A DNA stretch of 64,000 bases. Source: a bacterium (GTDB lineage: Bacteria; Eisenbacteria; RBG-16-71-46). Positions within the stretch are counted from its first letter, which is position 1, and every line of letters begins with the position of its first letter. The stretch lies in contig JAYWEM010000001.1 of the NCBI GenBank assembly GCA_043779265.1, positions 19,717 through 83,716 on the forward strand, given 5' to 3'. The notes beneath the pieces were generated by a model that saw only the letters and a program-made list of their open reading frames with translations, was not told where the DNA came from and searched no databases. Below are positions 1-64,000 of the stretch, piece by piece. The position numbers were made by a program, and so were the translations under genes.

Positions 1-126
1 TCCGGCGGGAGCCGCCGAGACTTCTGGGGGACCGCAAGCCCGAGCCGGAGCGCTCGGGTCTGCCGCCTTCCGGCGAGTGCCGGTCGGCAACGCCACCCCC
101 GCACGCCCGCGTGGAGAGCCCATCCG

Positions 127-486
127 ATGCAGATCGAGGATCGTCACGAGGGCCCCGTGCTCATCGTCAAGCCGATGGAGCCGGCGCTCGACGCCTATGC
201 CGCCGGCAGCTTCCGCGACCACATGGCCGGGCACATCCAGAGCGGAGATCGCCGCATCGTGCTCGACCTGTCGCAGATCCAGTTCCTCGACAGCACCGGT
301 CTCGGCGCCATCGTGTCGAGCTACAAGCGACTCGAGGGTGACGGCACCGTGGTGATCTGCCACGCCGGCGAGATGGTGATGGATGTTTTCCGACTGACGC
401 GCATGGACCGGGTATTCCCGATCGTCCGCAGCGAGACCGAAGCGGTGAGCCAGGCTGGCCGCTACGAGATCCGCCGCGCCGCCTGA
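127..486 (+). CDS. STAS-domain anti-sigma factor antagonist (RsbV/SpoIIAA/HsbA-like)
   Basis: 119 aa with the motif 'IVLDLSQIQFLDSTGLGAIV' including the phospho-acceptor Ser, and 'VFRLTRMDRVF'. Ends RRAA. Confidence 0.93.
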   Translation: MQIEDRHEGPVLIVKPMEPALDAYAAGSFRDHMAGHIQSGDRRIVLDLSQIQFLDSTGLGAIVSSYKRLEGDGTVVICHAGEMVMDVFRLTRMDRVFPIVRSETEAVSQAGRYEIRRAA

Positions 487-508
487 CCCACGCTTCCCCC
501 GAAGCCAC

Positions 509-545
509 GAGCGCCCGCGCTCCCGAGAGGGAGGCGCGGGCGCTC
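509..545. terminator. GC-rich hairpin between convergent genes (likely bidirectional terminator)
   Basis: gagcgcccgcgctccc-gaga-gggaggcgcgggcgctc, with an outer inverted pair gaagccac/gtggcttc. Confidence 0.7.
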
Positions 546-573
546 TTCGTTGCGATCGGGTGGCTTCGTTCGC

Positions 574-3500
574 CTACGGAGTCACGACCACCGACCGCGT
601 GGCCGTGAACTCGGAGGCGCGGAGCCGGGCGTAGTAGAGCCCCGAAGCCACGCGCCTGCCGCCCGCTCCGACGCCATCCCACGTGAACCGGTAGCGTCCT
701 GCGGGCCGCTCCTCTCGAACGATGGTGTGGATGATGCGTCCCTGCGCATCGAGCACCTCGAGCCTGACCTGGCTTGCGCGAGGAAGATCGACCGCGAACG
801 AGACACGCCCCGATGTGGGATTCGGCAGCGCCGGGCCCATGGCGAACTCACGCGGAAGGTCCGGATGCTCGACTGCGTTCCGCGATGAAGCCGTGGTGGT
901 GGTGTTGCTGAAGTGGCCCGCGACCTCGAGGAAGAATCTCCTCGTCAGCCCCTCGACCGGCGCCGGCGCGGCGAACAGTGCACTCGAAGGACTCTCAGGA
1001 GAGAGCACCAGCCCCTCACCATCCTCGGAACCGAGCGCGGCCACGTTCTCGAGCCCATCAGCCTGTAGCGCCTCGAGGAGATGCGTGGTCGTCGATGGAG
1101 CCAGCGAGCTCGCGAGGATGCGATCGAGCCCATGAACTCGTGTGGACTGGTCGGCGACCAGCCGAACGCGATCGCCCGCGATCGCCCCGATCCCGAAGGT
1201 GTCGATCTTCCGTCTCGGATGGATTCGGCGGATCGTCTGCCACGCGCCGCCCTGTCTTGCCTGGATGGCGAGACCATCGCCTGTTCCGGCCGAGGCGCGC
1301 TCGCACCGAAGCGCGAGGCCCCGGGCTTCTGCGGACGCCGGCCAAGCGAACTCGAGTGCCTGCCCCGGTGCCATCAGCACGCCGTCCTCGGGCGAGCGGA
1401 AGAGGTCGCCGAGACTCACTCCCGACTCATCCAGCACGACAGTCGGGGGCTCTGCAGTGCCAGCGAGGATGCCATCGGCTGTGGCGACCACCAGCACCTC
1501 GGCCGGGTGATCCACCACATGGAGTCGCATGGCATCGATCAGCGCACCACCTCGTGCCGAGGTGGTGAGTCGGACGGCGTAGCGCTCGCCGGTGGCATCG
1601 AGCGAGAGATCCGGCAGGCTGGCCAGTTGACGAGCCAGTGTGCCCGGCTCCACACCGTCGAGGAACGTGTTGCGCTCGGTGAGATCCGATTGGGACGGCA
1701 ACATGGAGAGGGCCCCGGCTCCACCGCGCCAGCTCAACGGATCCCACTCGCCACCGCCACCTCCGCAGAATGGCTGGCAGGGCGGCACACTCTGCTGGAT
1801 CGTGATCTTCACAACGCGAGTGTCGACGTCGCCGCTCCCATCGGTGGCCCGGATGATCGCGTAGTGCACACCCGCGGCGGGCTGGGACCAGATGAACTGC
1901 CCGTTGTTGATGGCCGAGCCGGCAGGAAGCGAGGAGTGGACGAAGGAGACCACCTCGCCGTCGGCGTCCGAGGCGTTGACCGCGAACGTGAGGGCGTTGG
2001 CGGTCTCTCCCGTTTGGTCGGGGACAGCTAGGACGGGGGCATGATCGTCGTGGATGCGCTCGATCCACAGATCGATGTCGCCGCTCGACCGATGTCGCCG
2101 TTCGTAGGCGAAACGCTGTCCGCTCTTGGACCAGGCCGGCCTGTCCTGGAAATACTGCAGGTGCTGCGCGCGATAGAACGTGTCCCGAGGGGCGGACAGG
2201 GTGTCGAGCATCGCGACTCGCTGGGCGATGGTGCCCGCGGGACAGCCGAGGAGCGGGTTATCGGGCGCAACGGATGCTCGATTGTTCAACGGTCGTCTGT
2301 CGGCGATGAGAATCGGCCCACCTGCAGGATGCGGGTCGAACCCGGTGAGACCGAATCCGATCGCAGGCTCCTCCGTGAACTCGCCGCCCCAACTCCAGAC
2401 GCCGTGCAGCCTTCCCCCCTTGCCCTCGAGCGGCATGAGGATCCGGGTCCCGTCGGCGTTCCATCGCGGCTTGGTGAAGGAGATATAGGTTCCGATCGTA
2501 TCGATCAATCGATCGCCCTGTCCGTCCAGCCCCACCCAGCGAAGGTAGGCGAGTTCGCTGTTCGGGGGGATGTGAACATAGGCGACACCCCGCCCGTTGG
2601 GCTGGAATGCGGGCATCGTCGCGTGTCCGGGCTGAGTCGAGATCGCATAGGGGCTCGCCGACGTGTCCGTCGTGGACCGTACGTAGATGGCCCCGGTGGA
2701 TCCGATCATCGCCTCGAATGCGATCAGGTCGCGAAGCGGGGACCAATCGGGAGCGTACTGCTTGAAGTTGGTCATTCCGGTTCCGACGAGACGATGGGGC
2801 GAACCATCCATCCTTCGCCGATAGACCTTCGGCAGGGGTGATACGGAGAGGTCGGTGGCGCTGTACGCGATCTCATCGGAGTTCCAGGACCACGCCGGCA
2901 GGGCATCCCCGAACCCCGCCACCGCGCTGATGGGACCCGGAGGGGTGTAGGTGGCGCCCTCCGGGAGCAGCCGAACATCCAACCGATAGGGCACCCGCTC
3001 CCCGTATTGGGTCCCGAATTCATTTCCGCCATCGAGGGTCCCCGACTTGCCGTCCGCCAGAGTCAGCGTGAGGAACGCCGCCTTGTGTGTCGTGCCGAAC
3101 TCGGGCACCACGATCGAGATCCTGCGACTGTCGAGCGAGTCGGTGCAGATGCTGTCGAGCGCGGTCGCCATGACCGCGGAGTTCGGGTAGCGGAACAGGT
3201 CGGACTCCTCACCCCCTCCATCGATTCGGTCATAGCCCACGACATTCGCGAGAATGCGAGCGTCCTTGTCCAGGAAGGTCCCGCCCGCGACCACATCGCA
3301 GGAGTAGCACTCGGTCGGCGTGATGTTCACGACGAGGGTCCTCGCGGTGCCGATGAGGCCGCTTGATGGCCGGATCACCCAGTGATTCGCGGCGTAGGGC
3401 GCGAGTGCGAGCGGCATCTCGGCGCCGCGGAAGCTGCGAATTCCCACCAACGTGGTCTCACGGTCGACCTGCGCTGAGCCCAGTTCCAGGATCGCCGGGA

Positions 3501-4821
3501 TCGCGACGATGTCGTCCTCGTCGCAGCCGTCGATCGACTGCCAGGCGCGCAGATGTCGTGCGGGCGAGAACCCGCTCCACGCGGGGTAGCCGAATTGGCT
3601 GTCTGCCAGCGCCGCATTGCCTACGAAAGTGGCGACGCGCCAGTTGTGCAGGAGAGCCCCGAGTCGAGCACGTCTCCCCAGCGGTCCGGCAGGAGTTCTG
3701 AAGTAGTCCTTCGATCGGCAGGTCACGCAGCTGTCGTCGGTCAGGAACGTGCCGAGGCCGTCGAGCGAGGCGTATCCAGCGCTTTTGCGCCACCGGTACA
3801 TCAGGTCGTCGCGCATGCCGGAGAGCGTGCGAGCAGTGTCCGCGTTGAGGAAGTTGTAGGCGAGATAGGCCATGAAGGACGTGCGGCCCTGGTAGTTGGA
3901 GCGGGACCAGCGATTCGTCCAGCCTGATGATCCGCAGCCGATCGGATTTCCCTGCGAATCACGGAGCACATTGAGGTTGTTGGCGAGAAGCGGCCAAGTG
4001 TAGGGCACCTCCGCCGTCGCGGTGGTGTCGAACACGCCGCCGACCACCTCGGCGCCGGCGGACCATAGTTCGGAGTAGGACCCGGCGCGTGCCGCTCCGG
4101 GGAGGGAGTGCTGGAGTTCGTGGTTCCAGTTCAGGCGGTGGAGCCCGTGGAGCCTGGTCCAGCCCTCGCCGTCCAGGTCGATGGCGGCCGCCGAATGCGG
4201 ACCCGTCACCTGCATCGAGTTCGCAGGCCGTACGTCCCCGTTGGCTCGGCCACTCGAGGCATCCTCATCGAGCGTCGTGAAGTCGGAGGGATAGGTCCCG
4301 CCTGTTCCCACGCGAGAGGGATGAACGAGATAGCCGTCGGCATGCGACCGGTCCTCGTTGGTGAACGTGCTCGCGCCGGTGATGTCCCCGCCATAGCCGA
4401 CGCGGACCGCGGTGGAATCGCGCGGGTTCGTGGGATTCCAGTCGCTTCCCTGACGACGGAAGTAGTCGTAGACCACCTGGATGTTCCGAGCGTCAATGGC
4501 GATGGGGCTGCCGCCGAGCGCGAGCAGGGCAGCCGTGAACCCGTCAAGCGTGGCCCGGACCTCGAACGAGAGTGTGTCCGGGTACATCGAGTCCCAGAGA
4601 TGCTCGACATCGCGAGCGGTCAGATCGATGCCCTTCTGCCCGGTCCGATGCGGATGGAAGGTCTCGACGCTCGGAACTCCGCCCGACGTGGTCTGCGTCG
4701 AGTCCGGGTTCGCTCCGCACGACTCGACCCCCGAAGCCTCGAGTCGAGCGGGAAGAAACACCAACGTCGCGATGAGCGCTGCGAACGCCGCATTCGCCAT
4801 GATCGAGTGGGTCCGCCACAT
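574..4821 (-). CDS. Large secreted multidomain protein: HExxH metallopeptidase-like region, TolB/PD40 beta-propeller, Ig-like domain, C-terminal FlgD-Ig/T9SS-like tail
   Basis: Start reassigned to ATG 4821 (GGGGGTG upstream; signal peptide MWRTHSIMANAAFAALIATLVFLPARLEA). Contains HELQH, repeats PAWSWN/PDWSP/PAFQPNG/PRWNADG/PAWSKSG, 'ASDADGE', and the tail 'PNPTSG...WDG...VASGLYYARL'. Confidence 0.8.
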   Translation of the reverse strand: MWRTHSIMANAAFAALIATLVFLPARLEASGVESCGANPDSTQTTSGGVPSVETFHPHRTGQKGIDLTARDVEHLWDSMYPDTLSFEVRATLDGFTAALLALGGSPIAIDARNIQVVYDYFRRQGSDWNPTNPRDSTAVRVGYGGDITGASTFTNEDRSHADGYLVHPSRVGTGGTYPSDFTTLDEDASSGRANGDVRPANSMQVTGPHSAAAIDLDGEGWTRLHGLHRLNWNHELQHSLPGAARAGSYSELWSAGAEVVGGVFDTTATAEVPYTWPLLANNLNVLRDSQGNPIGCGSSGWTNRWSRSNYQGRTSFMAYLAYNFLNADTARTLSGMRDDLMYRWRKSAGYASLDGLGTFLTDDSCVTCRSKDYFRTPAGPLGRRARLGALLHNWRVATFVGNAALADSQFGYPAWSGFSPARHLRAWQSIDGCDEDDIVAIPAILELGSAQVDRETTLVGIRSFRGAEMPLALAPYAANHWVIRPSSGLIGTARTLVVNITPTECYSCDVVAGGTFLDKDARILANVVGYDRIDGGGEESDLFRYPNSAVMATALDSICTDSLDSRRISIVVPEFGTTHKAAFLTLTLADGKSGTLDGGNEFGTQYGERVPYRLDVRLLPEGATYTPPGPISAVAGFGDALPAWSWNSDEIAYSATDLSVSPLPKVYRRRMDGSPHRLVGTGMTNFKQYAPDWSPLRDLIAFEAMIGSTGAIYVRSTTDTSASPYAISTQPGHATMPAFQPNGRGVAYVHIPPNSELAYLRWVGLDGQGDRLIDTIGTYISFTKPRWNADGTRILMPLEGKGGRLHGVWSWGGEFTEEPAIGFGLTGFDPHPAGGPILIADRRPLNNRASVAPDNPLLGCPAGTIAQRVAMLDTLSAPRDTFYRAQHLQYFQDRPAWSKSGQRFAYERRHRSSGDIDLWIERIHDDHAPVLAVPDQTGETANALTFAVNASDADGEVVSFVHSSLPAGSAINNGQFIWSQPAAGVHYAIIRATDGSGDVDTRVVKITIQQSVPPCQPFCGGGGGEWDPLSWRGGAGALSMLPSQSDLTERNTFLDGVEPGTLARQLASLPDLSLDATGERYAVRLTTSARGGALIDAMRLHVVDHPAEVLVVATADGILAGTAEPPTVVLDESGVSLGDLFRSPEDGVLMAPGQALEFAWPASAEARGLALRCERASAGTGDGLAIQARQGGAWQTIRRIHPRRKIDTFGIGAIAGDRVRLVADQSTRVHGLDRILASSLAPSTTTHLLEALQADGLENVAALGSEDGEGLVLSPESPSSALFAAPAPVEGLTRRFFLEVAGHFSNTTTTASSRNAVEHPDLPREFAMGPALPNPTSGRVSFAVDLPRASQVRLEVLDAQGRIIHTIVREERPAGRYRFTWDGVGAGGRRVASGLYYARLRASEFTATRSVVVTP

Positions 4822-4951
4822 GTGCACACCCCCTGTGCTTCGGGCTCTCGAGCCCGTGTCCTGCGAACGGCTCCCGTCATCACGCGGTGATTGCAGGAAT
4901 GCGAGATGCCGGAACGAGTGAGCTCGTTCGCTAAGACGAAATATGGCTTTC

Positions 4952-4962
4952 GGGGGGGGGGG
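4952..4962. repeat. G11 homopolymer in the divergent intergenic region
   Basis: cgggggggggggc read directly from the sequence. Confidence 0.9.
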
Positions 4963-4985
4963 CAAGGTCAAGTAACATCTCGAAC

Positions 4986-6728
4986 ATGTGGTGTCTGGGC
5001 GTTGGACTCTCGACGGGGCGGCGCTCGCGGCGAATCGCGCGGCTGGTGCTGACCGCTGTGCTGGCAGGTTCGGCACTCTCGCCTTCGGGAGCCGACGCGC
5101 TCCCCAGTGGCAGGGCATGGACACCGATCGACACGCTTCGGATCCATGGCCATCCGTACATGGCGGCAGAGAGGCTCGATACCGACTCCGCGGATGACCT
5201 GCGACTGATCGTCACCGGACAGTACGGGCCGGGTGATGGCGCCTACGGGATGAAGTGGGCGGACAGCGCTTGGGTCGAGACGTGGTCGGGCATCCTGGAC
5301 AACTACATCATGTGGCCGACGTCATCACCGCGCGACGAGCGAATGCTCGTCTGGAAGACCACGGTGCCTCCGGTGGGGCGGCGGAGTCACCTCGTGACGG
5401 CAACGGCCTTCGGCGACTCCATCTCGGCGCCCGATACGGTGGCGGTGTGCGATGTCGAAGCCTTCATGTACACGGGCGCGGTCTGGGGCGACACGCGGTG
5501 GGTCGCGGTGCGGGACCTGGACAACACGACGCTTGGCTTTCCCTTTCATCTGCGAGTGTATCGCTCTCGAGCCTCAGAGCCGTGGACGCTCGTTCGCGAC
5601 GAACACCTGGGCTTCTTCGGGGTCCGGGGCATCGCGATGAGAGCGCTGGACTCCACCCGTGTCCTGATCGTGACCGCGAATCCGGACTTTCGAGTCCACT
5701 GGGGGGTGCTAGCGGACACGAACTGGAGCGTCTCGAACTCGGCCTTGAGCGCCCAGGCGCTGGTGAACTCTCCTCAGTTCAGGGCGAATCCGGATCGAAG
5801 CGACTGGCTTGTCTGGGCACAAGGCGATCGTGGGATCTACGCGAACCGCCTGAGTGGAGAGGCCTGGGTCCAGACGGACACCCTACTCTCCGCCTTTCCC
5901 GACGGCTTGCGCTGGAACTTCTTTCAGCCCTACGTGAGCAAAGACTCCCATCCGTATCCCGCCGTTGCCTGGCACGGATTCAGCGACGCGAAACTCATCG
6001 ACCACGTCTGGGTCGCGTTCCCGAACGACTCGGGCTTCGGTATCGGTGAGAAGCTCGATGGCACGGCGTTCGGCTACTTGCCGCAGGTGGCTCGCGACGA
6101 GAACGGCGACGTATGGGTGGCATTCTCGCGTGATCTGGCGGGGGCGTTCTGGCTGCACACCCATGCGACCGCGACGACGAGCGTGCCGGAGGTGGTGGAA
6201 CTCGGTGGCCGGCCGCTCGTGCGCTGGTCGCTCAGCGTGCCGAGCCCCGAGACATGGTGGGCGGTCGAGCGAGCCGTGGGGTCTGGCGAGTTCGAGGTGG
6301 CGGCGCGCGTGCGAGCCACGGACGAGCAGGCGATGCAGTGGCATGACACGACGGGGCCAATGGATCAGCCGCTGCGCTATCGCATCCGCCGCGAGAGCAA
6401 GGACGTGCGGTATCGGTGGTGGAGCGAGGAGGCGGCCTGGGAGGTGCGCGGGCCGGTGCTGCGATTGAGCCGGGCGGGTGCCCATCCGGCGACCGAGGCG
6501 ATCGAGTTCGAGGTCACGGGAGCCGCCGCGGGCGCGCTCACCATGCGGCTGCACGACCTGCAAGGGCGGCTGGTGCTGACCCGGCCGATCGTCGCCGCGG
6601 GCACGGCACACGACATCGTGCGCGTGCCCTTGGCGGGCACGTCGCTGCGGCCGGGGCTCTACCTGCTCAGTGTGCGGGGTGGCGACGGACGCAAGTCGGC
6701 CGGCCTGAAGGTCGCGGTGGTTCGCTGA
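4986..6728 (+). CDS. Secreted beta-rich hypothetical protein with C-terminal T9SS/FlgD-like sorting domain
   Basis: N-terminal hydrophobic stretch (LVLTAVLAGSALSPSGADA), Trp-rich beta repeats, tail 'LHDLQGRLV...LRPGLYLLSVR'. Exact start uncertain. Confidence 0.7.
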   Translation: MWCLGVGLSTGRRSRRIARLVLTAVLAGSALSPSGADALPSGRAWTPIDTLRIHGHPYMAAERLDTDSADDLRLIVTGQYGPGDGAYGMKWADSAWVETWSGILDNYIMWPTSSPRDERMLVWKTTVPPVGRRSHLVTATAFGDSISAPDTVAVCDVEAFMYTGAVWGDTRWVAVRDLDNTTLGFPFHLRVYRSRASEPWTLVRDEHLGFFGVRGIAMRALDSTRVLIVTANPDFRVHWGVLADTNWSVSNSALSAQALVNSPQFRANPDRSDWLVWAQGDRGIYANRLSGEAWVQTDTLLSAFPDGLRWNFFQPYVSKDSHPYPAVAWHGFSDAKLIDHVWVAFPNDSGFGIGEKLDGTAFGYLPQVARDENGDVWVAFSRDLAGAFWLHTHATATTSVPEVVELGGRPLVRWSLSVPSPETWWAVERAVGSGEFEVAARVRATDEQAMQWHDTTGPMDQPLRYRIRRESKDVRYRWWSEEAAWEVRGPVLRLSRAGAHPATEAIEFEVTGAAAGALTMRLHDLQGRLVLTRPIVAAGTAHDIVRVPLAGTSLRPGLYLLSVRGGDGRKSAGLKVAVVR

Positions 6729-6731
6729 TCT

Positions 6732-7169
6732 CTACGCCGCCAGGCGCTTGGTCATCGCCAGGGTGTTGCGGCCGGCGGCGGAGCGATACTCCACGTGATC
6801 CATGATCGAATGGATCAGATGCAGTCCCATGCCGCCCTCGGGCAGGTTCGCGGTGTCCGCCGGGTCGAACTCGAATCGCGGCCGCTGCGGCCCGCGATTG
6901 GGAGCGCCCGCATCGCACACTTCCACATTCAGTTCGTCTCCCTGATGCACGAACGACACCATCACCACGTGCCCGGGTTCGAGGCGATAGGCGTGGCGGA
7001 TCACGTTGTTGATGGCCTCGACCAGCGCCAGTTCGACGAGCGCCGAGGCGCGCTGCTCGAGGCCCGCCTCGATGCACAGCGCCTTCAGCGCGCGTGCCGC
7101 GAACTGGACCTGGTCGAGCCGACTGTCGAGTCTCAGCTCGATCCGCCGCGGCCGGGGGGCGTTGCTCAT
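6732..7169 (-). CDS. Anti-sigma factor Ser/Thr kinase (RsbW/SpoIIAB-like HATPase_c)
   Basis: 'ELALVEAINNVIRHAY', 'VCDAG', 'EGGMGLHLIHSIMDHVEY'. ATG 7169 overlaps the upstream stop (ATGA). Confidence 0.9.
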   Translation of the reverse strand: MSNAPRPRRIELRLDSRLDQVQFAARALKALCIEAGLEQRASALVELALVEAINNVIRHAYRLEPGHVVMVSFVHQGDELNVEVCDAGAPNRGPQRPRFEFDPADTANLPEGGMGLHLIHSIMDHVEYRSAAGRNTLAMTKRLAA

Positions 7170-8341
7170 GCCGCCCTCCGCTCGAGCCCGAGCAGCGTGA
7201 CGTCGTCGGGGAAGTGGTCGCTCGCGCTCCAGGCGCGCAGATCGTGCTCGATCGCCGAGACCGTGGCGTCGAGCGAGTGCGAGCAGCCCTCGCGCACGGC
7301 CTGCTCGAGCCGATCGATCAGGAACGGCCTGCGCTCGGCGTTCGGACACTCGGTGACGCCGTCGGAGTAGAGGAACAGCCGATCGCCGGGGGCGAACGGG
7401 TGCGTCTCCTCCTCGAACGTGAGTCCCGGCAGCATGCCGATCGGGAATCCCGATTCGCCGATCCGCTTGAGCTCGCCGCCTCGCGCCAACACCGGCGAGG
7501 GATGTCCGCCCTGCGCGATCGTGAGTTGGTCGGTCTCGGCGTCGATCAGCCCATAGAGGATCGTGAAGTACTTCATCGAGTCGACGTCCGCCTGGAAGCG
7601 GTCGTTCAGTTCGGCGAGCACCTGCGCCGGCGGCAACGGCAGCATGCGCCCCTTGGCGGTACTTCTCAGCAGCAGGCCCTCGGGCGACAGCATCTTGCTC
7701 AGGGAGAACGACAGCATGGCCGAGGAGACGCCGTGGCCGGCGACATCGAGCAGGTAGAAGGCGGTGAATCGCGCGCCCAGCGCGTGCACGCCGAATACGT
7801 CGCCTGCGACCATGTTGGCCGGATGCAATCGCCACGAGGATCGGACCGCCGGCCACTCCTGTCCTGGAGGGGGTAGCAACGTGCGCTGCAGACTGGCGGC
7901 GGCCTCGAGATCGGCGCGCGAGGACTCGAGCGCTTCGCCGAGACGGCGGCCGCGCTCGGCGAGATCGCTCTCGAGTTTCAGGACGCGCTCGCCGGCTCGC
8001 ACCCGGGCTCGCAGTTCCTCGGCTTGGAACGGCTTCTCCATGAAGTCATCGGCGCCGGCATCCATTCCCTCGACCAGCGCGGCGACACCGCTGCGCCCGG
8101 TCAACAGCACCACGTACGTGTAGCCCGAGCACTGGCCGGCGCGGATACGGCGCGTCAGTTCGATGCCGTCGACGCCGGGCATCATCCAGTCGCTGATGAC
8201 CATCCGGAACGGCTCGCTCTGGTAGAGCGCCCAGGCCTCCTCGCCGTCTCGCGCGACCACGACCTCGTGACCCCATTGCGTGAGGGTGCGGGTGAGGATG
8301 AGCCGGATGACGGATTCATCGTCCGCGACCAGGATGCGCAC
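7166..8341 (-). CDS. Response regulator with REC + PP2C/SpoIIE phosphatase (RsbU/RsbP/HsbR-like)
   Basis: GTG start; 'RILVADD...SDWMMPG...KPF', then 'AGDVF', 'DVAGHG', 'LYSDGVTE', 'DDVTLL'. Confidence 0.92.
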   Translation of the reverse strand: MRILVADDESVIRLILTRTLTQWGHEVVVARDGEEAWALYQSEPFRMVISDWMMPGVDGIELTRRIRAGQCSGYTYVVLLTGRSGVAALVEGMDAGADDFMEKPFQAEELRARVRAGERVLKLESDLAERGRRLGEALESSRADLEAAASLQRTLLPPPGQEWPAVRSSWRLHPANMVAGDVFGVHALGARFTAFYLLDVAGHGVSSAMLSFSLSKMLSPEGLLLRSTAKGRMLPLPPAQVLAELNDRFQADVDSMKYFTILYGLIDAETDQLTIAQGGHPSPVLARGGELKRIGESGFPIGMLPGLTFEEETHPFAPGDRLFLYSDGVTECPNAERRPFLIDRLEQAVREGCSHSLDATVSAIEHDLRAWSASDHFPDDVTLLGLERRAA

Positions 8342-8424
8342 GCTCGGGCCTCGCTTGCCCAAAGCTGGGCGGCGGGATAGGGATAGGGGGCGCCTCGTGG
8401 CCGGTGGGACCGGCCCTCTTCTGA

Positions 8425-8452
8425 TTCTCGGTCGATTCGGCGCGCGGCTTGA
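8425..8452 (-). promoter_or_regulatory. Putative sigma-28 (FliA) promoter of the REC-PP2C/kinase operon
   Basis: Minus strand TCAAG-N15-ACCGAGAA, about 85 nt upstream of the start. Confidence 0.55.
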
Positions 8453-8480
8453 GGCTTCGAGAACCTTGCAGGGAGGGCAC

Positions 8481-10034
8481 TTGGCGGCTGAGACACGGGA
8501 TTTCACCGAAGCGGACCGGGCCCAACTGGCCGAGCGGGGCATCTCCGAGCCCGAAGCGGCCCGTCAACTCGGGCTGCTCGCGACTCCGCCGCCCCAGGCG
8601 GTACTCGTCCGTCCGTGCACGTTGGGCGATGGCGTACGACAGATCGAGCTCGCCGAGCGCGCTGAACTGATCGCCGCCCACGCCGAGGCCGCCTCCGCCG
8701 GGCGCATCCGTTCGTTCATCCCCGCATCGGGCGCGGCCTCGCGCATGTTCAAGGACCTGCTCGCGGCCCAGGCGCTTCCGACGTCGATCACGCCAGCCGA
8801 GGTCCGGGCTCTGGCGGCCGAGGGCCGTTCCGATGCCGCATCGCTCGCGCAACTCGCCGAGTTGCTGCCGCGCTTCGCATTCGCCGAGCGCCTCGCCGAG
8901 CAGTTGCGCTCACGTGGACTCGATCCCACGAAGGTGTCGAGCGATGGGCCGTGGCAGGCACTGCTCTCGGCGTTGCTCGATACCGACGGCCTCGACTACG
9001 CGAACGCCCCCAAGGGCCTCCTGCCGTTCCACCGCAACCATGGCGTCACGCGCACGGCGTTCGAGGAACATCTGAGAGAGGTGCCCGAAGTCGCGAGCGA
9101 CAAGGCCGGGCGGGCGCGGATCCACTTCACCGTCTCGAGCGAGCATCGCGAGCGCTTCGAACGGGCGTTCGCCCGCAGTCGAGGTGCGCTCGACTTCGGC
9201 GCCAGTGTCCAGGATGTGAGCTTCTCCGAGCAACTCCCGGCGACTGACACATTGGCGGGAGCAGTCGGGGGTGGAGCATTCCGCGACGATGCGGGGCGGC
9301 TCGTGTTCCGGCCTGCGGGACATGGCGCGCTGCTCGCCAACCTCCATGCGCTCTCGGCCGACCTCGTGTTCATCAAGAACATCGACAACGTCGCGGTGCA
9401 GGCGCTGAGAGGCGAGGGCGTGATCTGGGCCAAGCTCCTGCTGGGGTTGGTGGCGCGCTATCACGCCCGAGGCGGGGCGCTCGCTGCGAGGCTCCGCGCG
9501 GGTGATGCCTCGGCGGCGAGCGACGCGGCAGCGTTCCTCGCGGAGACCACGGGTGAAGCGCTCCCCTCGGACGCGGACGTGAACGCCTGGTTGCTGGCAC
9601 GGTTTGCGCGGCCGTGGCGCGTGGCGGGCATGGTGCCCAATACGGGCGAACCGGGCGGCGGACCCTTCTGGGTGCGCGGCGAGGGCGGCGCCGTGACGGC
9701 GCAGATCGTCGAGAGCGCCCAGGTCGACATGGGGAACCCGCAGCAAGGGGACAGATTCCGCCACGGCACGCACTTCAATCCCGTGTTCATCGCCTGCGCC
9801 CTTCGCGGTACCGACGGACAGAGCGTGACACTCGATCGCTTCGTCGATGACGCAGCCGTCATCGTGACGCGCAAATCGCATGGCGGTCGCGACCTGCTGG
9901 CGCTCGAGCGGCCGGGTCTGTGGAACGGCGCCATGGCGAGATGGAACACGGTGTTCGTCGAAGTGCCGCTCGCTGTGTTCACGCCGGTCAAGACGGTGTT
10001 CGACTTGCTGCGGCCGGAGCATCAGGGCGACTGA
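8481..10034 (+). CDS. DUF4301 family protein (nucleotide-diphospho-sugar transferase/UGPase-like fold)
   Basis: 'FIPASGAASRMFKDL', 'PKGLLPFH', 'FRPAGHGALL', 'FIKNIDN', 'GEPGGGPFWV', 'ALERPGLWNGAM', 'FTPVKTV'. TTG start after GGGAGGG. Confidence 0.85.
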   Translation: MAAETRDFTEADRAQLAERGISEPEAARQLGLLATPPPQAVLVRPCTLGDGVRQIELAERAELIAAHAEAASAGRIRSFIPASGAASRMFKDLLAAQALPTSITPAEVRALAAEGRSDAASLAQLAELLPRFAFAERLAEQLRSRGLDPTKVSSDGPWQALLSALLDTDGLDYANAPKGLLPFHRNHGVTRTAFEEHLREVPEVASDKAGRARIHFTVSSEHRERFERAFARSRGALDFGASVQDVSFSEQLPATDTLAGAVGGGAFRDDAGRLVFRPAGHGALLANLHALSADLVFIKNIDNVAVQALRGEGVIWAKLLLGLVARYHARGGALAARLRAGDASAASDAAAFLAETTGEALPSDADVNAWLLARFARPWRVAGMVPNTGEPGGGPFWVRGEGGAVTAQIVESAQVDMGNPQQGDRFRHGTHFNPVFIACALRGTDGQSVTLDRFVDDAAVIVTRKSHGGRDLLALERPGLWNGAMARWNTVFVEVPLAVFTPVKTVFDLLRPEHQGD

Positions 10035-10053
10035 GGGGGGCTTCAGCCCGCCA

Positions 10054-12078
10054 TCAGCCGCCCATCAGTAGCACCGCACTGAGCGGCCCGGCCTCGTAGT
10101 GCGTGAGTCCCTCGAGCGGGCTGGCATCCTCGGGATCCGTCCAATCGAGGGGCGAGGCGAGTGAGGTGTCGGCGAGCCGCTTCCAACCCTCGCCCGCGTC
10201 GGGCGAGGGCAGTTCGAAGCGGCCGGCCTCGCCCGCTCCATTGAGGATCAGCAGCAGGTCGCGTTCGCCTTCGAGCCCGACCAACTGCATGACGAGCTGC
10301 CTCGAGTGATCCGACCAGTCGGCGTGCATCGCGCGCTCGCCGTGCCACATGACCGAGCCCGGGCCGGCGTGCGAGTGATCGAACCAGTCGCGTCGCCTCA
10401 GGCTGGGCGTGGCGCGGCGCAGCCGCATCAGCCCCCGCACGAAGCGATGGAACGCGTCACGCTCGCGGCTCGGGCTCCAGTCGAACCAGAAGCCGGGGGA
10501 GTCCTGGCAGTAGGGATTGTTGTTGCCCTGCTGGGTGCGAAGCCGGTCGTCGCCGTAGAGCCAGAGGACCGAGCCCTGCGAGCACAATTGCGTGATGGCG
10601 AGATTGCGCGCCCGCCTCAGTCGCACCTGCCGGATGTGCGCGTCCGCGGTCGGGCCCTCGTGCCCGGAGTTCCAACTCATGTGGTCGTCCGTGCCGTCGC
10701 GGTTGTCCTCGCCATTGGCCATGTTGTGCTTGCGCTCGTAGCTGACCAGGTCGGCGAGCGTGTAGCCATCGTGCGAGGTGAGGAAGTTGGTGCTGTGCCC
10801 CGGGCGTCTCGCTCCGGCGTACAGGTCACTCGATCCGGTGAGTCGCGTGCCGAGAGGTCCCACATGCCCGATGCCCGTCCAGAAGCGCCGCACGTCGTCG
10901 CGGAATCGACCGTTCAACTCGGCCCAGCGACCGTGGTGCGGGAAGCGCCCGACCTGATAGGCGCCGATGTCCCAGGCTTCCGCGATCAGCTTGCAGTGCG
11001 CCAGCCGCGGATCCTCCGAGATGCGGCGGATCAGTGGCGGATCGCTCAGCTCGCGGCCCTCGGTGTCCCGCGTCAGCGTCGTCGCGAGATCGAACCGGAA
11101 GCCATCCACTCGCAGCACGTTCGCCCAGTGGACGAGCGCTTCGACGATCTGGTCCTGCATCACGTCGCTCTGGCAGGCCACGGTGTGGCCGCAGCCCGTC
11201 GTGTCACGGTCGCGGCCCTCGCCATCGACCAGGTAGTAGCCCGGTCGATCGAAGCCCTTCCAGCTCAGCGCCGGCTGCGCCCGGCTGCCCTCGCCCGTGT
11301 GATTGAACACCACATCGAGCAGCACCTCGATCGAGGCGGTGTGGCAGGCGCGCACCAGCGTGCGGAACTCATCGAGGGCGCCCTGCGCGGTTCCCGCCGC
11401 GCTGTAGCCGGTCTTGAGTGCGAAGAACGACAGCGGATCGTAGCCCCACACATTGAGCAGTCGCTCGCCCGTCAGGGGATTCGTTCGGCTGATGGCGGTC
11501 TCATCGAACTCGGCGACCGGCATCAACTGGATCGCCGTCACGCCGAGATCGATCAATCGCGGCAGCACCTCGATCAGTCCGAGGTAGGTGCCGGGGTGCG
11601 CGACGCCGCTCGAGGGGTGCCGCGTGAACGATCGCACGTGCGTCTCGTGGATGATCGTGTCGGCGAGCGGCGTGTCCGGATGTCGATCGCCCTGCCAGTC
11701 GAACGCCAGCTCCGCGATCTGCGAGCGGAGCGAACGGCCCGAGGGCTCCCGCTGCCCCCACGACTCGCCACCCGCGACGAGAAGGCCGCAGGGATCGAGC
11801 AGCAGGGCGCTCGGGTCGAATCCCTCGCGAGGGCCCGCAGGACCCGCGAGTCGCCAGCCGTACTGTTGGCCGACCGTCGCTCCGGGCACGTGCACCTGCC
11901 ACAGTCCGGACACGCTGCGGTGCGAGTCCTCGAGCGCGATCTCGCGGTCGGGGTTGCCGGAGCGATCGAACAGCTGCAGTCGCACCGAGGTGGCATTCGG
12001 CGCATGCACGCGGAAGTGCACGCCATCTGGAGTCCGCTCGCTTCCCGGTCGAGTCACGTGCGTGAGCCTAGCGGCCAC
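10054..12078 (-). CDS. glgX: Glycogen debranching enzyme / isoamylase (GH13)
   Basis: CBM48-like N-terminus; 'WGYDPLSFFA', 'DVVFNHT', 'DGFRFDLA', 'IAEAWD', 'TSHDGYTLADLVSY', 'QQGNNNPYCQD'. Confidence 0.93.
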   Translation of the reverse strand: MAARLTHVTRPGSERTPDGVHFRVHAPNATSVRLQLFDRSGNPDREIALEDSHRSVSGLWQVHVPGATVGQQYGWRLAGPAGPREGFDPSALLLDPCGLLVAGGESWGQREPSGRSLRSQIAELAFDWQGDRHPDTPLADTIIHETHVRSFTRHPSSGVAHPGTYLGLIEVLPRLIDLGVTAIQLMPVAEFDETAISRTNPLTGERLLNVWGYDPLSFFALKTGYSAAGTAQGALDEFRTLVRACHTASIEVLLDVVFNHTGEGSRAQPALSWKGFDRPGYYLVDGEGRDRDTTGCGHTVACQSDVMQDQIVEALVHWANVLRVDGFRFDLATTLTRDTEGRELSDPPLIRRISEDPRLAHCKLIAEAWDIGAYQVGRFPHHGRWAELNGRFRDDVRRFWTGIGHVGPLGTRLTGSSDLYAGARRPGHSTNFLTSHDGYTLADLVSYERKHNMANGEDNRDGTDDHMSWNSGHEGPTADAHIRQVRLRRARNLAITQLCSQGSVLWLYGDDRLRTQQGNNNPYCQDSPGFWFDWSPSRERDAFHRFVRGLMRLRRATPSLRRRDWFDHSHAGPGSVMWHGERAMHADWSDHSRQLVMQLVGLEGERDLLLILNGAGEAGRFELPSPDAGEGWKRLADTSLASPLDWTDPEDASPLEGLTHYEAGPLSAVLLMGG

Positions 12079-12111
12079 GTGCGGGAGGTGCCAACGGGCA
12101 AGTCCGGTGCT

Positions 12112-14622
12112 TCAGCGGAGTCGCGCGATGCGCGTCGAGCGCACGCCCGTCTCCGTCACGAGCCTCGCCAGATAGAGGCCCGGCGCGAGCAGGCGGCCAT
12201 CCGCGCCACGCCCATCCCAGCGCACGAGATGCTCGCCCGGGGCATGAACGCCGCGGGCGAGTGAGGCGACTTCGCGACCGGCCAGATCATGCACGCTCAG
12301 CGAAGCCGCGCCCGCTCGCGCCAGCGAGAAGCGCAGCGTCGTCTCGCCCGATGCTGGATTCGGCCACGGCGCCGAGAGTCGGAGCGAGCGATCCGACAAG
12401 GCGGACGGCGCATCCACCAGCGCGGCGGGGCCCAGCACCAGCAGGCCCATCGCGGGCAGCGCGACCTCGATCGACTGATTGAAGCCGTCCCACGAGATCG
12501 GTTCGGTCGAGAGCAGTCCTGGGTTCACGGGGCCGGCTCCCATGTAGGCCGGGGCCTGGCTGTTCACCAACTCGCTCCATCCGCCCGCGATCGGCATGCC
12601 GACTCGCACCGTGAGCGGGCTGTTGGCGAACGAGGCGATCACCATGACCGACTGGCCGCTGCCATCGAAGCGGCGGAAGGCGATCCAGTTGGCGCCCTCA
12701 TCGACCCGCGACACGTAGATGCTGCTGGAGGCGCGCAGCGGCGCGATCGATCGCCGAAGCTGCATCAGCTGCTGGTGATAGGCGAAGATGCCCGCGTAGG
12801 TCGTCTTCTTGCCCCAGTCGATGCGGTTGCCGGGATCCGTGCCGAAGTCAGCGCTCTCGAGCCACTCGTCACCCTGCAGCAGCGCCGGGACGCCGGGAGC
12901 GGTGAGCAGGAGTCCGGTCGCGAGCTTCATGCGGCCCTTGGCGTACTGGTCGTCGTGCGGGGCCGTGGTGTCGATGGTCTTCACCAGCCGCTGTCCGCCA
13001 CTCGTCGGCCAGGCCTCGTCGTGGAGCTGGAAGTAGTTGAGCGCCTTGCGCCCGCTGATCGCCGCGCCGCTGCCCAACAGCGCCGAGCGGATCGAGTTCA
13101 TGTTCGGGTCGCCAAGGCCCGCCGCGAGGATCGCTCCCCGCACCGCGTCACGGAACTGCATGTGGTACTGCGCATCGAACCCGGCACCGCCGCCCGACGT
13201 GGGCGAGGAGGTGGCGGCATTGTTCGGCAACTGCTCCGCGACGACGAACGCCTCGCCGCGGCGGCGGTCGATCTCATCATTCATCCGCTGCATCAGCGAC
13301 CAGCCGGCGGCCGACTGCGCGCCGATCGTCATGTACGACGTGGCGTCCATGCGGAAGCCGTCCAGCCGGTACTCCTCCAACCACAGCAGCGCACTGTCCG
13401 CGAAGTAGTCGCGCACCGCGGCGCGATCGAAGTCCGCCTGGGCACCCCACGGCGTGTCGATGTGCGGCGTGTCGAAGTACTGTTGCGAGCCGTCGTAGTT
13501 CCACAGCCAGTTGCTGTCGACCGTGAAGTGGTTCCACACGATGTCGAGCGTGACCGCGATGCCGTTCGCGTGGAAGCGGTCCACCATGTACTTGAGGTCA
13601 TCCGGCGTCCCGTACTTCCACTCGGCGGCCCACTGGGTGATCGGGTTGTAGCCCGCCGAGAGGTCGCCGGGGAACTCGGTGATGGGACACAGCTGCACGC
13701 AGTTGATGCCGAGCGCCGCCAACTGGGGGGCGCGATCGCCCGCCGCCCGGTAGCCGCTCGGATGCGCGACGCCGCCCTGGGGATCGTTGAGGCCCGAGAA
13801 CGTGCCCAAGTGGAGCTGATAGACGATGAGCGATTCGGCATCCGGGGTCACGAATGAATCGCTCGTCCACACATAGCGCAGCGGATCCTCGATGTGCGTG
13901 TTGCGATCGCTCTGCGCGTTCAGCGAGCGGCCGCGTGCGTCCATGTTCCACGTCAGGTTGTTGAAGAAGTACTTGTACTCCGAACGATCCGCGACGCCCG
14001 CGGCACGCACCACGAAGTGCTCGCCCTGTTTGATCATCGGGGTGCCGAGTCCCCACGCGTTGAAAGCGCCTCGGACATGGGCTGTCGTGCTGGTGGGCGC
14101 CCAGACCTTGAAGACCGCGCCGCTTCCGCTCACCCGCGTCGCTCCGACCGGAGCGTGCGACAGCGTCGCGAAGTCGACGACGAAGTCGCTCCCGACCGGC
14201 ACGCCGTCGGTGACGCCTGCGAACGAGAGGTAGTCGAGGTCGCCGCCGTCCTGGAGCTCGACGTGATACGTCACGAGTGCGGTCGGCAGCGTCGCCGGCA
14301 CGTTCGCCGACCAGATGTCGTAGAACCCGCGCGTGCCCACCTTGGCCGCCTCGATCACCACCGGCGCCCCGGCCACGGTGGCGCGGACCCGGGCCGAGCT
14401 CAGGTCATTGCGGTAGGCCTGGAATCGGACCGCGAAGGATTCGCCATCGACCGGGCAGAGCGGGCGGCGATCGAGACGCTCGATATGCGAGAGCCCATTC
14501 CACTCGATGTTCCCGTCATTGCCGGCCGCGTGCGCCGCCTGCATTCCAGCCGGCAGAAGGGCCAGCCCCGCGATCAGCAGGGGCAGGGCGAGCGAAGCGT
14601 CTCGAGCGCGCGGTCGGGGCAT
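12112..14622 (-). CDS. Secreted GH13 alpha-glucan-active enzyme (branching enzyme/TreZ-like catalytic domain, CBM48) with FlgD-Ig tail
   Basis: Signal peptide (…LAL LPAGMQAAHA); 'FKVWAP', 'DIVWNH', 'DGFRMDAT', 'VAEQL', 'LHDE'; tail 'PNPASG...WDGRGADGRLLAPGLYLARL'. Confidence 0.85.
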   Translation of the reverse strand: MPRPRARDASLALPLLIAGLALLPAGMQAAHAAGNDGNIEWNGLSHIERLDRRPLCPVDGESFAVRFQAYRNDLSSARVRATVAGAPVVIEAAKVGTRGFYDIWSANVPATLPTALVTYHVELQDGGDLDYLSFAGVTDGVPVGSDFVVDFATLSHAPVGATRVSGSGAVFKVWAPTSTTAHVRGAFNAWGLGTPMIKQGEHFVVRAAGVADRSEYKYFFNNLTWNMDARGRSLNAQSDRNTHIEDPLRYVWTSDSFVTPDAESLIVYQLHLGTFSGLNDPQGGVAHPSGYRAAGDRAPQLAALGINCVQLCPITEFPGDLSAGYNPITQWAAEWKYGTPDDLKYMVDRFHANGIAVTLDIVWNHFTVDSNWLWNYDGSQQYFDTPHIDTPWGAQADFDRAAVRDYFADSALLWLEEYRLDGFRMDATSYMTIGAQSAAGWSLMQRMNDEIDRRRGEAFVVAEQLPNNAATSSPTSGGGAGFDAQYHMQFRDAVRGAILAAGLGDPNMNSIRSALLGSGAAISGRKALNYFQLHDEAWPTSGGQRLVKTIDTTAPHDDQYAKGRMKLATGLLLTAPGVPALLQGDEWLESADFGTDPGNRIDWGKKTTYAGIFAYHQQLMQLRRSIAPLRASSSIYVSRVDEGANWIAFRRFDGSGQSVMVIASFANSPLTVRVGMPIAGGWSELVNSQAPAYMGAGPVNPGLLSTEPISWDGFNQSIEVALPAMGLLVLGPAALVDAPSALSDRSLRLSAPWPNPASGETTLRFSLARAGAASLSVHDLAGREVASLARGVHAPGEHLVRWDGRGADGRLLAPGLYLARLVTETGVRSTRIARLR

Positions 14623-14687
14623 GGGCAGGTCCTCAGCGAAGGTGGATGCAGCCGCGTTGGGGGGGTGAGTCTGACAGAACGACGGAA

Positions 14688-14709
14688 CCCCGGTCCAGAA
14701 GGACCGGGG
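14688..14709 (-). terminator. Hairpin downstream of msrB
   Basis: ccccggtcc-ttct-ggaccgggg followed by ttccgtcgtt on the minus strand. Confidence 0.55.
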
Positions 14710-14745
14710 CCCGTGTGTGTCCGTTCCACCACTAGAGGGCCGCAC

Positions 14746-15330
14746 TCACATGGACGGAACGAACGACAGCGAAGCGGAGTTGATGCAATAGCGCAGACCG
14801 GTGGGATCTGGTCCGTCATCGAAAACGTGGCCCAGGTGGCCCTCGCAGCGAGCGCATTCGACTTCGATGGCCATCCCACCGAAGTGGGCATCGGGTTTCT
14901 CGATCACGTGCGCGGCGGCGATGGGTTTCCAGAAGCTCGGCCAGCCGGTCCGTGAGTCGAACTTGGTCTTCGAGCTGAACAGTCGGAGTCCACACCCGGC
15001 GCAACGGAACATGCCGGAGCGGTACTCCTTCCAATAGGCACCCGTGAAAGCGTGTTCGGTGCCCTCCTCGCGGAGGACGCGGAACTGCTCGTCGTCCAGC
15101 CGCGCCCTCCATTGCTCCGGCGTGAGCTGCAATTGCCCCACGGCGGAGTCACGCTTCGCGGACACCGAGGCGCGCTCACCCTTACCGGCGGTCGCCTTCG
15201 ATGCCGCGTGGACGCTGAAACCCAACGCCAGCGCGATCAGCGCGGCGGCGGTCAGCAGTCCCATCGAGAATCGGATCTTCAAGGTCGTCTCCTTCATTCG
15301 CGGGGCGGGGTGCTTCTCGCCCTCGTTCAC
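14746..15330 (-). CDS. msrB: Peptide-methionine (R)-S-oxide reductase with N-terminal signal/membrane anchor
   Basis: 'GTEHAFTG', CxxC pairs, 'KFDSRTGWPSF', 'GHLGHVFDDGP', 'RYCINSASL'. Start could be 15297. Confidence 0.93.
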   Translation of the reverse strand: MNEGEKHPAPRMKETTLKIRFSMGLLTAAALIALALGFSVHAASKATAGKGERASVSAKRDSAVGQLQLTPEQWRARLDDEQFRVLREEGTEHAFTGAYWKEYRSGMFRCAGCGLRLFSSKTKFDSRTGWPSFWKPIAAAHVIEKPDAHFGGMAIEVECARCEGHLGHVFDDGPDPTGLRYCINSASLSFVPSM

Positions 15331-15453
15331 TCTACGAAGAAGTGTGACGATTGAGATGCGCCAGTCGCTTCAGGATTGTCCCGGCCGGGTGAAATCCGCC
15401 CGAAGTTCAGGCAGCGTGAACCGGGAGCGGGCGACTCGCTGCCATCCGGTGAC

Positions 15454-16095
15454 TCAGGCGGCGGAGGCCAGGTCGTTGCGACGCACGTAGAGATCCATCT
15501 CATCGCGCGTGAATTCCTCCCACAGGCGGCCACTGTCGTGCAGCTGCACGAACGCATTGACCACATCGGGGAAGAACTGGGTGCCGGCGTGGCGCTTGAG
15601 TTCGTCGCATGCGGCACGAGGCGAGAGTCCCCGGCGGTAGGGGCGGTCCTCGGTCATGGCGTCATAAGCGGCACACGCCATCACGATGCGCGCTCCGACC
15701 GGGATGCGATCGGCCGACAGCTTCGAAGGATACCCGGCGCCATCCGGTCGCTCGTGATGAGCGAGCACGATCTCGGCGGCGACCTCGAGACCCGGGATGT
15801 CCTTGAGCATCTCCCAGCCGATCGTCGGGTGGGTCTGCACCATCGCGCGCTCGGCCGGATCCAAGGCCCTCGGGCGAAGCAGAACGTCGTTGAGGATCGC
15901 GTTGCGACCGAGGTCGTGGAGCATGGCACCCAGCTCGATGTCGAGCAGCTCATCGCCGGGGACGCCCAACTCGCGCGCCACTCGAACGGAGTACCGCGCC
16001 ATGCGCAGCGAGCGACCGCGGGTGGTGGACTCGCTGGCGTCGATGACCGACGTCAGGGCGCGGACGGTGAGCGAGAGGGGTGTGCGCGGGTCCAT
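15454..16095 (-). CDS. Stand-alone HD-GYP domain protein (partly degenerate)
   Basis: 'LHDLGR', 'HHERPDGAGYP', 'RPYR'. GGAGG RBS before ATG 16095. Confidence 0.88.
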   Translation of the reverse strand: MDPRTPLSLTVRALTSVIDASESTTRGRSLRMARYSVRVARELGVPGDELLDIELGAMLHDLGRNAILNDVLLRPRALDPAERAMVQTHPTIGWEMLKDIPGLEVAAEIVLAHHERPDGAGYPSKLSADRIPVGARIVMACAAYDAMTEDRPYRRGLSPRAACDELKRHAGTQFFPDVVNAFVQLHDSGRLWEEFTRDEMDLYVRRNDLASAA

Positions 16096-16153
16096 GGGTC
16101 CTCCGGGCGAGGCGGGCCGAGAAACGGACCGCGTCTCAGTGGGTTCCCACGCG

Positions 16154-16181
16154 GTATCGGCCACGTCGGCACCGGACTTCA
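16154..16181 (-). promoter_or_regulatory. Putative sigma-28 promoter of the HD-GYP gene
   Basis: TGAAG-N15-GCCGATAC on the minus strand. Confidence 0.65.
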
Positions 16182-16220
16182 GCCCCCTCGAAGGAGGGGC
16201 GCACCGGCGCATGGAATCAC

Positions 16221-16248
16221 TCAAGCCATTCCGCTCAAGTGCCGATTT
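16221..16248 (+). promoter_or_regulatory. Putative sigma-28 promoter of the GAF-HD gene
   Basis: TCAAG-N15-GCCGATTT. Would give an almost leaderless mRNA for ATG 16259. Confidence 0.55.
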
Positions 16249-16258
16249 CACCGGCATC

Positions 16259-17500
16259 ATGGCCCAGCCCCAGCCCCCAGATCCCCTGCGTCCGGATCGC
16301 CTCTCGCCTCAGGCCGAGGAGGCGGCGGATCACACCATCCTCGCGGCGCGTCCCATCTCCGAATGGGTCGACGTGCAGGGGAAGGTGGTGCGCTCGGATG
16401 CCCGCATCGCCGAGCTGATGCTGGGACTGGTGAGCGAGACCTCCGCGGCCCGCACGGACGAGCGTCGGCTGCTCGAGGTCATCGCCGACTTCGCCTTCCG
16501 TGCCTTTCCCAATGCGACGCATCATCTGCTGATCGCGCTCGAGGACGATGCCGTGCTGCGTCCCCTGCTCGCGCGTACGCGAGGTGGTGGGCCGGCGCCG
16601 GCCACGATCAGCCGGACGCTCGTCCAGCGCGTGCTGGCCGATCGCCAGGCGATGCTGGTGGCGCATGGGCAGGGAGCCTTCGATCCGACGCAGAGCATGG
16701 TGCTGTCCCAGATGGAGACCGCCATCGCGGCGCCGCTGCTTGGCAGCCGGCTGCCGCTGGGTGTCATCCAGATGGACATCCGCCGTCCGGGTAAAGGCCG
16801 TTTCGGTCGCGAGGACCTGGACCTCCTGTCGGTCTTCGCCAGCCAGGCCGCGCTGGCGCTGGAACATCTTCGGATGCATCAGCAGCAGCGGCGCGCGTTC
16901 CAGAGCACGATCGGTGCGCTGGTGCACTCCCTCACGCTCAAGGACCCGGATGCGGCGCTCCACAGCGAGCGCGTCCAGGCCGTCGCCGTCGCGATCGGAC
17001 AGCACCTCGGACTGACCGGGGACTCACTGCAGATCCTCTCGGTGGCCGCGCTGTTGCACGATCTCGGCAAGCAGGGTGTCCGCGATGAGGTGCTGTTCAA
17101 GGCGGGCCGGCTCACCGAGAACGAGCGCGCCGAGATGGATCATCACGCCGCTTACACGCAGACCATCCTCGACAAGATCGAGTACCCCGAGGAGCTTCGC
17201 GATGTGCCGCGGATCGCCGCCTACCATCACGAGAAGCTCGACGGCACCGGTCCCTTCGGGGTGGCGGGCGAGGACATCCCGATGGCGGCGCGCATCATCT
17301 CCGTCGCCGATGTGTTCGACGCGCTGATCTCGCCTCGCGTCTACAAGCAGCCGCTCGCTCCGGCCGCGGTGCTCGACGTGCTCGAGCGCGGACGCGACGT
17401 GGACTGGGACGGCAGCATCATCGATGCCCTGCGCAGCGTCGTGCTGAACGTGCTCGAGGAGACGTACGGCATGGACGAGGACGGGCAGCTGGCCGCCTGA
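16259..17500 (+). CDS. GAF + HD-GYP-like phosphodiesterase
   Basis: GAF region 'ISRTLVQRVL...AIAAPL...GVIQMD...DLDLL'; HD region 'HSERV', 'LHDLGK', 'HHEKLDGTGPF', 'VADVFDAL'. Alternative start 16211. Confidence 0.88.
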   Translation: MAQPQPPDPLRPDRLSPQAEEAADHTILAARPISEWVDVQGKVVRSDARIAELMLGLVSETSAARTDERRLLEVIADFAFRAFPNATHHLLIALEDDAVLRPLLARTRGGGPAPATISRTLVQRVLADRQAMLVAHGQGAFDPTQSMVLSQMETAIAAPLLGSRLPLGVIQMDIRRPGKGRFGREDLDLLSVFASQAALALEHLRMHQQQRRAFQSTIGALVHSLTLKDPDAALHSERVQAVAVAIGQHLGLTGDSLQILSVAALLHDLGKQGVRDEVLFKAGRLTENERAEMDHHAAYTQTILDKIEYPEELRDVPRIAAYHHEKLDGTGPFGVAGEDIPMAARIISVADVFDALISPRVYKQPLAPAAVLDVLERGRDVDWDGSIIDALRSVVLNVLEETYGMDEDGQLAA

Positions 17501-17553
17501 GGCTGTGGGGGCAGTGCTGAATCGGGGCTTCCGAAGATGGAAGCGCGCGGCGC

Positions 17554-18627
17554 TCAGGCGGCCTGTTCGGTCCCGTTGATGTGACGCTCGAACCGGGTCC
17601 GATCGACGGAGTGCTCGTAGGCTTCCTCGCCGGTGATCAACTCACGGCGGACCATGTCCTCGAGCTGCGCGTCGAGCGACTGCATGCCGACGCGGCCACC
17701 CGCCTGGATCGCGGACGGCAGCTTGTGCGTGTTGCCCTGGCGGATCATGGCGCTGACCGCGGTCGTGTTGACCAGCACCTCGGCCGCCACCATCCGGCCC
17801 GTCTGGTCGGTCTTGCGCACGAGCTGCTGCGCCACGACGAGTCGCAGCGAATCGGACAGCATGGTGCGGATCTGATCCTGCCGACGGGGCGGGAACACGT
17901 TGATGATGCGGTCCACCGATCGCACGGCGCCGTTGGTGTGCAGCGTGCCGAGCACGAAAATGCCGGTCTCGGCGGCGGTGAGCGCCAGGCTCATCGTCTC
18001 GAGATCGCGCATCTCACCCACGAGGATGACATCGGGGTCTTCGCGAACGGAGGCGCGCAGCGCCTCGGCGAAACTCGGGGCGTCGCGACCGATCTCGCGC
18101 TGCGTGATCACCGACTGCTGGAACTCGTGCACGTACTCGATCGGGTCCTCGATCGTGAGGATGTGGCCACGACGCGTGCGGTTGAGATGGTCGATCATGC
18201 CGGCGAGTGTGGTCGACTTGCCGGATCCGGTCGGGCCGGTCACCAGCACGAGGCCCTTGCCGACGGCCAGGACCTGCTGCACGACCGCGGGCAACCCGAG
18301 CGTCTCGAGCGGCGGGACCTGGCTCGAGATCCGGCGCATCGCCGCAGCGATGCCGCCGGTATGCAGGTAGACATTGACGCGGAAGCGTCCGGCGGTCTCG
18401 CACTCGTAGGCGAAGTCGACCGCGCATCGCTCGTCCAACTGTCGGCGATGATCGTCGGTCATGAACTCGTTGAGGAAATCGCGGACGTCCTGCTCGGAGA
18501 GCTCGCGGAACCGCACGGGCTGGAGATTGCCGTGGATGCGGATGCGCGGCGCCTGTCCCGAGACCAAGTGGAGGTCGGAGCCGCCTTGATTCACCGCGAG
18601 CTCGAGGAATGCGTCGATCCGGTTCAT
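17554..18627 (-). CDS. pilT: Type IV pilus retraction ATPase, PilT/PilU family (copy 2)
   Basis: 'GSDLHL', Walker A GPTGSGKSTT, 'TIEDPIE', 'EDPDVILVGEMRD', 'GTLHT'. ATGA overlap with the upstream pilT. Confidence 0.92.
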   Translation of the reverse strand: MNRIDAFLELAVNQGGSDLHLVSGQAPRIRIHGNLQPVRFRELSEQDVRDFLNEFMTDDHRRQLDERCAVDFAYECETAGRFRVNVYLHTGGIAAAMRRISSQVPPLETLGLPAVVQQVLAVGKGLVLVTGPTGSGKSTTLAGMIDHLNRTRRGHILTIEDPIEYVHEFQQSVITQREIGRDAPSFAEALRASVREDPDVILVGEMRDLETMSLALTAAETGIFVLGTLHTNGAVRSVDRIINVFPPRRQDQIRTMLSDSLRLVVAQQLVRKTDQTGRMVAAEVLVNTTAVSAMIRQGNTHKLPSAIQAGGRVGMQSLDAQLEDMVRRELITGEEAYEHSVDRTRFERHINGTEQAA

Positions 18628-19727
18628 GCCGCGGACCTCGAATCGCCGGTCATCATCGCGAGGAGTTCGGGTCGCGTGACATAGGCGGCGAAGCCCCACT
18701 TCTCCTCGGCCTTGAGGAACGCCTCATCCGGATCGATCTCGCCGGCCCGCACGAGTGCGAGCAGCGACTGGTCCATGAGCTGCATGCCGAGGCGCTTGCC
18801 CATCGTGATCGAGCCCGGGATCTGGAACGTCTTGCCGTCGCGGATCAACTGCTGCACCGCCGGCGTCACGACCAGGATCTCGACCGCGGCGCGGCGGCCA
18901 CGACCGTCGGCGGCCCGGATGAGCTCCTGACTGACGACCGCCTTCAAGTTGTCCGCGAGCGAATGGCGAACCTGCGCCTGATTGTCGCTTGGATGCGCAT
19001 CGACGATGCGATCGATGGTCTGGGCCGCGCCCCGGGTGTGGAGTGTGCCGAGTACCAAGTGGCCCGTCTCAGCGGCTTCGAGCGCCAGTGTCACGGTGTC
19101 GGCGTCGCGAAGCTCGCCGACCAGGATGACGTCGGGGTCCTGACGAAGTGCGGAGCGCAGACCTTCGCGGAAGCTCGGGACATGCGTGCCGAGCTCGCGC
19201 TGGACGACTTGCGCCTTGGCGCCCTTGTGCACGAACTCGACCGGGTCCTCGAGCGTCACGATGGTGAGCATGGAGGTGCGGTTGATCTCGCCGATCATCG
19301 CCGCGAGCGTCGTCGACTTGCCCGTTCCGGTGGAGCCGGTGACGAGCACGAGTCCCGATCGCAGCCGCGTGAATTGCTGGATCACTTTGGGCAAACTGAG
19401 ATCCGCCAGGTCGGGAGTCCGATCGGGGACCGCGCGGCAGATCGCGCTCAGCCCGCGGCTATGGCGAACGACGTTGACGCGGAATCGACCGACTCCGGGA
19501 GCGGTGTACGCCAGGTCCACCGAGCCGCGCTCCTTCAGCTGGAGTTCGAGGTTCTCGTCGAGGAGCTCGCGCACGAAGCCCTCGGTCTCCTCCATCGAGA
19601 GTGCGCGGTACTTGACCGGCGTCAGCTCGCCATCGAGACGCACGAGCGGCGGCAGTCCGACCACGAAATGGATATCGGAACCGCCTTGCTGCTTGCCGAT
19701 CTCGAGGAACGCGTCGATGCGGGCCAT
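18624..19727 (-). CDS. pilT: Type IV pilus retraction ATPase, PilT/PilU family (copy 1)
   Basis: 'GSDIHF', GSTGTGKSTT, 'TLEDPVE', 'QDPDVILVGELRD', 'AETGHLVLGTLHT'. Confidence 0.92.
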   Translation of the reverse strand: MARIDAFLEIGKQQGGSDIHFVVGLPPLVRLDGELTPVKYRALSMEETEGFVRELLDENLELQLKERGSVDLAYTAPGVGRFRVNVVRHSRGLSAICRAVPDRTPDLADLSLPKVIQQFTRLRSGLVLVTGSTGTGKSTTLAAMIGEINRTSMLTIVTLEDPVEFVHKGAKAQVVQRELGTHVPSFREGLRSALRQDPDVILVGELRDADTVTLALEAAETGHLVLGTLHTRGAAQTIDRIVDAHPSDNQAQVRHSLADNLKAVVSQELIRAADGRGRRAAVEILVVTPAVQQLIRDGKTFQIPGSITMGKRLGMQLMDQSLLALVRAGEIDPDEAFLKAEEKWGFAAYVTRPELLAMMTGDSRSAA

Positions 19728-19740
19728 GGGTTCTCGTCCC

Positions 19741-22074
19741 CTAGCCCGAGTGCCGAAGCATCTCGAGCATCGCAGCGGCCGTCTGGGGACGGTCGTCCGC
19801 GAAGCGCGACATGGAACGCATGACGATCTCGTTGACCCCGGCCGGGATGCCAGCGGCGACCTGGTCGAGCGCCGGGACATCGGCCTCGAGGTGCTGGAAC
19901 AGCACGTTCACGGCGTTCGCGCCGGCGAATGGCTGCTTCCCCGACAACATCTCGTAGAGCACGATTCCGAGCGAGTAGAGATCCGAACGCGCATCGATCT
20001 CGTGGCCGGTGATCTGCTCGGGTGAGATGTACTCGGGCGTGCCCACCAGGATGCCGCTCTGGGTCAGGCGCGAGCGCGAACTCTGCGAGACGGCTGCGAG
20101 GCCGAAGTCGACGATCTTGGCCGTGTCGAGCTTGTCGATGAGCAGGTTGGCGGGCTTGATGTCGCGATGGATGATCCCCAGCGCGTGCGCCGCGGTCAGT
20201 CCCTCGAGCACCTGGTCGGCGATGTGCAGCACGCGCGCCACCGGCATGGGCCCGTCCTGCCGCAGTGCGGTGCCCAGATCGCGTCCATCGAAGTGCTCCA
20301 TCGAGATCGCGTGCGCGCCGCGCAGATCGAGCAGGTCGTGGATGCGGATGACGTTGGAGTGCGTGATGCGCCGCGTCAGTTTCAGTTCCTGCACGAAGCG
20401 CTTGATCATCGCCTCGTCCATCGACAGCTGCGGGCTGAGGATCTTGAGCACCAGTTCCTCGCGCACCACGGTGTCCTCGACGAGGTACACGGTTCCGAAT
20501 CCACCGCCGCCGATCCGCTGCAGCACTCGGAAGCGCTCGATGAGCACGGTACCCGGCTCGAGGCGCTGGAAGTGGAGCGTGCGATGCGAATCCTGATGGA
20601 CGCCTTCGACACCGGCGCTCGGTGTTCCGCGCTTGGAGCCCGAGTCGGATCGACCGGTGTCCGGCCCGTAACTGCCGCGGACTTCCAGCGGCATCGGGTT
20701 GCTGCCACTGCCCCCGGCACCGGCCTCCCGCAGCGTGTCGAGCAGCGTGGTGCGCTCGCTGTCCGGCAGTTCCATCTTCGACATGCTCGACAGCGCGTGC
20801 AGCGCCTCGCGTCGGATCTCGCTGCTATCGGATCGCGCCAGCTGGCAGATGGGCTCGACCGCGCGGACGTCCGCGAGCTTCGCCAGGGCACGGATGCAGA
20901 GCGGAATGGCGCGCGTGTCACGGTGCAGCAGGTGGAGCAGTGGCTCGACGGCACGGTTGTCGCCCGTCTTGGCCAGAGCGTCGATGGCGCGCTCGCGCAC
21001 CCACCAGTCGGGATCTTGGAGCGCGTCGATCAGCGCCGGGACCGCGCGCTTGTCCGGCACGGTGTTGAGGATCTCGACGGCGTAGCGCCGAACGAAATCA
21101 TCGCCGTCGCGCACCAGCCCGATCACGGCCTCCACGACGCGCGTGCCGCCCAGGGTGCCCAGGGCATCGGCGGCGCGAACGCGCACCCACCAGTCCTGGT
21201 CGCGCAGGGCCGAGACGAGGTCCTTGATGGCATCGACGGTGACGACCTGATTGAGCACCTCGACCGCGCTGCGGCGCACGTATTCCGAGTCATCCTTCAG
21301 GGCATCGAGCAGGTGGGGCACGGCGTTGACGTCGCCGACCGCGATCAACGTCTCGATGCTGGCGTTCTGCACCTTCATGTCGGAGTCACGCAGCATGCCA
21401 CACAGGGCCGGGACGGCTGACGTGGCCTTGAGCTGCCCGAGCGCCTTGACCGCCTCGAGCCGCACCGCCGCCGTGGGGTCGGTGAGTCGTCCCGTCAGCG
21501 CCTGGATCGACTCGGGCGTGTCGAATCGGCCGAGCAGCCGCGAGAGATGCAGCCGCAGCCACCAGTCGTCGTTCGAGAGATAGGCTGCGGCATCGCGAAC
21601 GATGGTGGCGTCGGCGCTGCGCTCGATCAAGCGGAAGACGCTGCCACGGGCATCCTTCGTCAGCTCGGGCAGGAGGCGGAGCAGCGTGGACGTCTGCACG
21701 CGCGGCAGCTGCTCCTGAAGAACCGCTTCGAGACGCGCCTTGCTGACGCGCGAATCGGCGAACAGCGGCAGCAGCTCCGTCGGCTCGTAGTGCTCACCCG
21801 CTGCGAGGGCGCGGGTCGCGGCCTCGGCGACCGGAGCGCTCTGGGAGCGTAGCGCCTCGACGTAGTGCGACAGCGTCTCCTTCGTCAGCAGCCGGCCGAG
21901 GACGAACTGCAGCGAGTCCAAGCTGGCACCACCCTGAGCCGCGTCGAACAGCGACTTGATCGCGGATCCGCCCAGCGTCAACAGGTGCTCCTCCGCCGCT
22001 CGCGCCTCCGACTCATCCGTCGAGGCGAGGCGGCGAACGAGGTGTCCGGCCTGGAAGCGCTTGAGGAGGTCCAT
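19741..22074 (-). CDS. HEAT-repeat protein with C-terminal Hanks-type Ser/Thr kinase
   Basis: Multiple 'L.D.DWWVR..A..AL' HEAT repeats; kinase motifs GGGGFGTVY, VLK, HRDIKPANLL, DFGLA, GTPEYISPEQ, SDLYSLG. Confidence 0.93.
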   Translation of the reverse strand: MDLLKRFQAGHLVRRLASTDESEARAAEEHLLTLGGSAIKSLFDAAQGGASLDSLQFVLGRLLTKETLSHYVEALRSQSAPVAEAATRALAAGEHYEPTELLPLFADSRVSKARLEAVLQEQLPRVQTSTLLRLLPELTKDARGSVFRLIERSADATIVRDAAAYLSNDDWWLRLHLSRLLGRFDTPESIQALTGRLTDPTAAVRLEAVKALGQLKATSAVPALCGMLRDSDMKVQNASIETLIAVGDVNAVPHLLDALKDDSEYVRRSAVEVLNQVVTVDAIKDLVSALRDQDWWVRVRAADALGTLGGTRVVEAVIGLVRDGDDFVRRYAVEILNTVPDKRAVPALIDALQDPDWWVRERAIDALAKTGDNRAVEPLLHLLHRDTRAIPLCIRALAKLADVRAVEPICQLARSDSSEIRREALHALSSMSKMELPDSERTTLLDTLREAGAGGSGSNPMPLEVRGSYGPDTGRSDSGSKRGTPSAGVEGVHQDSHRTLHFQRLEPGTVLIERFRVLQRIGGGGFGTVYLVEDTVVREELVLKILSPQLSMDEAMIKRFVQELKLTRRITHSNVIRIHDLLDLRGAHAISMEHFDGRDLGTALRQDGPMPVARVLHIADQVLEGLTAAHALGIIHRDIKPANLLIDKLDTAKIVDFGLAAVSQSSRSRLTQSGILVGTPEYISPEQITGHEIDARSDLYSLGIVLYEMLSGKQPFAGANAVNVLFQHLEADVPALDQVAAGIPAGVNEIVMRSMSRFADDRPQTAAAMLEMLRHSG

Positions 22075-22104
22075 CGAGTGGTCATCCCCTCCCTGGGGGT
22101 CGGC

Positions 22105-22722
22105 TCAGCGGGGAAGCAGCAGGTACATGGCTCCAGCGCCCAGTAAGGCGCCGAGCAGGAAGGTCACGACCAACGTGGAAGTCGAGCTCGACGCGGACGG
22201 CGCCGCCGATGTCGAGACCGAACCCGAACCCGAACCCATGGCCGATGTTGCGGTGGGAGCCTGAGCCGTCGAGGCGATCGGCAGCGGCGGGGGTGGGGAG
22301 CTCTCCTTCTCGCGCTGCGTCTCGAGCAGATGCCCGAGCTCGGTGCGCGACAGGATGACCGTGTGCTGCTCGGCGTCCGACGGGCGGCGCGCATCCGCGG
22401 CCAGTGTCCGGCGATCGATCTCATAGCCGACCCACAGCGTGTACTTGCCGAAACGGACCACGTCGTTGTTGCGGACCACGGCCGTGTTGACCGCCTGGTC
22501 GTTCACGAACGTGCCGTTGGCGCTGCCCAGATCGACGACCTGGTAGTCGCCATTGGACGTGCGCTCCATGCGGAAGTGGTCACGCGAGATGCCGGGATTG
22601 TCGACGAACACGTCGGCCGCGGGATCGCGTCCCACGCTGACGACCTGCTTGTCGAACGTGAAGTTGCGCACGGGGCGCCCCATCAGGGACAGGCGCAACT
22701 TGAGGAGCTGGGGTTCGGACAT
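22105..22722 (-). CDS. FHA-domain protein with C-terminal transmembrane anchor
   Basis: 'VSVGRD...ISRDH...DLGSANGTFVN'; Pro/Ser linker; C-terminal TM LVVTFLLGALLGAGAMYLLL; GGAGG RBS. Confidence 0.9.
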   Translation of the reverse strand: MSEPQLLKLRLSLMGRPVRNFTFDKQVVSVGRDPAADVFVDNPGISRDHFRMERTSNGDYQVVDLGSANGTFVNDQAVNTAVVRNNDVVRFGKYTLWVGYEIDRRTLAADARRPSDAEQHTVILSRTELGHLLETQREKESSPPPPLPIASTAQAPTATSAMGSGSGSVSTSAAPSASSSTSTLVVTFLLGALLGAGAMYLLLPR

Positions 22723-22796
22723 GGCGTCCTCCGACACGGGTTTCCGAGAGGCCGCCCGTCATCAAGAGCGAGACGGGGCGGTCCTGTTCCTTGGGC

Positions 22797-22824
22797 TCAT
22801 CGGCGCATCGAGAGTTCGACTTGA
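22797..22824 (-). promoter_or_regulatory. Putative sigma-28 promoter of the FHA-kinase-pilT-pilT operon
   Basis: TCAAG-N15-GCCGATGA, about 75 nt upstream of ATG 22722. Confidence 0.7.
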
Positions 22825-22993
22825 CTGCGATTTGCACGCTTGAGCGGATGGGCCGGGAAGCGGGAGGTGCGCGCCGGTGCGCCCGGGTCGGGCGTCGGTC
22901 GGCCTGTGGGCCCCGGTGGTTCGGCCGCTCCGGCACCTCGTGCTAGCGTCGCCCGACCTCAGTGCCGAGATCCCCAACCGCGTCGGAGGCCTC

Positions 22994-25474
22994 ATGCCGT
23001 CCAAGTCGTTCCTGCGGTGCATCCTCGCTGGCTCGCTCCTGATCCTCGTGCCGGTCGCCTCGGCCGATCCGCGGCCGCCCGCGGCGCTCGACGCCTCGCA
23101 GATGCGTCTGGCGCTCCAGCGACTCCAGGTCGCGGGCAGTGCGCTCTACGTGGCCGCCCACCCGGATGACGAGAACACCTCGGTCATCACGTGGTTGGTG
23201 CAGGGGCGCAAGGTCCGGACCGGCTATCTGTCGATGACGCGCGGGGACGGTGGACAGAATCTCATCGGATCCGAACTGGGCGACGGGCTCGGCGTGATCC
23301 GGACCCAGGAACTCCTGGCCGCGCGGCGTGTCGACGGTGGTGAGCAGTTGTTCACGCGGGCGGTCGACTTCGGGTTCTCCAAGAACTCGGAGGAGACCAT
23401 GGAGATGTGGGGCCATGAGGCGCTTCTGTCCGACGTGGTCTGGGCCATCCGTCGATTCCGTCCGGATGTGCTCATCACCCGATTCCCACCCGATTCGAAT
23501 GCGGGCCACGGGCACCACAGCGCGAGCGCGCAGCTCGCCGAGGAGGCGTTCTTGGCGGCGGCGGACCCCAAGCGCTTCCCGGAGCAACTGGCGCATGTGA
23601 AGCCCTGGCAGGCGAAACGCCTCGTGTGGAATGCCTTTGTGCGCGGTAGCACCGTGCTCGATCCGAGTTGGCTGCGGATCGATGTCGGCGCCTACGATCC
23701 GTTGCTCGGCCGCTCGTTCAGCGAGTTCGCCGGCGTCAGCCGCAGCTTCCATAAGAGTCAGGGTTTCGGCGCGCCCGAGCGCCGCGGCGTTCTGCCCAAC
23801 TACTTCGCTCACAAGTTGGGCGAAGCGGCCAGCGCTGATCTGTTCGATGGGGTGGACCTGACGTGGCGGCGATTCCCGGGCGGCGAGCGCGTGCAGGCGG
23901 CGCTCGCCGAGGCCGAGAAGCGCTACGATCCGACGCGGCCGCAGGCGATCCTCCCGTTCCTCGCCAAGGCGCACACCGCGCTCGCCTCACTTCCGGCCGG
24001 TGACCCGCTGGTCGAGGCTCGATGCGCCGAACTGGAGCACGTCATGGCCAGCTGCGCCGGGCTGTGGGTCGAGGCCATCGCGCTTCATGGCACGGCGATC
24101 CCCGGGTCGCCGCTTCGGGTCATGACCTCGGTGCTGCAGCGCGTCGAGACCCCGGTGGTCGTCGAGTCGGTCGAACTCGCGGGGAAGAAGATCCCCGCTG
24201 CGCGAACGCTGAGTCCCGGCCTCGCCTTGAATGACACGCTGCAGATCCGCGTTCCCGTGGACCAGGCGCCGAGTCAGCCCTACTGGTTGGCACGGCCCTA
24301 CCGAGGCGGCCGCTTCGATGTGGAGCCTCCGCTGTCGATCGGGCTGGCCGAGAATCCTGCGGCGCTGACCGCGCGCATCCGCGTGAGGCTCGGCGAGGTC
24401 TCCTTCACGATCGAGCGAGGGGTCGCCTTCCGCTGGGTCGATCCGGTGCTGGGGGAGCGCTGGCGCGCGCTCGACGTGGCTCCGCCGGCGACGCTCGCAC
24501 TCGACGAGGAGGCCTATCTGTTCCCCGATCGGGCCGCGCGCAATGTCGCAGTGACCGTGACGGCGCAGCGGGCCGGAGTCTCCGGAACGCTCGGGCTCAG
24601 CCTGCCCGAGGGTTGGACCAGTGTTCCCGCAACGGTTCCCGTCTCGATCGCGAAGGAGGCCGGCGAATCGCGCTTCGTGTTCCAGGTGACGCCGGCCGCC
24701 TCGGCGAGCGCCTCGCGGATCGTGGCCGCGATCGAGGTCGACGGCCGCAGCTGGTCGCACTCCCGCGTCACGATCGACCACCCGCACATCCCGCGGCAGA
24801 CGCTCTTCCCGCCGGCGGATGCCCCGGCCGTGCGCACGGATCTCGTTCGCCGCGGCGAGCGGATCGGCTACGTCATGGGCTCGGGCGACGTCGGCCCCAT
24901 GGCACTGCGCCAAATGGGCTATCAGGTCACGCTGCTCTCCGATGCCGACTTGGAGAGCGCGGATCTCAGCCGCTTCGATGCGATCGTCACCGGCGTGCGC
25001 GCGCTCAACACGCGCTCGCGGTTGCGGGCACTGCAGCCGCGTCTGCTCGACTATGCTGAACAGGGCGGCACGTTGGTCGTGCAGTACGTGACCACGTCCG
25101 ATGGTCCGGTCGAGAATCTCGGACCCTTCCCGTTCCGTGTCTCGCGTGATCGCGTCACGGTCGAAGCGGCCCCGGTTCGCTTCGCGCGCCCGGGCCACGC
25201 GCTGCTGAGCGGACCGAACGTCCTCGGCGCGGCCGACTTCGAGGGCTGGGTGCAGGAGCGCGGGCTCTACTTCGCCAATCCCTGGGACCCGCGCTACGAC
25301 GCGGTGCTGTCCTCGAACGATCCCCATGAACCCGCGCGTGACGGTGGACTGCTCTATGCGCGGCACGGCAAGGGGCAGTTCATCTACTGCGGCTATGCGC
25401 TCTTCCGTCAGTTGCCCGCAGGCGTCCCCGGAGCCTGGCGACTGTTCGCGAATCTCGTGAGCCCACGGCCGTGA
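22994..25474 (+). CDS. Secreted PIG-L/LmbE family deacetylase with NEW3-like and GATase-like C-terminal domains
   Basis: Signal peptide; 'AAHPDDEN', 'TRGDGGQN', 'DFGFSK', 'GHGHH', 'WVQERGLYF'; GGAGG RBS. Confidence 0.9.
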   Translation: MPSKSFLRCILAGSLLILVPVASADPRPPAALDASQMRLALQRLQVAGSALYVAAHPDDENTSVITWLVQGRKVRTGYLSMTRGDGGQNLIGSELGDGLGVIRTQELLAARRVDGGEQLFTRAVDFGFSKNSEETMEMWGHEALLSDVVWAIRRFRPDVLITRFPPDSNAGHGHHSASAQLAEEAFLAAADPKRFPEQLAHVKPWQAKRLVWNAFVRGSTVLDPSWLRIDVGAYDPLLGRSFSEFAGVSRSFHKSQGFGAPERRGVLPNYFAHKLGEAASADLFDGVDLTWRRFPGGERVQAALAEAEKRYDPTRPQAILPFLAKAHTALASLPAGDPLVEARCAELEHVMASCAGLWVEAIALHGTAIPGSPLRVMTSVLQRVETPVVVESVELAGKKIPAARTLSPGLALNDTLQIRVPVDQAPSQPYWLARPYRGGRFDVEPPLSIGLAENPAALTARIRVRLGEVSFTIERGVAFRWVDPVLGERWRALDVAPPATLALDEEAYLFPDRAARNVAVTVTAQRAGVSGTLGLSLPEGWTSVPATVPVSIAKEAGESRFVFQVTPAASASASRIVAAIEVDGRSWSHSRVTIDHPHIPRQTLFPPADAPAVRTDLVRRGERIGYVMGSGDVGPMALRQMGYQVTLLSDADLESADLSRFDAIVTGVRALNTRSRLRALQPRLLDYAEQGGTLVVQYVTTSDGPVENLGPFPFRVSRDRVTVEAAPVRFARPGHALLSGPNVLGAADFEGWVQERGLYFANPWDPRYDAVLSSNDPHEPARDGGLLYARHGKGQFIYCGYALFRQLPAGVPGAWRLFANLVSPRP

Positions 25475-25617
25475 GCGAGCGGAGCCGTGAGGAGGCGGCC
25501 GAGGTCGATCCGCCACCGCCCATCCTGGGGCGCTGGAGTCGCCTCTACGCCGTGGTGCTTGCGGTGCTCGCCGCGACGATCGTGCTGATGGGTTGGGTGA
25601 CGGAGCGCTTCCGATGA
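25471..25617 (+). CDS. 48-aa single-TM small protein coupled to the SSS transporter (absent from the ORF track)
   Basis: Translated by hand: MSERSREEAAEVDPPPPILGRWSRLYAVVLAVLAATIVLMGWVTERFR. GTGA and ATGA overlaps with both neighbours. Confidence 0.8.
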   Translation: MSERSREEAAEVDPPPPILGRWSRLYAVVLAVLAATIVLMGWVTERFR

Positions 25618-27314
25618 ACGCGCTCGACTGGGGCGTGCTGGTCACGACGCTCGCTCTGTTCGTCGGCTACGGTGTGTGGCGCAGTCGCGAGACCCGCGAT
25701 CTCACCGGCTATCTCGTGGCCGGCCGGCAGATGCCGTGGCCGATGGTGCTCCTGTCGGTGATGGCGACTCAGGCGAGCGCGGTCACGTTCCTCGCCACGC
25801 CGGGCCAGGGCTATGTCGCGGGACTGTCGTTCCTGCAATTCTATCTCGGACTGCCGATCGCGATGGTCGTGTTGTCCGCGACGCTCGTGCCGCTCTATCA
25901 GCGACTTCGCGTCAAGACCGCCTACGAGTTCCTGGAGATGCGTTTCGACGGCAAGACGCGCACGCTGGCCACCGCTCTGTTCCTGACCCAGCGCGGACTC
26001 GCCGCCGGCATCACGCTCTATGCGCCGGCGTTGCTGTTCAGCGTCGTGCTCGGCTGGGACATCCGGTGGACATGCATCGCGATGGGCGTACTGGTCGCGA
26101 CTTATACCGCCATCGGTGGCTCGCGCGCCGTCGGTCACACGCATGCACTCCAGTTCTGCATCATCATGGCGACGCTGGGCGTCGCATTCGCGCTCGTGAT
26201 GCAGGGCCTGCCGGGTGGCCTCGGATTCGGTGACGCGCTCGCGGTGGCAGGGCGCGAGGGCAAGCTCAATGCGCTCGACTTCGAGTTCGACCCCACCAGT
26301 CGCTACAACGTGTGGGCCGGGCTCATCGGCGGATTCTTCCTGCAGATGAGCTACTTCGGCACCGACCAGTCGCAGGTCGGACGCCTCCTGACCGCGAAGT
26401 CCTCACGCGAGAGTCGCCTCGGGCTGCTGGCGAACGGGCTGCTCAAGGTGCCGATGCAGGCGTTCATCCTCCTCCTGGGAGTGATGGTCTACGTCGGCCA
26501 CCAGTTCACGCCCGCCCCGATGTTCGCCAATCCCGCCGAGGTCACCAAGGTGAGCCAGGGCGCTCACGCGGAGCGCTGGCACGAGGCGGAGCGACAGCAC
26601 GCCGCGGCCGATGTCGCTCACGGTGCAGCGCTGCAGGACTGGCTCGAGGCGCGACGCCAGGGGGATGCGCAGGCCGAGCAGAGTGCCGAGGCGGCGCGCG
26701 TCCGCACCCGTGCCGATCGCGAGGCTGCGAGGACCTCCGCGCTCGGGGCGCTCAAGGACACGGACCCCGCCGCCAACACGAACGACACCAACCATCGCTT
26801 CCTCGTGTTCGTGCTCGGGGCGTTCCCGGCGGGCCTGATCGGGCTGATGCTGGCTGCGGTCTTCGCTGCGGCGATGAACGCCACCTCGAGCGAGATCCAC
26901 GCGCTCACGAGCACGACCATCGTCGATGTGGTCTCGCGCATCCCCGGCCTGCCGAAGAGCGAGGAGGCCCTGCTGACCTGGTCGAAGTTCGCCGCGCTGT
27001 TCTGGGTCGGCTTCGCCGTGCTGTTCGCCGAGAATGCCGGGCGGGCGGGTTCGCTGGTCGAGGTCGTGAACATCCTCGGCTCGCTGTTCTACGGCACCAT
27101 CCTCGGCATCTTCCTGAGTGGGTTCTTCCTGCGCCGAGTCACCGGGACGCACGTCTTCATCGGCGCGATCGTCGCCGAGGTGACGGTCCTCCTGTGCTGG
27201 AAGCTCACCCCCATCTCGTTCCTCTGGTACAACCTCGTCGGTTGCGTCCTGACGATGGGTGTCGCCGCGCTGCTCGCGGCAAGACGCGAGAGTCCGACGC
27301 CCGCGTCCGTCTGA
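25614..27314 (+). CDS. Sodium:solute symporter (SSS/SLC5 family)
   Basis: 'SVMATQASAVTFLATPGQGY', 'TAYEFLEMRFD', 'YFGTDQSQV', 'AVFAAAM'; many TM segments. Confidence 0.92.
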   Translation: MNALDWGVLVTTLALFVGYGVWRSRETRDLTGYLVAGRQMPWPMVLLSVMATQASAVTFLATPGQGYVAGLSFLQFYLGLPIAMVVLSATLVPLYQRLRVKTAYEFLEMRFDGKTRTLATALFLTQRGLAAGITLYAPALLFSVVLGWDIRWTCIAMGVLVATYTAIGGSRAVGHTHALQFCIIMATLGVAFALVMQGLPGGLGFGDALAVAGREGKLNALDFEFDPTSRYNVWAGLIGGFFLQMSYFGTDQSQVGRLLTAKSSRESRLGLLANGLLKVPMQAFILLLGVMVYVGHQFTPAPMFANPAEVTKVSQGAHAERWHEAERQHAAADVAHGAALQDWLEARRQGDAQAEQSAEAARVRTRADREAARTSALGALKDTDPAANTNDTNHRFLVFVLGAFPAGLIGLMLAAVFAAAMNATSSEIHALTSTTIVDVVSRIPGLPKSEEALLTWSKFAALFWVGFAVLFAENAGRAGSLVEVVNILGSLFYGTILGIFLSGFFLRRVTGTHVFIGAIVAEVTVLLCWKLTPISFLWYNLVGCVLTMGVAALLAARRESPTPASV

Positions 27315-27338
27315 GCGGAGTCGTACGAAGCGAAACGA

Positions 27339-27372
27339 AACGGCCGCGGCTCCCGAAAGGGCCGCGGCCGTT
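27339..27372. terminator. Bidirectional hairpin between convergent genes
   Basis: Arms aacggccgcggc / gccgcggccgtt enclosing tcccgaaagg (GAAA loop); A-rich on the left side. Confidence 0.75.
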
Positions 27373-27392
27373 CGCCAGGTGTACCGGTGCCG

Positions 27393-28259
27393 CTACTTCT
27401 TCTTCGTCGTCCAGCTCGACAGGTCCTTCTCGTAGGTGGCGAGCAGGTCCTTGTTGAACTTGGGGTCGGCCTTGGCGATCGAGACCGCCTTGGTCATGTG
27501 CGCGACGGCATCCTTGGCGCGCCCGGTCTTGTTGGCCACGCGCGCGGAGACGGCCAGCGTGCGCGGGTTCTCCTCGGCCTTGACGGCCGTGGCAGCCCAT
27601 GCGGTCGCCTCGTCCATCGCCACGTCGGCATCCATGCACCACGCGGCCGCACCCATCGGCGTGCGCCAGTCGTCGGCCTTGGCCGCAGCGATGGCCTCAC
27701 GTGCGGACTTCAGCACCATGCCGTTCACGTCCACCGCGATCGGCACCGAGACGCGCAGCTTCTCCCAGTGGATCGCGAGCTCGGCGCCCGAGGCGGTCGT
27801 GGGGTCGAGCGTGATGGCCATCCACTCCATGTGCGGAGCCGCGGCCGGGACGACATCGACACGCAGCTGGTCCTCCTCCGGCTTATAGCCGAACGCGCCC
27901 CACAGCTCCTTCTGCTTCGAGAACACGACCACCCACTTGTCCTTGGCCGGAAGCGTCACGATCGCGTAGGTGCCGGCCGGCAGTGTCTGCCCCGCCACCT
28001 GGATGTCGGTGCTGGTCACGAACTGCGTGGCCTCATTGGCGCCGGTGCGCCACGCCTCGCCGTACGGCACGAGCGTTCCCCAGATGGCGCGGTCCTTCAC
28101 GCCGGGGCGGTGGTAGGTCACGGACAGCTCGGTGATGCCGATGGTCTGGCTGACCACGTTCTTCTGGCTGGCGCGCGGCAGCTGGAGCTGGGCGTGGGCC
28201 GGCGGGACGACACAGGCCAAGGCGAGCGCGACGATTGCGAGTCGGTGCATGGGGTGCAT
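27393..28259 (-). CDS. DUF2911 domain-containing secreted protein with TPR-like C-terminus
   Basis: 'QLPRASQ..VSQTIGIT', 'YHRPGVKDRAIWGTLVPYGEAWRTGANEAT'; signal peptide; GAGGAG RBS. Confidence 0.88.
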   Translation of the reverse strand: MHPMHRLAIVALALACVVPPAHAQLQLPRASQKNVVSQTIGITELSVTYHRPGVKDRAIWGTLVPYGEAWRTGANEATQFVTSTDIQVAGQTLPAGTYAIVTLPAKDKWVVVFSKQKELWGAFGYKPEEDQLRVDVVPAAAPHMEWMAITLDPTTASGAELAIHWEKLRVSVPIAVDVNGMVLKSAREAIAAAKADDWRTPMGAAAWCMDADVAMDEATAWAATAVKAEENPRTLAVSARVANKTGRAKDAVAHMTKAVSIAKADPKFNKDLLATYEKDLSSWTTKKK

Positions 28260-28461
28260 GGGACTCCTCATCCGATTGAGTGCGGGCAAAGGGACAGCGC
28301 GGGGCACGCGACGTGCATCCACGATCGAAAGACCCCGCTGAAGCCCTCACGCTAGCAGAAGGTGCACGGTCGAGGGCGGGAACGCGTTGCATTTTGCATG
28401 CCCGTGACCCCCGCGGGAGCATTCGCCCACGGGGCCGCACCTCGCTTCTCTCGCTGGAGGC

Positions 28462-28896
28462 ATGAACATGCTGACCTGGACACTCCTTCTCTGTGGAGCG
28501 CTCGGCTCCGACCAGGGAGCGCAGCCGATGCCGCTGCAGCCAGCGCCCGCCGGCGCGCGTTGCGTCGTGGGCGCTCGCCCGCTCGCCTGGAGCCCATACA
28601 CGAGCCGAACGGAGTCGGGTATGACGATCGACCTCGATCCCGAGGCACGCGTCGCCTCGCCCGAGCGCGCATCCAGCCTGTACTCGCAGCAGGAGTTCGA
28701 ATCGCTCGGCGACCTTCGCTCCGATGTGATGGCCGACGGCTCGCTTCGTCTGGTGCTGGGCGACCGACTCCAGAGCTACAGCGTGCTGCGCGTGGATGGT
28801 GCCGGGAAGTTGCGTCTCGACTGCGCTCACAGCGAACACGAGGCCGATCGGATGAGCCGCACCCCGGCACCGGCACGTGCGAGGGAGGACCGATGA
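28462..28896 (+). CDS. Small secreted hypothetical protein coupled to the PA-domain peptidase
   Basis: GGAGG RBS, signal-like N-terminus, 'MADGSLRLVLGDRLQSYSVLRVDGAGKLRLDC'; ATGA overlap with the next gene. Confidence 0.7.
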   Translation: MNMLTWTLLLCGALGSDQGAQPMPLQPAPAGARCVVGARPLAWSPYTSRTESGMTIDLDPEARVASPERASSLYSQQEFESLGDLRSDVMADGSLRLVLGDRLQSYSVLRVDGAGKLRLDCAHSEHEADRMSRTPAPARAREDR

Positions 28897-30560
28897 GAGC
28901 GCGGCATCTTCTCGCGAGCTTGTCGATAACGGCGCTCACGATGGGCCCGGTCGCCTTCTCGCAAGCGGCCACCATCGTCATCATCAACAATGACGGTGCC
29001 GGAGAGGGGTTCAACGATCCGACGCCTGTTGCACCCATCGGCGGCAATTCCGGGACCACGCTGGGGCAGCAGCGGCTCAATCTGTTCAACCATGCGGCGA
29101 GCCTGTGGGGCGCCATGCTCGACAGTCCGGTCACGATCCAGGTGCGGGCGCAGATGAATCCACAGACCTGCACGCCGACCAGTGCCGTACTCGGGAGCGC
29201 GGGGCCGGTCACGGTCCACGCCAGCTTCCCAGGCGCGATCGTCACCGGGGCCTGGTACCACCAGGCGCTCGCGAACAAGCTCACGGGATCGGACCTGGAT
29301 GGTGTGAATCCCGACATCAACACGACGTTCAACTCGGATGTCGACAACCCCACGTGCCTGGGGACCCGCAACTGGTATTACGGGTTCGATCACAACGAGG
29401 GCATCCACATCGACTTCCTGCCCGTGTTGATGCACGAGCTGGGACACGGTCTCGGCTTCAGCACGACGACCAGCAGCTCGACGGGCAACTTCATCTCCGG
29501 ACTGCCCGCGATCTGGGACCATTACCTGATGGACAAGACCTCGGGACTGTTGTGGAAGGACATGTCCGCGGTGCAGCGCCAGGCCTCCGCGATCAACACC
29601 GGCAACCTGGTGTGGACGGGGCCGGCGGTGCGCTTCAAGGCCCCGCTCGTGCTCGTACGTGCGGCGCAGTTGTCGGTGTCCGCACCGGGCGGGATCGCCG
29701 GAACCTATGAGGCCGGGCTCGCCAGCTTCGGTGCGGCGCTGACCGACGCGGGGCTTTCGGGTCAGGTCGTGCTCGTGGACGATGGCTTGGTGCCGACCGG
29801 CGAGGGCTGCGAGTCGCCGTTCGTCAATGCCGGTGCCGTCGCCGGCAACATCGCGCTGATCGACCGCGGCACGTGCGCTTTCACGCTCAAGGTGCTCAAT
29901 GCCCAGAATGCTGGCGCGATCGGTGTGATCATCGCCAACAACACGTCGGGCGCTGCAGCGCCGACGGGTACCGACCCCGCGATCACGATCCCCGTGCTCG
30001 GCATCTCGCAGGCCGACGGCAACCTGCTCAAGGCGAATCTCGGCGCCGGCGTGCAGGCCACGCTGCGGCTCCACCCGAGCCAGCGTGCGGGAACGCACCC
30101 GGATGGTGAGATGCGCATGTTCTCGCCCAACCCGGTGCAGAGCGGCTCGAGTGTGTCGCACTTCGATGTGACCTCGACACCGAACCTGCTCATGGAGCCC
30201 TCGATCAACGCCGATCTGACGGCCGCGATCGACCTGACCCGCGAGCTGTTCGAGGACATCGGCTGGTATCCGGCCACGACGGGTGTGCCCACGACGGCAC
30301 CGGGCACGATCGCGCTGGCGGCGGGCCCCAACCCGGCCGGCCGCGACGTCACGGTCCGATTCGCACTCGATCGCGATGCGACCGTGGAGGTCAGCGTGCT
30401 GGACGTGGCGGGGCGCGAGGTCGCGAAGTTGCACCGCGGTCGCCTCGGTGCCGGCCCGCATGTGATGGCGTGGGATGCGCGGGTCGCCCCCGGCGTCTAC
30501 CGCGTCCGCCTGCGTGCGGATCGGGCGGTCAGCACGCGCAGCATCGTCCGAGTCGACTGA
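28893..30560 (+). CDS. Secreted zinc metallopeptidase with PA domain and FlgD-Ig/T9SS-like tail
   Basis: Signal peptide; 'HELGHGLGF'; PA domain 'IALIDRGTCAFTLKVLNAQNAGAIGVII'; 'GSSVSHFD...LMEP'; tail 'PNPAG...PGVYRVRL'. Confidence 0.88.
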   Translation: MRARHLLASLSITALTMGPVAFSQAATIVIINNDGAGEGFNDPTPVAPIGGNSGTTLGQQRLNLFNHAASLWGAMLDSPVTIQVRAQMNPQTCTPTSAVLGSAGPVTVHASFPGAIVTGAWYHQALANKLTGSDLDGVNPDINTTFNSDVDNPTCLGTRNWYYGFDHNEGIHIDFLPVLMHELGHGLGFSTTTSSSTGNFISGLPAIWDHYLMDKTSGLLWKDMSAVQRQASAINTGNLVWTGPAVRFKAPLVLVRAAQLSVSAPGGIAGTYEAGLASFGAALTDAGLSGQVVLVDDGLVPTGEGCESPFVNAGAVAGNIALIDRGTCAFTLKVLNAQNAGAIGVIIANNTSGAAAPTGTDPAITIPVLGISQADGNLLKANLGAGVQATLRLHPSQRAGTHPDGEMRMFSPNPVQSGSSVSHFDVTSTPNLLMEPSINADLTAAIDLTRELFEDIGWYPATTGVPTTAPGTIALAAGPNPAGRDVTVRFALDRDATVEVSVLDVAGREVAKLHRGRLGAGPHVMAWDARVAPGVYRVRLRADRAVSTRSIVRVD

Positions 30561-30576
30561 CCCGAGGCGCGGAGAC

Positions 30577-30617
30577 GACCGAGGCCCCGCAGCGCTCAGC
30601 GCCGCGGGGCCTCGGTC
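30577..30617. terminator. Bidirectional hairpin between the peptidase and cheY
   Basis: gaccgaggccccgc...gcggggcctcggtc, a 14-bp stem. Confidence 0.75.
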
Positions 30618-30632
30618 ATGATGGAATCGGCG

Positions 30633-31046
30633 TCAACCGTCGGTGCCGGTCGCAGCCTCGGGGGGCGCATCGGCCGCCGGGCGCGCGGCGTTCATCAGTT
30701 CCTGGATCTTGCGGGTCAGGATGTCGGGCGTGAACGGCTTGACCACGAAGCCGCTGACGCCGGCGCGCGTCGCCTCGGACATGTCGTCCTTGATGTGGCG
30801 GGCGGTGACGAGCAGGACGGGGATGTGGACCAGGGCCGGATCCTGGCGGATCTTGCGGACCAGATCGACGCCGGACATGCCCGGCATGTTCCAGTCGGTC
30901 ATGATCAACGCGAGATCCGCAGTGCATTGGGTGATCGCGGCTTCGGCGTCGGCAGCCTCGAGCACGGTCTCGAACCCCATCTGCTTGAGACTGTTGACGA
31001 GGATGCGCCTCGTCAGCGACGAGTCATCCACGACCAGGCACTTCAT
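30633..31046 (-). CDS. cheY: CheY-like single-domain response regulator
   Basis: 'LVVDDS', 'TDWNMPGMSG', 'IPVLLVT', 'FVVKPFT'; directly downstream of flgM. Confidence 0.8.
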   Translation of the reverse strand: MKCLVVDDSSLTRRILVNSLKQMGFETVLEAADAEAAITQCTADLALIMTDWNMPGMSGVDLVRKIRQDPALVHIPVLLVTARHIKDDMSEATRAGVSGFVVKPFTPDILTRKIQELMNAARPAADAPPEAATGTDG

Positions 31047-31074
31047 CGCGCCATCCCCCTCGATCGAACCGGAC

Positions 31075-31383
31075 TCAGATGTCGCTCGCGATGCGGAGGA
31101 GCACTTCGTCGATGACTTCGGGCTTGTCGTAGTCGCCTCGGGCGATCCGCTCGGAGATGCCGTGGAGACGTCCCTCGTCCAACTCGCCGTGCGGAATGCT
31201 CTCGGGTCCCGCGTGCGTCTGCAGCAGACGAGCGGGGGTCGAGATCTGCACCTCGTCGTTGCGAGTCGGGGCTCCGCTGGCGCCTGCGGTGCGCTCCGGC
31301 TTGGAGCCGGTGCGCGTGGGAACGTCCTCGCGCGTGCGGTCGATGCGCGAGGAAGGTCCGGGCGTAGTGGGTCGGATGGTCAT
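31075..31383 (-). CDS. flgM: Anti-sigma-28 factor FlgM
   Basis: 102 aa; 'RNDEVQISTPAR', 'RLHGISERIARGDYD'; GAGGGG RBS; preceded by a sigma-28 motif. Confidence 0.8.
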   Translation of the reverse strand: MTIRPTTPGPSSRIDRTREDVPTRTGSKPERTAGASGAPTRNDEVQISTPARLLQTHAGPESIPHGELDEGRLHGISERIARGDYDKPEVIDEVLLRIASDI

Positions 31384-31475
31384 GATCCCCTCGTTGCGTG
31401 GTCCCGGCTGGAGGGCGGAGCGCCACTCGGTTCGCCGGATGCCGTGGGGGACGAATCCCCCTCGGCTCGCTTCCA

Positions 31476-31503
31476 GTATCGGAAGGTCCTTGCGCCGACT
31501 TGA
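31476..31503 (-). promoter_or_regulatory. Putative sigma-28 promoter of flgM-cheY
   Basis: TCAAG-N15-TCCGATAC. Confidence 0.75.
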
Positions 31504-31537
31504 GTGTGTCCCTTGCAGAATGCGCTCCGGCGGGGGC

Positions 31538-31942
31538 TCACGCGGCCGCTTCCGAGCTCGCCGGCTCGGAGCTGCGCGTGGACAGCCCGTCGGCGAGCTG
31601 GCGATTGATGCCGACCAGGGCCTGGATCCCCTCGCGATTCGGCTCGGACAACAACGCGAACGTCCGCCGGTCGACGAATCGCGAGAGCTGCAGCAGATTG
31701 ACGCGCAAGGAGCGGGGCAGCGAGCACTCGGGCGATACCCACTCGCCCTGGAAGAACGTCCACAGGCGCTGATTGTGCCGCAGCGCCTGGGATAACTGCT
31801 CCTCGCAGCCGGGCTCACCCCAGATGCGCTGGCAGTCCTCCAACTGGCGCGCCGCCCGGCTCAGGGCAGCCGCTTCGAGTTCCCTCCCGGACGAAGCCGT
31901 GCGGGACCCGGAGTCATACGCGCGGCGTGGGCCGTTGAACAT
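31538..31942 (-). CDS. flaF: Flagellar biosynthesis regulator FlaF
   Basis: 'SGRELEAAAL', 'ALRHNQRLWTFFQ', 'LPRSLRVNLLQLSRFV', 'LVGINRQLADGL'; follows flbT. Confidence 0.88.
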   Translation of the reverse strand: MFNGPRRAYDSGSRTASSGRELEAAALSRAARQLEDCQRIWGEPGCEEQLSQALRHNQRLWTFFQGEWVSPECSLPRSLRVNLLQLSRFVDRRTFALLSEPNREGIQALVGINRQLADGLSTRSSEPASSEAAA

Positions 31943-32321
31943 GCTCGAGAAGCTCCTTCTCGTGGGCCATCAGGTCGCGGCCCAGTTTGAGCGCGTGGTA
32001 GTAGCGTCCCTCTTCGACGCACTTGTCGATCGGTTCGAGGTATCGGCGAGAGCTGGGGCTGGCATCCAGCACATCTTCGACCAACAGCCGGTAGCTGCGC
32101 TCGTGGGACTCGCGCCGCTGCGGGTCGACGTACATCAACTGGATGGAGAGCACGATGTGCTCGCACGGGCTCTGCACCGCCGCAGGACTGAGGATGTCAC
32201 TCCCGCGCAGCACCGGGACCTCGGTCTCCACGAAGAGCTCGGCCCGGTTGCGACCGTTGGTGAGGACCGCACCGCCGATGATCGCGCGTTCCTGCGGTTT
32301 GAGTGTGAGACGGAGCGCCAT
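31914..32321 (-). CDS. flbT: Flagellar biosynthesis repressor FlbT
   Basis: 'MALRLTLKPQERAIIGGAVLTNG', 'PVLRGSDIL', 'SIQLMY', 'YYHALKLGRDLMAHEKELL'. Confidence 0.9.
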   Translation of the reverse strand: MALRLTLKPQERAIIGGAVLTNGRNRAELFVETEVPVLRGSDILSPAAVQSPCEHIVLSIQLMYVDPQRRESHERSYRLLVEDVLDASPSSRRYLEPIDKCVEEGRYYHALKLGRDLMAHEKELLEHVQRPTPRV

Positions 32322-32502
32322 GGGGTTCCTGTCGTCAGACGTCGGTGTCTTTGTCCCGGATGCGTCATGCATCCTTCGGCGGGCACCGGTGGCGGGGGAG
32401 GCTTCTGGTCCCCCGTTCACCGGCCCGCGTTTTCTTACGTTTCAAGGCCAGCCTGCGCCGGAGTCGGTTCCGCCGATCCGGACGCCTGCGGGCCCGCCTC
32501 GG

Positions 32503-33318
32503 CTAGAAAAGCCGGAGAACGGACTGCTGCGCCTGCGATGAGAGCTGCAGAGCGACGACGCCAAGCTGCTGACGCGTCTGCAGGGCGAGCATGTTCGCAC
32601 CCTCTTCGTTCGAGTCCGCCGCCGTGAGCATGTCCGCGCCCTCGGTCAGCGTGTTGATCATCTCGGTGGTGAACTCCTGACGCGTGGTCACGACGCCGTT
32701 GCTGGACGACAGCGTCTTGGCCTGTGTACGGAGCTCGGTCAGTGCGGCGTCGAGGTCCGAGACGGCACCGTCGACATCCGCGTCCGCAGCCCAGGAGTTG
32801 GCAGCTGCGTCGATCGCCAGATCGCCGGCGACCGTGGCATCGAAGCCCGAGATCGTCAGCGCCGAGGATCCGTCCTCGTTGAACTCCACCGTCAGGTCGT
32901 CGCCGTCCAGGAAGTTCGTGCCCTTGTAGCCGGAGTCGGTCGCAAGGTTGTCGATCTGGGTGCGCAGCGCGTCGAACTGGGTCGCGAGCGTCGCACGGTC
33001 GGCAGTCGACGCCGAACGGGCGGAAGCTGCGAGACCCTTCATCTGCTCGACGATCTTGGTGATCGCCTCGATACCCTTGAGCGACGCCTTCACCGTCTGG
33101 ATCGCCTCACCCATCGTGTCCTTGCGGGCCGCGAGGTCCTGGGCACGGTTGGTGTGGTTCTGGGCGGCGAAGTAGGCCGCCGCGTCATCGACGGCGGAGT
33201 TGACGCGCTTGCCGGTGGCCAGACGCGTCGTCGTGCGGCCCTGCAGGGCTGCCGTCATCTGCAGCTGGATCAGGTTGCCACGCATTCCGCCCGACAGGTT
33301 GATGTCATTGATCGCCAT
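32503..33318 (-). CDS. fliC: Flagellin (271 aa, paralog 2)
   Basis: 'RLATGKRVNSAVDD', 'DSGYKGTNFL', 'ADSNEEGANMLALQTRQQL...VLRLF'. Confidence 0.95.
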   Translation of the reverse strand: MAINDINLSGGMRGNLIQLQMTAALQGRTTTRLATGKRVNSAVDDAAAYFAAQNHTNRAQDLAARKDTMGEAIQTVKASLKGIEAITKIVEQMKGLAASARSASTADRATLATQFDALRTQIDNLATDSGYKGTNFLDGDDLTVEFNEDGSSALTISGFDATVAGDLAIDAAANSWAADADVDGAVSDLDAALTELRTQAKTLSSSNGVVTTRQEFTTEMINTLTEGADMLTAADSNEEGANMLALQTRQQLGVVALQLSSQAQQSVLRLF

Positions 33319-33401
33319 GGTGAAACGGTCCCCTTCTCGGGATCTGGAGGTTGTCATCCCGGCTTCTGCCTGGCGGTCGACGCTTCGGCCGACAGACAGG
33401 A

Positions 33402-33428
33402 GTCTCGGCTGACCATTCCCCGGCTTGA
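33402..33428 (-). promoter_or_regulatory. Putative sigma-28 promoter of flagellin 2
   Basis: TCAAG-N14-GCCGAGAC. Confidence 0.75.
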
Positions 33429-33575
33429 GACCACGCCAAGCGAGATTCGCTGGCCTGGGTGCGATGCCCCACGCTTCGGCGGCCGAGTCGGGAGCGGATC
33501 GGGACGACAACAGACCAGCGGGCGGGTGCATGCCGCACCCGGCCCGCTGGCCGTGACCTCCGTGTCGCTCCGATG

Positions 33576-33605
33576 GCGGCGGGCGGATCCTCCGCCCTCG
33601 TCGCC
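33576..33605 (-). terminator. Hairpin after flagellin 1
   Basis: Imperfect stem ggcggcgggcgga-tcc-tccgccctcgtcgcc, about 20 nt after the stop. Confidence 0.5.
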
Positions 33606-33624
33606 TCCGGTTCCCGGTGTTCGA

Positions 33625-34440
33625 CTAGAAGAGTCGGAGCACCGACTGCTGCGCCTGCGAGGAGAGCTGCAGGGCGACGACGCCGAGCTGCTGACGCGTC
33701 TGCAGGGCGAGCATGTTGGCGCCCTCCTCGTTCGAATCCGCCGCCGTGAGCATGTCGGCGCCCTCGGTCAACGTGTTGATCATCTCGGTCGTGAACTCCT
33801 GCCGTGTCGTCACGACGCCATTGCTCGAGGAGAGCGTCTTGGCCTGCGTGCGCAGCTCGGTCAAAGCGGCATCCATCTCACCGATGGCGACGTCGACATC
33901 GGTGTCCGCCACCCATGCGTTGGCGGCTCCGGCGATGGCGAGATCGCCGCCGACCGTGGCATCGAAGCCCGAGATCGTCAGCGCCGAGGTTCCATCCTCG
34001 TTGAACTCCACCGTCAGAGTGTCCGCGCTCAGGAAGTTCGTGCCCTTGTAACCGGAATCGGCCGCCAGGTTGTCGATCTGCTCGCGCAGCGCATCGAACT
34101 GGGTCGCCAGCGTGGCGCGGTCGTTCGCGGTGGCCGAGCGTGCGGAGGCCGCGAGGCCCTTCATCTGCTCGATCAGGCGCGAGATGCCCTCGATGCCCTT
34201 GAGCGAGGCCTTCACGGTCTGGATCGCCTCGCCCATCGAGTCCTTGCGGGCGGCCAGATCACTGGCGCGGTTCTGGTGGTTCTGGGCGGCGAAGTACGCC
34301 GACGCATCGTCCACCGCGGAGTTCACGCGCTTGCCCGTCGCGAGGCGGGTCGTGGTGCGGCCCTGCAGTGCGGCCACCATCTGCAGCTGGATCAGGTTGC
34401 CACGCATGCCGCCGGACAGGGTGATGTCGTTGATCGCCAT
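33625..34440 (-). CDS. fliC: Flagellin (271 aa, paralog 1)
   Basis: Same motifs and same 816-nt length as 32503-33318; tandem paralog. Confidence 0.95.
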   Translation of the reverse strand: MAINDITLSGGMRGNLIQLQMVAALQGRTTTRLATGKRVNSAVDDASAYFAAQNHQNRASDLAARKDSMGEAIQTVKASLKGIEGISRLIEQMKGLAASARSATANDRATLATQFDALREQIDNLAADSGYKGTNFLSADTLTVEFNEDGTSALTISGFDATVGGDLAIAGAANAWVADTDVDVAIGEMDAALTELRTQAKTLSSSNGVVTTRQEFTTEMINTLTEGADMLTAADSNEEGANMLALQTRQQLGVVALQLSSQAQQSVLRLF

Positions 34441-34517
34441 GACTCGAACTCCCTTCTGGAGTGCTGTTCTCGCCCTCGGCATTCTGCCGGGGCGCGTGTT
34501 TCACACGCTGGGCCCTA

Positions 34518-34544
34518 CTCTCGGCAGAGTGGGGCCGGGCTGAA
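34518..34544 (-). promoter_or_regulatory. Putative sigma-28 promoter of flagellin 1
   Basis: TTCAG-N14-GCCGAGAG. Confidence 0.6.
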
Positions 34545-34671
34545 GGGGGGGATGTGCTGGATCGCGCGATGGCTCGTGCGGATCGCGGACGGCACCCGCA
34601 AATGGCGGCAAGTGCGTCGTGCGGCTCGGCGCGATGCATGGCGCTGAGCGGGACGAGCAGGGATAGGCGAA

Positions 34672-34702
34672 GCGCCGCGACCCCTTTCGGGAGCCGCGGC
34701 GC
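34672..34702 (-). terminator. Hairpin after flgL
   Basis: gcgccgcg...cgcggcgc stem with a GAAA loop on the minus strand. Confidence 0.55.
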
Positions 34703-34725
34703 CTGATGCCTGCCTCAGCCGTGGA

Positions 34726-35592
34726 TCAGCGCAGGTATTCGGTCAGTGTCGCCTGCATGACACGACCGATGGTGGCATAGGCTCGCTCGAGCGCCGCCTG
34801 CTCCTGCTGCAGGCGCACGATGGCCTCCGCCGGATCGACGCTCACCAAGGCGTCCCGCCGCTCGAGCAGGAAGGACTGGATGCGGGCCAACCGAAGTCCA
34901 CCATCCTGGATCTCCTTCAGGCGCGAGCCGGTCTCGGCCTGTGCCCGCATCACGGTCTGGGTCGAACTCTCGAGGTCGACCGAGACAGTTCGGATGTCCG
35001 CCTGAGTGCCGCTCTGGAGCGCGGTGATCAGGTCGTCCATCGCCGCCATCGCACCGCCGAACAGGGCGCCGCCCTCGTGGTTGACCGTCACGCCGACGCC
35101 ATCGCCCACGGTGACGCTGCGCGAGGCGCTGTCCCCGACGTACGTTCCGTCCGCCCGGAAGGGCGGCGTGGTCGTCTGCGCCCCTCCGAAGAGGTACTCG
35201 TTCCCGACCCGGGTGTTGCCGAGCGAGACCAGTTGGGCCTTGAGTTGTTGGACGGCCGAGAGCGCCGCCAATCGCTGCGGGTCGGTGGGGTCGTTGCCGG
35301 TCGTCGTCGCCGCCAGATTCTTGGCTTCCCGGAGGGCGGCGAGGACACTGGAGAGCGAGATGTCCTCGGCCGATAACCGCGTCGTCGCGAAAGTTCCGTT
35401 GCGGCGGTATTGTTCGATGTCCCGGGCCTGTGCCTCCAGGCGCATCATCTGGGAAGCGTCGATCGGATCGTCGGAGATCGAACGGACTCGGCGTCCTGTT
35501 GCAGCTTCGGAAGCAGCACGTTCCAGCGCTTGAAGCCGGCCGCGAAGGCCGGAGGTCAGACTGCGCTGGATCATCTGATTGGTGATCCGCAT
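34726..35592 (-). CDS. flgL: Hook-associated protein 3, FlgL (flagellin-like N and C domains)
   Basis: 'MRITNQM', 'ATGRRVRSISDDP', 'GNTRVGNEYLFGG', 'YVGD', 'TLTEYLR'. Confidence 0.9.
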   Translation of the reverse strand: MRITNQMIQRSLTSGLRGRLQALERAASEAATGRRVRSISDDPIDASQMMRLEAQARDIEQYRRNGTFATTRLSAEDISLSSVLAALREAKNLAATTTGNDPTDPQRLAALSAVQQLKAQLVSLGNTRVGNEYLFGGAQTTTPPFRADGTYVGDSASRSVTVGDGVGVTVNHEGGALFGGAMAAMDDLITALQSGTQADIRTVSVDLESSTQTVMRAQAETGSRLKEIQDGGLRLARIQSFLLERRDALVSVDPAEAIVRLQQEQAALERAYATIGRVMQATLTEYLR

Positions 35593-35624
35593 GGAACCCC
35601 CTCGTCGGTGCGGGTCTGAGAGCA

Positions 35625-35652
35625 GTATCGGAAACGCATGGAAGCGGCTTGA
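35625..35652 (-). promoter_or_regulatory. Putative sigma-28 promoter of flgL
   Basis: TCAAG-N15-TCCGATAC; boxes identical to the flgM promoter. Confidence 0.75.
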
Positions 35653-35728
35653 GCTTCGACTGCCCGACCGGGCGGCGAGCTCGGGCTTCACGGTCCCTCC
35701 CCGCTCGCGGGAGGTCCGACGAGGGGAC

Positions 35729-37090
35729 ATGTCCAACATCCTGTGCATTGACGACGAACCATCGGTCGGCGTGGTGCTGGAACACCACCTGGCTGAGATC
35801 GGGCACACGCCGGTTCTCGCCACTTCAGTCGCCGAGGCCCTAGAAGCGCTCGCGCGGCAGTCCTTCGACCTCATCATCTCGGACTACCGCATGCCGCAGG
35901 CGAGTGGACTCGACCTGCTCGAGACGCTCCGCCAGCAGGGCATCGATGTTCCGGTGATCATCATGACGGGCTATTCCAGCGTCGAGCACGCCGTGCTCTC
36001 GATGCGCCATGGGGCGGTGGACTACCTCACCAAGCCGCTGCGCCAGGAGGCCGTGCGACTGGCGGTCAAGAACGCCATCGAGATGGCCCGGCTCAAGCGC
36101 GAGAACGACCAGTTCCGCCGTGAGATCGTCTCCCTGCGCGGGCGGCGCACGATCGTCGGGAGCTCCGCCGCGCTGCGATCGGTCCTCGACATGGTCGCCG
36201 CGGTCGCGCCGACTCGAGCCGCCGTCCTTCTGGAAGGCGAGTCGGGGACGGGCAAGGAGTTGATCGCCCGAGCCGTGCACGAGCAGAGCCCGCGCCGCGA
36301 ACAGCCGTTCGTCACGGTCAACTGCGCCGCGCTTCCCGAGGGCCTGGTCGAGAGCACGCTGTTCGGCCACGAGCGAGGAGCGTTCACGGGCGCGACCCAG
36401 CGTCAGGCGGGCGCGTTCGAGCGAGCGCATCGCGGCACGCTGCTTCTGGACGAAGTCTCCGAGATGCGCCTCGATCTGCAGGCGAAACTGCTGCGGGCGC
36501 TCCAGGAGCAGGAGTTCGAGCGCGTCGGCGGGGGCACCACCGTCCGAGTGGATGTCCGTGTCGTGGCCACCACCAACCGCGACCTCGCTGCCGAGGTCGC
36601 CGCCGGACGTTTCCGCCAGGACCTCTACTATCGGTTGAATGTGATGCCGATCCGGACGCCGCCGCTGCGCGATCGTCCCGAGGACCTGCCGGTGCTGGTG
36701 CAGCATTTCGTCGAGACGTTCTCCGCCGAACTGGGAGTGAAGGCCCCGGTGGTGCCCGACGCGACGATGAAGTCGATCTCGGAACGGAAGTGGCCGGGCA
36801 ACGTGCGCGAGCTGGCCAATGCCATCGAGCGCGCGATCATCCTCTCGCGCGGAGGCCCGCTCGTCCCCTCGCTGGTCGGCGTGATGACGGCGATGCGCCC
36901 GGAGCCCACCGTGACCGCCGCGTCGCCGGCGGCCCTCCCAGCCCTGGATCTCGGCGAACTCGAGCGCATCGCCATCGAACAGGCCCTCGCCCATACCGGT
37001 GGCCACCGTACCCGAGCGGCCGAACTGCTCGGCATCAGCGAGCGGACCCTGCGCAACAAGCTGAACGCGCCTCCGGCCGCCGTCGCCTGA
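35729..37090 (+). CDS. Sigma-54-dependent response regulator (REC-AAA+-Fis HTH; FlbD/FleR/FlrC-like flagellar activator)
   Basis: REC 'SDYRMP', 'GESGTGKE', 'GAFTGA', 'LLDEV', 'WPGNVRELAN', HTH 'AAELLGISERTLRNKL'. Confidence 0.93.
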   Translation: MSNILCIDDEPSVGVVLEHHLAEIGHTPVLATSVAEALEALARQSFDLIISDYRMPQASGLDLLETLRQQGIDVPVIIMTGYSSVEHAVLSMRHGAVDYLTKPLRQEAVRLAVKNAIEMARLKRENDQFRREIVSLRGRRTIVGSSAALRSVLDMVAAVAPTRAAVLLEGESGTGKELIARAVHEQSPRREQPFVTVNCAALPEGLVESTLFGHERGAFTGATQRQAGAFERAHRGTLLLDEVSEMRLDLQAKLLRALQEQEFERVGGGTTVRVDVRVVATTNRDLAAEVAAGRFRQDLYYRLNVMPIRTPPLRDRPEDLPVLVQHFVETFSAELGVKAPVVPDATMKSISERKWPGNVRELANAIERAIILSRGGPLVPSLVGVMTAMRPEPTVTAASPAALPALDLGELERIAIEQALAHTGGHRTRAAELLGISERTLRNKLNAPPAAVA

Positions 37091-37143
37091 TCCTCGGACA
37101 TGCCGGATCGTCTCCTCTGCCGCGCTCGGTCTTCCGCCGGGCG

Positions 37144-37171
37144 CGGCAGAGTCTTCCGGAAGGACCTGCCG
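37144..37171. promoter_or_regulatory. Two overlapping 15-bp dyad sites, putative enhancer for the sigma-54 activator
   Basis: CGGCAGAGTCTTCCG and CGGAAGGACCTGCCG, about 135 bp upstream of the flgB -24 box. Confidence 0.6.
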
Positions 37172-37301
37172 CTCGTGAGCCGTTGCGGCACCGAGGCGAG
37201 GCTGTCGATCCGCTGAGGCGGTGAACCGCGGATCCCCCAACCGCCGCACTCGCGCGCATTTCGCAGCTTGCTCGGCACTCGCGCGAAACTCCGCGGGGAT
37301 A

Positions 37302-37317
37302 CGGCATCGGCCTTGCA
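37302..37317 (+). promoter_or_regulatory. Sigma-54 -24/-12 promoter of the flgB operon
   Basis: CGGCATCGGCCTTGCA (GG-N10-GC). Confidence 0.75.
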
Positions 37318-37350
37318 GAGGCCCCTCCGGCCATCTTCGAGGGGGGAGCC

Positions 37351-37650
37351 ATGATCAAGGGTCTGTTCGGAGCGGGAAGTCTGAGTTCGATGCTGCGGGG
37401 AGGTCTCGAGGAGACCACTGCGACGCATCGCACGATCGCCGCCAGGGTCTCGGGCGCGCTGGCGTCCAGCACCAGCACCGATTTCGCGTCGGCACTCGAT
37501 GCCCAGACGTCGCAACAGCGCTTGAGCGAAGTCGACCTCGAGCGCGAGATGGTGGCGCTCGCCGATACGCAGCTCCGATTCGAAGCCGATGCCAAGCTGC
37601 TCACCGAGGCCTACTCGCGCCTCCGCACGGCGATCCGCGACCGTGGCTGA
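37351..37650 (+). CDS. flgB: Flagellar basal-body rod protein FlgB (short, divergent)
   Basis: Position before flgC; C-terminal 'VDLEREMVALADTQLRFEA...LRTAI'. Confidence 0.8.
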   Translation: MIKGLFGAGSLSSMLRGGLEETTATHRTIAARVSGALASSTSTDFASALDAQTSQQRLSEVDLEREMVALADTQLRFEADAKLLTEAYSRLRTAIRDRG

Positions 37651-38065
37651 GCCGATCGGACGATTCACCCAGTGGCCGCGGCCGGTGCGGCAGTTGATGC
37701 GCCCGCTCGGCATGTCGGCCGACGGTATGGCCGTCCAGCAACGATTCCTCGAGGTCATCTCACGCAACCTCGCCAACGCCGAGGTGACGCGCACCGCCGA
37801 GGGCGGGCCGTTCAAGCGCCAGGTGGCGTCGCTCCAGGGGGGCGGCGAGGGCGCACGGCTCGAGGTCAGCCAGGATCCGCGGCCGGGCCGCATGCAGTAC
37901 GACCCGAGTCATCCGGACGCGAACACCGATGGGTTCGTCGAGTACCCGAACGTCGACGTCAATCGCGAACTCGTGGACCTCATGCTCGCCCGTCGCGTGC
38001 ACGAGGCGAACGTGAGCGTCTTCCAGGCCGCGAAGAGCATGCTCCGCCGCGCACTCGAGATCTGA
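37643..38065 (+). CDS. flgC: Flagellar basal-body rod protein FlgC
   Basis: 'NLANAEVTRTAEGGPFKR', 'YDPSHPDANTDGFVEYPNV', 'ALEI'. Confidence 0.93.
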   Translation: MAEPIGRFTQWPRPVRQLMRPLGMSADGMAVQQRFLEVISRNLANAEVTRTAEGGPFKRQVASLQGGGEGARLEVSQDPRPGRMQYDPSHPDANTDGFVEYPNVDVNRELVDLMLARRVHEANVSVFQAAKSMLRRALEI

Positions 38066-38075
38066 GGGAGAACGC

Positions 38076-38336
38076 ATGAGCATCCAAGGTCCGTCAGCCG
38101 CACCGAGTCGATTCCCGGAACTCCGTCCCGGCCGCCCGGGGCCTCCCGCGCAGGCTGCGGATCCCGCTCCGTCCGCCGCGAAGGCGCGCGAGGCTTCTCT
38201 ATGGGAGACGCTGACCGACGACGAGCGCGCGTTCTTCGACCAGCAGGCCGCGCTCGGACCGCTCACGTACGGCAAGCAGCGTGCGGCCTCTGCTCCCGCG
38301 GCGCCGACCGGCCAGCGGCTCGATGTGAGGGCTTGA
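38076..38336 (+). CDS. Small hypothetical protein within the flagellar operon
   Basis: GAGGGAG RBS; fills the flgC-fliE gap; 'LWETLTDDERAFF...GPLTYG...GQRLDVRA'. Confidence 0.75.
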   Translation: MSIQGPSAAPSRFPELRPGRPGPPAQAADPAPSAAKAREASLWETLTDDERAFFDQQAALGPLTYGKQRAASAPAAPTGQRLDVRA

Positions 38337-38339
38337 GCG

Positions 38340-38642
38340 ATGTCCGATCTGCGGATCGAGAGCGCACTGCGCGGGGCCTTCGAGCGGCCCGAGGTGGGCG
38401 GGGCGCCCGAGGCGGCCCCGAGCGGCTCGTCGTTCGCGGACCTGTTCTCACGCGCGGTCAATGACACCAGCGGCATGCAGGAGAACGCACAGGACATGAT
38501 CGCCGCCTTTCTGCGCGGCGAGCCGGTCGAGCTGCACCAGGTCATGGCAGCGAGCGAGGAAGCCGCGATCTCGCTCGAGCTGCTCGTGGAGATCCGCAAC
38601 AAGCTCACGGATGCGTATCGCACCGTGATGAACCTCAGCTAG
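38340..38642 (+). CDS. fliE: Hook-basal body complex protein FliE
   Basis: 'SFADL', 'ELHQVMAA', 'VEIRNKLTDAYRTVMN'. Confidence 0.93.
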   Translation: MSDLRIESALRGAFERPEVGGAPEAAPSGSSFADLFSRAVNDTSGMQENAQDMIAAFLRGEPVELHQVMAASEEAAISLELLVEIRNKLTDAYRTVMNLS

Positions 38643-38648
38643 GAGCCC

Positions 38649-40136
38649 ATGGCCGACTCCCCGCAGCCCCTCACCGAGATGTTCCGTGGCATGGATGCCA
38701 CTCGCCGATTCGCCTTGGCGGGGGCACTGGTCGCCCTCGTGGTCGGGGTCGGCCTGGTCGGACGGTGGGCTTCCACGCCGACGTACGTGACGCTGTTCTC
38801 CGACCTCGAACTCAAAGAGTCCGGCGAGATCGCGGATCGGCTCGCCAAGGCGAACATCCCCAACCGCCTCGAGGGCGGCGGGACGCTCATCCAGGTGCCG
38901 TCTGCGGATGCCGCACGAGCACGTGTCGCGCTCGCCAAGGATGGACTGCCTTCATCGGGTCGCCCCGGCCTCGAACTGTTCGACAAGCCCTCGTGGGGCA
39001 TGACCGATTTCACGCAGCGCGTCACGTACCAGCGCGCGCTCGAAGGCGAACTCGCTCGGACGATCGGGCAGATCAAGGGTATCGAGCGCGCCGAGGTCCA
39101 CCTGCTGATGCCCAACACCGACGGGCTCCGGCGCCGCAATCGCGATGCCGCGGCATCGGTCGTCCTGACGCTGCGTGGCGGTACGCCGCCGCAGGGCGAG
39201 ACGGTGCAGGGCATCGCGTACATCGTGGCCAACAGTGTCGAGGGTCTGGCGGCGGACAACGTGGCGATCATGGATGACGCTGGCCGCGTGCTGTCGCTGC
39301 CGGCGCAGGGACTGGGCGGCGTCGGTCTGACCGGACGCCAGCAGGAGGTCTCGCGCGGGCTGGAGCAGCGCACGATCGAGAAGATCGAATCGCTGGTGGG
39401 GACGGTCGTCGGAGTCGGCCGCGTGCGTGCGCAGGTCTCGGCCATGGTCAGTTTCGATCAGGTCGATGCGACCATCGAGACGTTCGACCCGGATCGCCAG
39501 GTGCTGCAGAACGAGCAGCGCAGCGAGGGTGGGTCGTCGGATGGCACTGGGCAGCAGACCATCATCGCGAACCAGTATCAGAACTCGCGCCGTCTCGAGA
39601 AGAGCACCAGCCTTGCTGGTCGCCTGACCAAGCTGACGGTCGCGGTGCTCGTCGACGAGCGCGCCATGCGGCCGGGCGAGAAGGAGCGTCAGCTCGGCGA
39701 CATCGCCGTCATGGTGCGCAACGCCGTGGGTGTCGATTCGACGCGCGGTGATCGCCTCGACGTGCTGGCCCTGCCGTTCGAGCCGGTGCAGAGCGCGGAT
39801 TCGACCGCCCTGGCCAAGCCCGGAGTCGATCCGCTCGCGATGGTCGAGCGCGTGAGTCACCCGTTGATCGGCGTGATCGCGATCCTCGTCATGGTGTTCC
39901 TCGCCTTCCAGCTGCGATCGGTCCTGATGCCGCCGCGGCCGCGAGCGCTCGCCGCCGCCCGCGCCGGTGGGGGAGTGGAGGTGCTCTCGGCAGCGGGTCC
40001 GTCCGAGCCCGAGTTGTCGCCGGAGGCGCAGGAGATCCACCGCCTGAAGAGCAAGCTCCAGCAGGATTCGACGGACCGTCCTGATGTGACGGCCCAGGTC
40101 GTCAAGGCGTGGTTGACCGAGAGCCGCGGATCATGA
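38649..40136 (+). CDS. fliF: MS-ring protein FliF
   Basis: Two TMs; 'GLELFDKPSWGMTDF', 'YQRALEGELARTI', 'VVKAWL'. Confidence 0.95.
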   Translation: MADSPQPLTEMFRGMDATRRFALAGALVALVVGVGLVGRWASTPTYVTLFSDLELKESGEIADRLAKANIPNRLEGGGTLIQVPSADAARARVALAKDGLPSSGRPGLELFDKPSWGMTDFTQRVTYQRALEGELARTIGQIKGIERAEVHLLMPNTDGLRRRNRDAAASVVLTLRGGTPPQGETVQGIAYIVANSVEGLAADNVAIMDDAGRVLSLPAQGLGGVGLTGRQQEVSRGLEQRTIEKIESLVGTVVGVGRVRAQVSAMVSFDQVDATIETFDPDRQVLQNEQRSEGGSSDGTGQQTIIANQYQNSRRLEKSTSLAGRLTKLTVAVLVDERAMRPGEKERQLGDIAVMVRNAVGVDSTRGDRLDVLALPFEPVQSADSTALAKPGVDPLAMVERVSHPLIGVIAILVMVFLAFQLRSVLMPPRPRALAAARAGGGVEVLSAAGPSEPELSPEAQEIHRLKSKLQQDSTDRPDVTAQVVKAWLTESRGS

Positions 40137-41173
40137 AGCCGGCGACGGGACGTCAGCGCCTCGCCGAGGACACGCCGCTCTCCGGAGCACAGAAGAGCGC
40201 GGTGCTCTGCATGGCGCTCGGACCGGATCGGTCCGCCCGCATCCTGCAGATGCTCACCTCGCGTGAAGTCGAGGTCGTCTCACGCGAGATCGCCGCCATG
40301 CCGATCGTCGCTGCCGATCGACTGACCGGGGTCATCACCGAGTTCCAGCAGGTGTCGAGGGCAGTCGAGTCAGTGGCCCGAGGCGGCATCGACTATGCGC
40401 AGCAGATCCTCGAGCAGGCGCTCGGGCCCCAGAAGGCGCAGGTCGTGTTCGAGCGCATCCAGGAGCAGCTCATCGACACCGGTCTCAAGCGGCTCCGCAA
40501 CGCCGAGCCCGATGTGCTCGCCGGCATCCTGCGAGGCGAGCATCCCCAGACCATCGCCCTGATCCTCGCGCATCTCGAGGTGCGTCTCGCCTCGGGTGTG
40601 GTCCAGCACATGGACAGCGAGCTGGCGGCCGAAGTGCTCTACCGCGTGGCTCGGATGGACAAGATCGCGCCGGAGATGCTGATGCTGGTCGAGGCCGGAC
40701 TGTCCAGCAAGACCGACCTGTCGCTGTCCGAGGAGATGACGCTCTCCGGCGGACCTGAAACGGTGGCCAAGATGCTCAACCTGACCGGCGGAACGCTCGA
40801 GAAGCAGTTGCTCGAGACGATCGGCACGCGGAGCCAGGAAATCGCCGGTCAGATCAAGGCGCTGATGTTCGTCTTCGAGGATCTGTTGCTCGTCGATGGC
40901 CGTGGGATCCAGCGGGTGCTGCGCGACGTGGATACCAAGGACCTCGCTCTGGCTCTGAAGGCGGCGAGCGCCGAACTGAAGCAGCACATCATGAGCAACA
41001 TGTCCGAACGTGCCGGTCAGGCGCTCACCGAGGAGATCGAGATGATGGGCCCGGTGCGAGTCAAGGACGTCGAGGAGGCGCATGCCCGCATCGTCGAGGC
41101 GGTGCGCGCCCTGGCGGACTCCGGCGAGATCATGATCAGCGGTCGTGGAGGGGCGGATGACATCATCGCCTGA
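40133..41173 (+). CDS. fliG: Motor switch protein FliG
   Basis: 'GGIDYA', 'EHPQTIALILAHL', 'MFVFEDL', 'NMSERA', 'GPVRVKDVEEA'. Confidence 0.96.
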   Translation: MKPATGRQRLAEDTPLSGAQKSAVLCMALGPDRSARILQMLTSREVEVVSREIAAMPIVAADRLTGVITEFQQVSRAVESVARGGIDYAQQILEQALGPQKAQVVFERIQEQLIDTGLKRLRNAEPDVLAGILRGEHPQTIALILAHLEVRLASGVVQHMDSELAAEVLYRVARMDKIAPEMLMLVEAGLSSKTDLSLSEEMTLSGGPETVAKMLNLTGGTLEKQLLETIGTRSQEIAGQIKALMFVFEDLLLVDGRGIQRVLRDVDTKDLALALKAASAELKQHIMSNMSERAGQALTEEIEMMGPVRVKDVEEAHARIVEAVRALADSGEIMISGRGGADDIIA

Positions 41174-41807
41174 GCGCTCGAACTGGCAGCCCTTCGCGCT
41201 CGCGATCGCCGAGCACGACGGGGGCATGAGGCTGGTGACGGCCACTCCTGCGTCCGCGAATCCGATTCCCGACTGGCCTCCCGCGCTGAGGGCGCCGAGC
41301 GAGGAGATCGCGGCGCAGGCGCACGATCACTCCTTCCGATCGGGATACGAGTCCGCGCTCGATGAGGAGCGCGGACGACTCGAGGGCGAGGCGCGCGTCG
41401 CCCTCGGGGTCGTCGCCCGCGTTGCCGAGCAGTTGGTGACGCTGCAGACGGACTTCGCTCGCGACCGTGAACGCGACCTGCACACCCTGGCGGTCGCGAT
41501 CGCCCGGCAGGTGGTGCAGCACGAACTGACGATCTCGCCCGAGCGACTGACATCGCTGATCCAGGCGGCGATCGAGTTGTTGCCGCATGACCCGCGCATC
41601 GAAGTGCACCTGCACCCGAGCGATCTCGCCGCTCTCGGCGACGCACTGGCGGGCCTCGTTCCCTCGGGTCGCGGACTCGATCTGGTGTGGACGCCCGACT
41701 CCACGATGGAGCGAGGCGGGTTCCTGCTCGAGACGCCACAGCGGATCATCGATGGCCGCGCCGACGTCGCCTTGCGTGAACTCTGGGAGCGACTGGGCCA
41801 TGACTGA
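41157..41807 (+). CDS. fliH: Flagellar export protein FliH
   Basis: Lies between fliG and fliI; 'VHLHPSD', 'GGFLLET...IDG'. Confidence 0.88.
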   Translation: MTSSPERSNWQPFALAIAEHDGGMRLVTATPASANPIPDWPPALRAPSEEIAAQAHDHSFRSGYESALDEERGRLEGEARVALGVVARVAEQLVTLQTDFARDRERDLHTLAVAIARQVVQHELTISPERLTSLIQAAIELLPHDPRIEVHLHPSDLAALGDALAGLVPSGRGLDLVWTPDSTMERGGFLLETPQRIIDGRADVALRELWERLGHD

Positions 41808-43146
41808 CACGATCCACGGGATGAGTGCCGCGCTCGAGCGCATCGCCGGCGAGCCTCGGTTCCGCGTGTTCGGTCGCGTGACGCGCGTGATCGGCCAGGT
41901 CGTCGAGACCAGCTCGCTCCCGGTCGCCGTTGGCGACGTGTGTCGGATCGCGCCCGATGCGGAGCGCGGCATCCTCGCGCAGGTCGCCGGCTTCCATGAT
42001 CGCGGCGTCATGCTCATGCCGCTGGGTGAACTCGAGGGCGTGCAGCCAGGGGCCACGGTGATCCCGCTCGGCCGGGCGTTCCATGCTCGCGCCAGCGAGT
42101 CGCTTATCGGGCGTGTCCTCGACGGACTCGGCCGTCCCATGGACGGCGGCCGGCCGCTGGGACCGTCCCGCGACATCCCACTCTCGGCCGAGCCTCCGAA
42201 TCCTCTCGAGCGTCCGCGCATCCGCGAACCGCTCACCACCGGCGTGCGCGCGATCGACGGGCTGCTCACACTCGGCCGCGGCCAGCGCGTCGGCATCCTG
42301 GCGGGCTCGGGCGTGGGCAAGAGCGTGCTGCTGGGCATGATCGCGCGCCACACGAATGCCGACATCAACGTCATCGCACTGCTCGGGGAGCGAGGTCGTG
42401 AGGTCCGCGAGTTCATCGAGCGAGACCTGGGTCCCGAGGGCCTGGCGCGCTCGGTCGTGATCGTCGCCACCAGCGATCAGTCGGCGGTGGTCCGCGCGAC
42501 GGGCGCCCTGGTCGCGACCGCGATCGCCGAGTACTTCCGGGACACCGGTCGCGATGTGCTGCTGATGATGGACTCCGTCACCCGCGTCGCGATGGCGTGG
42601 CGCGAGATGGGGCTGGCCGTCGGAGAACCGCCCACCACCAAAGGCTACCCGCCTTCGGCGTTCGCGCAGTTGCCTCGGCTTCTCGAGCGAGCGGGCACGT
42701 CGTCGAAGGGGAGCATCACCGGGCTGTACACGGTGTTGGTCGAGGGCGACGACTTCAACGAGCCGATCGCCGATGCGGCCCGCTCGATCCTCGACGGCCA
42801 CATCGTGCTCAGTCGCCGTCTGGCGAGTGCCAAGCACTTTCCCGCGATCGACGTGCTCGAGAGCGTGAGCCGCGTTCGCGACGAAGTAACGCCGCCCGAG
42901 GCGCTGGAGGCAGCCGACTCGTTCCTCAAGCTCGAGTCCGCCTATCGGTCGCATGAGGACCTGATCGCTGTTGGAGCCTACAAGGGCGGTGCGGACCCGC
43001 AGGTGGACGCCGCCATCGCATCGCGCGCGCGGATGCTGACTTTCCTCCGCCAGTCCCCGGTGGATGCCACGAAGCTGAGCGAGACGCGGAGCCGCCTGAC
43101 CGAGTTGCGCGCCCTCGCCGAACGCCCGCGCATGGAGGTGTCATGA
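41800..43146 (+). CDS. fliI: Flagellar export ATPase FliI
   Basis: 'GQRVGILAGSGVGKS', 'GERGREV', 'MDSVTR', 'GEPPTTKGYPPS', 'ILDGHIVLSR'. Confidence 0.96.
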   Translation: MTDTIHGMSAALERIAGEPRFRVFGRVTRVIGQVVETSSLPVAVGDVCRIAPDAERGILAQVAGFHDRGVMLMPLGELEGVQPGATVIPLGRAFHARASESLIGRVLDGLGRPMDGGRPLGPSRDIPLSAEPPNPLERPRIREPLTTGVRAIDGLLTLGRGQRVGILAGSGVGKSVLLGMIARHTNADINVIALLGERGREVREFIERDLGPEGLARSVVIVATSDQSAVVRATGALVATAIAEYFRDTGRDVLLMMDSVTRVAMAWREMGLAVGEPPTTKGYPPSAFAQLPRLLERAGTSSKGSITGLYTVLVEGDDFNEPIADAARSILDGHIVLSRRLASAKHFPAIDVLESVSRVRDEVTPPEALEAADSFLKLESAYRSHEDLIAVGAYKGGADPQVDAAIASRARMLTFLRQSPVDATKLSETRSRLTELRALAERPRMEVS

Positions 43147-43595
43147 AGCGATTCCAGTTCCGGCTCGACCGCCTGCTCTGGCTGAGGGAGAAGGCCGAGC
43201 AGCAGGAAGCGGCGGCTCTGGGCACGGCGATGAGCGACGAGCGTCGAGAGCGGGATCGGCTCGCGCGTGCAGACGCGATGGAGACGAAAGCGGCCGAGCA
43301 GGCGGCGGCGACCAGTTCCTCGGGAACGGTCATCGCGGGGGCGCGCGCGCATCTCGATCTGGCGCGCGAAGCGGCGGCGCGGATGGCGGAGGGCGCGAGC
43401 GAGGACGTGGCTGCCGCTACGGCTCGCACCGAGGCGGCGCGTGAGTTGTTCGGAGAGAAGCGCAAGGACCGGCGCGCAGTCGAGCGCCTGAAGGAACAGC
43501 GTCAAACGGCGTGGCACGAGGAGTTCGGCCGCGAGGACCGCAAGACCATGGACGACGTGGCCCAGAGGCTGCGCACGACGGAAGGGAACCGATGA
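43143..43595 (+). CDS. fliJ: Flagellar export protein FliJ
   Basis: 'MKRFQFRLDRLL.LRE', coiled coil, 'EDRKTMDD'. Confidence 0.9.
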   Translation: MKRFQFRLDRLLWLREKAEQQEAAALGTAMSDERRERDRLARADAMETKAAEQAAATSSSGTVIAGARAHLDLAREAAARMAEGASEDVAAATARTEAARELFGEKRKDRRAVERLKEQRQTAWHEEFGREDRKTMDDVAQRLRTTEGNR

Positions 43596-44230
43596 AACTC
43601 GTGATCTTCGGCGCGGTCGCTCTGGTGGTGGGACTGGCGGGCGGCACGGGGGCGCGTGTGTTCACGTCGCCCGCACTGCCTGCTGGCGCGGACTCGCTCA
43701 TCGCAGTGGCGGACTCGCTCTACAAGTGGAAGGCGGCGAACGGCGGAGCGGGGCACGACGCCCATGGAGCCACCGCGAATGCCGACGCTCACGCCGACGC
43801 TCACGCCGATGCTCATGCCGTCGGGCACGGCGGTGAGGCGCACGGCGCCGTGCCGGCGGCGATCGCGCAAGGCGCAGGGGATCCGCATGCCGTCGCAGCG
43901 GCCGCCGCAGCGCACGGTTCGGACTCGCGCCCGGACACCGTGGCCGCAGCCGTCAAGCCGCCCGCTCCCGTCCATGAACAGCCGGCTCCACCCAAGGTGG
44001 CCGAGGGTCCTGGACCCGAACGCTACAAGCGGGTGGGCAGCATCCTGCTCAGCATGAAGCCCGCCGAGGCGGCCGAGGTCATCACCTATCTCGACAACCA
44101 GCAGGTCCAGGGACTGCTTGAGGCCATGGGGCCGAGGCAGGCTGCCCAGATCCTGTCGCAGCTTCCGGCCGAGCGAGCCGCCGCTCTCTCCAAGCGGCTA
44201 CTCGCATCGCCTCATCCGGAGCCGCGGTGA
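43592..44230 (+). CDS. MotE/YlxF-like membrane-anchored protein (MgtE_N-like C-terminus) with His/Ala-rich linker
   Basis: N-terminal TM; 'SMKPAEAAEVI..LD...LLEAMGPRQAAQILSQL..ERAA'; located after fliJ. Confidence 0.78.
   Translation: MKLVIFGAVALVVGLAGGTGARVFTSPALPAGADSLIAVADSLYKWKAANGGAGHDAHGATANADAHADAHADAHAVGHGGEAHGAVPAAIAQGAGDPHAVAAAAAAHGSDSRPDTVAAAVKPPAPVHEQPAPPKVAEGPGPERYKRVGSILLSMKPAEAAEVITYLDNQQVQGLLEAMGPRQAAQILSQLPAERAAALSKRLLASPHPEPR
43781..43816 (+). repeat. 3 x 12-bp tandem repeat encoding (ADAH)3
   Basis: gccgacgctcac gccgacgctcac gccgatgctcat. Confidence 0.85.
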
Positions 44231-46098
44231 GCAGCGCACTGCCTCCCATCGTGCCGGCCGAGCCGCCGGCGCATCGCGCCGCCGCGCCTGAGGATGTCGT
44301 CGATTCGGGCGCGTTCGAACGCGCGCTCGGGCTCGCGGCGAGCGCACACGCGCCTGTCGTGGTGCCCGCGCGGGCGCTGCCCATCTCGCTGCCCATGTCG
44401 CCGGTCCAGGAGGGCGAGGCGCGACTGCCGGGGGAGTCGCAGCTCCCGGCCGACTCCGGATCCGGAGCGTCGTCGTCCGTCCCCGTGATGGTGACGGTGC
44501 CACGCGACGGACACCTCGGAGATCCGATCGGCTCGACCGCATTCCGCTTCCCGCAACCGGGCCCGGAGCGTGCGCCGATGTCGGGTCCTCCGCCTCACGA
44601 GGCGCAACCGATGGTCGAGGGCAGGCACGGCTCGCCGAGTGATGCGCACCGAAGGGGCGCTGCGATGCCCGCATCGGACCTGGATCCGCTTCGCACTCCG
44701 CAGCAGGACTCGTCGGCGGGGACTCGCGGCTCGACTCCCGCCATGCCGATCGGGCAGCGGGTCCAGCTCGCCGCGGATGGGTTTCCGCTGCCTGCTCCGG
44801 CGAGCGATTCGGGGGACGTGCCGACGTCGCGGTTCGCCATCCGCGCGCCGCTCCGTGAGGCTCCGGTCGCACCGCTTCGCACGCCACCCGTCCGCGATCC
44901 CGTGGAACAGGTCCCCACGACGCATGAGGCGGGCGAGTCCGCGCCCGTGGTCCGCGCGCTGCCCGCCGCACTTGCGCTCGATGTGCGCGTGATCGCCTCA
45001 CGCATCGCACCCGCGCTGCGCCGTGGAGGCATGCTCGATGCGGAGCGTCCGCGCGCGATCGCAGCGCAGCCACAGGCGAGTGCATCGCCACGCACTCTCG
45101 AGCCCAACCCTGCTCAGGTCGCTCCCCGGGCAGCCGGCGAACTCCTCATGCGCCTGGGGCAGCCGTTGTTCGAGGCGGACGCCTCGGCGCCTGCAACCGT
45201 CGATCCATCCGTCCCGAGTGAGCGTCCGCTCCCGGCTGCATCGGTGCTCCACGCCACGTCTTCGACGCGATTCCCGCTCATGGCGGCGCACGCGTTCGAG
45301 TCCGCATCGATCGCCCCGGTCGAATCGTCGGCTGTCCCGCCCCCGGCAGCGGTCCGTGCGAGCTCGGAGCCGTCGAGTCCGGACGCGACGATGCGCGCAG
45401 CCGATTCCGAGTCAGCGGAGGAGACGTCGATCCCACGCACGAGTCCTCCCGTCGCACGCACGGTGGCGCACTCGACGATGCAGCAGGGACAGGAGCGGTC
45501 CGGACAGCGGAAGCGTGAACAGGCGGCACCGGCGCCCGCTGCCGTCGCTGCGTCGGGCGCTGCGACCGAGCCGGCGACCCAGCCGATCGCTCTCGCAAGC
45601 CCGAGCGTTCCGGCTCCAGCCGCCGGTGCTTCGCTCGGGACGGCCGATGCCGCCGGCACTCCCGGAGCCGACTCGGCAACGCTCCAGCGCGCTGAGGCGG
45701 CGCTCCTGTCGCGATTGAGCCCGGAGCGCCGTGCCGCCGACCAGGTGACGCTGCGCTTCGAGGGCGAGGGCGGTCTGGAGGGACGATTGCGCGTGAGCGT
45801 GAGGGGCGATCAGGTGCACGCGCGATTCCTCACCGAGGACGCGAAGACGATGGAGCGCCTCAGCGGCGAGATGCGATCGCTGCAGCGATCGCTCGAGGAG
45901 CGGGGATTCCGCGATGCCCGCGTGTCGATTCAGGACCTGCGCACACCGGCTGGTGCAGAAGCACGGCCTGATGCGCGCAGTGCAGAGGAGCGCCGGCAGG
46001 GAGAGCCGGGGCGTCGTCATTCAGGGGGTGAGCAACACGAGGACTCCGGGCCGGATGGCCATCGGGGTCGTCGCAACGCACGAGAGGGGAGGCGCTGA
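44227..46098 (+). CDS. fliK: Hook-length control protein FliK
   Basis: Long Pro/Ala/Ser low-complexity region plus a C-terminal T3S4-like domain 'GRLRVSVRGDQVHARF...LQRSLEERG'; precedes flgD. Confidence 0.82.
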   Translation: MSSALPPIVPAEPPAHRAAAPEDVVDSGAFERALGLAASAHAPVVVPARALPISLPMSPVQEGEARLPGESQLPADSGSGASSSVPVMVTVPRDGHLGDPIGSTAFRFPQPGPERAPMSGPPPHEAQPMVEGRHGSPSDAHRRGAAMPASDLDPLRTPQQDSSAGTRGSTPAMPIGQRVQLAADGFPLPAPASDSGDVPTSRFAIRAPLREAPVAPLRTPPVRDPVEQVPTTHEAGESAPVVRALPAALALDVRVIASRIAPALRRGGMLDAERPRAIAAQPQASASPRTLEPNPAQVAPRAAGELLMRLGQPLFEADASAPATVDPSVPSERPLPAASVLHATSSTRFPLMAAHAFESASIAPVESSAVPPPAAVRASSEPSSPDATMRAADSESAEETSIPRTSPPVARTVAHSTMQQGQERSGQRKREQAAPAPAAVAASGAATEPATQPIALASPSVPAPAAGASLGTADAAGTPGADSATLQRAEAALLSRLSPERRAADQVTLRFEGEGGLEGRLRVSVRGDQVHARFLTEDAKTMERLSGEMRSLQRSLEERGFRDARVSIQDLRTPAGAEARPDARSAEERRQGEPGRRHSGGEQHEDSGPDGHRGRRNAREGRR

Positions 46099-46100
46099 GC

Positions 46101-46889
46101 ATGATCACGCCCATCACGAATCCGGAGTTCTTCAACGCGACCGGCACCGGCGCGCCGTCGGCGCCCAAGAAGGAACTCGACAAGGACGCGTTCCTCACGC
46201 TGCTGATCCGGCAGCTGAAGAACCAGGATCCACTGAGCCCGTTGCAGCCGCATGAACTCGCGGCCCAGTTGGCGCAGTTCAGCAGCGTCGAGCAGCTCAG
46301 CAATCTCAATGCCTCGATGGCGGCACAGACCCTCGCGAGCCAGATGGCGGCACTCGTCGGTCAGACGGCGCTGTCGGCGTCGCTGCTCGGGCGCGATGTC
46401 GTGGCCTATGGATCGCAGGTGAACGTCACGTCCGGCACGACCCCGAGCGTGCGTATCGACGTGGGCGGCGCCGGCGGTCAGGGCACGCTGTCGCTCAAGG
46501 ACTCGACGGGTCGGGTGATCGCCACGCGCGAACTCGGTCGTGTCGGGCCCGGCATGCAGAATCTGGCGCTTCCCAACGATCTGCCCGCAGGCAACTGGAC
46601 CTACGAGGTCAAGGTCCGCTCGGGCGATCGGGATGTGCCGGTGACGAGGTTCACGAGCGGCACCGTGAGCGCCGTGGAGTTCAAGAACGGGCGCATCGTG
46701 CTCAAGCTCGGAACGCTCGAGATCTCGCTCGATGACCTGCTGCAGATCGAGAGCGGCGGCCAGGTCACGACCACAGGCGGCGGCGGCACGGGAGGCACCG
46801 GCGGCACCGGTGGCACCGGCGGTGGCGACGTGCCGGGTCAGACCGACGATCCGCTGGAACGCCTGCGACGAGCCATCCGAGCGTACTGA
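46101..46889 (+). CDS. flgD: Hook capping protein FlgD
   Basis: 'LDKDAFLTLLIRQLKNQDPLSP', 'AQLAQFSSVEQL'. Confidence 0.94.
   Translation: MITPITNPEFFNATGTGAPSAPKKELDKDAFLTLLIRQLKNQDPLSPLQPHELAAQLAQFSSVEQLSNLNASMAAQTLASQMAALVGQTALSASLLGRDVVAYGSQVNVTSGTTPSVRIDVGGAGGQGTLSLKDSTGRVIATRELGRVGPGMQNLALPNDLPAGNWTYEVKVRSGDRDVPVTRFTSGTVSAVEFKNGRIVLKLGTLEISLDDLLQIESGGQVTTTGGGGTGGTGGTGGTGGGDVPGQTDDPLERLRRAIRAY
46785..46820 (+). repeat. 4 x 9-bp tandem repeat (Gly-Thr-Gly) in the flgD tail
   Basis: ggcacggga ggcaccggc ggcaccggt ggcaccggc. Confidence 0.8.
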
Positions 46890-46945
46890 GACCTTCACAC
46901 CACACGATCACGAAGTCCTCACCATCCCGAGGAGGGAACACCATC

Positions 46946-48199
46946 ATGATGCGAGCACTCTTCGCCGGCGTGTCCGGTCTGCGCAATCATCAGACGCGAA
47001 TGGACGTCATCGGTAACAACATCGCCAACGTCAACACCGTGGCGTTCAAGTCATCGCGCGTGACGTTCAAGGAGGCGTTCGTCCAGCTGCTGCAGGGCGC
47101 GTCGCGTCCTCCGGGCAATCAGGGCGGTATCAATCCGATCCAGATCGGTACGGGCATGAACGTCGCCAGCATCGATCAGTTGTTCACGCAGGGCAGTCTC
47201 GAGAGCACCGGGCAGCCGCTCGACCTGGCGATCCAGGGCGACGCGCTGTTCGTGCTCGCCGACGGCCCCCGCACCCTGTTCACGCGAGCTGGCAACTTCC
47301 AGCTCGACGCCAACGGCCGCCTCATCTCGCCGAGCTCGGGCAACGTCGTCCAGGGCATCAATGCCGACTCGCTCGGTAACTTCTCGACGGGCTCGACCAT
47401 CACCGACGTGCAGCTGCGTCTGGGTGAGAAGTCGCCGGCACAGGCGACGGGCAACGTCACGCTGTCGGGCAACCTCGACGCCAATGCGGCGATCGGCGCG
47501 ACGCACACGATGGGAATCACCGTGTACGACTCGGCCGGCACGCCGCACGACATGCAGCTCACGTTCACGAACACGGGCGCGGGGGCCTGGAGCTGGCAGG
47601 GCAGCTCCGCCACGGCGACGGTGGCTCCGGCGGGATCCGGCACGGCGACGTTCAGCCCGACCGGCAGCCTGCTCGGCTTCACGTTCCCGGGCGGCGGCAC
47701 GAACATCGCGATGACGCCGACGAGCGGTGGCGCTCCATTCAATGTCGTGGTCAATCCCGGCACGATCAACGGCATCGACGGACTGGCGAGCTTCGCGAAT
47801 CCGTCGAACGGCGTGATCAGCGGCCAGGATGGCTATCAATCGGGTAGCCTTCAGGGGATCAGCGTCGACAACTCGGGCATCATCACGGGCTACTTCACGA
47901 ACGGCGTCTCGCGTGCGCTCGCACAGGTGGCGCTGGCGCAGTTCACGAATCCCTCGGGTCTGCTGCGAACGGGTGACAACACGTACTCGGAGTCGGCCAA
48001 CTCGGGCGGCCCGGTGATCGGCTTCGCGGGCGGCACCATCTCCTCCAGTATCACGCCCGGTGCACTCGAGGGTTCGAACGTCGACATCTCGCAGGAGTTC
48101 ACCAACATGATCATCGCGCAGCGTGGCTTCCAGGCGAACGCGCGAGTGATCTCGACGTCGGACGAGATGCTCAACGAGCTGGTGAACCTCCGCCGGTAA
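46946..48199 (+). CDS. flgE: Flagellar hook protein FlgE
   Basis: 'MDVIGNNIANVNT', 'DLAIQG', 'TRAGNF', 'LEGSNVDISQEFTNMIIAQRGFQAN'. Confidence 0.95.
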   Translation: MMRALFAGVSGLRNHQTRMDVIGNNIANVNTVAFKSSRVTFKEAFVQLLQGASRPPGNQGGINPIQIGTGMNVASIDQLFTQGSLESTGQPLDLAIQGDALFVLADGPRTLFTRAGNFQLDANGRLISPSSGNVVQGINADSLGNFSTGSTITDVQLRLGEKSPAQATGNVTLSGNLDANAAIGATHTMGITVYDSAGTPHDMQLTFTNTGAGAWSWQGSSATATVAPAGSGTATFSPTGSLLGFTFPGGGTNIAMTPTSGGAPFNVVVNPGTINGIDGLASFANPSNGVISGQDGYQSGSLQGISVDNSGIITGYFTNGVSRALAQVALAQFTNPSGLLRTGDNTYSESANSGGPVIGFAGGTISSSITPGALEGSNVDISQEFTNMIIAQRGFQANARVISTSDEMLNELVNLRR

Positions 48200-48216
48200 T
48201 CGCTGAGTCGAGTTGA

Positions 48217-48256
48217 ACGCCGGGCCCGGAGCCGCAGATGGCTCCGGGCCCGGCGT
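48217..48256 (+). terminator. 17-bp stem hairpin after flgE
   Basis: acgccgggcccggagcc-gcagat-ggctccgggcccggcgt. Confidence 0.8.
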
Positions 48257-48270
48257 GCTTCCGCCCGGAC

Positions 48271-48306
48271 CGGAAGTTCCTGCCGCCTCCCCGGCATCTC
48301 CTGCAC
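48271..48306. promoter_or_regulatory. Putative activator enhancer sites upstream of fliL
   Basis: CGGAAGTTCCTGCCG (48271-48285) and a weaker CGGCATCTCCTGCAC (48292-48306). Confidence 0.6.
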
Positions 48307-48437
48307 CGAGGCTCCGGAGTGGGTGCTCCGGAGAGGCCCATCGGCGACGGGCACCGGCGCTGGCAGAGCCCCGCAACTCACGCAGTCGCCGCCGTTTGGT
48401 CGCCTGCCCGAATCGCCTCGATCAGCCTGCAGCCCGA

Positions 48438-48453
48438 TGGCACATCCATTGCG
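48438..48453 (+). promoter_or_regulatory. Sigma-54 promoter of the fliL operon
   Basis: TGGCACATCCATTGCG, near consensus TGGCAC-N5-TTGC. Confidence 0.8.
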
Positions 48454-48500
48454 GTGTGCGAGGTGGAGCGTCGTCCATCCACCCATCGAGGCAGGGAGCC

Positions 48501-49118
48501 ATGAGCGAGACCAAGTCGGAGACCCCGGCGGCCAAGGAGGGCGCCGTGGGAGCGGAGGGCGCCAAGGCGAAGGCCGGCCCGCCCATCGTGCTGATCGCCG
48601 TCGTGCTGGTGGCTGTGATCGCGGGCGCCGCGCTCGGAGCATTCCTCATCGCGCCGCCGATGATCCAGTCGAAGCAGAAGGCCGAGTTGGCGACACGCAT
48701 CGCGGAGGCTGAGGCGGGGCCGGACGCGAAGAAGAAGAAGAAGGACAAGGGGAAGGGCAAGAAGAAGGACGATGGACACGGCGGCGGACATGGCGGCGAT
48801 GCCTCCAAGTCGCCGATCTACCGTGTCGACAACGTCATCGTGAACCCGGCGGGATCACACGGCCAACGATTCCTCATGTGCTCGGTCGCGGTCCAGCTGG
48901 ATGATGAGGCGCTGGTCGAGGTGTTGCGCGCCCGTGACGTCGAAGTCCGCGACCTCGTCATCTCGACGCTCGAGTCGAACACACTCGCTCAGCTGACCCA
49001 GCCGGGCGCGCGAGACACGTTGCGCATTCGTCTCACTCACGTGCTGCAGCCCCTGCTCGATCACGAGGGCGAAGGCGCGCACATGCGGGTGTTCCTGCCG
49101 CAGTTCGTCATCCAGTGA
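48501..49118 (+). CDS. fliL: Flagellar basal body-associated protein FliL
   Basis: N-terminal TM; 'NVIVNPAGS..RFL', 'VRDLVI', C-terminal 'VFLPQFVIQ'. Confidence 0.9.
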   Translation: MSETKSETPAAKEGAVGAEGAKAKAGPPIVLIAVVLVAVIAGAALGAFLIAPPMIQSKQKAELATRIAEAEAGPDAKKKKKDKGKGKKKDDGHGGGHGGDASKSPIYRVDNVIVNPAGSHGQRFLMCSVAVQLDDEALVEVLRARDVEVRDLVISTLESNTLAQLTQPGARDTLRIRLTHVLQPLLDHEGEGAHMRVFLPQFVIQ

Positions 49119-49128
49119 GCGTCCTTCG

Positions 49129-50205
49129 ATGAGCGACCTCCGCAACTTGGATGATCCGGACGGTCTCTACAAGCGGGGCCCGGCCGCGAACAAGATGACG
49201 TCGGACTCGCTGACCCAGCGCGAGATCGACACGATCCTCCAGCGCACGACCACGGTGCCGCTCGCGCCGGTGCTCGCCGAGGAGGTCGTTCCCTACAACT
49301 TCAGTCGGCCGCCTCGCATCTCCAAGGAGCGACGGGCGACGCTGGAGTCCATCTACGCGCGGTTCGCCCTGTCGTTGCAGGGGTTGCTCAGCTCCCTGCT
49401 GCGTACGCCCGTCGACATCGACGCGAGCAGCATCGAGCAGTCCATGTTCTCGGAGTTCATCCTCTCGCTCGGCCGTCCCTGTGCTTCCTTCATCTTCAAC
49501 GTGGGTGACCGCCTGGGAGCGCAGGGGGCGATGGATCTCAGCACCGATTTCTCCTTCCACTTCGTCGACCGGCTGTTCGGCGGACCCGGCGATGCCGTCG
49601 ATCTCCAGCGCTCCCTCACGCCACTCGAACAGTCCGTGGTCCGGAATTTAAGCGACCGCACGCTCGGACTGCTTCGCGAAGCCTGGGCGGAGCACCTCCC
49701 GATCAATCCCAAGGTGACCGGTTTCGAGTCGAATCCCGAGATGCTGCAGATCACGAGCCGCGAGGACAACGTGCTGGTGACGAACCTCGAGATCCGCTCG
49801 GCGTCGTACCAGGGGTTCATCTCGCTGTGTCTGCCGATGGCCGCGCTCGAGACGTTCCTCCAGGAGAAGGGCATGGCCCGCCAGAGCGTGCGGCTGTCCG
49901 AGTCGGAGCAGGGTGACCAGCGCCGGCTCGCGATCGGTGGACTGCAGCACGCGCATGTCTCCGGCTCCGCCCGCCTGCCGCAGTTGTGGCTCACCGCGCG
50001 TCAGATCTCCGAACTGGCCCCGGGCCGCGTGCTGCAGACGTCGCACCCGGTCGACGCTCCCATCGAACTTCATCTCAATGGCCGGCTCCGGTTCATCGGC
50101 GCGCTCGGTCAGGTCCGTCGTCAACTCGGGCTCCGTATCTCGGAGCGCGTTCACACACCGGATGCCGAAAGGCCCGTCCGGACTCGTCAGGGGAGGGTGA
50201 TGTGA
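49129..50205 (+). CDS. fliM: Motor switch protein FliM
   Basis: CheY-binding-like 'LTQREIDTIL', 'YNFSRPPRISKE', 'ESNPEMLQI', C-terminal SPOA domain. Confidence 0.93.
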   Translation: MSDLRNLDDPDGLYKRGPAANKMTSDSLTQREIDTILQRTTTVPLAPVLAEEVVPYNFSRPPRISKERRATLESIYARFALSLQGLLSSLLRTPVDIDASSIEQSMFSEFILSLGRPCASFIFNVGDRLGAQGAMDLSTDFSFHFVDRLFGGPGDAVDLQRSLTPLEQSVVRNLSDRTLGLLREAWAEHLPINPKVTGFESNPEMLQITSREDNVLVTNLEIRSASYQGFISLCLPMAALETFLQEKGMARQSVRLSESEQGDQRRLAIGGLQHAHVSGSARLPQLWLTARQISELAPGRVLQTSHPVDAPIELHLNGRLRFIGALGQVRRQLGLRISERVHTPDAERPVRTRQGRVM

Positions 50206-50528
50206 GTCTCCAGGATCCCGTTCCGGATCTGCCTTCGATCTCCGAAGTCGTCATGGAGGATGCGGTGGGGCCGCCCTCGTTCGATGCACTGCTCGATGTC
50301 TCCATGCCGGTGGCGATCGAGATCGGCCGTGCCAGCATGACCGTGGCGGAGATCCTGCAGGTTGGGGTCGGCTCGGTCGTCCAGCTCGATCGCATCGTCG
50401 GCGAGCCGGTGGACATCTATGTGAGCGATCGCCGCTTCGCGCAGGGTGAGGTCGTGGTCGTGGGCGAGCACTTCGGTGTTCGGATCACCCGCGTGCTCGG
50501 CCAGGTGGCTTCACAAGAGGCGGCCTGA
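50202..50528 (+). CDS. fliN: Motor switch protein FliN
   Basis: 'LLDVSMPVAIEIGRA', 'GSVVQLDR', 'GEVVVVGEHFGVRIT'. Confidence 0.94.
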   Translation: MSLQDPVPDLPSISEVVMEDAVGPPSFDALLDVSMPVAIEIGRASMTVAEILQVGVGSVVQLDRIVGEPVDIYVSDRRFAQGEVVVVGEHFGVRITRVLGQVASQEAA

Positions 50529-50532
50529 CCCG

Positions 50533-51786
50533 ATGCTCGCACTTCTCGGCCCGCTCGCCATCGCGCTCGGATTGTGTGCTCTCGCGGCTGCCGTGCTCCG
50601 TCGCTGGCCCATGAACGGCCTGACCCGAGGCTCCGCCTGCACGCTGCGTGTCCTGCAGCGCACGTCGGTGGGGCCGCGTCAGGGTGTCGCACTGCTCCAG
50701 GTCGATGAACGCGTGCTCGTCGTCTCGCTCGGCGACGATGGTGCCCGCCTCCTCACGGAACTCGAGGGTGAATCGCGGATCCGTGCCCTGGCCTCGCTGC
50801 CCCCGGCGCCCGTGGCCGGCGCCCCGCTCCTGAGCTTCCCGGCCGAGCTGAAGGCGTTGCGCGTCATGTTCACCCGAGGCGCTCGTTCGGTCGGTTCGCG
50901 TGCCGCCGCCCTGATGCTGGCGACGCTGATGCTGACCGCGAGTGCGTACGCGCAGACGTCGACTCCGCCGACCTCGACCTCACTTCCTCCGGGCGTGCGG
51001 TCGCTGATTCCTCCTCCGGTTGCCGTCCCGGGTCCCGCCAAGGGGCCGGTGGCCAACACGGCCGCCCAGCCGCGGTCGTCGAGGCTGCCCGGTCCGGTCG
51101 TCACCCCGCCGCCGATGCCCGAGGTCGACATCCGCATCGGCGAGGGCAAGGACCAGATCCGCCTCTCGGGAGCCGTCGGGCTCGTCGTGTTCCTCGGCGT
51201 GCTCACGTTGCTGCCTGCGCTGTTCCTCCTGATGACCAGCTTCACACGCATCCTGATCGTGATGCACTTCCTGCGCTCGGCGCTCGGCACACAGACGACG
51301 CCGCCGTCGCAGCTGCTCGTCGCGCTCTCGGTGCTGCTCACCGGTGTGGTGATGCACCCGGTGCTCGAGCAGACGAATCAGCAGGCGCTGCAGCCTTACT
51401 TCCAAGGGCAGATCACTCAGGCCGAGGCCTACACGCAGGCCGTGGCGCCGTTCCGCGACTTCATGTTGCGCAACGTCCGCGAGCAGGACCTCGCCACGTT
51501 CGCTCGGCTGGCCCGCATCGACGAAGTGTCCGATGAGAGCGAACTGCCGACGCTCGTCGTGGTCTCCGCATTCGTCATCAGCGAGCTTCGCATCGCGTTC
51601 CAGATGGGATTCGTCCTCTATCTGCCTTTCGTCGTGATCGATGTCATCGTCGCCTCCGTCCTCATGAGTCTGGGTATGTTCATGCTGCCGCCGATCATGA
51701 TCTCCATGCCGCTCAAGCTCCTGCTCTTCGTGCTGGCGGATGGCTGGTCGTTGATCGTCCAGAACCTCGTCGCGAGCTTCCGCTAG
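50533..51786 (+). CDS. fliP: FliO-FliP fusion protein
   Basis: N-terminal FliO-like 'LRVLQRTSVGPRQGVALLQVDERVLVV', in frame with FliP 'MTSFTRILIV', 'AFVISEL', 'GMFMLPP', 'FVLADGW'. Confidence 0.9.
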   Translation: MLALLGPLAIALGLCALAAAVLRRWPMNGLTRGSACTLRVLQRTSVGPRQGVALLQVDERVLVVSLGDDGARLLTELEGESRIRALASLPPAPVAGAPLLSFPAELKALRVMFTRGARSVGSRAAALMLATLMLTASAYAQTSTPPTSTSLPPGVRSLIPPPVAVPGPAKGPVANTAAQPRSSRLPGPVVTPPPMPEVDIRIGEGKDQIRLSGAVGLVVFLGVLTLLPALFLLMTSFTRILIVMHFLRSALGTQTTPPSQLLVALSVLLTGVVMHPVLEQTNQQALQPYFQGQITQAEAYTQAVAPFRDFMLRNVREQDLATFARLARIDEVSDESELPTLVVVSAFVISELRIAFQMGFVLYLPFVVIDVIVASVLMSLGMFMLPPIMISMPLKLLLFVLADGWSLIVQNLVASFR

Positions 51787-51788
51787 TC

Positions 51789-52061
51789 ATGTCCGGCGCC
51801 CTCGGCATCGATCTCTTGAGACAGGCGGTCATGCTGTCCTTGCAGGTGGCGGCTCCGATGCTGGCCACGGCGTTGATCGTCGGTCTACTGGTCAGCGTGT
51901 TCCAGGCGGTGACGCAGCTCCAGGAGCAGACGCTGACGTTCATCCCGAAGCTCCTGGTCATCGCGACCGTGTTCATCCTCGCGCTGCCGTGGGCGCTGAA
52001 TCGCCTGGTCGAGTACATGGCGATGATCCTGCGCAGTCTGCCGGCGGTGGCGGCCTCGTGA
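51789..52061 (+). CDS. fliQ: Export apparatus protein FliQ
   Basis: 'VGLLVSVFQAVTQLQEQTLTFIPKL'. Confidence 0.95.
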   Translation: MSGALGIDLLRQAVMLSLQVAAPMLATALIVGLLVSVFQAVTQLQEQTLTFIPKLLVIATVFILALPWALNRLVEYMAMILRSLPAVAAS

Positions 52062-52849
52062 ATGTGATCCCCGAGTTCCTCCGCACCGCGTGGTCGCCCG
52101 AGAACTGGCCGACCTTCGTGCTGCTGACCGCTCGCATCGGCGGCCTGATGTCCACGGCGCCGCTGTGGTCGATGACCGCCATCCCGATGCGACTGCGCTC
52201 GGCGATCACGGTGCTGATCGGGCTCGTGCTCCTGCCGGGGACGAAGCCCGTTCCCGCGCCGGTGGATGTGGTCGGATTCCCGCTCCCCGTCGCCACCGAG
52301 ATGATCATCGGCATCGCGATCGGGTTGGTGGCGGCCGTGCTGGTGCATGCAGCGACGATGGCGGGCGAAGTGCTCTCGCTCCAGATGGGACTGTCGCTCG
52401 GACCGGCGTACTCGCCCGTGCCCGAGATGCAGGTGAGCGGTGTCGCTCCCTTCGTCTCCCTCATGGCGTTGTTCGTCTATGTCGCCGTCGGGGGCCATCT
52501 CGTGATGCTCGAGGGCCTCGCTCGCTCGATCGAACTGCTCCCTCCGGGAGGCGGGGCGAACTTGGGCGGAGGAACGCTGCTCGTGGTCGCGGCCAATCAG
52601 ATGTTCACGTGCGCCGTGACGATCGCGGGCCCGGTGATGGCGACGCTGCTGCTCGTCAACGTGGCCCTCGCGATCCTCAGCCGAGCCGTGCCGCAGATCA
52701 ACGCCATGCTCATCTCGTTCCCGGTCTCGATCGGCGTCGGTCTCCTGATGCTGGCCGCTTCGATGCCCTTGGTCTCCTCCACGACCGCCCAATGGTTCGG
52801 CGAGGTCCCCACGCAGATCGAGCGCGTGTTGGACACGCTGATGCCCTGA
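52058..52849 (+). CDS. fliR: Export apparatus protein FliR
   Basis: 'AGEVLSLQMGLS', 'GGHLVML', 'LSRAVPQIN'. Confidence 0.93.
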   Translation: MNVIPEFLRTAWSPENWPTFVLLTARIGGLMSTAPLWSMTAIPMRLRSAITVLIGLVLLPGTKPVPAPVDVVGFPLPVATEMIIGIAIGLVAAVLVHAATMAGEVLSLQMGLSLGPAYSPVPEMQVSGVAPFVSLMALFVYVAVGGHLVMLEGLARSIELLPPGGGANLGGGTLLVVAANQMFTCAVTIAGPVMATLLLVNVALAILSRAVPQINAMLISFPVSIGVGLLMLAASMPLVSSTTAQWFGEVPTQIERVLDTLMP

Positions 52850-52858
52850 GAGGACGCC

Positions 52859-53941
52859 ATGGCGGAAGACGAAGGCCAGGACAGGACCGAGGACCCCACC
52901 GGGAAACGACGCGAGCAGGCGCGTGAGGAAGGCCAGATCGCGCGCAGCCCCGATCTCGCGGCGGTCGCGATGCTGCTCGCAGGCGCTGGCGTCCTCGCGG
53001 CATCGGGCGGGGCGCCCCTTGCGGATTTCGCCGTCGGCGTGACGCGAAGCTCGGCGGCGTCCCTGTCGGCGGGTGAGCTCACCTCCGCCGGCGCCACACA
53101 GATGCTCACGGGGATCGTCACCGGCTTGCTTCGCGCACTCGCCCCGTTCGCGATCGGCGTGACGCTGGTCACGATCCTCGTCCAGGTGGCGCAGACGCGC
53201 GGCCTGTTCACGACCAAGCCGCTCACCCCCAAGCTGTCCCACTTGAATCCGGTCAGCGGGATCAAGCGGATCGTCGGCATGGATGGCGTCGTCAATCTGT
53301 TGAAGGCGGTACTGAAGACGGCGGCCCTGGGCGCGGTCACGGCGTCCGTTCTGCACCAGTCGTGGCCCGAACTGATGTCGCTGGCCGAGCAGGGAGCGCC
53401 GGCGATTGCAGCGGTGATGGGCGGGCTCACGTTCAAGCTGACGGTGATCACGGGTCTCGCGTTCGCGGTCGTGGCCATCGCCGACTACGGCTACCAGTGG
53501 TACAAGAGCGAAAAGCAACTCAAGATGACGAAGCAGCAGGTCAAGCACGAGGGTCGCGAGTCCGACGGCGATCCGCACGTGAAGGCCCGCATTCGCTCGA
53601 TGCAGCGCCAGCTCGCCCGCCAGCGCATGCTGCAGGCGGTTGCCACGGCCGACGTCGTGGTCACGAACCCGACGCACATCGCCGTCGCCCTGCGCTACGA
53701 TCCCTCGGTCAGTCCGGCTCCGATCGTGGTCGCAATGGGCGAGCGCAAGCTCGCCGAGCGCATCAAGGCCATCGCACGCGCGGCCGCCGTGCCGACGATC
53801 GAGAACAAGCCCATCGCGCGGGCGCTGCTCGCGACCTCGTCGATCGGACATCCCATCCCGCCGGCGCTTTACGCGGCTGTCGCCGAGATCCTGGCCTTCG
53901 TCTATCGCCGACGTCGGGCGAATGAAGGGGCGGCGGCGTGA
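52859..53941 (+). CDS. flhB: Export switch protein FlhB
   Basis: 'RTEDPT..RREQAREEGQ', 'LKMTKQQVK', autocleavage motif 'NPTH', 'YAAVAEILAFVY'. Confidence 0.96.
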   Translation: MAEDEGQDRTEDPTGKRREQAREEGQIARSPDLAAVAMLLAGAGVLAASGGAPLADFAVGVTRSSAASLSAGELTSAGATQMLTGIVTGLLRALAPFAIGVTLVTILVQVAQTRGLFTTKPLTPKLSHLNPVSGIKRIVGMDGVVNLLKAVLKTAALGAVTASVLHQSWPELMSLAEQGAPAIAAVMGGLTFKLTVITGLAFAVVAIADYGYQWYKSEKQLKMTKQQVKHEGRESDGDPHVKARIRSMQRQLARQRMLQAVATADVVVTNPTHIAVALRYDPSVSPAPIVVAMGERKLAERIKAIARAAAVPTIENKPIARALLATSSIGHPIPPALYAAVAEILAFVYRRRRANEGAAA

Positions 53942-56115
53942 GCTCGATCGGCCTGACAACGCCGCCGGCTGCGGTTCCACCGATGGGGGGAGGCGCCTCG
54001 ACGCGTCCCGCTCCCGGCAAGGGCACCTCCGGCCGAGGCGCCCCTCCGGGGGGCCGTCGGCCATCGCTGCGCTTGCCCGCTGCGGCTGAAACGCTCGTCG
54101 GACTGGGCGTCGTCACGATCGTCGCACTGCTCATCGTTCCGCTGCCGCCGTTCATCCTCGATGCGCTTCTGGCGCTGTCCTTCGCGCTGTCGATCGTCGT
54201 GCTGTTGGTCACACTGTCCTGCCGTGAGCCGCTCGAGTTCAGCATCTTCCCGACGCTGCTGCTGCTGCTCACACTGTTCCGACTCGGACTCAATGTCAGT
54301 AGTACGAGGCTGATCCTCGCGACCGGACAGGCCGGTGAGGTGATCCACGCCTTCGGTCAGTTCGTCGTCGGTGGCAACGTCGTCGTCGGCCTCGTCATCT
54401 TCCTGATCCTGGTGGTCATCAACTTCATGGTGATCACCAAGGGCGCCGGGCGCGTCGCTGAAGTCGCAGCGCGCTTCACGTTGGATGCCATGCCCGGTCG
54501 TCAGATGAGCATCGACGCGGACCTGTCCGCGGGGATCATCGACGAGCACGAGGCTCGCCGCCGCCGCGAGGAGATCAGCCGCTACGCCGACTTCTACGGA
54601 GCGATGGACGGCTCCGCGAAGTTCGTGCGCGGGGATGCGGTCGCGGGGCTTGTCATCACCGCCATCAATCTGGTGGGTGGCTTCGTGATCGGGATGACCC
54701 AGCAGGGGATGAGCGCCGAAGATGCGCTGACCACGTTCACCCTGCTCTCGGTGGGTGATGGACTCGTGACCCAGATCCCGGCGCTCATCGTGAGCACGGC
54801 CTCGGGTCTGCTGGTGACCTACGGTTCGGGCGGTGTGGCGCTCGGACCGACCCTCAACGCCCAGCTGGCACGCGATCCCCGAGTCATGTGGATGGCGTCG
54901 GCCATCCTGACCCTGTTCGCACTCGTGCCCGGGTTGCCGACCTTGCCGTTCCTGACGCTCGCCGCAGCGTGCGCCGGTCTCGCGATGTGGCTCTCGCGTC
55001 AGGCGGATGCCGCCGAGCAGGAGGAGGCCGATGCCGTCGAACCCATGCCCACGCCATCGTCGCAGCCCGCGCTCAGCGAGGTGCTCGCGGTCGAGCCACT
55101 CGAACTCGAAGTCGGCTACGGGCTCATTCCGCTCATCGATGAGGCGCAAGGGGGTGACCTGCTGCAGCGCATCGGGATCCTCCGCAAGCAGCTCGCCTTC
55201 GAGTTGGGCATCCTCGTCCCCGCGGTTCGCATCCGCGACAACATCCAGTTGAGCGCTCAGGAGTATCTGGTTCGCATCCGCGGCGTGAAGAGTTCGGGCG
55301 GCGAGATCATGCCGCGGCAGTTGTTCGCGCTCGATACCGGCGGTGCGAGCGGAACGCTCGAGGGTGTGCATACCAAGGACCCGAGTTTCGGGCTGCCCGC
55401 GACCTGGATCGCACCCGATCGTCGTGCCTCCGCCGAGGCGCTCGGGTGGAGCGTCGTCGAGCCACCGACCGTGCTCGCCACGCATCTGATGGAGACCATC
55501 CGCCAGCACGCGGCCGAGCTGCTGACTCGCCAGCATGTCCGCGAACTGGTCGATGCGCTCAAGGAGACCCACCCGGCACTCGTCGACGACACGGTGCCCG
55601 GGCGAGTGCCGCTCGCCACGCTGCATCGCGTGATGCAGCGACTGCTCAAGGAGGGGCTCCCGGTTCGCGATCTGGCGACGATCCTCGAAGCGCTCTCCGA
55701 TGCGTCGGAACTCACCAAGGATCCCGAGATGTTGACCGAGCACGCTCGGCGAGCGCTCGCACCCGTGCTCGCGCAGTTGCTCGGTGGCGGAGATCGCGCA
55801 GTGCGTGCGATCACGGTGGGTCCCCGCCTCGAGTTGATGCTCATGCAGGTGTTCAATCCGCGGCCGCGTCCGGATGGTCGGCCGATGGATCCCGAGGACC
55901 TGACCAGGGCGCTGCACTCGCTTCACCGCATCGCCGAGGACACGCGCACCGAAGGCCAGTACCTGCCGCTCATCACGCCACCGGCGCTGCGTGTCGGACT
56001 GCGGCGGCTCATCGAGCCCGTCCTGCCGCGGCTGCCGATCGTGTCGTTGAGCGAGCTCCCGACCCAGACACCCATCCAGTCCATCCGAACCTGGGAGATG
56101 ACCCATGCCGCTTGA
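53938..56115 (+). CDS. flhA: Export apparatus protein FlhA
   Basis: 'FPTLLL..TLFRLGLNVSSTRLIL', 'RVAEVAARFTLDAMPG', 'FYGAMDG', 'GDGLVTQIPAL'. Confidence 0.96.
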   Translation: MSSIGLTTPPAAVPPMGGGASTRPAPGKGTSGRGAPPGGRRPSLRLPAAAETLVGLGVVTIVALLIVPLPPFILDALLALSFALSIVVLLVTLSCREPLEFSIFPTLLLLLTLFRLGLNVSSTRLILATGQAGEVIHAFGQFVVGGNVVVGLVIFLILVVINFMVITKGAGRVAEVAARFTLDAMPGRQMSIDADLSAGIIDEHEARRRREEISRYADFYGAMDGSAKFVRGDAVAGLVITAINLVGGFVIGMTQQGMSAEDALTTFTLLSVGDGLVTQIPALIVSTASGLLVTYGSGGVALGPTLNAQLARDPRVMWMASAILTLFALVPGLPTLPFLTLAAACAGLAMWLSRQADAAEQEEADAVEPMPTPSSQPALSEVLAVEPLELEVGYGLIPLIDEAQGGDLLQRIGILRKQLAFELGILVPAVRIRDNIQLSAQEYLVRIRGVKSSGGEIMPRQLFALDTGGASGTLEGVHTKDPSFGLPATWIAPDRRASAEALGWSVVEPPTVLATHLMETIRQHAAELLTRQHVRELVDALKETHPALVDDTVPGRVPLATLHRVMQRLLKEGLPVRDLATILEALSDASELTKDPEMLTEHARRALAPVLAQLLGGGDRAVRAITVGPRLELMLMQVFNPRPRPDGRPMDPEDLTRALHSLHRIAEDTRTEGQYLPLITPPALRVGLRRLIEPVLPRLPIVSLSELPTQTPIQSIRTWEMTHAA

Positions 56116-57118
56116 GATCCTGACAGGGAAGGACGTGCCCACGCTGCTCGCTCGCGCACAGCGCGCGCTGGGCGAGGACGCTGTCGTGCTCGCCGTGCGG
56201 AGGATCCGCGAGGACGGGCGACCGGGGTTCGAGATGACCGTCGCGGATGCGCGCACGGCCCAGCAGCAGAAGCGACTCGCCTACGCCTCGCAGCGAGGCG
56301 CCGATGCCGTCCTCGCCGCGGATCGGCCGGCTCCCTCGATGTGGACGATCGAGTCCGCGGCGCCGTCGCCGGCGCGGGCGATCGCGAGCCCGAGGTCGTA
56401 CTTCGAGCCAGCGGTGGCGAGCTACTCGCCGCCGCCGCCTCGGCCGGTTGCCGAGCCGCGCCCTTCGCGTGGATTCGCGCTGCCGCGCTGGCCCGGAAGC
56501 GGGTCGAAGGAGCGCACACCCAAGCGCCGCCCGCGCGTCATCGCGCTGGTCGGGCCGACCGGCGCGGGCAAGACGACCACGTGTCCCAAACTCGTGCACA
56601 GCACGGTGGGGTTCGCAGGCCAGAAGGTGGGGTTCCTGAACCTGGACACGTTCCGAGTGGGCGCTGTCGAGCAGTCGAAGCACTGGGCGGAGTTGGCGCG
56701 TGTGCCGATCGAGACCGTCTGGGACAGACCCGAGATCCAGCGCGCGATGAACCGGCTCCGGGATCGGGACGTCATCCTGGTGGACACGCCCGGGCGTGGA
56801 CCTCGTGCCACCGCCGACCTGGGCGAGGTGCATGCGCGCCTGCTCGAACTGGCGACCGATGAGGTGCATCTCGTCCTGCCCGCCGGGCTCCAGACTCAGG
56901 TCGTGCGGCGCGTCCTCACGACGTACCTGCCGCTCGGTGTCACGCATCTCCTTCCGACCAAGCTCGATGAGTTCCCCGAGGAGCGCGCGATCTTCGAGGC
57001 CGCGGCACAGTTCGGATTGCCGATGCGCTGGCTGACCGATGGGCAGGAGGTTCCCGCGGACCTCCATGCCGCGCCGATGAGCGGTGCTGCCGCGGCACTG
57101 CAGGGAGGCTTCGCATGA
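56105..57118 (+). CDS. flhF: SRP-family GTPase FlhF
   Basis: 'GPTGAGKTTT', 'DTFRVGAVEQ', 'DTPGR', 'TKLDE', 'GQEVPADL'. Confidence 0.9.
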   Translation: MPLEILTGKDVPTLLARAQRALGEDAVVLAVRRIREDGRPGFEMTVADARTAQQQKRLAYASQRGADAVLAADRPAPSMWTIESAAPSPARAIASPRSYFEPAVASYSPPPPRPVAEPRPSRGFALPRWPGSGSKERTPKRRPRVIALVGPTGAGKTTTCPKLVHSTVGFAGQKVGFLNLDTFRVGAVEQSKHWAELARVPIETVWDRPEIQRAMNRLRDRDVILVDTPGRGPRATADLGEVHARLLELATDEVHLVLPAGLQTQVVRRVLTTYLPLGVTHLLPTKLDEFPEERAIFEAAAQFGLPMRWLTDGQEVPADLHAAPMSGAAAALQGGFA

Positions 57119-57951
57119 ACGACCAGGGAGCAGACCTCCGCATGCGCCGAGAGAGCGTGGCGCGGGAACTGCCGGAGGGGACCTCGGCCTGTGTCGTCGG
57201 CAGCGGCAAGGGCGGTGTCGGCAAGTCGCTGTTGGCGGGCTTGCTGGCGGCGGCGCTCGCGAGGCGAGGCCAGCGCACGCTACTGGTGGATGGCGCACAG
57301 AATCAGGGGAATCAGCACGTCCTGTTCGGCGTGCGGCCGGTCGCCCCGCTCGAGTCACTCATCCTGGGCGAGCGAACGGCGAGGGAACTCGTGGTGCCGG
57401 TGGCACCGGACCTCGACCTCATGCCCGCGGACTCGGGAGCGGAGATGCTCTACGGACTGGGCCCGATCGACCGCGCGCGGCTGCATCAGCGTGTCAGCGG
57501 TCTGTGGGACGACTACGACCAGGTCGTGGTCGATGGCGGGCCGGGACTCGAGAGCGTCGTGCGCGCCGCCGCGATCCGTGCGGATCGCCTCGTCGTGCTC
57601 ACGACGCCCGACCCGACGGCGCTCAGCGATGCCTACGCGCTCCTCAAGATCGTGCATCTGCAAGTGCCCTCGATCCAGATCGGGGTGATGGTCAATCGGG
57701 TGTCGGCCGATGAAGAGGGACAGTTGGTGTTCGACCGGCTGCAGCTGGCCGCGACCCGGTTCCTCGGGCGCGACCTCGACGATCTGGGATGTGTTCCGGA
57801 GAGCGAAATGCTGCGGTCAGCCGCCCGGCGGCCCGGTTCCATGCTCGAGATCGAGAGCGCGGGAATCGAGACGTGGGCCGAGCGGCTCATGCCCACCGAG
57901 GTGGGCATGTCCGGTCTCGAGGGGGATCCGACGAGGGGACTGCCGGCATGA
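57115..57951 (+). CDS. flhG: MinD-like ATPase FlhG/FleN
   Basis: 'SGKGGVGKS', 'TTPDPTALSDAYALLK', 'VMVNR'; follows flhF. Confidence 0.9.
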   Translation: MNDQGADLRMRRESVARELPEGTSACVVGSGKGGVGKSLLAGLLAAALARRGQRTLLVDGAQNQGNQHVLFGVRPVAPLESLILGERTARELVVPVAPDLDLMPADSGAEMLYGLGPIDRARLHQRVSGLWDDYDQVVVDGGPGLESVVRAAAIRADRLVVLTTPDPTALSDAYALLKIVHLQVPSIQIGVMVNRVSADEEGQLVFDRLQLAATRFLGRDLDDLGCVPESEMLRSAARRPGSMLEIESAGIETWAERLMPTEVGMSGLEGDPTRGLPA

Positions 57952-58730
57952 CCGACCTGATCGATGCGCTCTGGAAGCGTTATCGGGGGAAAGGCGACGC
58001 GAAAGCGCGCACCGAACTTCTCGATCGCTACCTCGGACTCGTCCACCACAGTGCCCATCAGCTCATCCGCAAGGTTTCGCGTGAGATCGAGTTGGATGAC
58101 ATGGTCGGTGCGGGCAGCCTGGGCTTGGTCCAGGCACTCGAGGGCTTCGACCCTTCGCGCGGACTCGCATTCAGCACGTATGCGATGCCGCGCATCCGAG
58201 GAGCGATGCTCGATGAACTGCGCGCGCGCGACTGGATGCCGCGCTCGATCCGTTCGCGCAGTCGCCTGCTTGGCCAAGTGCGAGCCGATCTCCAGCAGTC
58301 ACTGGGACGTCAGCCCTCCTCCGAGGAACTGGCTCACGCCCTGAAGATCGACATGCCGACGTTCTGGAAGTGGCAGGGGGAAGTCGACACTCGCTACATG
58401 CTGCCTCTCGATCAGCCGACGAGCGGTGACGACGGTGAGATGCGGCTCTCCGAGAGCATCGCCGATCTGCTCGCCTGCGATCCCAGTGACGGGATCGAGG
58501 AGGAGGAGCGTCTGCAATCGTTGCGTGACGGATTCCAGCAGCTCTCCGCGCGCGACCGACTCGTGCTGACGCTCTACTACTTCGAGGAACTGAATCTACG
58601 CCAGATCGGTGAGGTGCTGCATGTCTCGGAATCGCGCATCTCGCAGATCCGCACGCGCGCACTGAAGCGTCTCCGCATGGTCGTCGTCGATGGCGTCGCT
58701 CTGCCGATCGAGGCTGAGGACGCGGCGTGA
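57948..58730 (+). CDS. fliA: RNA polymerase sigma-28 factor FliA/WhiG
   Basis: 'FDPSRGLAFSTYAMPRIRGAMLDELRARDW', 'LYYFEELNLRQIGEVLHVSESRISQI'. Confidence 0.95.
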   Translation: MTDLIDALWKRYRGKGDAKARTELLDRYLGLVHHSAHQLIRKVSREIELDDMVGAGSLGLVQALEGFDPSRGLAFSTYAMPRIRGAMLDELRARDWMPRSIRSRSRLLGQVRADLQQSLGRQPSSEELAHALKIDMPTFWKWQGEVDTRYMLPLDQPTSGDDGEMRLSESIADLLACDPSDGIEEEERLQSLRDGFQQLSARDRLVLTLYYFEELNLRQIGEVLHVSESRISQIRTRALKRLRMVVVDGVALPIEAEDAA

Positions 58731-59092
58731 GGCGTTCGACGTTGCTCGCGGTCTCGATCACGGCACTGGTGCTCATCGTGGCGGGACAGTGGCCTGCGAT
58801 CGTCGGTGACACCGGGATCCGGGGCGTCCGGCACATCGTGTCCAACGTGCTCGCCTGGCGGCCCCCGCCGCGGATCGCCGCGCCCAGGCCCGAAGCCGCG
58901 GCCGAGCATCGTTCCGGACCGACGGGGCTCGCCCCCGAAGCGCTCGCGGCACTCGGCGTGGGCGGTGGAGTGGCGGTGTGCTTCGCGCTATGGGCGGGGC
59001 TCTCCTGGACGCTGCGTCCTCGCCCCAGTCGGCGCCGTCAGCCGCTCGATGCCGAGCGCTGGCTCGCGCGGGATGCTCGCGCGGCGCACTGA
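58727..59092 (+). CDS. Hypothetical membrane protein (2 hydrophobic segments)
   Basis: GTGA overlap with fliA; two TM-like stretches; family not recognised. Confidence 0.55.
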   Translation: MRRSTLLAVSITALVLIVAGQWPAIVGDTGIRGVRHIVSNVLAWRPPPRIAAPRPEAAAEHRSGPTGLAPEALAALGVGGGVAVCFALWAGLSWTLRPRPSRRRQPLDAERWLARDARAAH

Positions 59093-59099
59093 GCCGAAG

Positions 59100-59114
59100 C
59101 GGCAGCTCCTGCCG
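59100..59114. promoter_or_regulatory. Putative activator enhancer site upstream of flgF
   Basis: CGGCAGCTCCTGCCG dyad, about 100 bp upstream of the -24 box. Confidence 0.6.
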
Positions 59115-59212
59115 CTTCAAGCGGTCGGGAGTTCCGTTCCGAGCCTCCACGCACTTCGAGGCGAAGCCTCCAGAACCCCGCCACCGTGTGAGTTACGACT
59201 CCATCGCCTCGG

Positions 59213-59228
59213 CGGCACATGCCTTGCA
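59213..59228 (+). promoter_or_regulatory. Sigma-54 promoter of the flgF operon
   Basis: CGGCACATGCCTTGCA (GG-N10-GC). Confidence 0.78.
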
Positions 59229-59281
59229 ATGCACTCCCGGGAGCGCGGACTCCGCCGCGCGTGACGTCTCTGGAGGCCCGC

Positions 59282-59977
59282 ATGTCGCTCGAAGGCATCA
59301 CCAACACCGCGCGCGCGATGACGTATCAGGTGCGCCGTCAGGAAGTGACGGCGAACAACCTCGCCAATGCGAACTCCGATGCCTTCAAGGCGGACCGGCT
59401 ATTCGCGCGGGCGCTCGCGGGCGAGGCGTTCCCGGTCGCGGTGCAGCAGACCGACCTGCAGCAGGGGACGTTCCGCGAGACGGGTCGACCGCTCGATCTG
59501 GCGCTCTCCGGGAACGGTTTCCTGATGATCGCGACCGAAGCCGGCGAGCGACTGACGCGTGGCGGCTCGTTCCAGATCGATCCTCAAGGGCGACTGGTCG
59601 ATGGTCATGGCGATGCCGTGCTCGGTATCGGCGGTCCGATCCACGTTGAAGGCGGAACCCTCGAGGTTCAGGGCGATGGCAGTGTCCTCGTCGATGGAGC
59701 GGTCGCGGGACGCCTCCGCGTCGTCGAGATGAGTGATCTCGCTCAGCTGCAGAAGGAGGGGCTCGGACGCTACGTGTCGCGAGCACCGCTCATCGCGGCA
59801 GACGACACACGCACTCACGTCCGGCAGGGAGCCGTTGAGGAATCCAATGTCGATCCGCTGTTGACCATGGTGGACATGATCACCATCCAGCGCGCGTATG
59901 CGGCCAACGTGGATGCGCTCAAGGCGATGGACGCCGTGCTCGGTTCCATCACGAACGAGGTCGGTCGCGTTCACTGA
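59282..59977 (+). CDS. flgF: Basal-body rod protein FlgF
   Basis: 'ANNLANAN', 'TGRPLDLALSGNGF', 'TRGGSF', 'EESNVDP'; precedes flgG. Confidence 0.9.
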   Translation: MSLEGITNTARAMTYQVRRQEVTANNLANANSDAFKADRLFARALAGEAFPVAVQQTDLQQGTFRETGRPLDLALSGNGFLMIATEAGERLTRGGSFQIDPQGRLVDGHGDAVLGIGGPIHVEGGTLEVQGDGSVLVDGAVAGRLRVVEMSDLAQLQKEGLGRYVSRAPLIAADDTRTHVRQGAVEESNVDPLLTMVDMITIQRAYAANVDALKAMDAVLGSITNEVGRVH

Positions 59978-60003
59978 CGCGACGGACCCATGAGAGGGGA
60001 CGC

Positions 60004-60792
60004 ATGAACTCGAGCCTCAGAACCTCAGCGAGCGGGATGATGGCGCAGCAGCGCATGATCGACGTCATCGCCAACAACCTCGCCAACGTCAACACCACCG
60101 CCTTCAAGCGCAGTCGCGTCAGCTTCGAGGACGTCCTCTACGAGACGATCGAGGGCTCGCGCATCGTCAACTACAAGGGTGCCGGAACCGTGGCGCCGAT
60201 CCAGGTCGGCAAGGGTGTGCGGGTCTCGGCCATCGTGCGCATGCACGGGCAGGGCCCTGCCGAGCCGACGCAGCGACCGCTCGATCTCGCCATCGAAGGT
60301 GACGGCTACTTCCAGGTGCAGCGCCCCGACGGCTCGACTGGCTACACGCGTGACGGTGGCCTCACGGTGAGTGACCAGGGGCAGTTGGTGACGGAGGGCG
60401 GTTACCTGTTCATGCCCCCGATCACGATCCCCCCGGACGCCACGTCGATCTCCATCTCACCGAATGGCACGGTCAGCGTCGTGAGTGGGACCAACGCGAC
60501 CGACGTCGAGATCGGACGCATCGAGATGGCCCGCTTCCTCAATCCCCACGGCCTGCTCGCGGTGGGTGAGAACCAGTATGTGCAGACGCCGGCTTCGGGC
60601 GAGCCGCTCAACGGCTTCCCACAGGAGGACGGTTTCGGCCGCCTACTGCAGGGCATGCTCGAAGCTTCCAACGTCGAGATCGTCCAGGAGATGACCGACA
60701 TGATCGCAGCGCAGCGCGCCTACGAGATCAACGCGAAGGCTGTTCGTGCAGGTGAGGAGATGATGCAGGCGACCAGTGACATCATTCGCTAG
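60004..60792 (+). CDS. flgG: Distal rod protein FlgG
   Basis: 'ASGMMAQQ..IDVIANNLANVNT', 'LEASNVEIVQEMTDMIAAQRAYEIN'. Confidence 0.95.
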   Translation: MNSSLRTSASGMMAQQRMIDVIANNLANVNTTAFKRSRVSFEDVLYETIEGSRIVNYKGAGTVAPIQVGKGVRVSAIVRMHGQGPAEPTQRPLDLAIEGDGYFQVQRPDGSTGYTRDGGLTVSDQGQLVTEGGYLFMPPITIPPDATSISISPNGTVSVVSGTNATDVEIGRIEMARFLNPHGLLAVGENQYVQTPASGEPLNGFPQEDGFGRLLQGMLEASNVEIVQEMTDMIAAQRAYEINAKAVRAGEEMMQATSDIIR

Positions 60793-61468
60793 TTGGCTCC
60801 TGATGGGGCTCTCGCCCATGCTGCTCGCCACGCGGGTCGAGCAGGAGATCGTGCCCCGCGTGCTCTCCGGCCGGGTCGCCGATCGCATCGCCTCGGCGTG
60901 GAGCGTCCCCGGTTCCTCCATCCGTCTGGAGTGGGGCCATCACTCGGCCTCGGTTCCGCTCTCACCGCAGGCGCCGTTCCAGTTGCTCGGCAAGGGCACC
61001 GGCGGTTGGTTCGTCGTCGTCTTCGACCCGACGACCGCCGAGGCCTCCGCTGTTCGTGTGCGTGCGGGGGTCGAGCAGCCGGTGGCGGTGGCATCGCGAA
61101 CGCTGGCCTCGGGCGAGTCCCTCGTCGCCGGTGATCTGAAGGAAGAGGTCCGTCTGCACTGGGGCGCGCCGACTCGGTCGAATGAGGCGACGGTTCCCGG
61201 TCCCAGCTGGCAGATGCGCCGTGGCGTCGCAGCGGGCGAAGTCGTCAGTTCGCTCGCCGCCGCGCCGCCGCCCGATGTGCTGCCGGGCGAGAGTGTTCGA
61301 TTCGAGTGGCGCACCGGCGACGTCGAAGTGTCAGTCGTCGGCATCGCGCTGCATGCGGCAAGGCGTGGCGAGCGGTTGCGCGCACGCCTCGAGGAGCGGC
61401 CGACTCGGCTCGAAGGCACGGTGACCGCGCCCGGTCGCGCCACGCTCGAATCCGGGGCAGCGCGATGA
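60776..61468 (+). CDS. flgA: P-ring formation chaperone FlgA
   Basis: SAF-like 'VAVASRTLASGESL', C-terminal 'V..GESV...GIAL..A..GE'; between flgG and flgH. Start uncertain. Confidence 0.8.
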   Translation: MTSFASWLLMGLSPMLLATRVEQEIVPRVLSGRVADRIASAWSVPGSSIRLEWGHHSASVPLSPQAPFQLLGKGTGGWFVVVFDPTTAEASAVRVRAGVEQPVAVASRTLASGESLVAGDLKEEVRLHWGAPTRSNEATVPGPSWQMRRGVAAGEVVSSLAAAPPPDVLPGESVRFEWRTGDVEVSVVGIALHAARRGERLRARLEERPTRLEGTVTAPGRATLESGAAR

Positions 61469-62118
61469 AGCGACTGCTCGGGTGGCTCCTGCTCGCCCTC
61501 ATCGCGATGCCTTCGCCGGCACTGGCCCAGAGCGCTGCGGACAGTGCCACGATCGCCGCCCCGGACAGCGTCGTCGCGGGTAGCGCCGCGCCCGCGGCCG
61601 TGGTGAGGCCGCGTGCGCGGCGCGCGGATTGGACGAGTGACCGCGTCTCACTGCGTGTCGGCGATGTGCTCACCGTGGTCGTCGATGAACAGACGGCGGC
61701 GCGTGAGCGGGTCTCCACCATCGCCTCCGGACATCGCTCGCAACGTGCCGACTTGAACGCCGGCATCGGCGAGGACTCGCGCGTCGGACCCAACAAGTCG
61801 TTCGGTGCCGGCATGCGGAGCGACTCACGGGACGTCGGTGAGGCGAGCCGTCTCGGCGACCTGACAGCCGTTCTCTCGGTGCGGGTCATCGAGATCGAGC
61901 CCAACGGGCTGATCAAGATCGCCGGTGGCAAGAAGGTCACGGTGGATGGACGCCTCCAGGAAGTGCTGCTGGCCGGCTCCGTCCGCCCGCAGGACATCTC
62001 CTCGCGCAATACGGTCCCCTCGGGGGACATCGTCGATGCCGTGATCACCTACAAGGGGAAGAAGCTCGCCCCGAGAACAGGGATCCTCGGCTCCATCCTG
62101 GGGATCCTCTGGCCATGA
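61465..62118 (+). CDS. flgH: L-ring protein FlgH
   Basis: 'VGDVLTVVVDE', 'SVRVIEIEPNG', 'GSVRPQDISSRNTV', 'AVITYKG'. Confidence 0.9.
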   Translation: MKRLLGWLLLALIAMPSPALAQSAADSATIAAPDSVVAGSAAPAAVVRPRARRADWTSDRVSLRVGDVLTVVVDEQTAARERVSTIASGHRSQRADLNAGIGEDSRVGPNKSFGAGMRSDSRDVGEASRLGDLTAVLSVRVIEIEPNGLIKIAGGKKVTVDGRLQEVLLAGSVRPQDISSRNTVPSGDIVDAVITYKGKKLAPRTGILGSILGILWP

Positions 62119-63158
62119 TCCGTCCGCGCATCGTTCTACTCGCTCTGCTCGTCAGCGTGCTGATTCCCGAGGTCCCGCTCGCTCAGCCACGGATCGCCGA
62201 TCTCACGCGTCACAGCGGCGCCGTGCCGCGCCGCCTCGTCGGCTATGGACTCGTCACGGGACTCGATGGAACCGGAGATCGCAGCTTCGGCGTCACCGGA
62301 GGCGGTTCGCCATCAGTTCGATCGGTGGTCAATCTGTTGCGTCGCTTCGATATCGAAGTGCCGGCCGAGCAACTGAGGCTGCGCAATGTCGCGGCCGTGC
62401 TGGTGACCGCCGAGCTCTCGCCCTGGATGCGCGCAAGTGGCCGCTTCGATGTGCAGGTCGCGGCGCTCAGCGACGCGATGTCGCTGCGAGGCGGAGTGCT
62501 GTGGATGACGCCGCTCGTCGAGGAGGTCGGAGGCGATCCGGTCGCCACGGCTCAGGGGGCGCTGTTCCTGCCGGATGACGGCGGGCGCGCATTCTCACGC
62601 CGCGGCAACTCGGGACGCATCCCCGATGGCGGGGTGCTCGAAGTCGACCCCGAGTCCATGCCCGCGGCGCCGAGGCTGCTCGTGCTGCGCGATCCCGATC
62701 TCACGACGGCGACCCGGATCGCCCAGGCGATCGAATCCGCGTTCGGAGCGGGCCGGGCCCGCGTCGTGGACCCGGGCGCGGTGTCGATCGAGTCCGCCGG
62801 CCGATCCCCGGGAGAGGCGCTGCAGTTCCTGGCGGGAGTGGACACGCTGCGCGTCGTCGCCTCCTCGCCGCCGCGCATCGTCATCGATGCCCGAGAGGGC
62901 ACGGTGGTGGCGGGCGGCGAGCTCACGATCGGACCTGCGGTCATCCACCATCAGGGCCTGACGCTCCAGATCGGCGGCGAGGCCGCGCCGACGTCAGGTG
63001 GTCGCACCGAGGGACTCCTCCGAGTCGAACCCAGCGCGAGCGTCCAGACAGTTGCAGCGGGTCTGCATGCCGCGGGGCTCCGTCCACAGGACATGGCTCC
63101 CATCTTCGAGGCGTTGCGCGCCGCCGGCGCACTGCGCGCGGACGTGGTGGTGCGATGA
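62115..63158 (+). CDS. flgI: P-ring protein FlgI
   Basis: 'LVGYGLVTGLDGTGD', 'NVAAVLVTAEL', 'SLRGGVL', 'GTVVAG', 'AAGALRA'. Confidence 0.94.
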   Translation: MIRPRIVLLALLVSVLIPEVPLAQPRIADLTRHSGAVPRRLVGYGLVTGLDGTGDRSFGVTGGGSPSVRSVVNLLRRFDIEVPAEQLRLRNVAAVLVTAELSPWMRASGRFDVQVAALSDAMSLRGGVLWMTPLVEEVGGDPVATAQGALFLPDDGGRAFSRRGNSGRIPDGGVLEVDPESMPAAPRLLVLRDPDLTTATRIAQAIESAFGAGRARVVDPGAVSIESAGRSPGEALQFLAGVDTLRVVASSPPRIVIDAREGTVVAGGELTIGPAVIHHQGLTLQIGGEAAPTSGGRTEGLLRVEPSASVQTVAAGLHAAGLRPQDMAPIFEALRAAGALRADVVVR

Positions 63159-63472
63159 CTCGGATCGATGGAACGTCAGTCGGCCGCTCGGCCGCGAACG
63201 TGAGCCCGCACGCCCGCATGCGTGCCGCCGCTCGTCAGCTCGAGGGCGTCTTCGTGGGCCAGTTGCTCAAGTCGATGCGAGAGAGCGGCGCGACGGGAGG
63301 CCTCACCGGCTCCACGCCGGGTGAGCGTGTCTTCACCGAACTGTTCGATGAGCGCATGGCCCAAGAGGCCGCGCGTCGTTCCCAGGGCGGGATCGGCGAG
63401 GCGATCTACCGGCAGATGGCGCGACGACTCCCACCGGAGACCACGGTCTCCACCGATCCGGAGATCCGATGA
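63155..63472 (+). CDS. flgJ: FlgJ rod-binding domain only
   Basis: 'AARQLEGVFVGQLLKSMR', 'FTELFDE', 'GIGEAIYRQM'; no muramidase domain. Confidence 0.88.
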   Translation: MTRIDGTSVGRSAANVSPHARMRAAARQLEGVFVGQLLKSMRESGATGGLTGSTPGERVFTELFDERMAQEAARRSQGGIGEAIYRQMARRLPPETTVSTDPEIR

Positions 63473-63993
63473 GCCACGCACTCCACGCCGGCCTCGCGCC
63501 GGACTCACGGCCCGCCGCACTCGATCACCTCGCAGATGGCATCGAGCGCGAACTCGAACTGGTGACGGCGCTGCGAGAGCAGCTGGCTGCGCAACGTGCC
63601 GCGATCGCGGCTTGCGACACCGCCGCCGTCCAGCACTCCTGCGACCTCGTCGCCCACACGCTGCAGTCGATGGAGAGCGCTCGGCGCGCACGGGCGACGG
63701 CGCTGGAGGTGCTCGGAGTCGAACCCGACACGTTGCTCTCCGACCTGCCGAACCATCTAGGGGGGGGGCTCCCAGCGCGACTCGAGATCGCCCGACAGGC
63801 GCTGCGCTCGATGGCCGAGCAAACGGCCGAGGATGCGACGATCCATCACACGATCCTGCGGCGCACGGTCGAGTCGGGGGAGGCCTATCTGCAGGCCCTG
63901 TTCTCCTCGGCCACCGATCCCGTGCCCGTCTATCGCACCGGAGATCGGGTTGCGGATGCTCAGTCGGGCTTCCTCCTCGATCGCAAGGCCTGA
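63469..63993 (+). CDS. flgN: Flagellar export chaperone FlgN
   Basis: Helical 174-aa protein after flgJ; 'L...QRAAI...D', C-terminal 'Y...GFLLDRKA'. Confidence 0.75.
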   Translation: MSHALHAGLAPDSRPAALDHLADGIERELELVTALREQLAAQRAAIAACDTAAVQHSCDLVAHTLQSMESARRARATALEVLGVEPDTLLSDLPNHLGGGLPARLEIARQALRSMAEQTAEDATIHHTILRRTVESGEAYLQALFSSATDPVPVYRTGDRVADAQSGFLLDRKA

Positions 63994-64000
63994 CATGTCG

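Follow-up and report, generated by a model that had tools for sequence, protein, structure and literature searches.

The window, by which we mean the whole stretch of 64,000 nucleotides analysed here, belongs to a Ca. Eisenbacteria genome (G000) that was compared with 60 relatives, making a set of 61 genomes. It holds a flagellar cluster with its own sigma-28 factor, FliA1, together with the components of a partner switch, two HD-GYP-like proteins and an operon that joins an FHA protein to a kinase and two PilT/PilU-family ATPases (Table 1). The gene labels of the original prediction hold in domain and profile searches; FliA1 scores 230.9 bits against a TIGR02479 cut-off of 189.6, which with its flhF-flhG-fliA context places it in the FliA/WhiG family. 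FlgM1 itself has no Pfam match and three of its orthologues do (E 1e-4 to 1e-3). Judged by eye, the small HD protein keeps HD and GYP, and two of the usual metal-ligand positions seem changed. The STAS gene adjoins RsbW/REC-PP2C in G002, G003 and G023, and a match to the HEAT-repeat kinase at E<=1e-60 occurs in 22 of the 61 genomes, of which 15 have no FliF. The flaF and flbT genes are flagellin regulators of the alphaproteobacterial kind. A sigma-54 pattern was found in 1/7 flgB and 0/8 flgF upstream regions, which lends no support to sigma-54 control of the window's early genes. Genes were called with a home-made dicodon model that missed fliK and most genes in the lower-GC loci L187, L175, L194 and L195.

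Table 1. Genes and sigma-28-type sites of the window (window positions) and genes of the FliA2 locus outside it (contig positions)
Feature	Position	Strand	Basis or remark
Site, STAS (ninth)	1..21 (G000:C1:19710-19737)	+	short-spacer CCGAGAC class
STAS anti-anti-sigma factor, partner switch	127..486	+	PF01740; TIGR00377 above cut-off
RsbW-like Ser kinase/anti-sigma factor	6732..7169	-	NF003144 E 3e-13, below cut-off
REC-PP2C (SpoIIE) phosphatase	7166..8341	-	PF00072 and PF07228
Site, REC-PP2C/RsbW operon	8425-8452	-	N15, ACCGAGAA; CCGAGAC in 3/4 orthologous loci
Small HD-GYP-like protein	15454..16095	-	PF13487
Site, small HD protein	16154-16181	-	long-spacer CCGATA class
Site, GAF-HD	16221-16248	+	weak; divergent partner of small-HD site
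GAF and HD-GYP-like protein	16259..17500	+	PF13487, GAF; GYP reads GPF
Two PilT/PilU-family ATPases	17554-18627, 18624-19727	-	TIGR01420 above cut-off, both
HEAT-repeat Ser/Thr kinase	19741..22074	-	domain search
FHA protein, first gene of FHA/kinase/PilT operon	22105..22722	-	PF00498
Site, FHA operon	22797-22824	-	long-spacer class
CheY-like receiver, downstream of flgM	30633..31046	-	profile matches
FlgM1, full-length anti-sigma-28	31075..31383	-	D-x-V-x-I-S motif; Pfam-positive orthologues
Site, flgM-cheY	31476-31503	-	N15, TCCGATAC; long-spacer class although flagellar
flaF	31538-31942	-	PF07309; above NF009435 cut-off
flbT	31914-32321	-	PF07378
Flagellin 2	32503..33318	-	profile matches
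Site, flagellin 2	33402-33428	-	short-spacer CCGAGAC class
Flagellin 1	33625..34440	-	profile matches
Site, flagellin 1	34518-34544	-	short spacer
FlgL hook-filament junction protein	34726..35592	-	TIGR02550 above cut-off
Site, flgL	35625-35652	-	N15, TCCGATAC; long-spacer class although flagellar
FliA1, sigma-28 of the window's flagellar cluster	57948..58730	+	TIGR02479; after flhA-flhF-flhG
csrA	G000:C18:3339-3566		FliA2 locus
flgM2	G000:C18:3610-3816		FliA2 locus
Kinase	G000:C18:3874-5097		FliA2 locus
NtrC-type activator	G000:C18:5036-6460		FliA2 locus
flhG2	G000:C18:7635-8531		FliA2 locus
FliA2	G000:C18:8543-9415		locus L018

Eight sigma-28-type sites had been proposed in the window, and all are present as written and on the strands given. 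Between the GAF-HD site and the ATG at 16259 there are 10 nt, and the site falls within a longer ORF call. A ninth site, overlooked before, lies 105 nt before the STAS gene and straddles the start of the window, with its TCAAG -35 box just outside and its spacer and -10 box inside. The pattern TCAAG-N13-16-CCGA occurs 10 times in the window against 2.06 +/- 1.61 in shuffled sequence (100 shuffles, none reaching 10). A matrix was built from the four flagellar sites only and run over the 150 nt upstream of 60 called window genes, with 1000 shuffles each and with manually assigned starts for flgL (35592) and GAF-HD (16259). Nine genes were flagged at p<0.02: the four used for training, the four non-flagellar ones of the original prediction, namely FHA (12.7 bits, p 0.004), small HD (17.4 bits, p 0.001), GAF-HD (12.7 bits, p 0.003) and REC-PP2C (13.7 bits, p 0.006), and STAS (19.8 bits, p 0.001). 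No upstream site was flagged by this matrix for the remaining 51 genes, the lowest p being 0.055. A candidate site before flgF (59117-59145, N16, TCCGAGCC) was rejected, as it was not seen in 7 relatives.

Could the non-flagellar sites be chance matches, or belong to an unrelated regulator? Genome-wide, matches at 12.7 bits have an appreciable background, with 57 real against 17 shuffled matches among 2763 upstream windows, or about three in ten expected by chance, and the FHA and GAF-HD sites therefore rest on conservation; 41 of 100 matches of at least 16 bits lie inside genes, and some targets look housekeeping (selA, 6PGD, carbonic anhydrase). Against this, intergenic matches of at least 16 bits number 39 where 1.9 are expected by chance, 31 of the 35 top sites are intergenic and face a start, the spacer lengths peak specifically at N14 and N15, and the promoters conserved before orthologues have diverged spacers. 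An antisense control was confounded by divergent promoters and the count of orientations was used instead. The sites combine a TAAA/TCAA-like -35 box with a GCCGATAA-like -10 box at fixed spacing, in intergenic positions facing a start, as sigma-28 (FliA/WhiG) promoters do, and the boxes match those tabulated in a published account (PMC4183435, Table 2). For the window's sites we regard the chance reading as largely refuted and give it hardly any credence. Genome-wide there are about 50 such sites, a regulon of roughly 50 operons. By sequence, placement and conservation these are sigma-28-type promoters, and the extension of the regulon to signalling, c-di-GMP-type and pilus genes is borne out.

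Conservation upstream of orthologues was uneven, being firm for the FHA, STAS and csrA promoters and weaker for those of the two HD proteins. The FHA/kinase/PilT promoter is kept in 19/21 scored orthologous loci, and in 12/14 from relatives in which no FliF was found, although only 13/21 passed before a 16-nt spacer was admitted after the first pass. The csrA-flgM2 promoter is present in 29/30 loci (21/22 of those without FliF). The small HD site recurs in 6/11 loci (2/5 non-flagellated), the GAF-HD site in 9/12 at p<=0.05 (4/6 non-flagellated, two borderline), and sites before MshEN-ATPase homologues in 6/9 loci without FliF, which we counted in favour of a FliA2 regulon (see below). Partial matches among REC-PP2C loci (2/11) and C-terminal pieces among kinase loci (6/29) were left out of these counts. 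The STAS site is kept in 5/5 loci; at E<=1e-15 the orthologue itself is found in 5/61 genomes, all of them flagellated and all with a short-spacer site. The partner switch is thus the part of the proposed programme that fits the original prediction best, and on the same ground we gave up the notion that FlgM2 is freed by a STAS switch in relatives without a flagellum.

That prediction went further, holding that the window's FliA is the only factor to read these sites and that they make up a single late motility class, turned on when FlgM is exported. The four non-flagellar sites do score well on a matrix of flagellar sites, the signalling modules adjoin the flagellar cluster in G000, G002, G003 and G023, and the STAS orthologue keeps to flagellated genomes. 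However, genomes in which neither FliA1 nor FliF was found still have the long-spacer motif and the FHA and csrA promoters, among them the 99-100% complete G004, G012, G016, G024 and G030; only the flagellins, flgL, flgM1, motAB and the STAS orthologue behave as members of a late flagellar regulon (class 3/4, gated by FlgM export). Moreover, the same genome carries a second sigma-28 factor. We consider a single FliA-driven late class improbable.

The second factor, FliA2, is encoded outside the window, on another contig. It has regions 2, 3 and 4 without region 1.2 and stands in a flhG-fliA context, features of the FliA/WhiG family, and its best PDB matches are the Streptomyces WhiG-type entries 6pfv and 6pfj, which makes WhiG/FliA its closest solved relatives. 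FliA2-type matches occur in 58 of the 60 relatives (34 were checked in the tree), FliA1 in 10 (11/61 genomes with G000) and FliF in 15 (16/61). In G037, G039, G041, G055 and G060 the FliA2 orthologue adjoins flhA/flhB within a different, native flagellar cluster, which also holds flgL-(148 aa)-csrA and flagellin-flgM-kinase; from this we infer that the FliA2 locus is the relic of a lost flagellum. In quick trees the FliA1 clade has 98% and the clade of FliA2 with the native factors 93% SH-aLRT support, and AU tests reject the placement of FliA1 with the family-level FliA2 (p 0.004) or with the FliA of the native clusters (p 6e-79). A fixed position in region 2.3/2.4 separates the clades, with W in 35/35 FliA2 and P in 14/14 FliA1 sequences. 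The idea that this Trp eases melting is unsupported: the part of a P. aeruginosa study that we draw on reports no rise in transcription for I79W (PMC12784957). One named Gemmatimonadales flagellin matches at 72%, against 24-27% for the native flagellins; taken with the patchy presence of the cluster and the tree, this likeness suggests a horizontal origin of the second flagellar cluster.

The product of flgM2 is a shortened FlgM with a basic N-terminal tail. Its family aligns with the FlgM C-terminus (hhalign 97.7%, to an alignment that includes a Pfam-positive native FlgM), where the sigma-binding helices lie. The D-x-V-x-I-S motif is present in 0/22 FlgM2 sequences against 11/11 in the comparison, Pfam PF04316 matches only 2/22 weakly (best E 0.0023), and no FlgM turned up when the PDB was searched with the FlgM2 profile; FlgM2 thus lacks the full FlgM domain. 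A model of the FliA2-FlgM2 complex scores 0.76 against 0.00 for the best of 3 controls, with a mark for this score that was reached by 116/157 solved and 2/215 mismatched pairs; the runs agree on at least 71% of contacts, the partner has a pLDDT of at least 59, and the predicted contacts lie on sigma region 4. Since solved sigma-28/FlgM complexes exist, the model shows likeness only, and binding of FlgM2 to FliA2, like the manner of its release, is put forward here as a prediction. The RsiG motif E-x3-S-x2-R-x3-Q-x3-D is absent from the 22 FlgM2 sequences, so that they bear no sign of a WhiG2/RsiG switch. Upstream of the flhG2-fliA2 operon a sigma-54 motif is found in 14/20 loci against 0.125 by shuffle, and transcription of fliA2 is probably under sigma-54 control.

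The promoters themselves fall into two classes, which were defined on G000 after inspection and compared across related, not independent, genomes. The long-spacer CCGATA motif is present in all 61 genomes, although FliF and FliA1 are found in so few. Under a strict pattern it occurs 9-21 times per genome (median 14.5) in the 26 family genomes without FliA1 and has a median of 14 in the 11 with it, whereas the strict short-spacer CCGAGAC pattern has a median of 0 without FliA1 and 6 with it (Mann-Whitney p 8e-5, or p 0.001 when the own genus is left out). Contrasts within a genus agree, with 15 short-spacer sites in G003 against 1 in G030, and 4 in G031 against 0 in G004, and within G000 the spacer and the -10 base are linked (Fisher p 5e-4 to 8e-4). 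In five non-flagellated genomes, 61/73 long-spacer hits are intergenic and start-facing, and no flagellar genes appear among their targets as named by Pfam or by the best hit in G000; short-spacer targets in G003 and G011 include CheW-CZB, an MCP-like sensor, HDOD homologues and STAS. As the reversed-pattern control carried no correction for codon bias, it is the per-genome class counts and the target lists that bear the argument. The split is statistical: short-spacer sites, those of the flagellins and STAS among them, track FliA1, with exceptions in both directions (0, 1 and 2 strict sites in the FliA1 genomes G022, G028 and G007; 5 in G050, which has no FliA1). In G000 CCGATAC boxes stand before flgL, flgM1 and motA, and the pilus genes for PilB-REC and MshEN-ATPase have short-spacer sites all the same. 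In the non-flagellated G012 a long-spacer site lies 204 nt upstream of a REC-PP2C homologue, and the phosphatases are accordingly not exclusive to a FliA1 branch.

In a rival reading both factors would read all promoters about equally, the spacer and base differences recording promoter age or lineage drift; the two would act jointly on the whole set in G000, a flagellum-gated FliA1 adding a boost to a FliA2 baseline. Both clades show almost no variation at the D, R and R positions of region 2.4/3.0 or in the SESR-S-Q motif of region 4, long-spacer sites precede flgL and flgM1, the MshEN-ATPase promoter belongs to either class in different genomes, and in Streptomyces WhiG1 and WhiG2 both reproduce the same phenotype, according to the part of the study used here (PMC13595943). 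Yet all 26 family genomes without FliA1 have only 0-2 short-spacer sites, such sites persist in G031, which keeps FliA1 and has neither FliF nor flagellin, and the clades differ at the fixed position of region 2.3/2.4. Equal reading thus seems to us rather unlikely, though clearly more deserving of attention than a single FliA.

We favour, with fair though far from complete confidence, a regulon shared by two sigma-28 factors, FliA2 serving a flagellum-independent branch of pilus and signalling genes and FliA1 a flagellin branch, with overlap between them. The assignment of promoters to factors is one that we infer from sequence; the older FliA2 probably drives most pilus and signalling genes, even in the non-flagellated relatives. 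On this shared-regulon account FliA2 would be the ancestral flagellar sigma factor of the lineage. When the native flagellum was lost, its regulators (csrA, flgM, the kinase and NtrC-type activator, flhG, fliA, a GGDEF gene and a kinase) would have remained as a block because the sigma factor already served other genes. FliA2, itself probably transcribed from a sigma-54 promoter, would transcribe its own shortened anti-sigma factor together with csrA, a negative feedback. The other targets of FliA2 would be the FHA/kinase/PilT operon, genes for type IV pilus ATPases, for hybrid kinases and for HD-GYP-type proteins, and polysaccharide genes, most of them behind long-spacer promoters of the form TCAAG-N15-GCCGATA. 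Some lineages, G000 included, carry another flagellar cluster, unrelated to the first, that has a FliA1 and a full-length FlgM1 of its own; this FliA1 would prefer short-spacer promoters (TCAAG-N14-GCCGAGAC) before flagellins, STAS, HDOD proteins, chemotaxis genes and probably REC-PP2C/RsbW. Gating by FlgM export is plausible for the FliA1 branch only, and the long-spacer sites of flgL and flgM1 would mark where the branches overlap.

A bolder version can be offered only tentatively. In it the flagellum was replaced and the switch kept: an orphaned sigma-28 with an N-terminally shortened, export-independent FlgM would have become a class-wide regulator of pili, c-di-GMP and surface functions, the second system brought its own sigma-28, promoters came to be divided by one base of spacer and one -10 base, and the process may be repeating in G031, where the second cluster is reduced to fliA1-flhG1-activator, flaF and a FlgM-like frame.

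The reach of FliA regulons into c-di-GMP and partner-switch genes is known biology and no novelty of this work. FliA promoters precede c-di-GMP genes in E. coli (yhjH/ycgR; PMC4183435) and Pseudomonas (bifA; PMC5300878) and, weakly, the STAS/REC-PP2C partner switch hsbA-hsbR-hptB of Pseudomonas (bioRxiv 2021.08.29.457346, 2024.11.25.625174); unlike here, those systems have a single sigma-28. The parts of HptB-HsbR-HsbA are loosely matched by REC-PP2C, RsbW, a STAS protein with D-S-T-G and Hpt genes with the motif, but HsbR unites kinase and phosphatase in one protein, functions that are split here between RsbW and REC-PP2C. In P. aeruginosa FlgM is bound by HsbA, and in P. putida the finding was that HsbA does not act on FliA (same preprints, in part), a species difference that leaves a STAS-FlgM link here as only a lead. 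Also close is the WhiG1/WhiG2 pair of Actinomycetota (PMC13595943, in the sections used): two sigma-28 clades, one tied to flagellar clusters and one not, can co-occur, with a promoter similar to the one here and predicted targets that include c-di-GMP enzymes and type IV pilus genes. When tested the two recognise similar promoters, whence FliA1 and FliA2 may be largely interchangeable. There, however, the flagellum-linked WhiG1 keeps the ancestral role and the split is read as an old duplication, whereas here it is the non-flagellar factor that is orthologous to the native flagellar FliA, and the flagellum-linked FliA1 sits in a separate cluster that was probably acquired; RsiG with c-di-GMP holds WhiG2, and the putative partner of FliA2 is a shortened FlgM. 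In Legionella species that have no flagella (L. oakridgensis and L. longbeachae) FliA/FlgM, FleN and FleS/FleR likewise outlive the flagellum, flgM is sigma-28-dependent, and FlgM still inhibits, seemingly being removed by degradation and not by export; the passages on them describe no second flagellar system with its own sigma-28 (PMC5655016). The Eisenbacteria block differs in also keeping csrA and a GGDEF/kinase pair and in being spread across a class. Rhodobacter sphaeroides, too, has an acquired flagellar system beside a native one, both functional as described in the text used (PMC7277832), whereas of the native system here nothing but the regulators is left.

These results give a first candidate regulon for a phylum that has no cultured members, together with a promoter matrix fit for use, and suggest that type IV pili, polysaccharide genes and c-di-GMP-type enzymes belong there to a single conserved programme. 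They also warn against taking a fliA gene, or its motif, in a metagenome bin as evidence of swimming. Finally, the lineage offers a natural test of how FlgM is removed where there is no flagellum, and a small one of the insulation between two co-resident sigma-28 factors, a question left open for WhiG1 and WhiG2 in the discussion of that work (PMC13595943).

The eight sigma-28-type sites of the original prediction, lying before flgL, flgM-cheY and the two flagellin genes and before the non-flagellar FHA, small HD, GAF-HD and REC-PP2C genes, are all present exactly as written, and the downstream genes are as labelled. Within the window TCAAG-N13-16-CCGA matches 10 times against 2.06 expected, a count reached in none of 100 shuffles. 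The check proposed with the prediction, a matrix built from the four flagellar sites alone, passes 9 of the 60 called window genes at p<0.02. Besides the four genes used for training, these are the four non-flagellar ones and a STAS gene, whose site straddles the window start. None of the remaining 51 called genes passes this threshold. The FHA and GAF-HD sites are the two weakest in the window: the four-site matrix gives them 12.7 bits, a score at which chance would account for 17 of 57 genome-wide matches. Conservation across orthologous loci makes up for this low score clearly at FHA and moderately at GAF-HD. In several genomes 10 nt separate the end of the GAF-HD site from the start, which suggests an almost leaderless message.

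Across the whole genome (G000), the four-site matrix finds 39 matches of at least 16 bits in 282 kb of intergenic DNA, whereas 30 shuffles give 1.9 on average and never more than 6. A refined matrix of 42 training sites, from which the window's non-flagellar sites were left out, gives 35 sites of at least 20 bits, 31 of them intergenic and facing a gene start, in a genome of which 8.7% is non-coding. Lowering the threshold to 16 bits gives 59 intergenic sites, of which 54 face a start; behind these 54 sit 53 genes or operons. Only five are flagellar (flgL, the two flagellins, flgM-cheY and motAB). The others include csrA, signalling-type genes (four operons with HD or HD-GYP-type proteins, three HDOD proteins, hybrid kinases, receivers and an Hpt), pilus-type genes (PilB-REC, an MshEN-ATPase with two further ATPases, and the FHA operon), polysaccharide export and glycosyltransferase genes, and lptC-lptB-rpoN; a few housekeeping-looking targets may be false matches. 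The long-spacer site before lptC-lptB-rpoN-hpf also occurs in the relative G012 (L286), and through it sigma-28 activity might in turn influence the supply of sigma-54. HEAT-repeat and HD-type gene pairs carry the motif on contigs C37 and C28 (L022, L039), as do HEAT homologues in G004, G012, G016 and G030.

Among named sequences, those nearest to the window's FliA come from Ca. Eisenbacteria, and a search of 60 relatives with this protein returns two groups of matches. FliA1, the window's type, is present in 10 of the 60 (54-81% identity). FliA2, encoded elsewhere in G000 and about 38% identical to the window's FliA, is matched in 58, two of them partially, and was not found in G035 and G049 in this search. 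FliF occurs in 15 of the 60, ten of the window's type and five of a distant type (32-36%). FliA2 lies in a block of conserved order: promoter, csrA, a 68-residue FlgM-like gene, kinase, NtrC-type activator, receiver, two small genes, flhG, fliA2, GGDEF and kinase. Its orthologue adjoins flhA and flhB in the full flagellar clusters of G037, G039, G041, G055 and G060, so that the block is the native cluster minus its structural genes. In these native clusters flgL is followed by a 148-residue gene (FliW-like by eye) and then csrA, flgM stands ahead of the kinase, and flhG and fliA have a 78-81-residue gene between them. In quick trees FliA1 forms a separate clade (support 98-99%) and FliA2 clusters with the native-cluster factors (93-97%); AU tests reject grouping FliA1 with family-level FliA2 (p 0.004) or with native-cluster factors (p 6e-79).

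Coordinates of the features discussed, in the window unless a contig (G, C) or an extracted locus (L) is named
Feature	Position	Remark
fliA1	57948..58730	+ strand
fliA2	G000:C18:8543-9415	
STAS gene	127-486	
Two divergent secreted-type genes	574-6728	FlgD-Ig and T9SS-like tails
Sigma-28 sites back to back	16154-16259	39 nt apart
flbT and flaF	31538-33318 (with flagellin 2)	
fliO-fliP fusion	50533-51786	one 417-residue frame
Site before lptC-lptB-rpoN-hpf	G000:C155:15697-15725	L041
Lone sigma region 4-like protein (PF08281) and 77-residue gene	L018:7169-7638	between receiver and flhG2; both conserved
Collapsed FliA1-type cluster	L171:9992-14350	G031:C10

The window's flagellin shares 24-27% identity with native flagellins; among the 120 best matches listed, one named flagellin, from Gemmatimonadales, reaches 72%. 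Acquisition of the window's flagellar cluster would be the simplest reading. The genes flbT and flaF, known from Alphaproteobacteria, lie beside flgM and flagellins with FliA-type promoters, in the same order as in other clusters of this type. G031 (88% complete) keeps fliA1, flhG1, activator, flaF, a short FlgM-like frame and two sigma-28 sites, with no FliF or flagellin match, and looks like a window-type cluster that collapsed as the native one did. We found no MCP (PF00015) or CheW (PF01584) match in all of G000 (92% complete) and no CheW match in G020 (100% complete), even though each is flagellated and carries a CheY-like gene downstream of flgM; CheW is present in G003, G022 and G037.

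If the sites formed one late motility programme, as originally proposed, the promoters should vanish with the flagellum, yet those of csrA and FHA persist without FliF. The csrA promoter is present at 29 of 30 loci and, where the genome lacks FliF, at 21 of 22; the single miss carries a site with a spacer one base longer. Of 21 scored loci, 19 have the FHA promoter, among them 12 of the 14 without FliF; until spacers of 16 nt were permitted, the total was 13. Corresponding figures, with those for genomes without FliF in brackets, are 6 of 11 (2 of 5) for small HD, 9 of 12 (4 of 6, two borderline) for GAF-HD and 11 of 14 (6 of 9) for MshEN-ATPase homologues, some of which, at 37-45% identity, may be paralogues. 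Strict long-spacer matches number 73 in five non-flagellated genomes that are 99-100% complete, and 61 of these matches are intergenic and face a start; csrA, TPR-DUF4388, HEAT with HD-GYP, PAS kinases and receivers recur as targets. No flagellar gene was named among them (of 83 targets, 52 were put to Pfam and the others named by best match in G000).

Statistically, the promoters themselves fall into two classes. Spacer length in G000 is linked to the sixth -10 base (Fisher p 5e-4 to 8e-4), N14 going with G and N15 with T, and 12 of 13 N14-CCGAGA[CA] matches are intergenic. Among 37 family genomes, the median number of strict short-class sites is 6 for the 11 that have the FliA1 system (G002 being assigned by its FliF and flagellin) and 0 for the 26 that do not (p 8e-5; p 0.001 with the own genus excluded). 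These p-values overstate the contrast, since the genomes are related and the two classes were set up after inspection of G000. Strict long-class medians are 14 and 14.5, respectively. Against a clean split, flgL, flgM1 and motA of G000 have CCGATAC boxes, and a distant REC-PP2C homologue in the non-flagellated G012 has a long-spacer site. Further exceptions are G022, G028 and G007, with the FliA1 system and 0, 1 and 2 short-class sites, and G050, of another family and without FliA1, with 5. The promoter-contacting D, R, R positions are common to both clades; at the sigma-70 W433 position, I79 in P. aeruginosa sigma-28 (PMC12784957), the alignment has W in 35 of 35 FliA2 and P in 14 of 14 FliA1.

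The partner switch fits the late motility assignment better. The STAS orthologue was found in 5 of 61 genomes, all flagellated, and all five loci have N14-GCCGAGAC. STAS abuts RsbW and REC-PP2C in three of four relatives (G002, G003, G023); in G000 alone the two divergent secreted-type genes part it from RsbW.

A sigma-54-type motif precedes the receiver-flhG2-fliA2 operon at 14 of 20 loci, against 0.125 by shuffle, and the adjacent kinase and activator therefore probably switch fliA2 on. FliA2 would then transcribe csrA-flgM2. FlgM2 retains the FlgM C-terminus (hhalign 97.7%), has a basic, low-complexity N-terminus and lacks the D-x-V-x-I-S segment (0 of 22, versus 11 of 11 in the comparison set). 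The predicted FliA2-FlgM2 fold scores 0.76 (best of three controls 0.00; 116 of 157 solved pairs and 2 of 215 mismatched ones reach this mark), with contacts on region 4, contact agreement between runs of at least 71% and partner pLDDT of at least 59; since solved sigma-28/FlgM complexes exist, this pass denotes likeness, not binding. As the FliA2 system is without an export gate, FlgM2 must be removed another way, our best guess being degradation, as suggested for L. oakridgensis (PMC5655016). FliA1, with full-length FlgM1, may be gated by export as originally proposed and would serve the flagellins and probably the partner switch.

FliA promoters ahead of the c-di-GMP genes yhjH and ycgR are textbook knowledge (PMC4183435), and a weak FliA-dependent promoter precedes hsbA-hsbR-hptB of P. 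putida (bioRxiv 2021.08.29.457346, 2024.11.25.625174). Likewise described are two sigma-28 clades with pilus and c-di-GMP targets in Actinomycetota (PMC13595943) and, in Legionella, regulators retained after flagellum loss (PMC5655016). Passages of PMC13443453 bring up Eisenbacteria only for their CsrA, for which repression of the Bacillus flagellin message is seldom predicted, and 'Eisen' and 'Gemmatimonad' have no match in the main text of PMC13277936; supplements of these two papers and of PMC8036289 may list the present genomes. A literature search on Eisenbacteria flagella, by title or abstract start and largely outside subscription papers, returned no printed account of the present findings. 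The observation behind the original prediction is confirmed and its interpretation upheld only in part; what is new is that a relic sigma-28 coexists with a probably acquired one, together with a flagellum-independent regulon and the promoter split.
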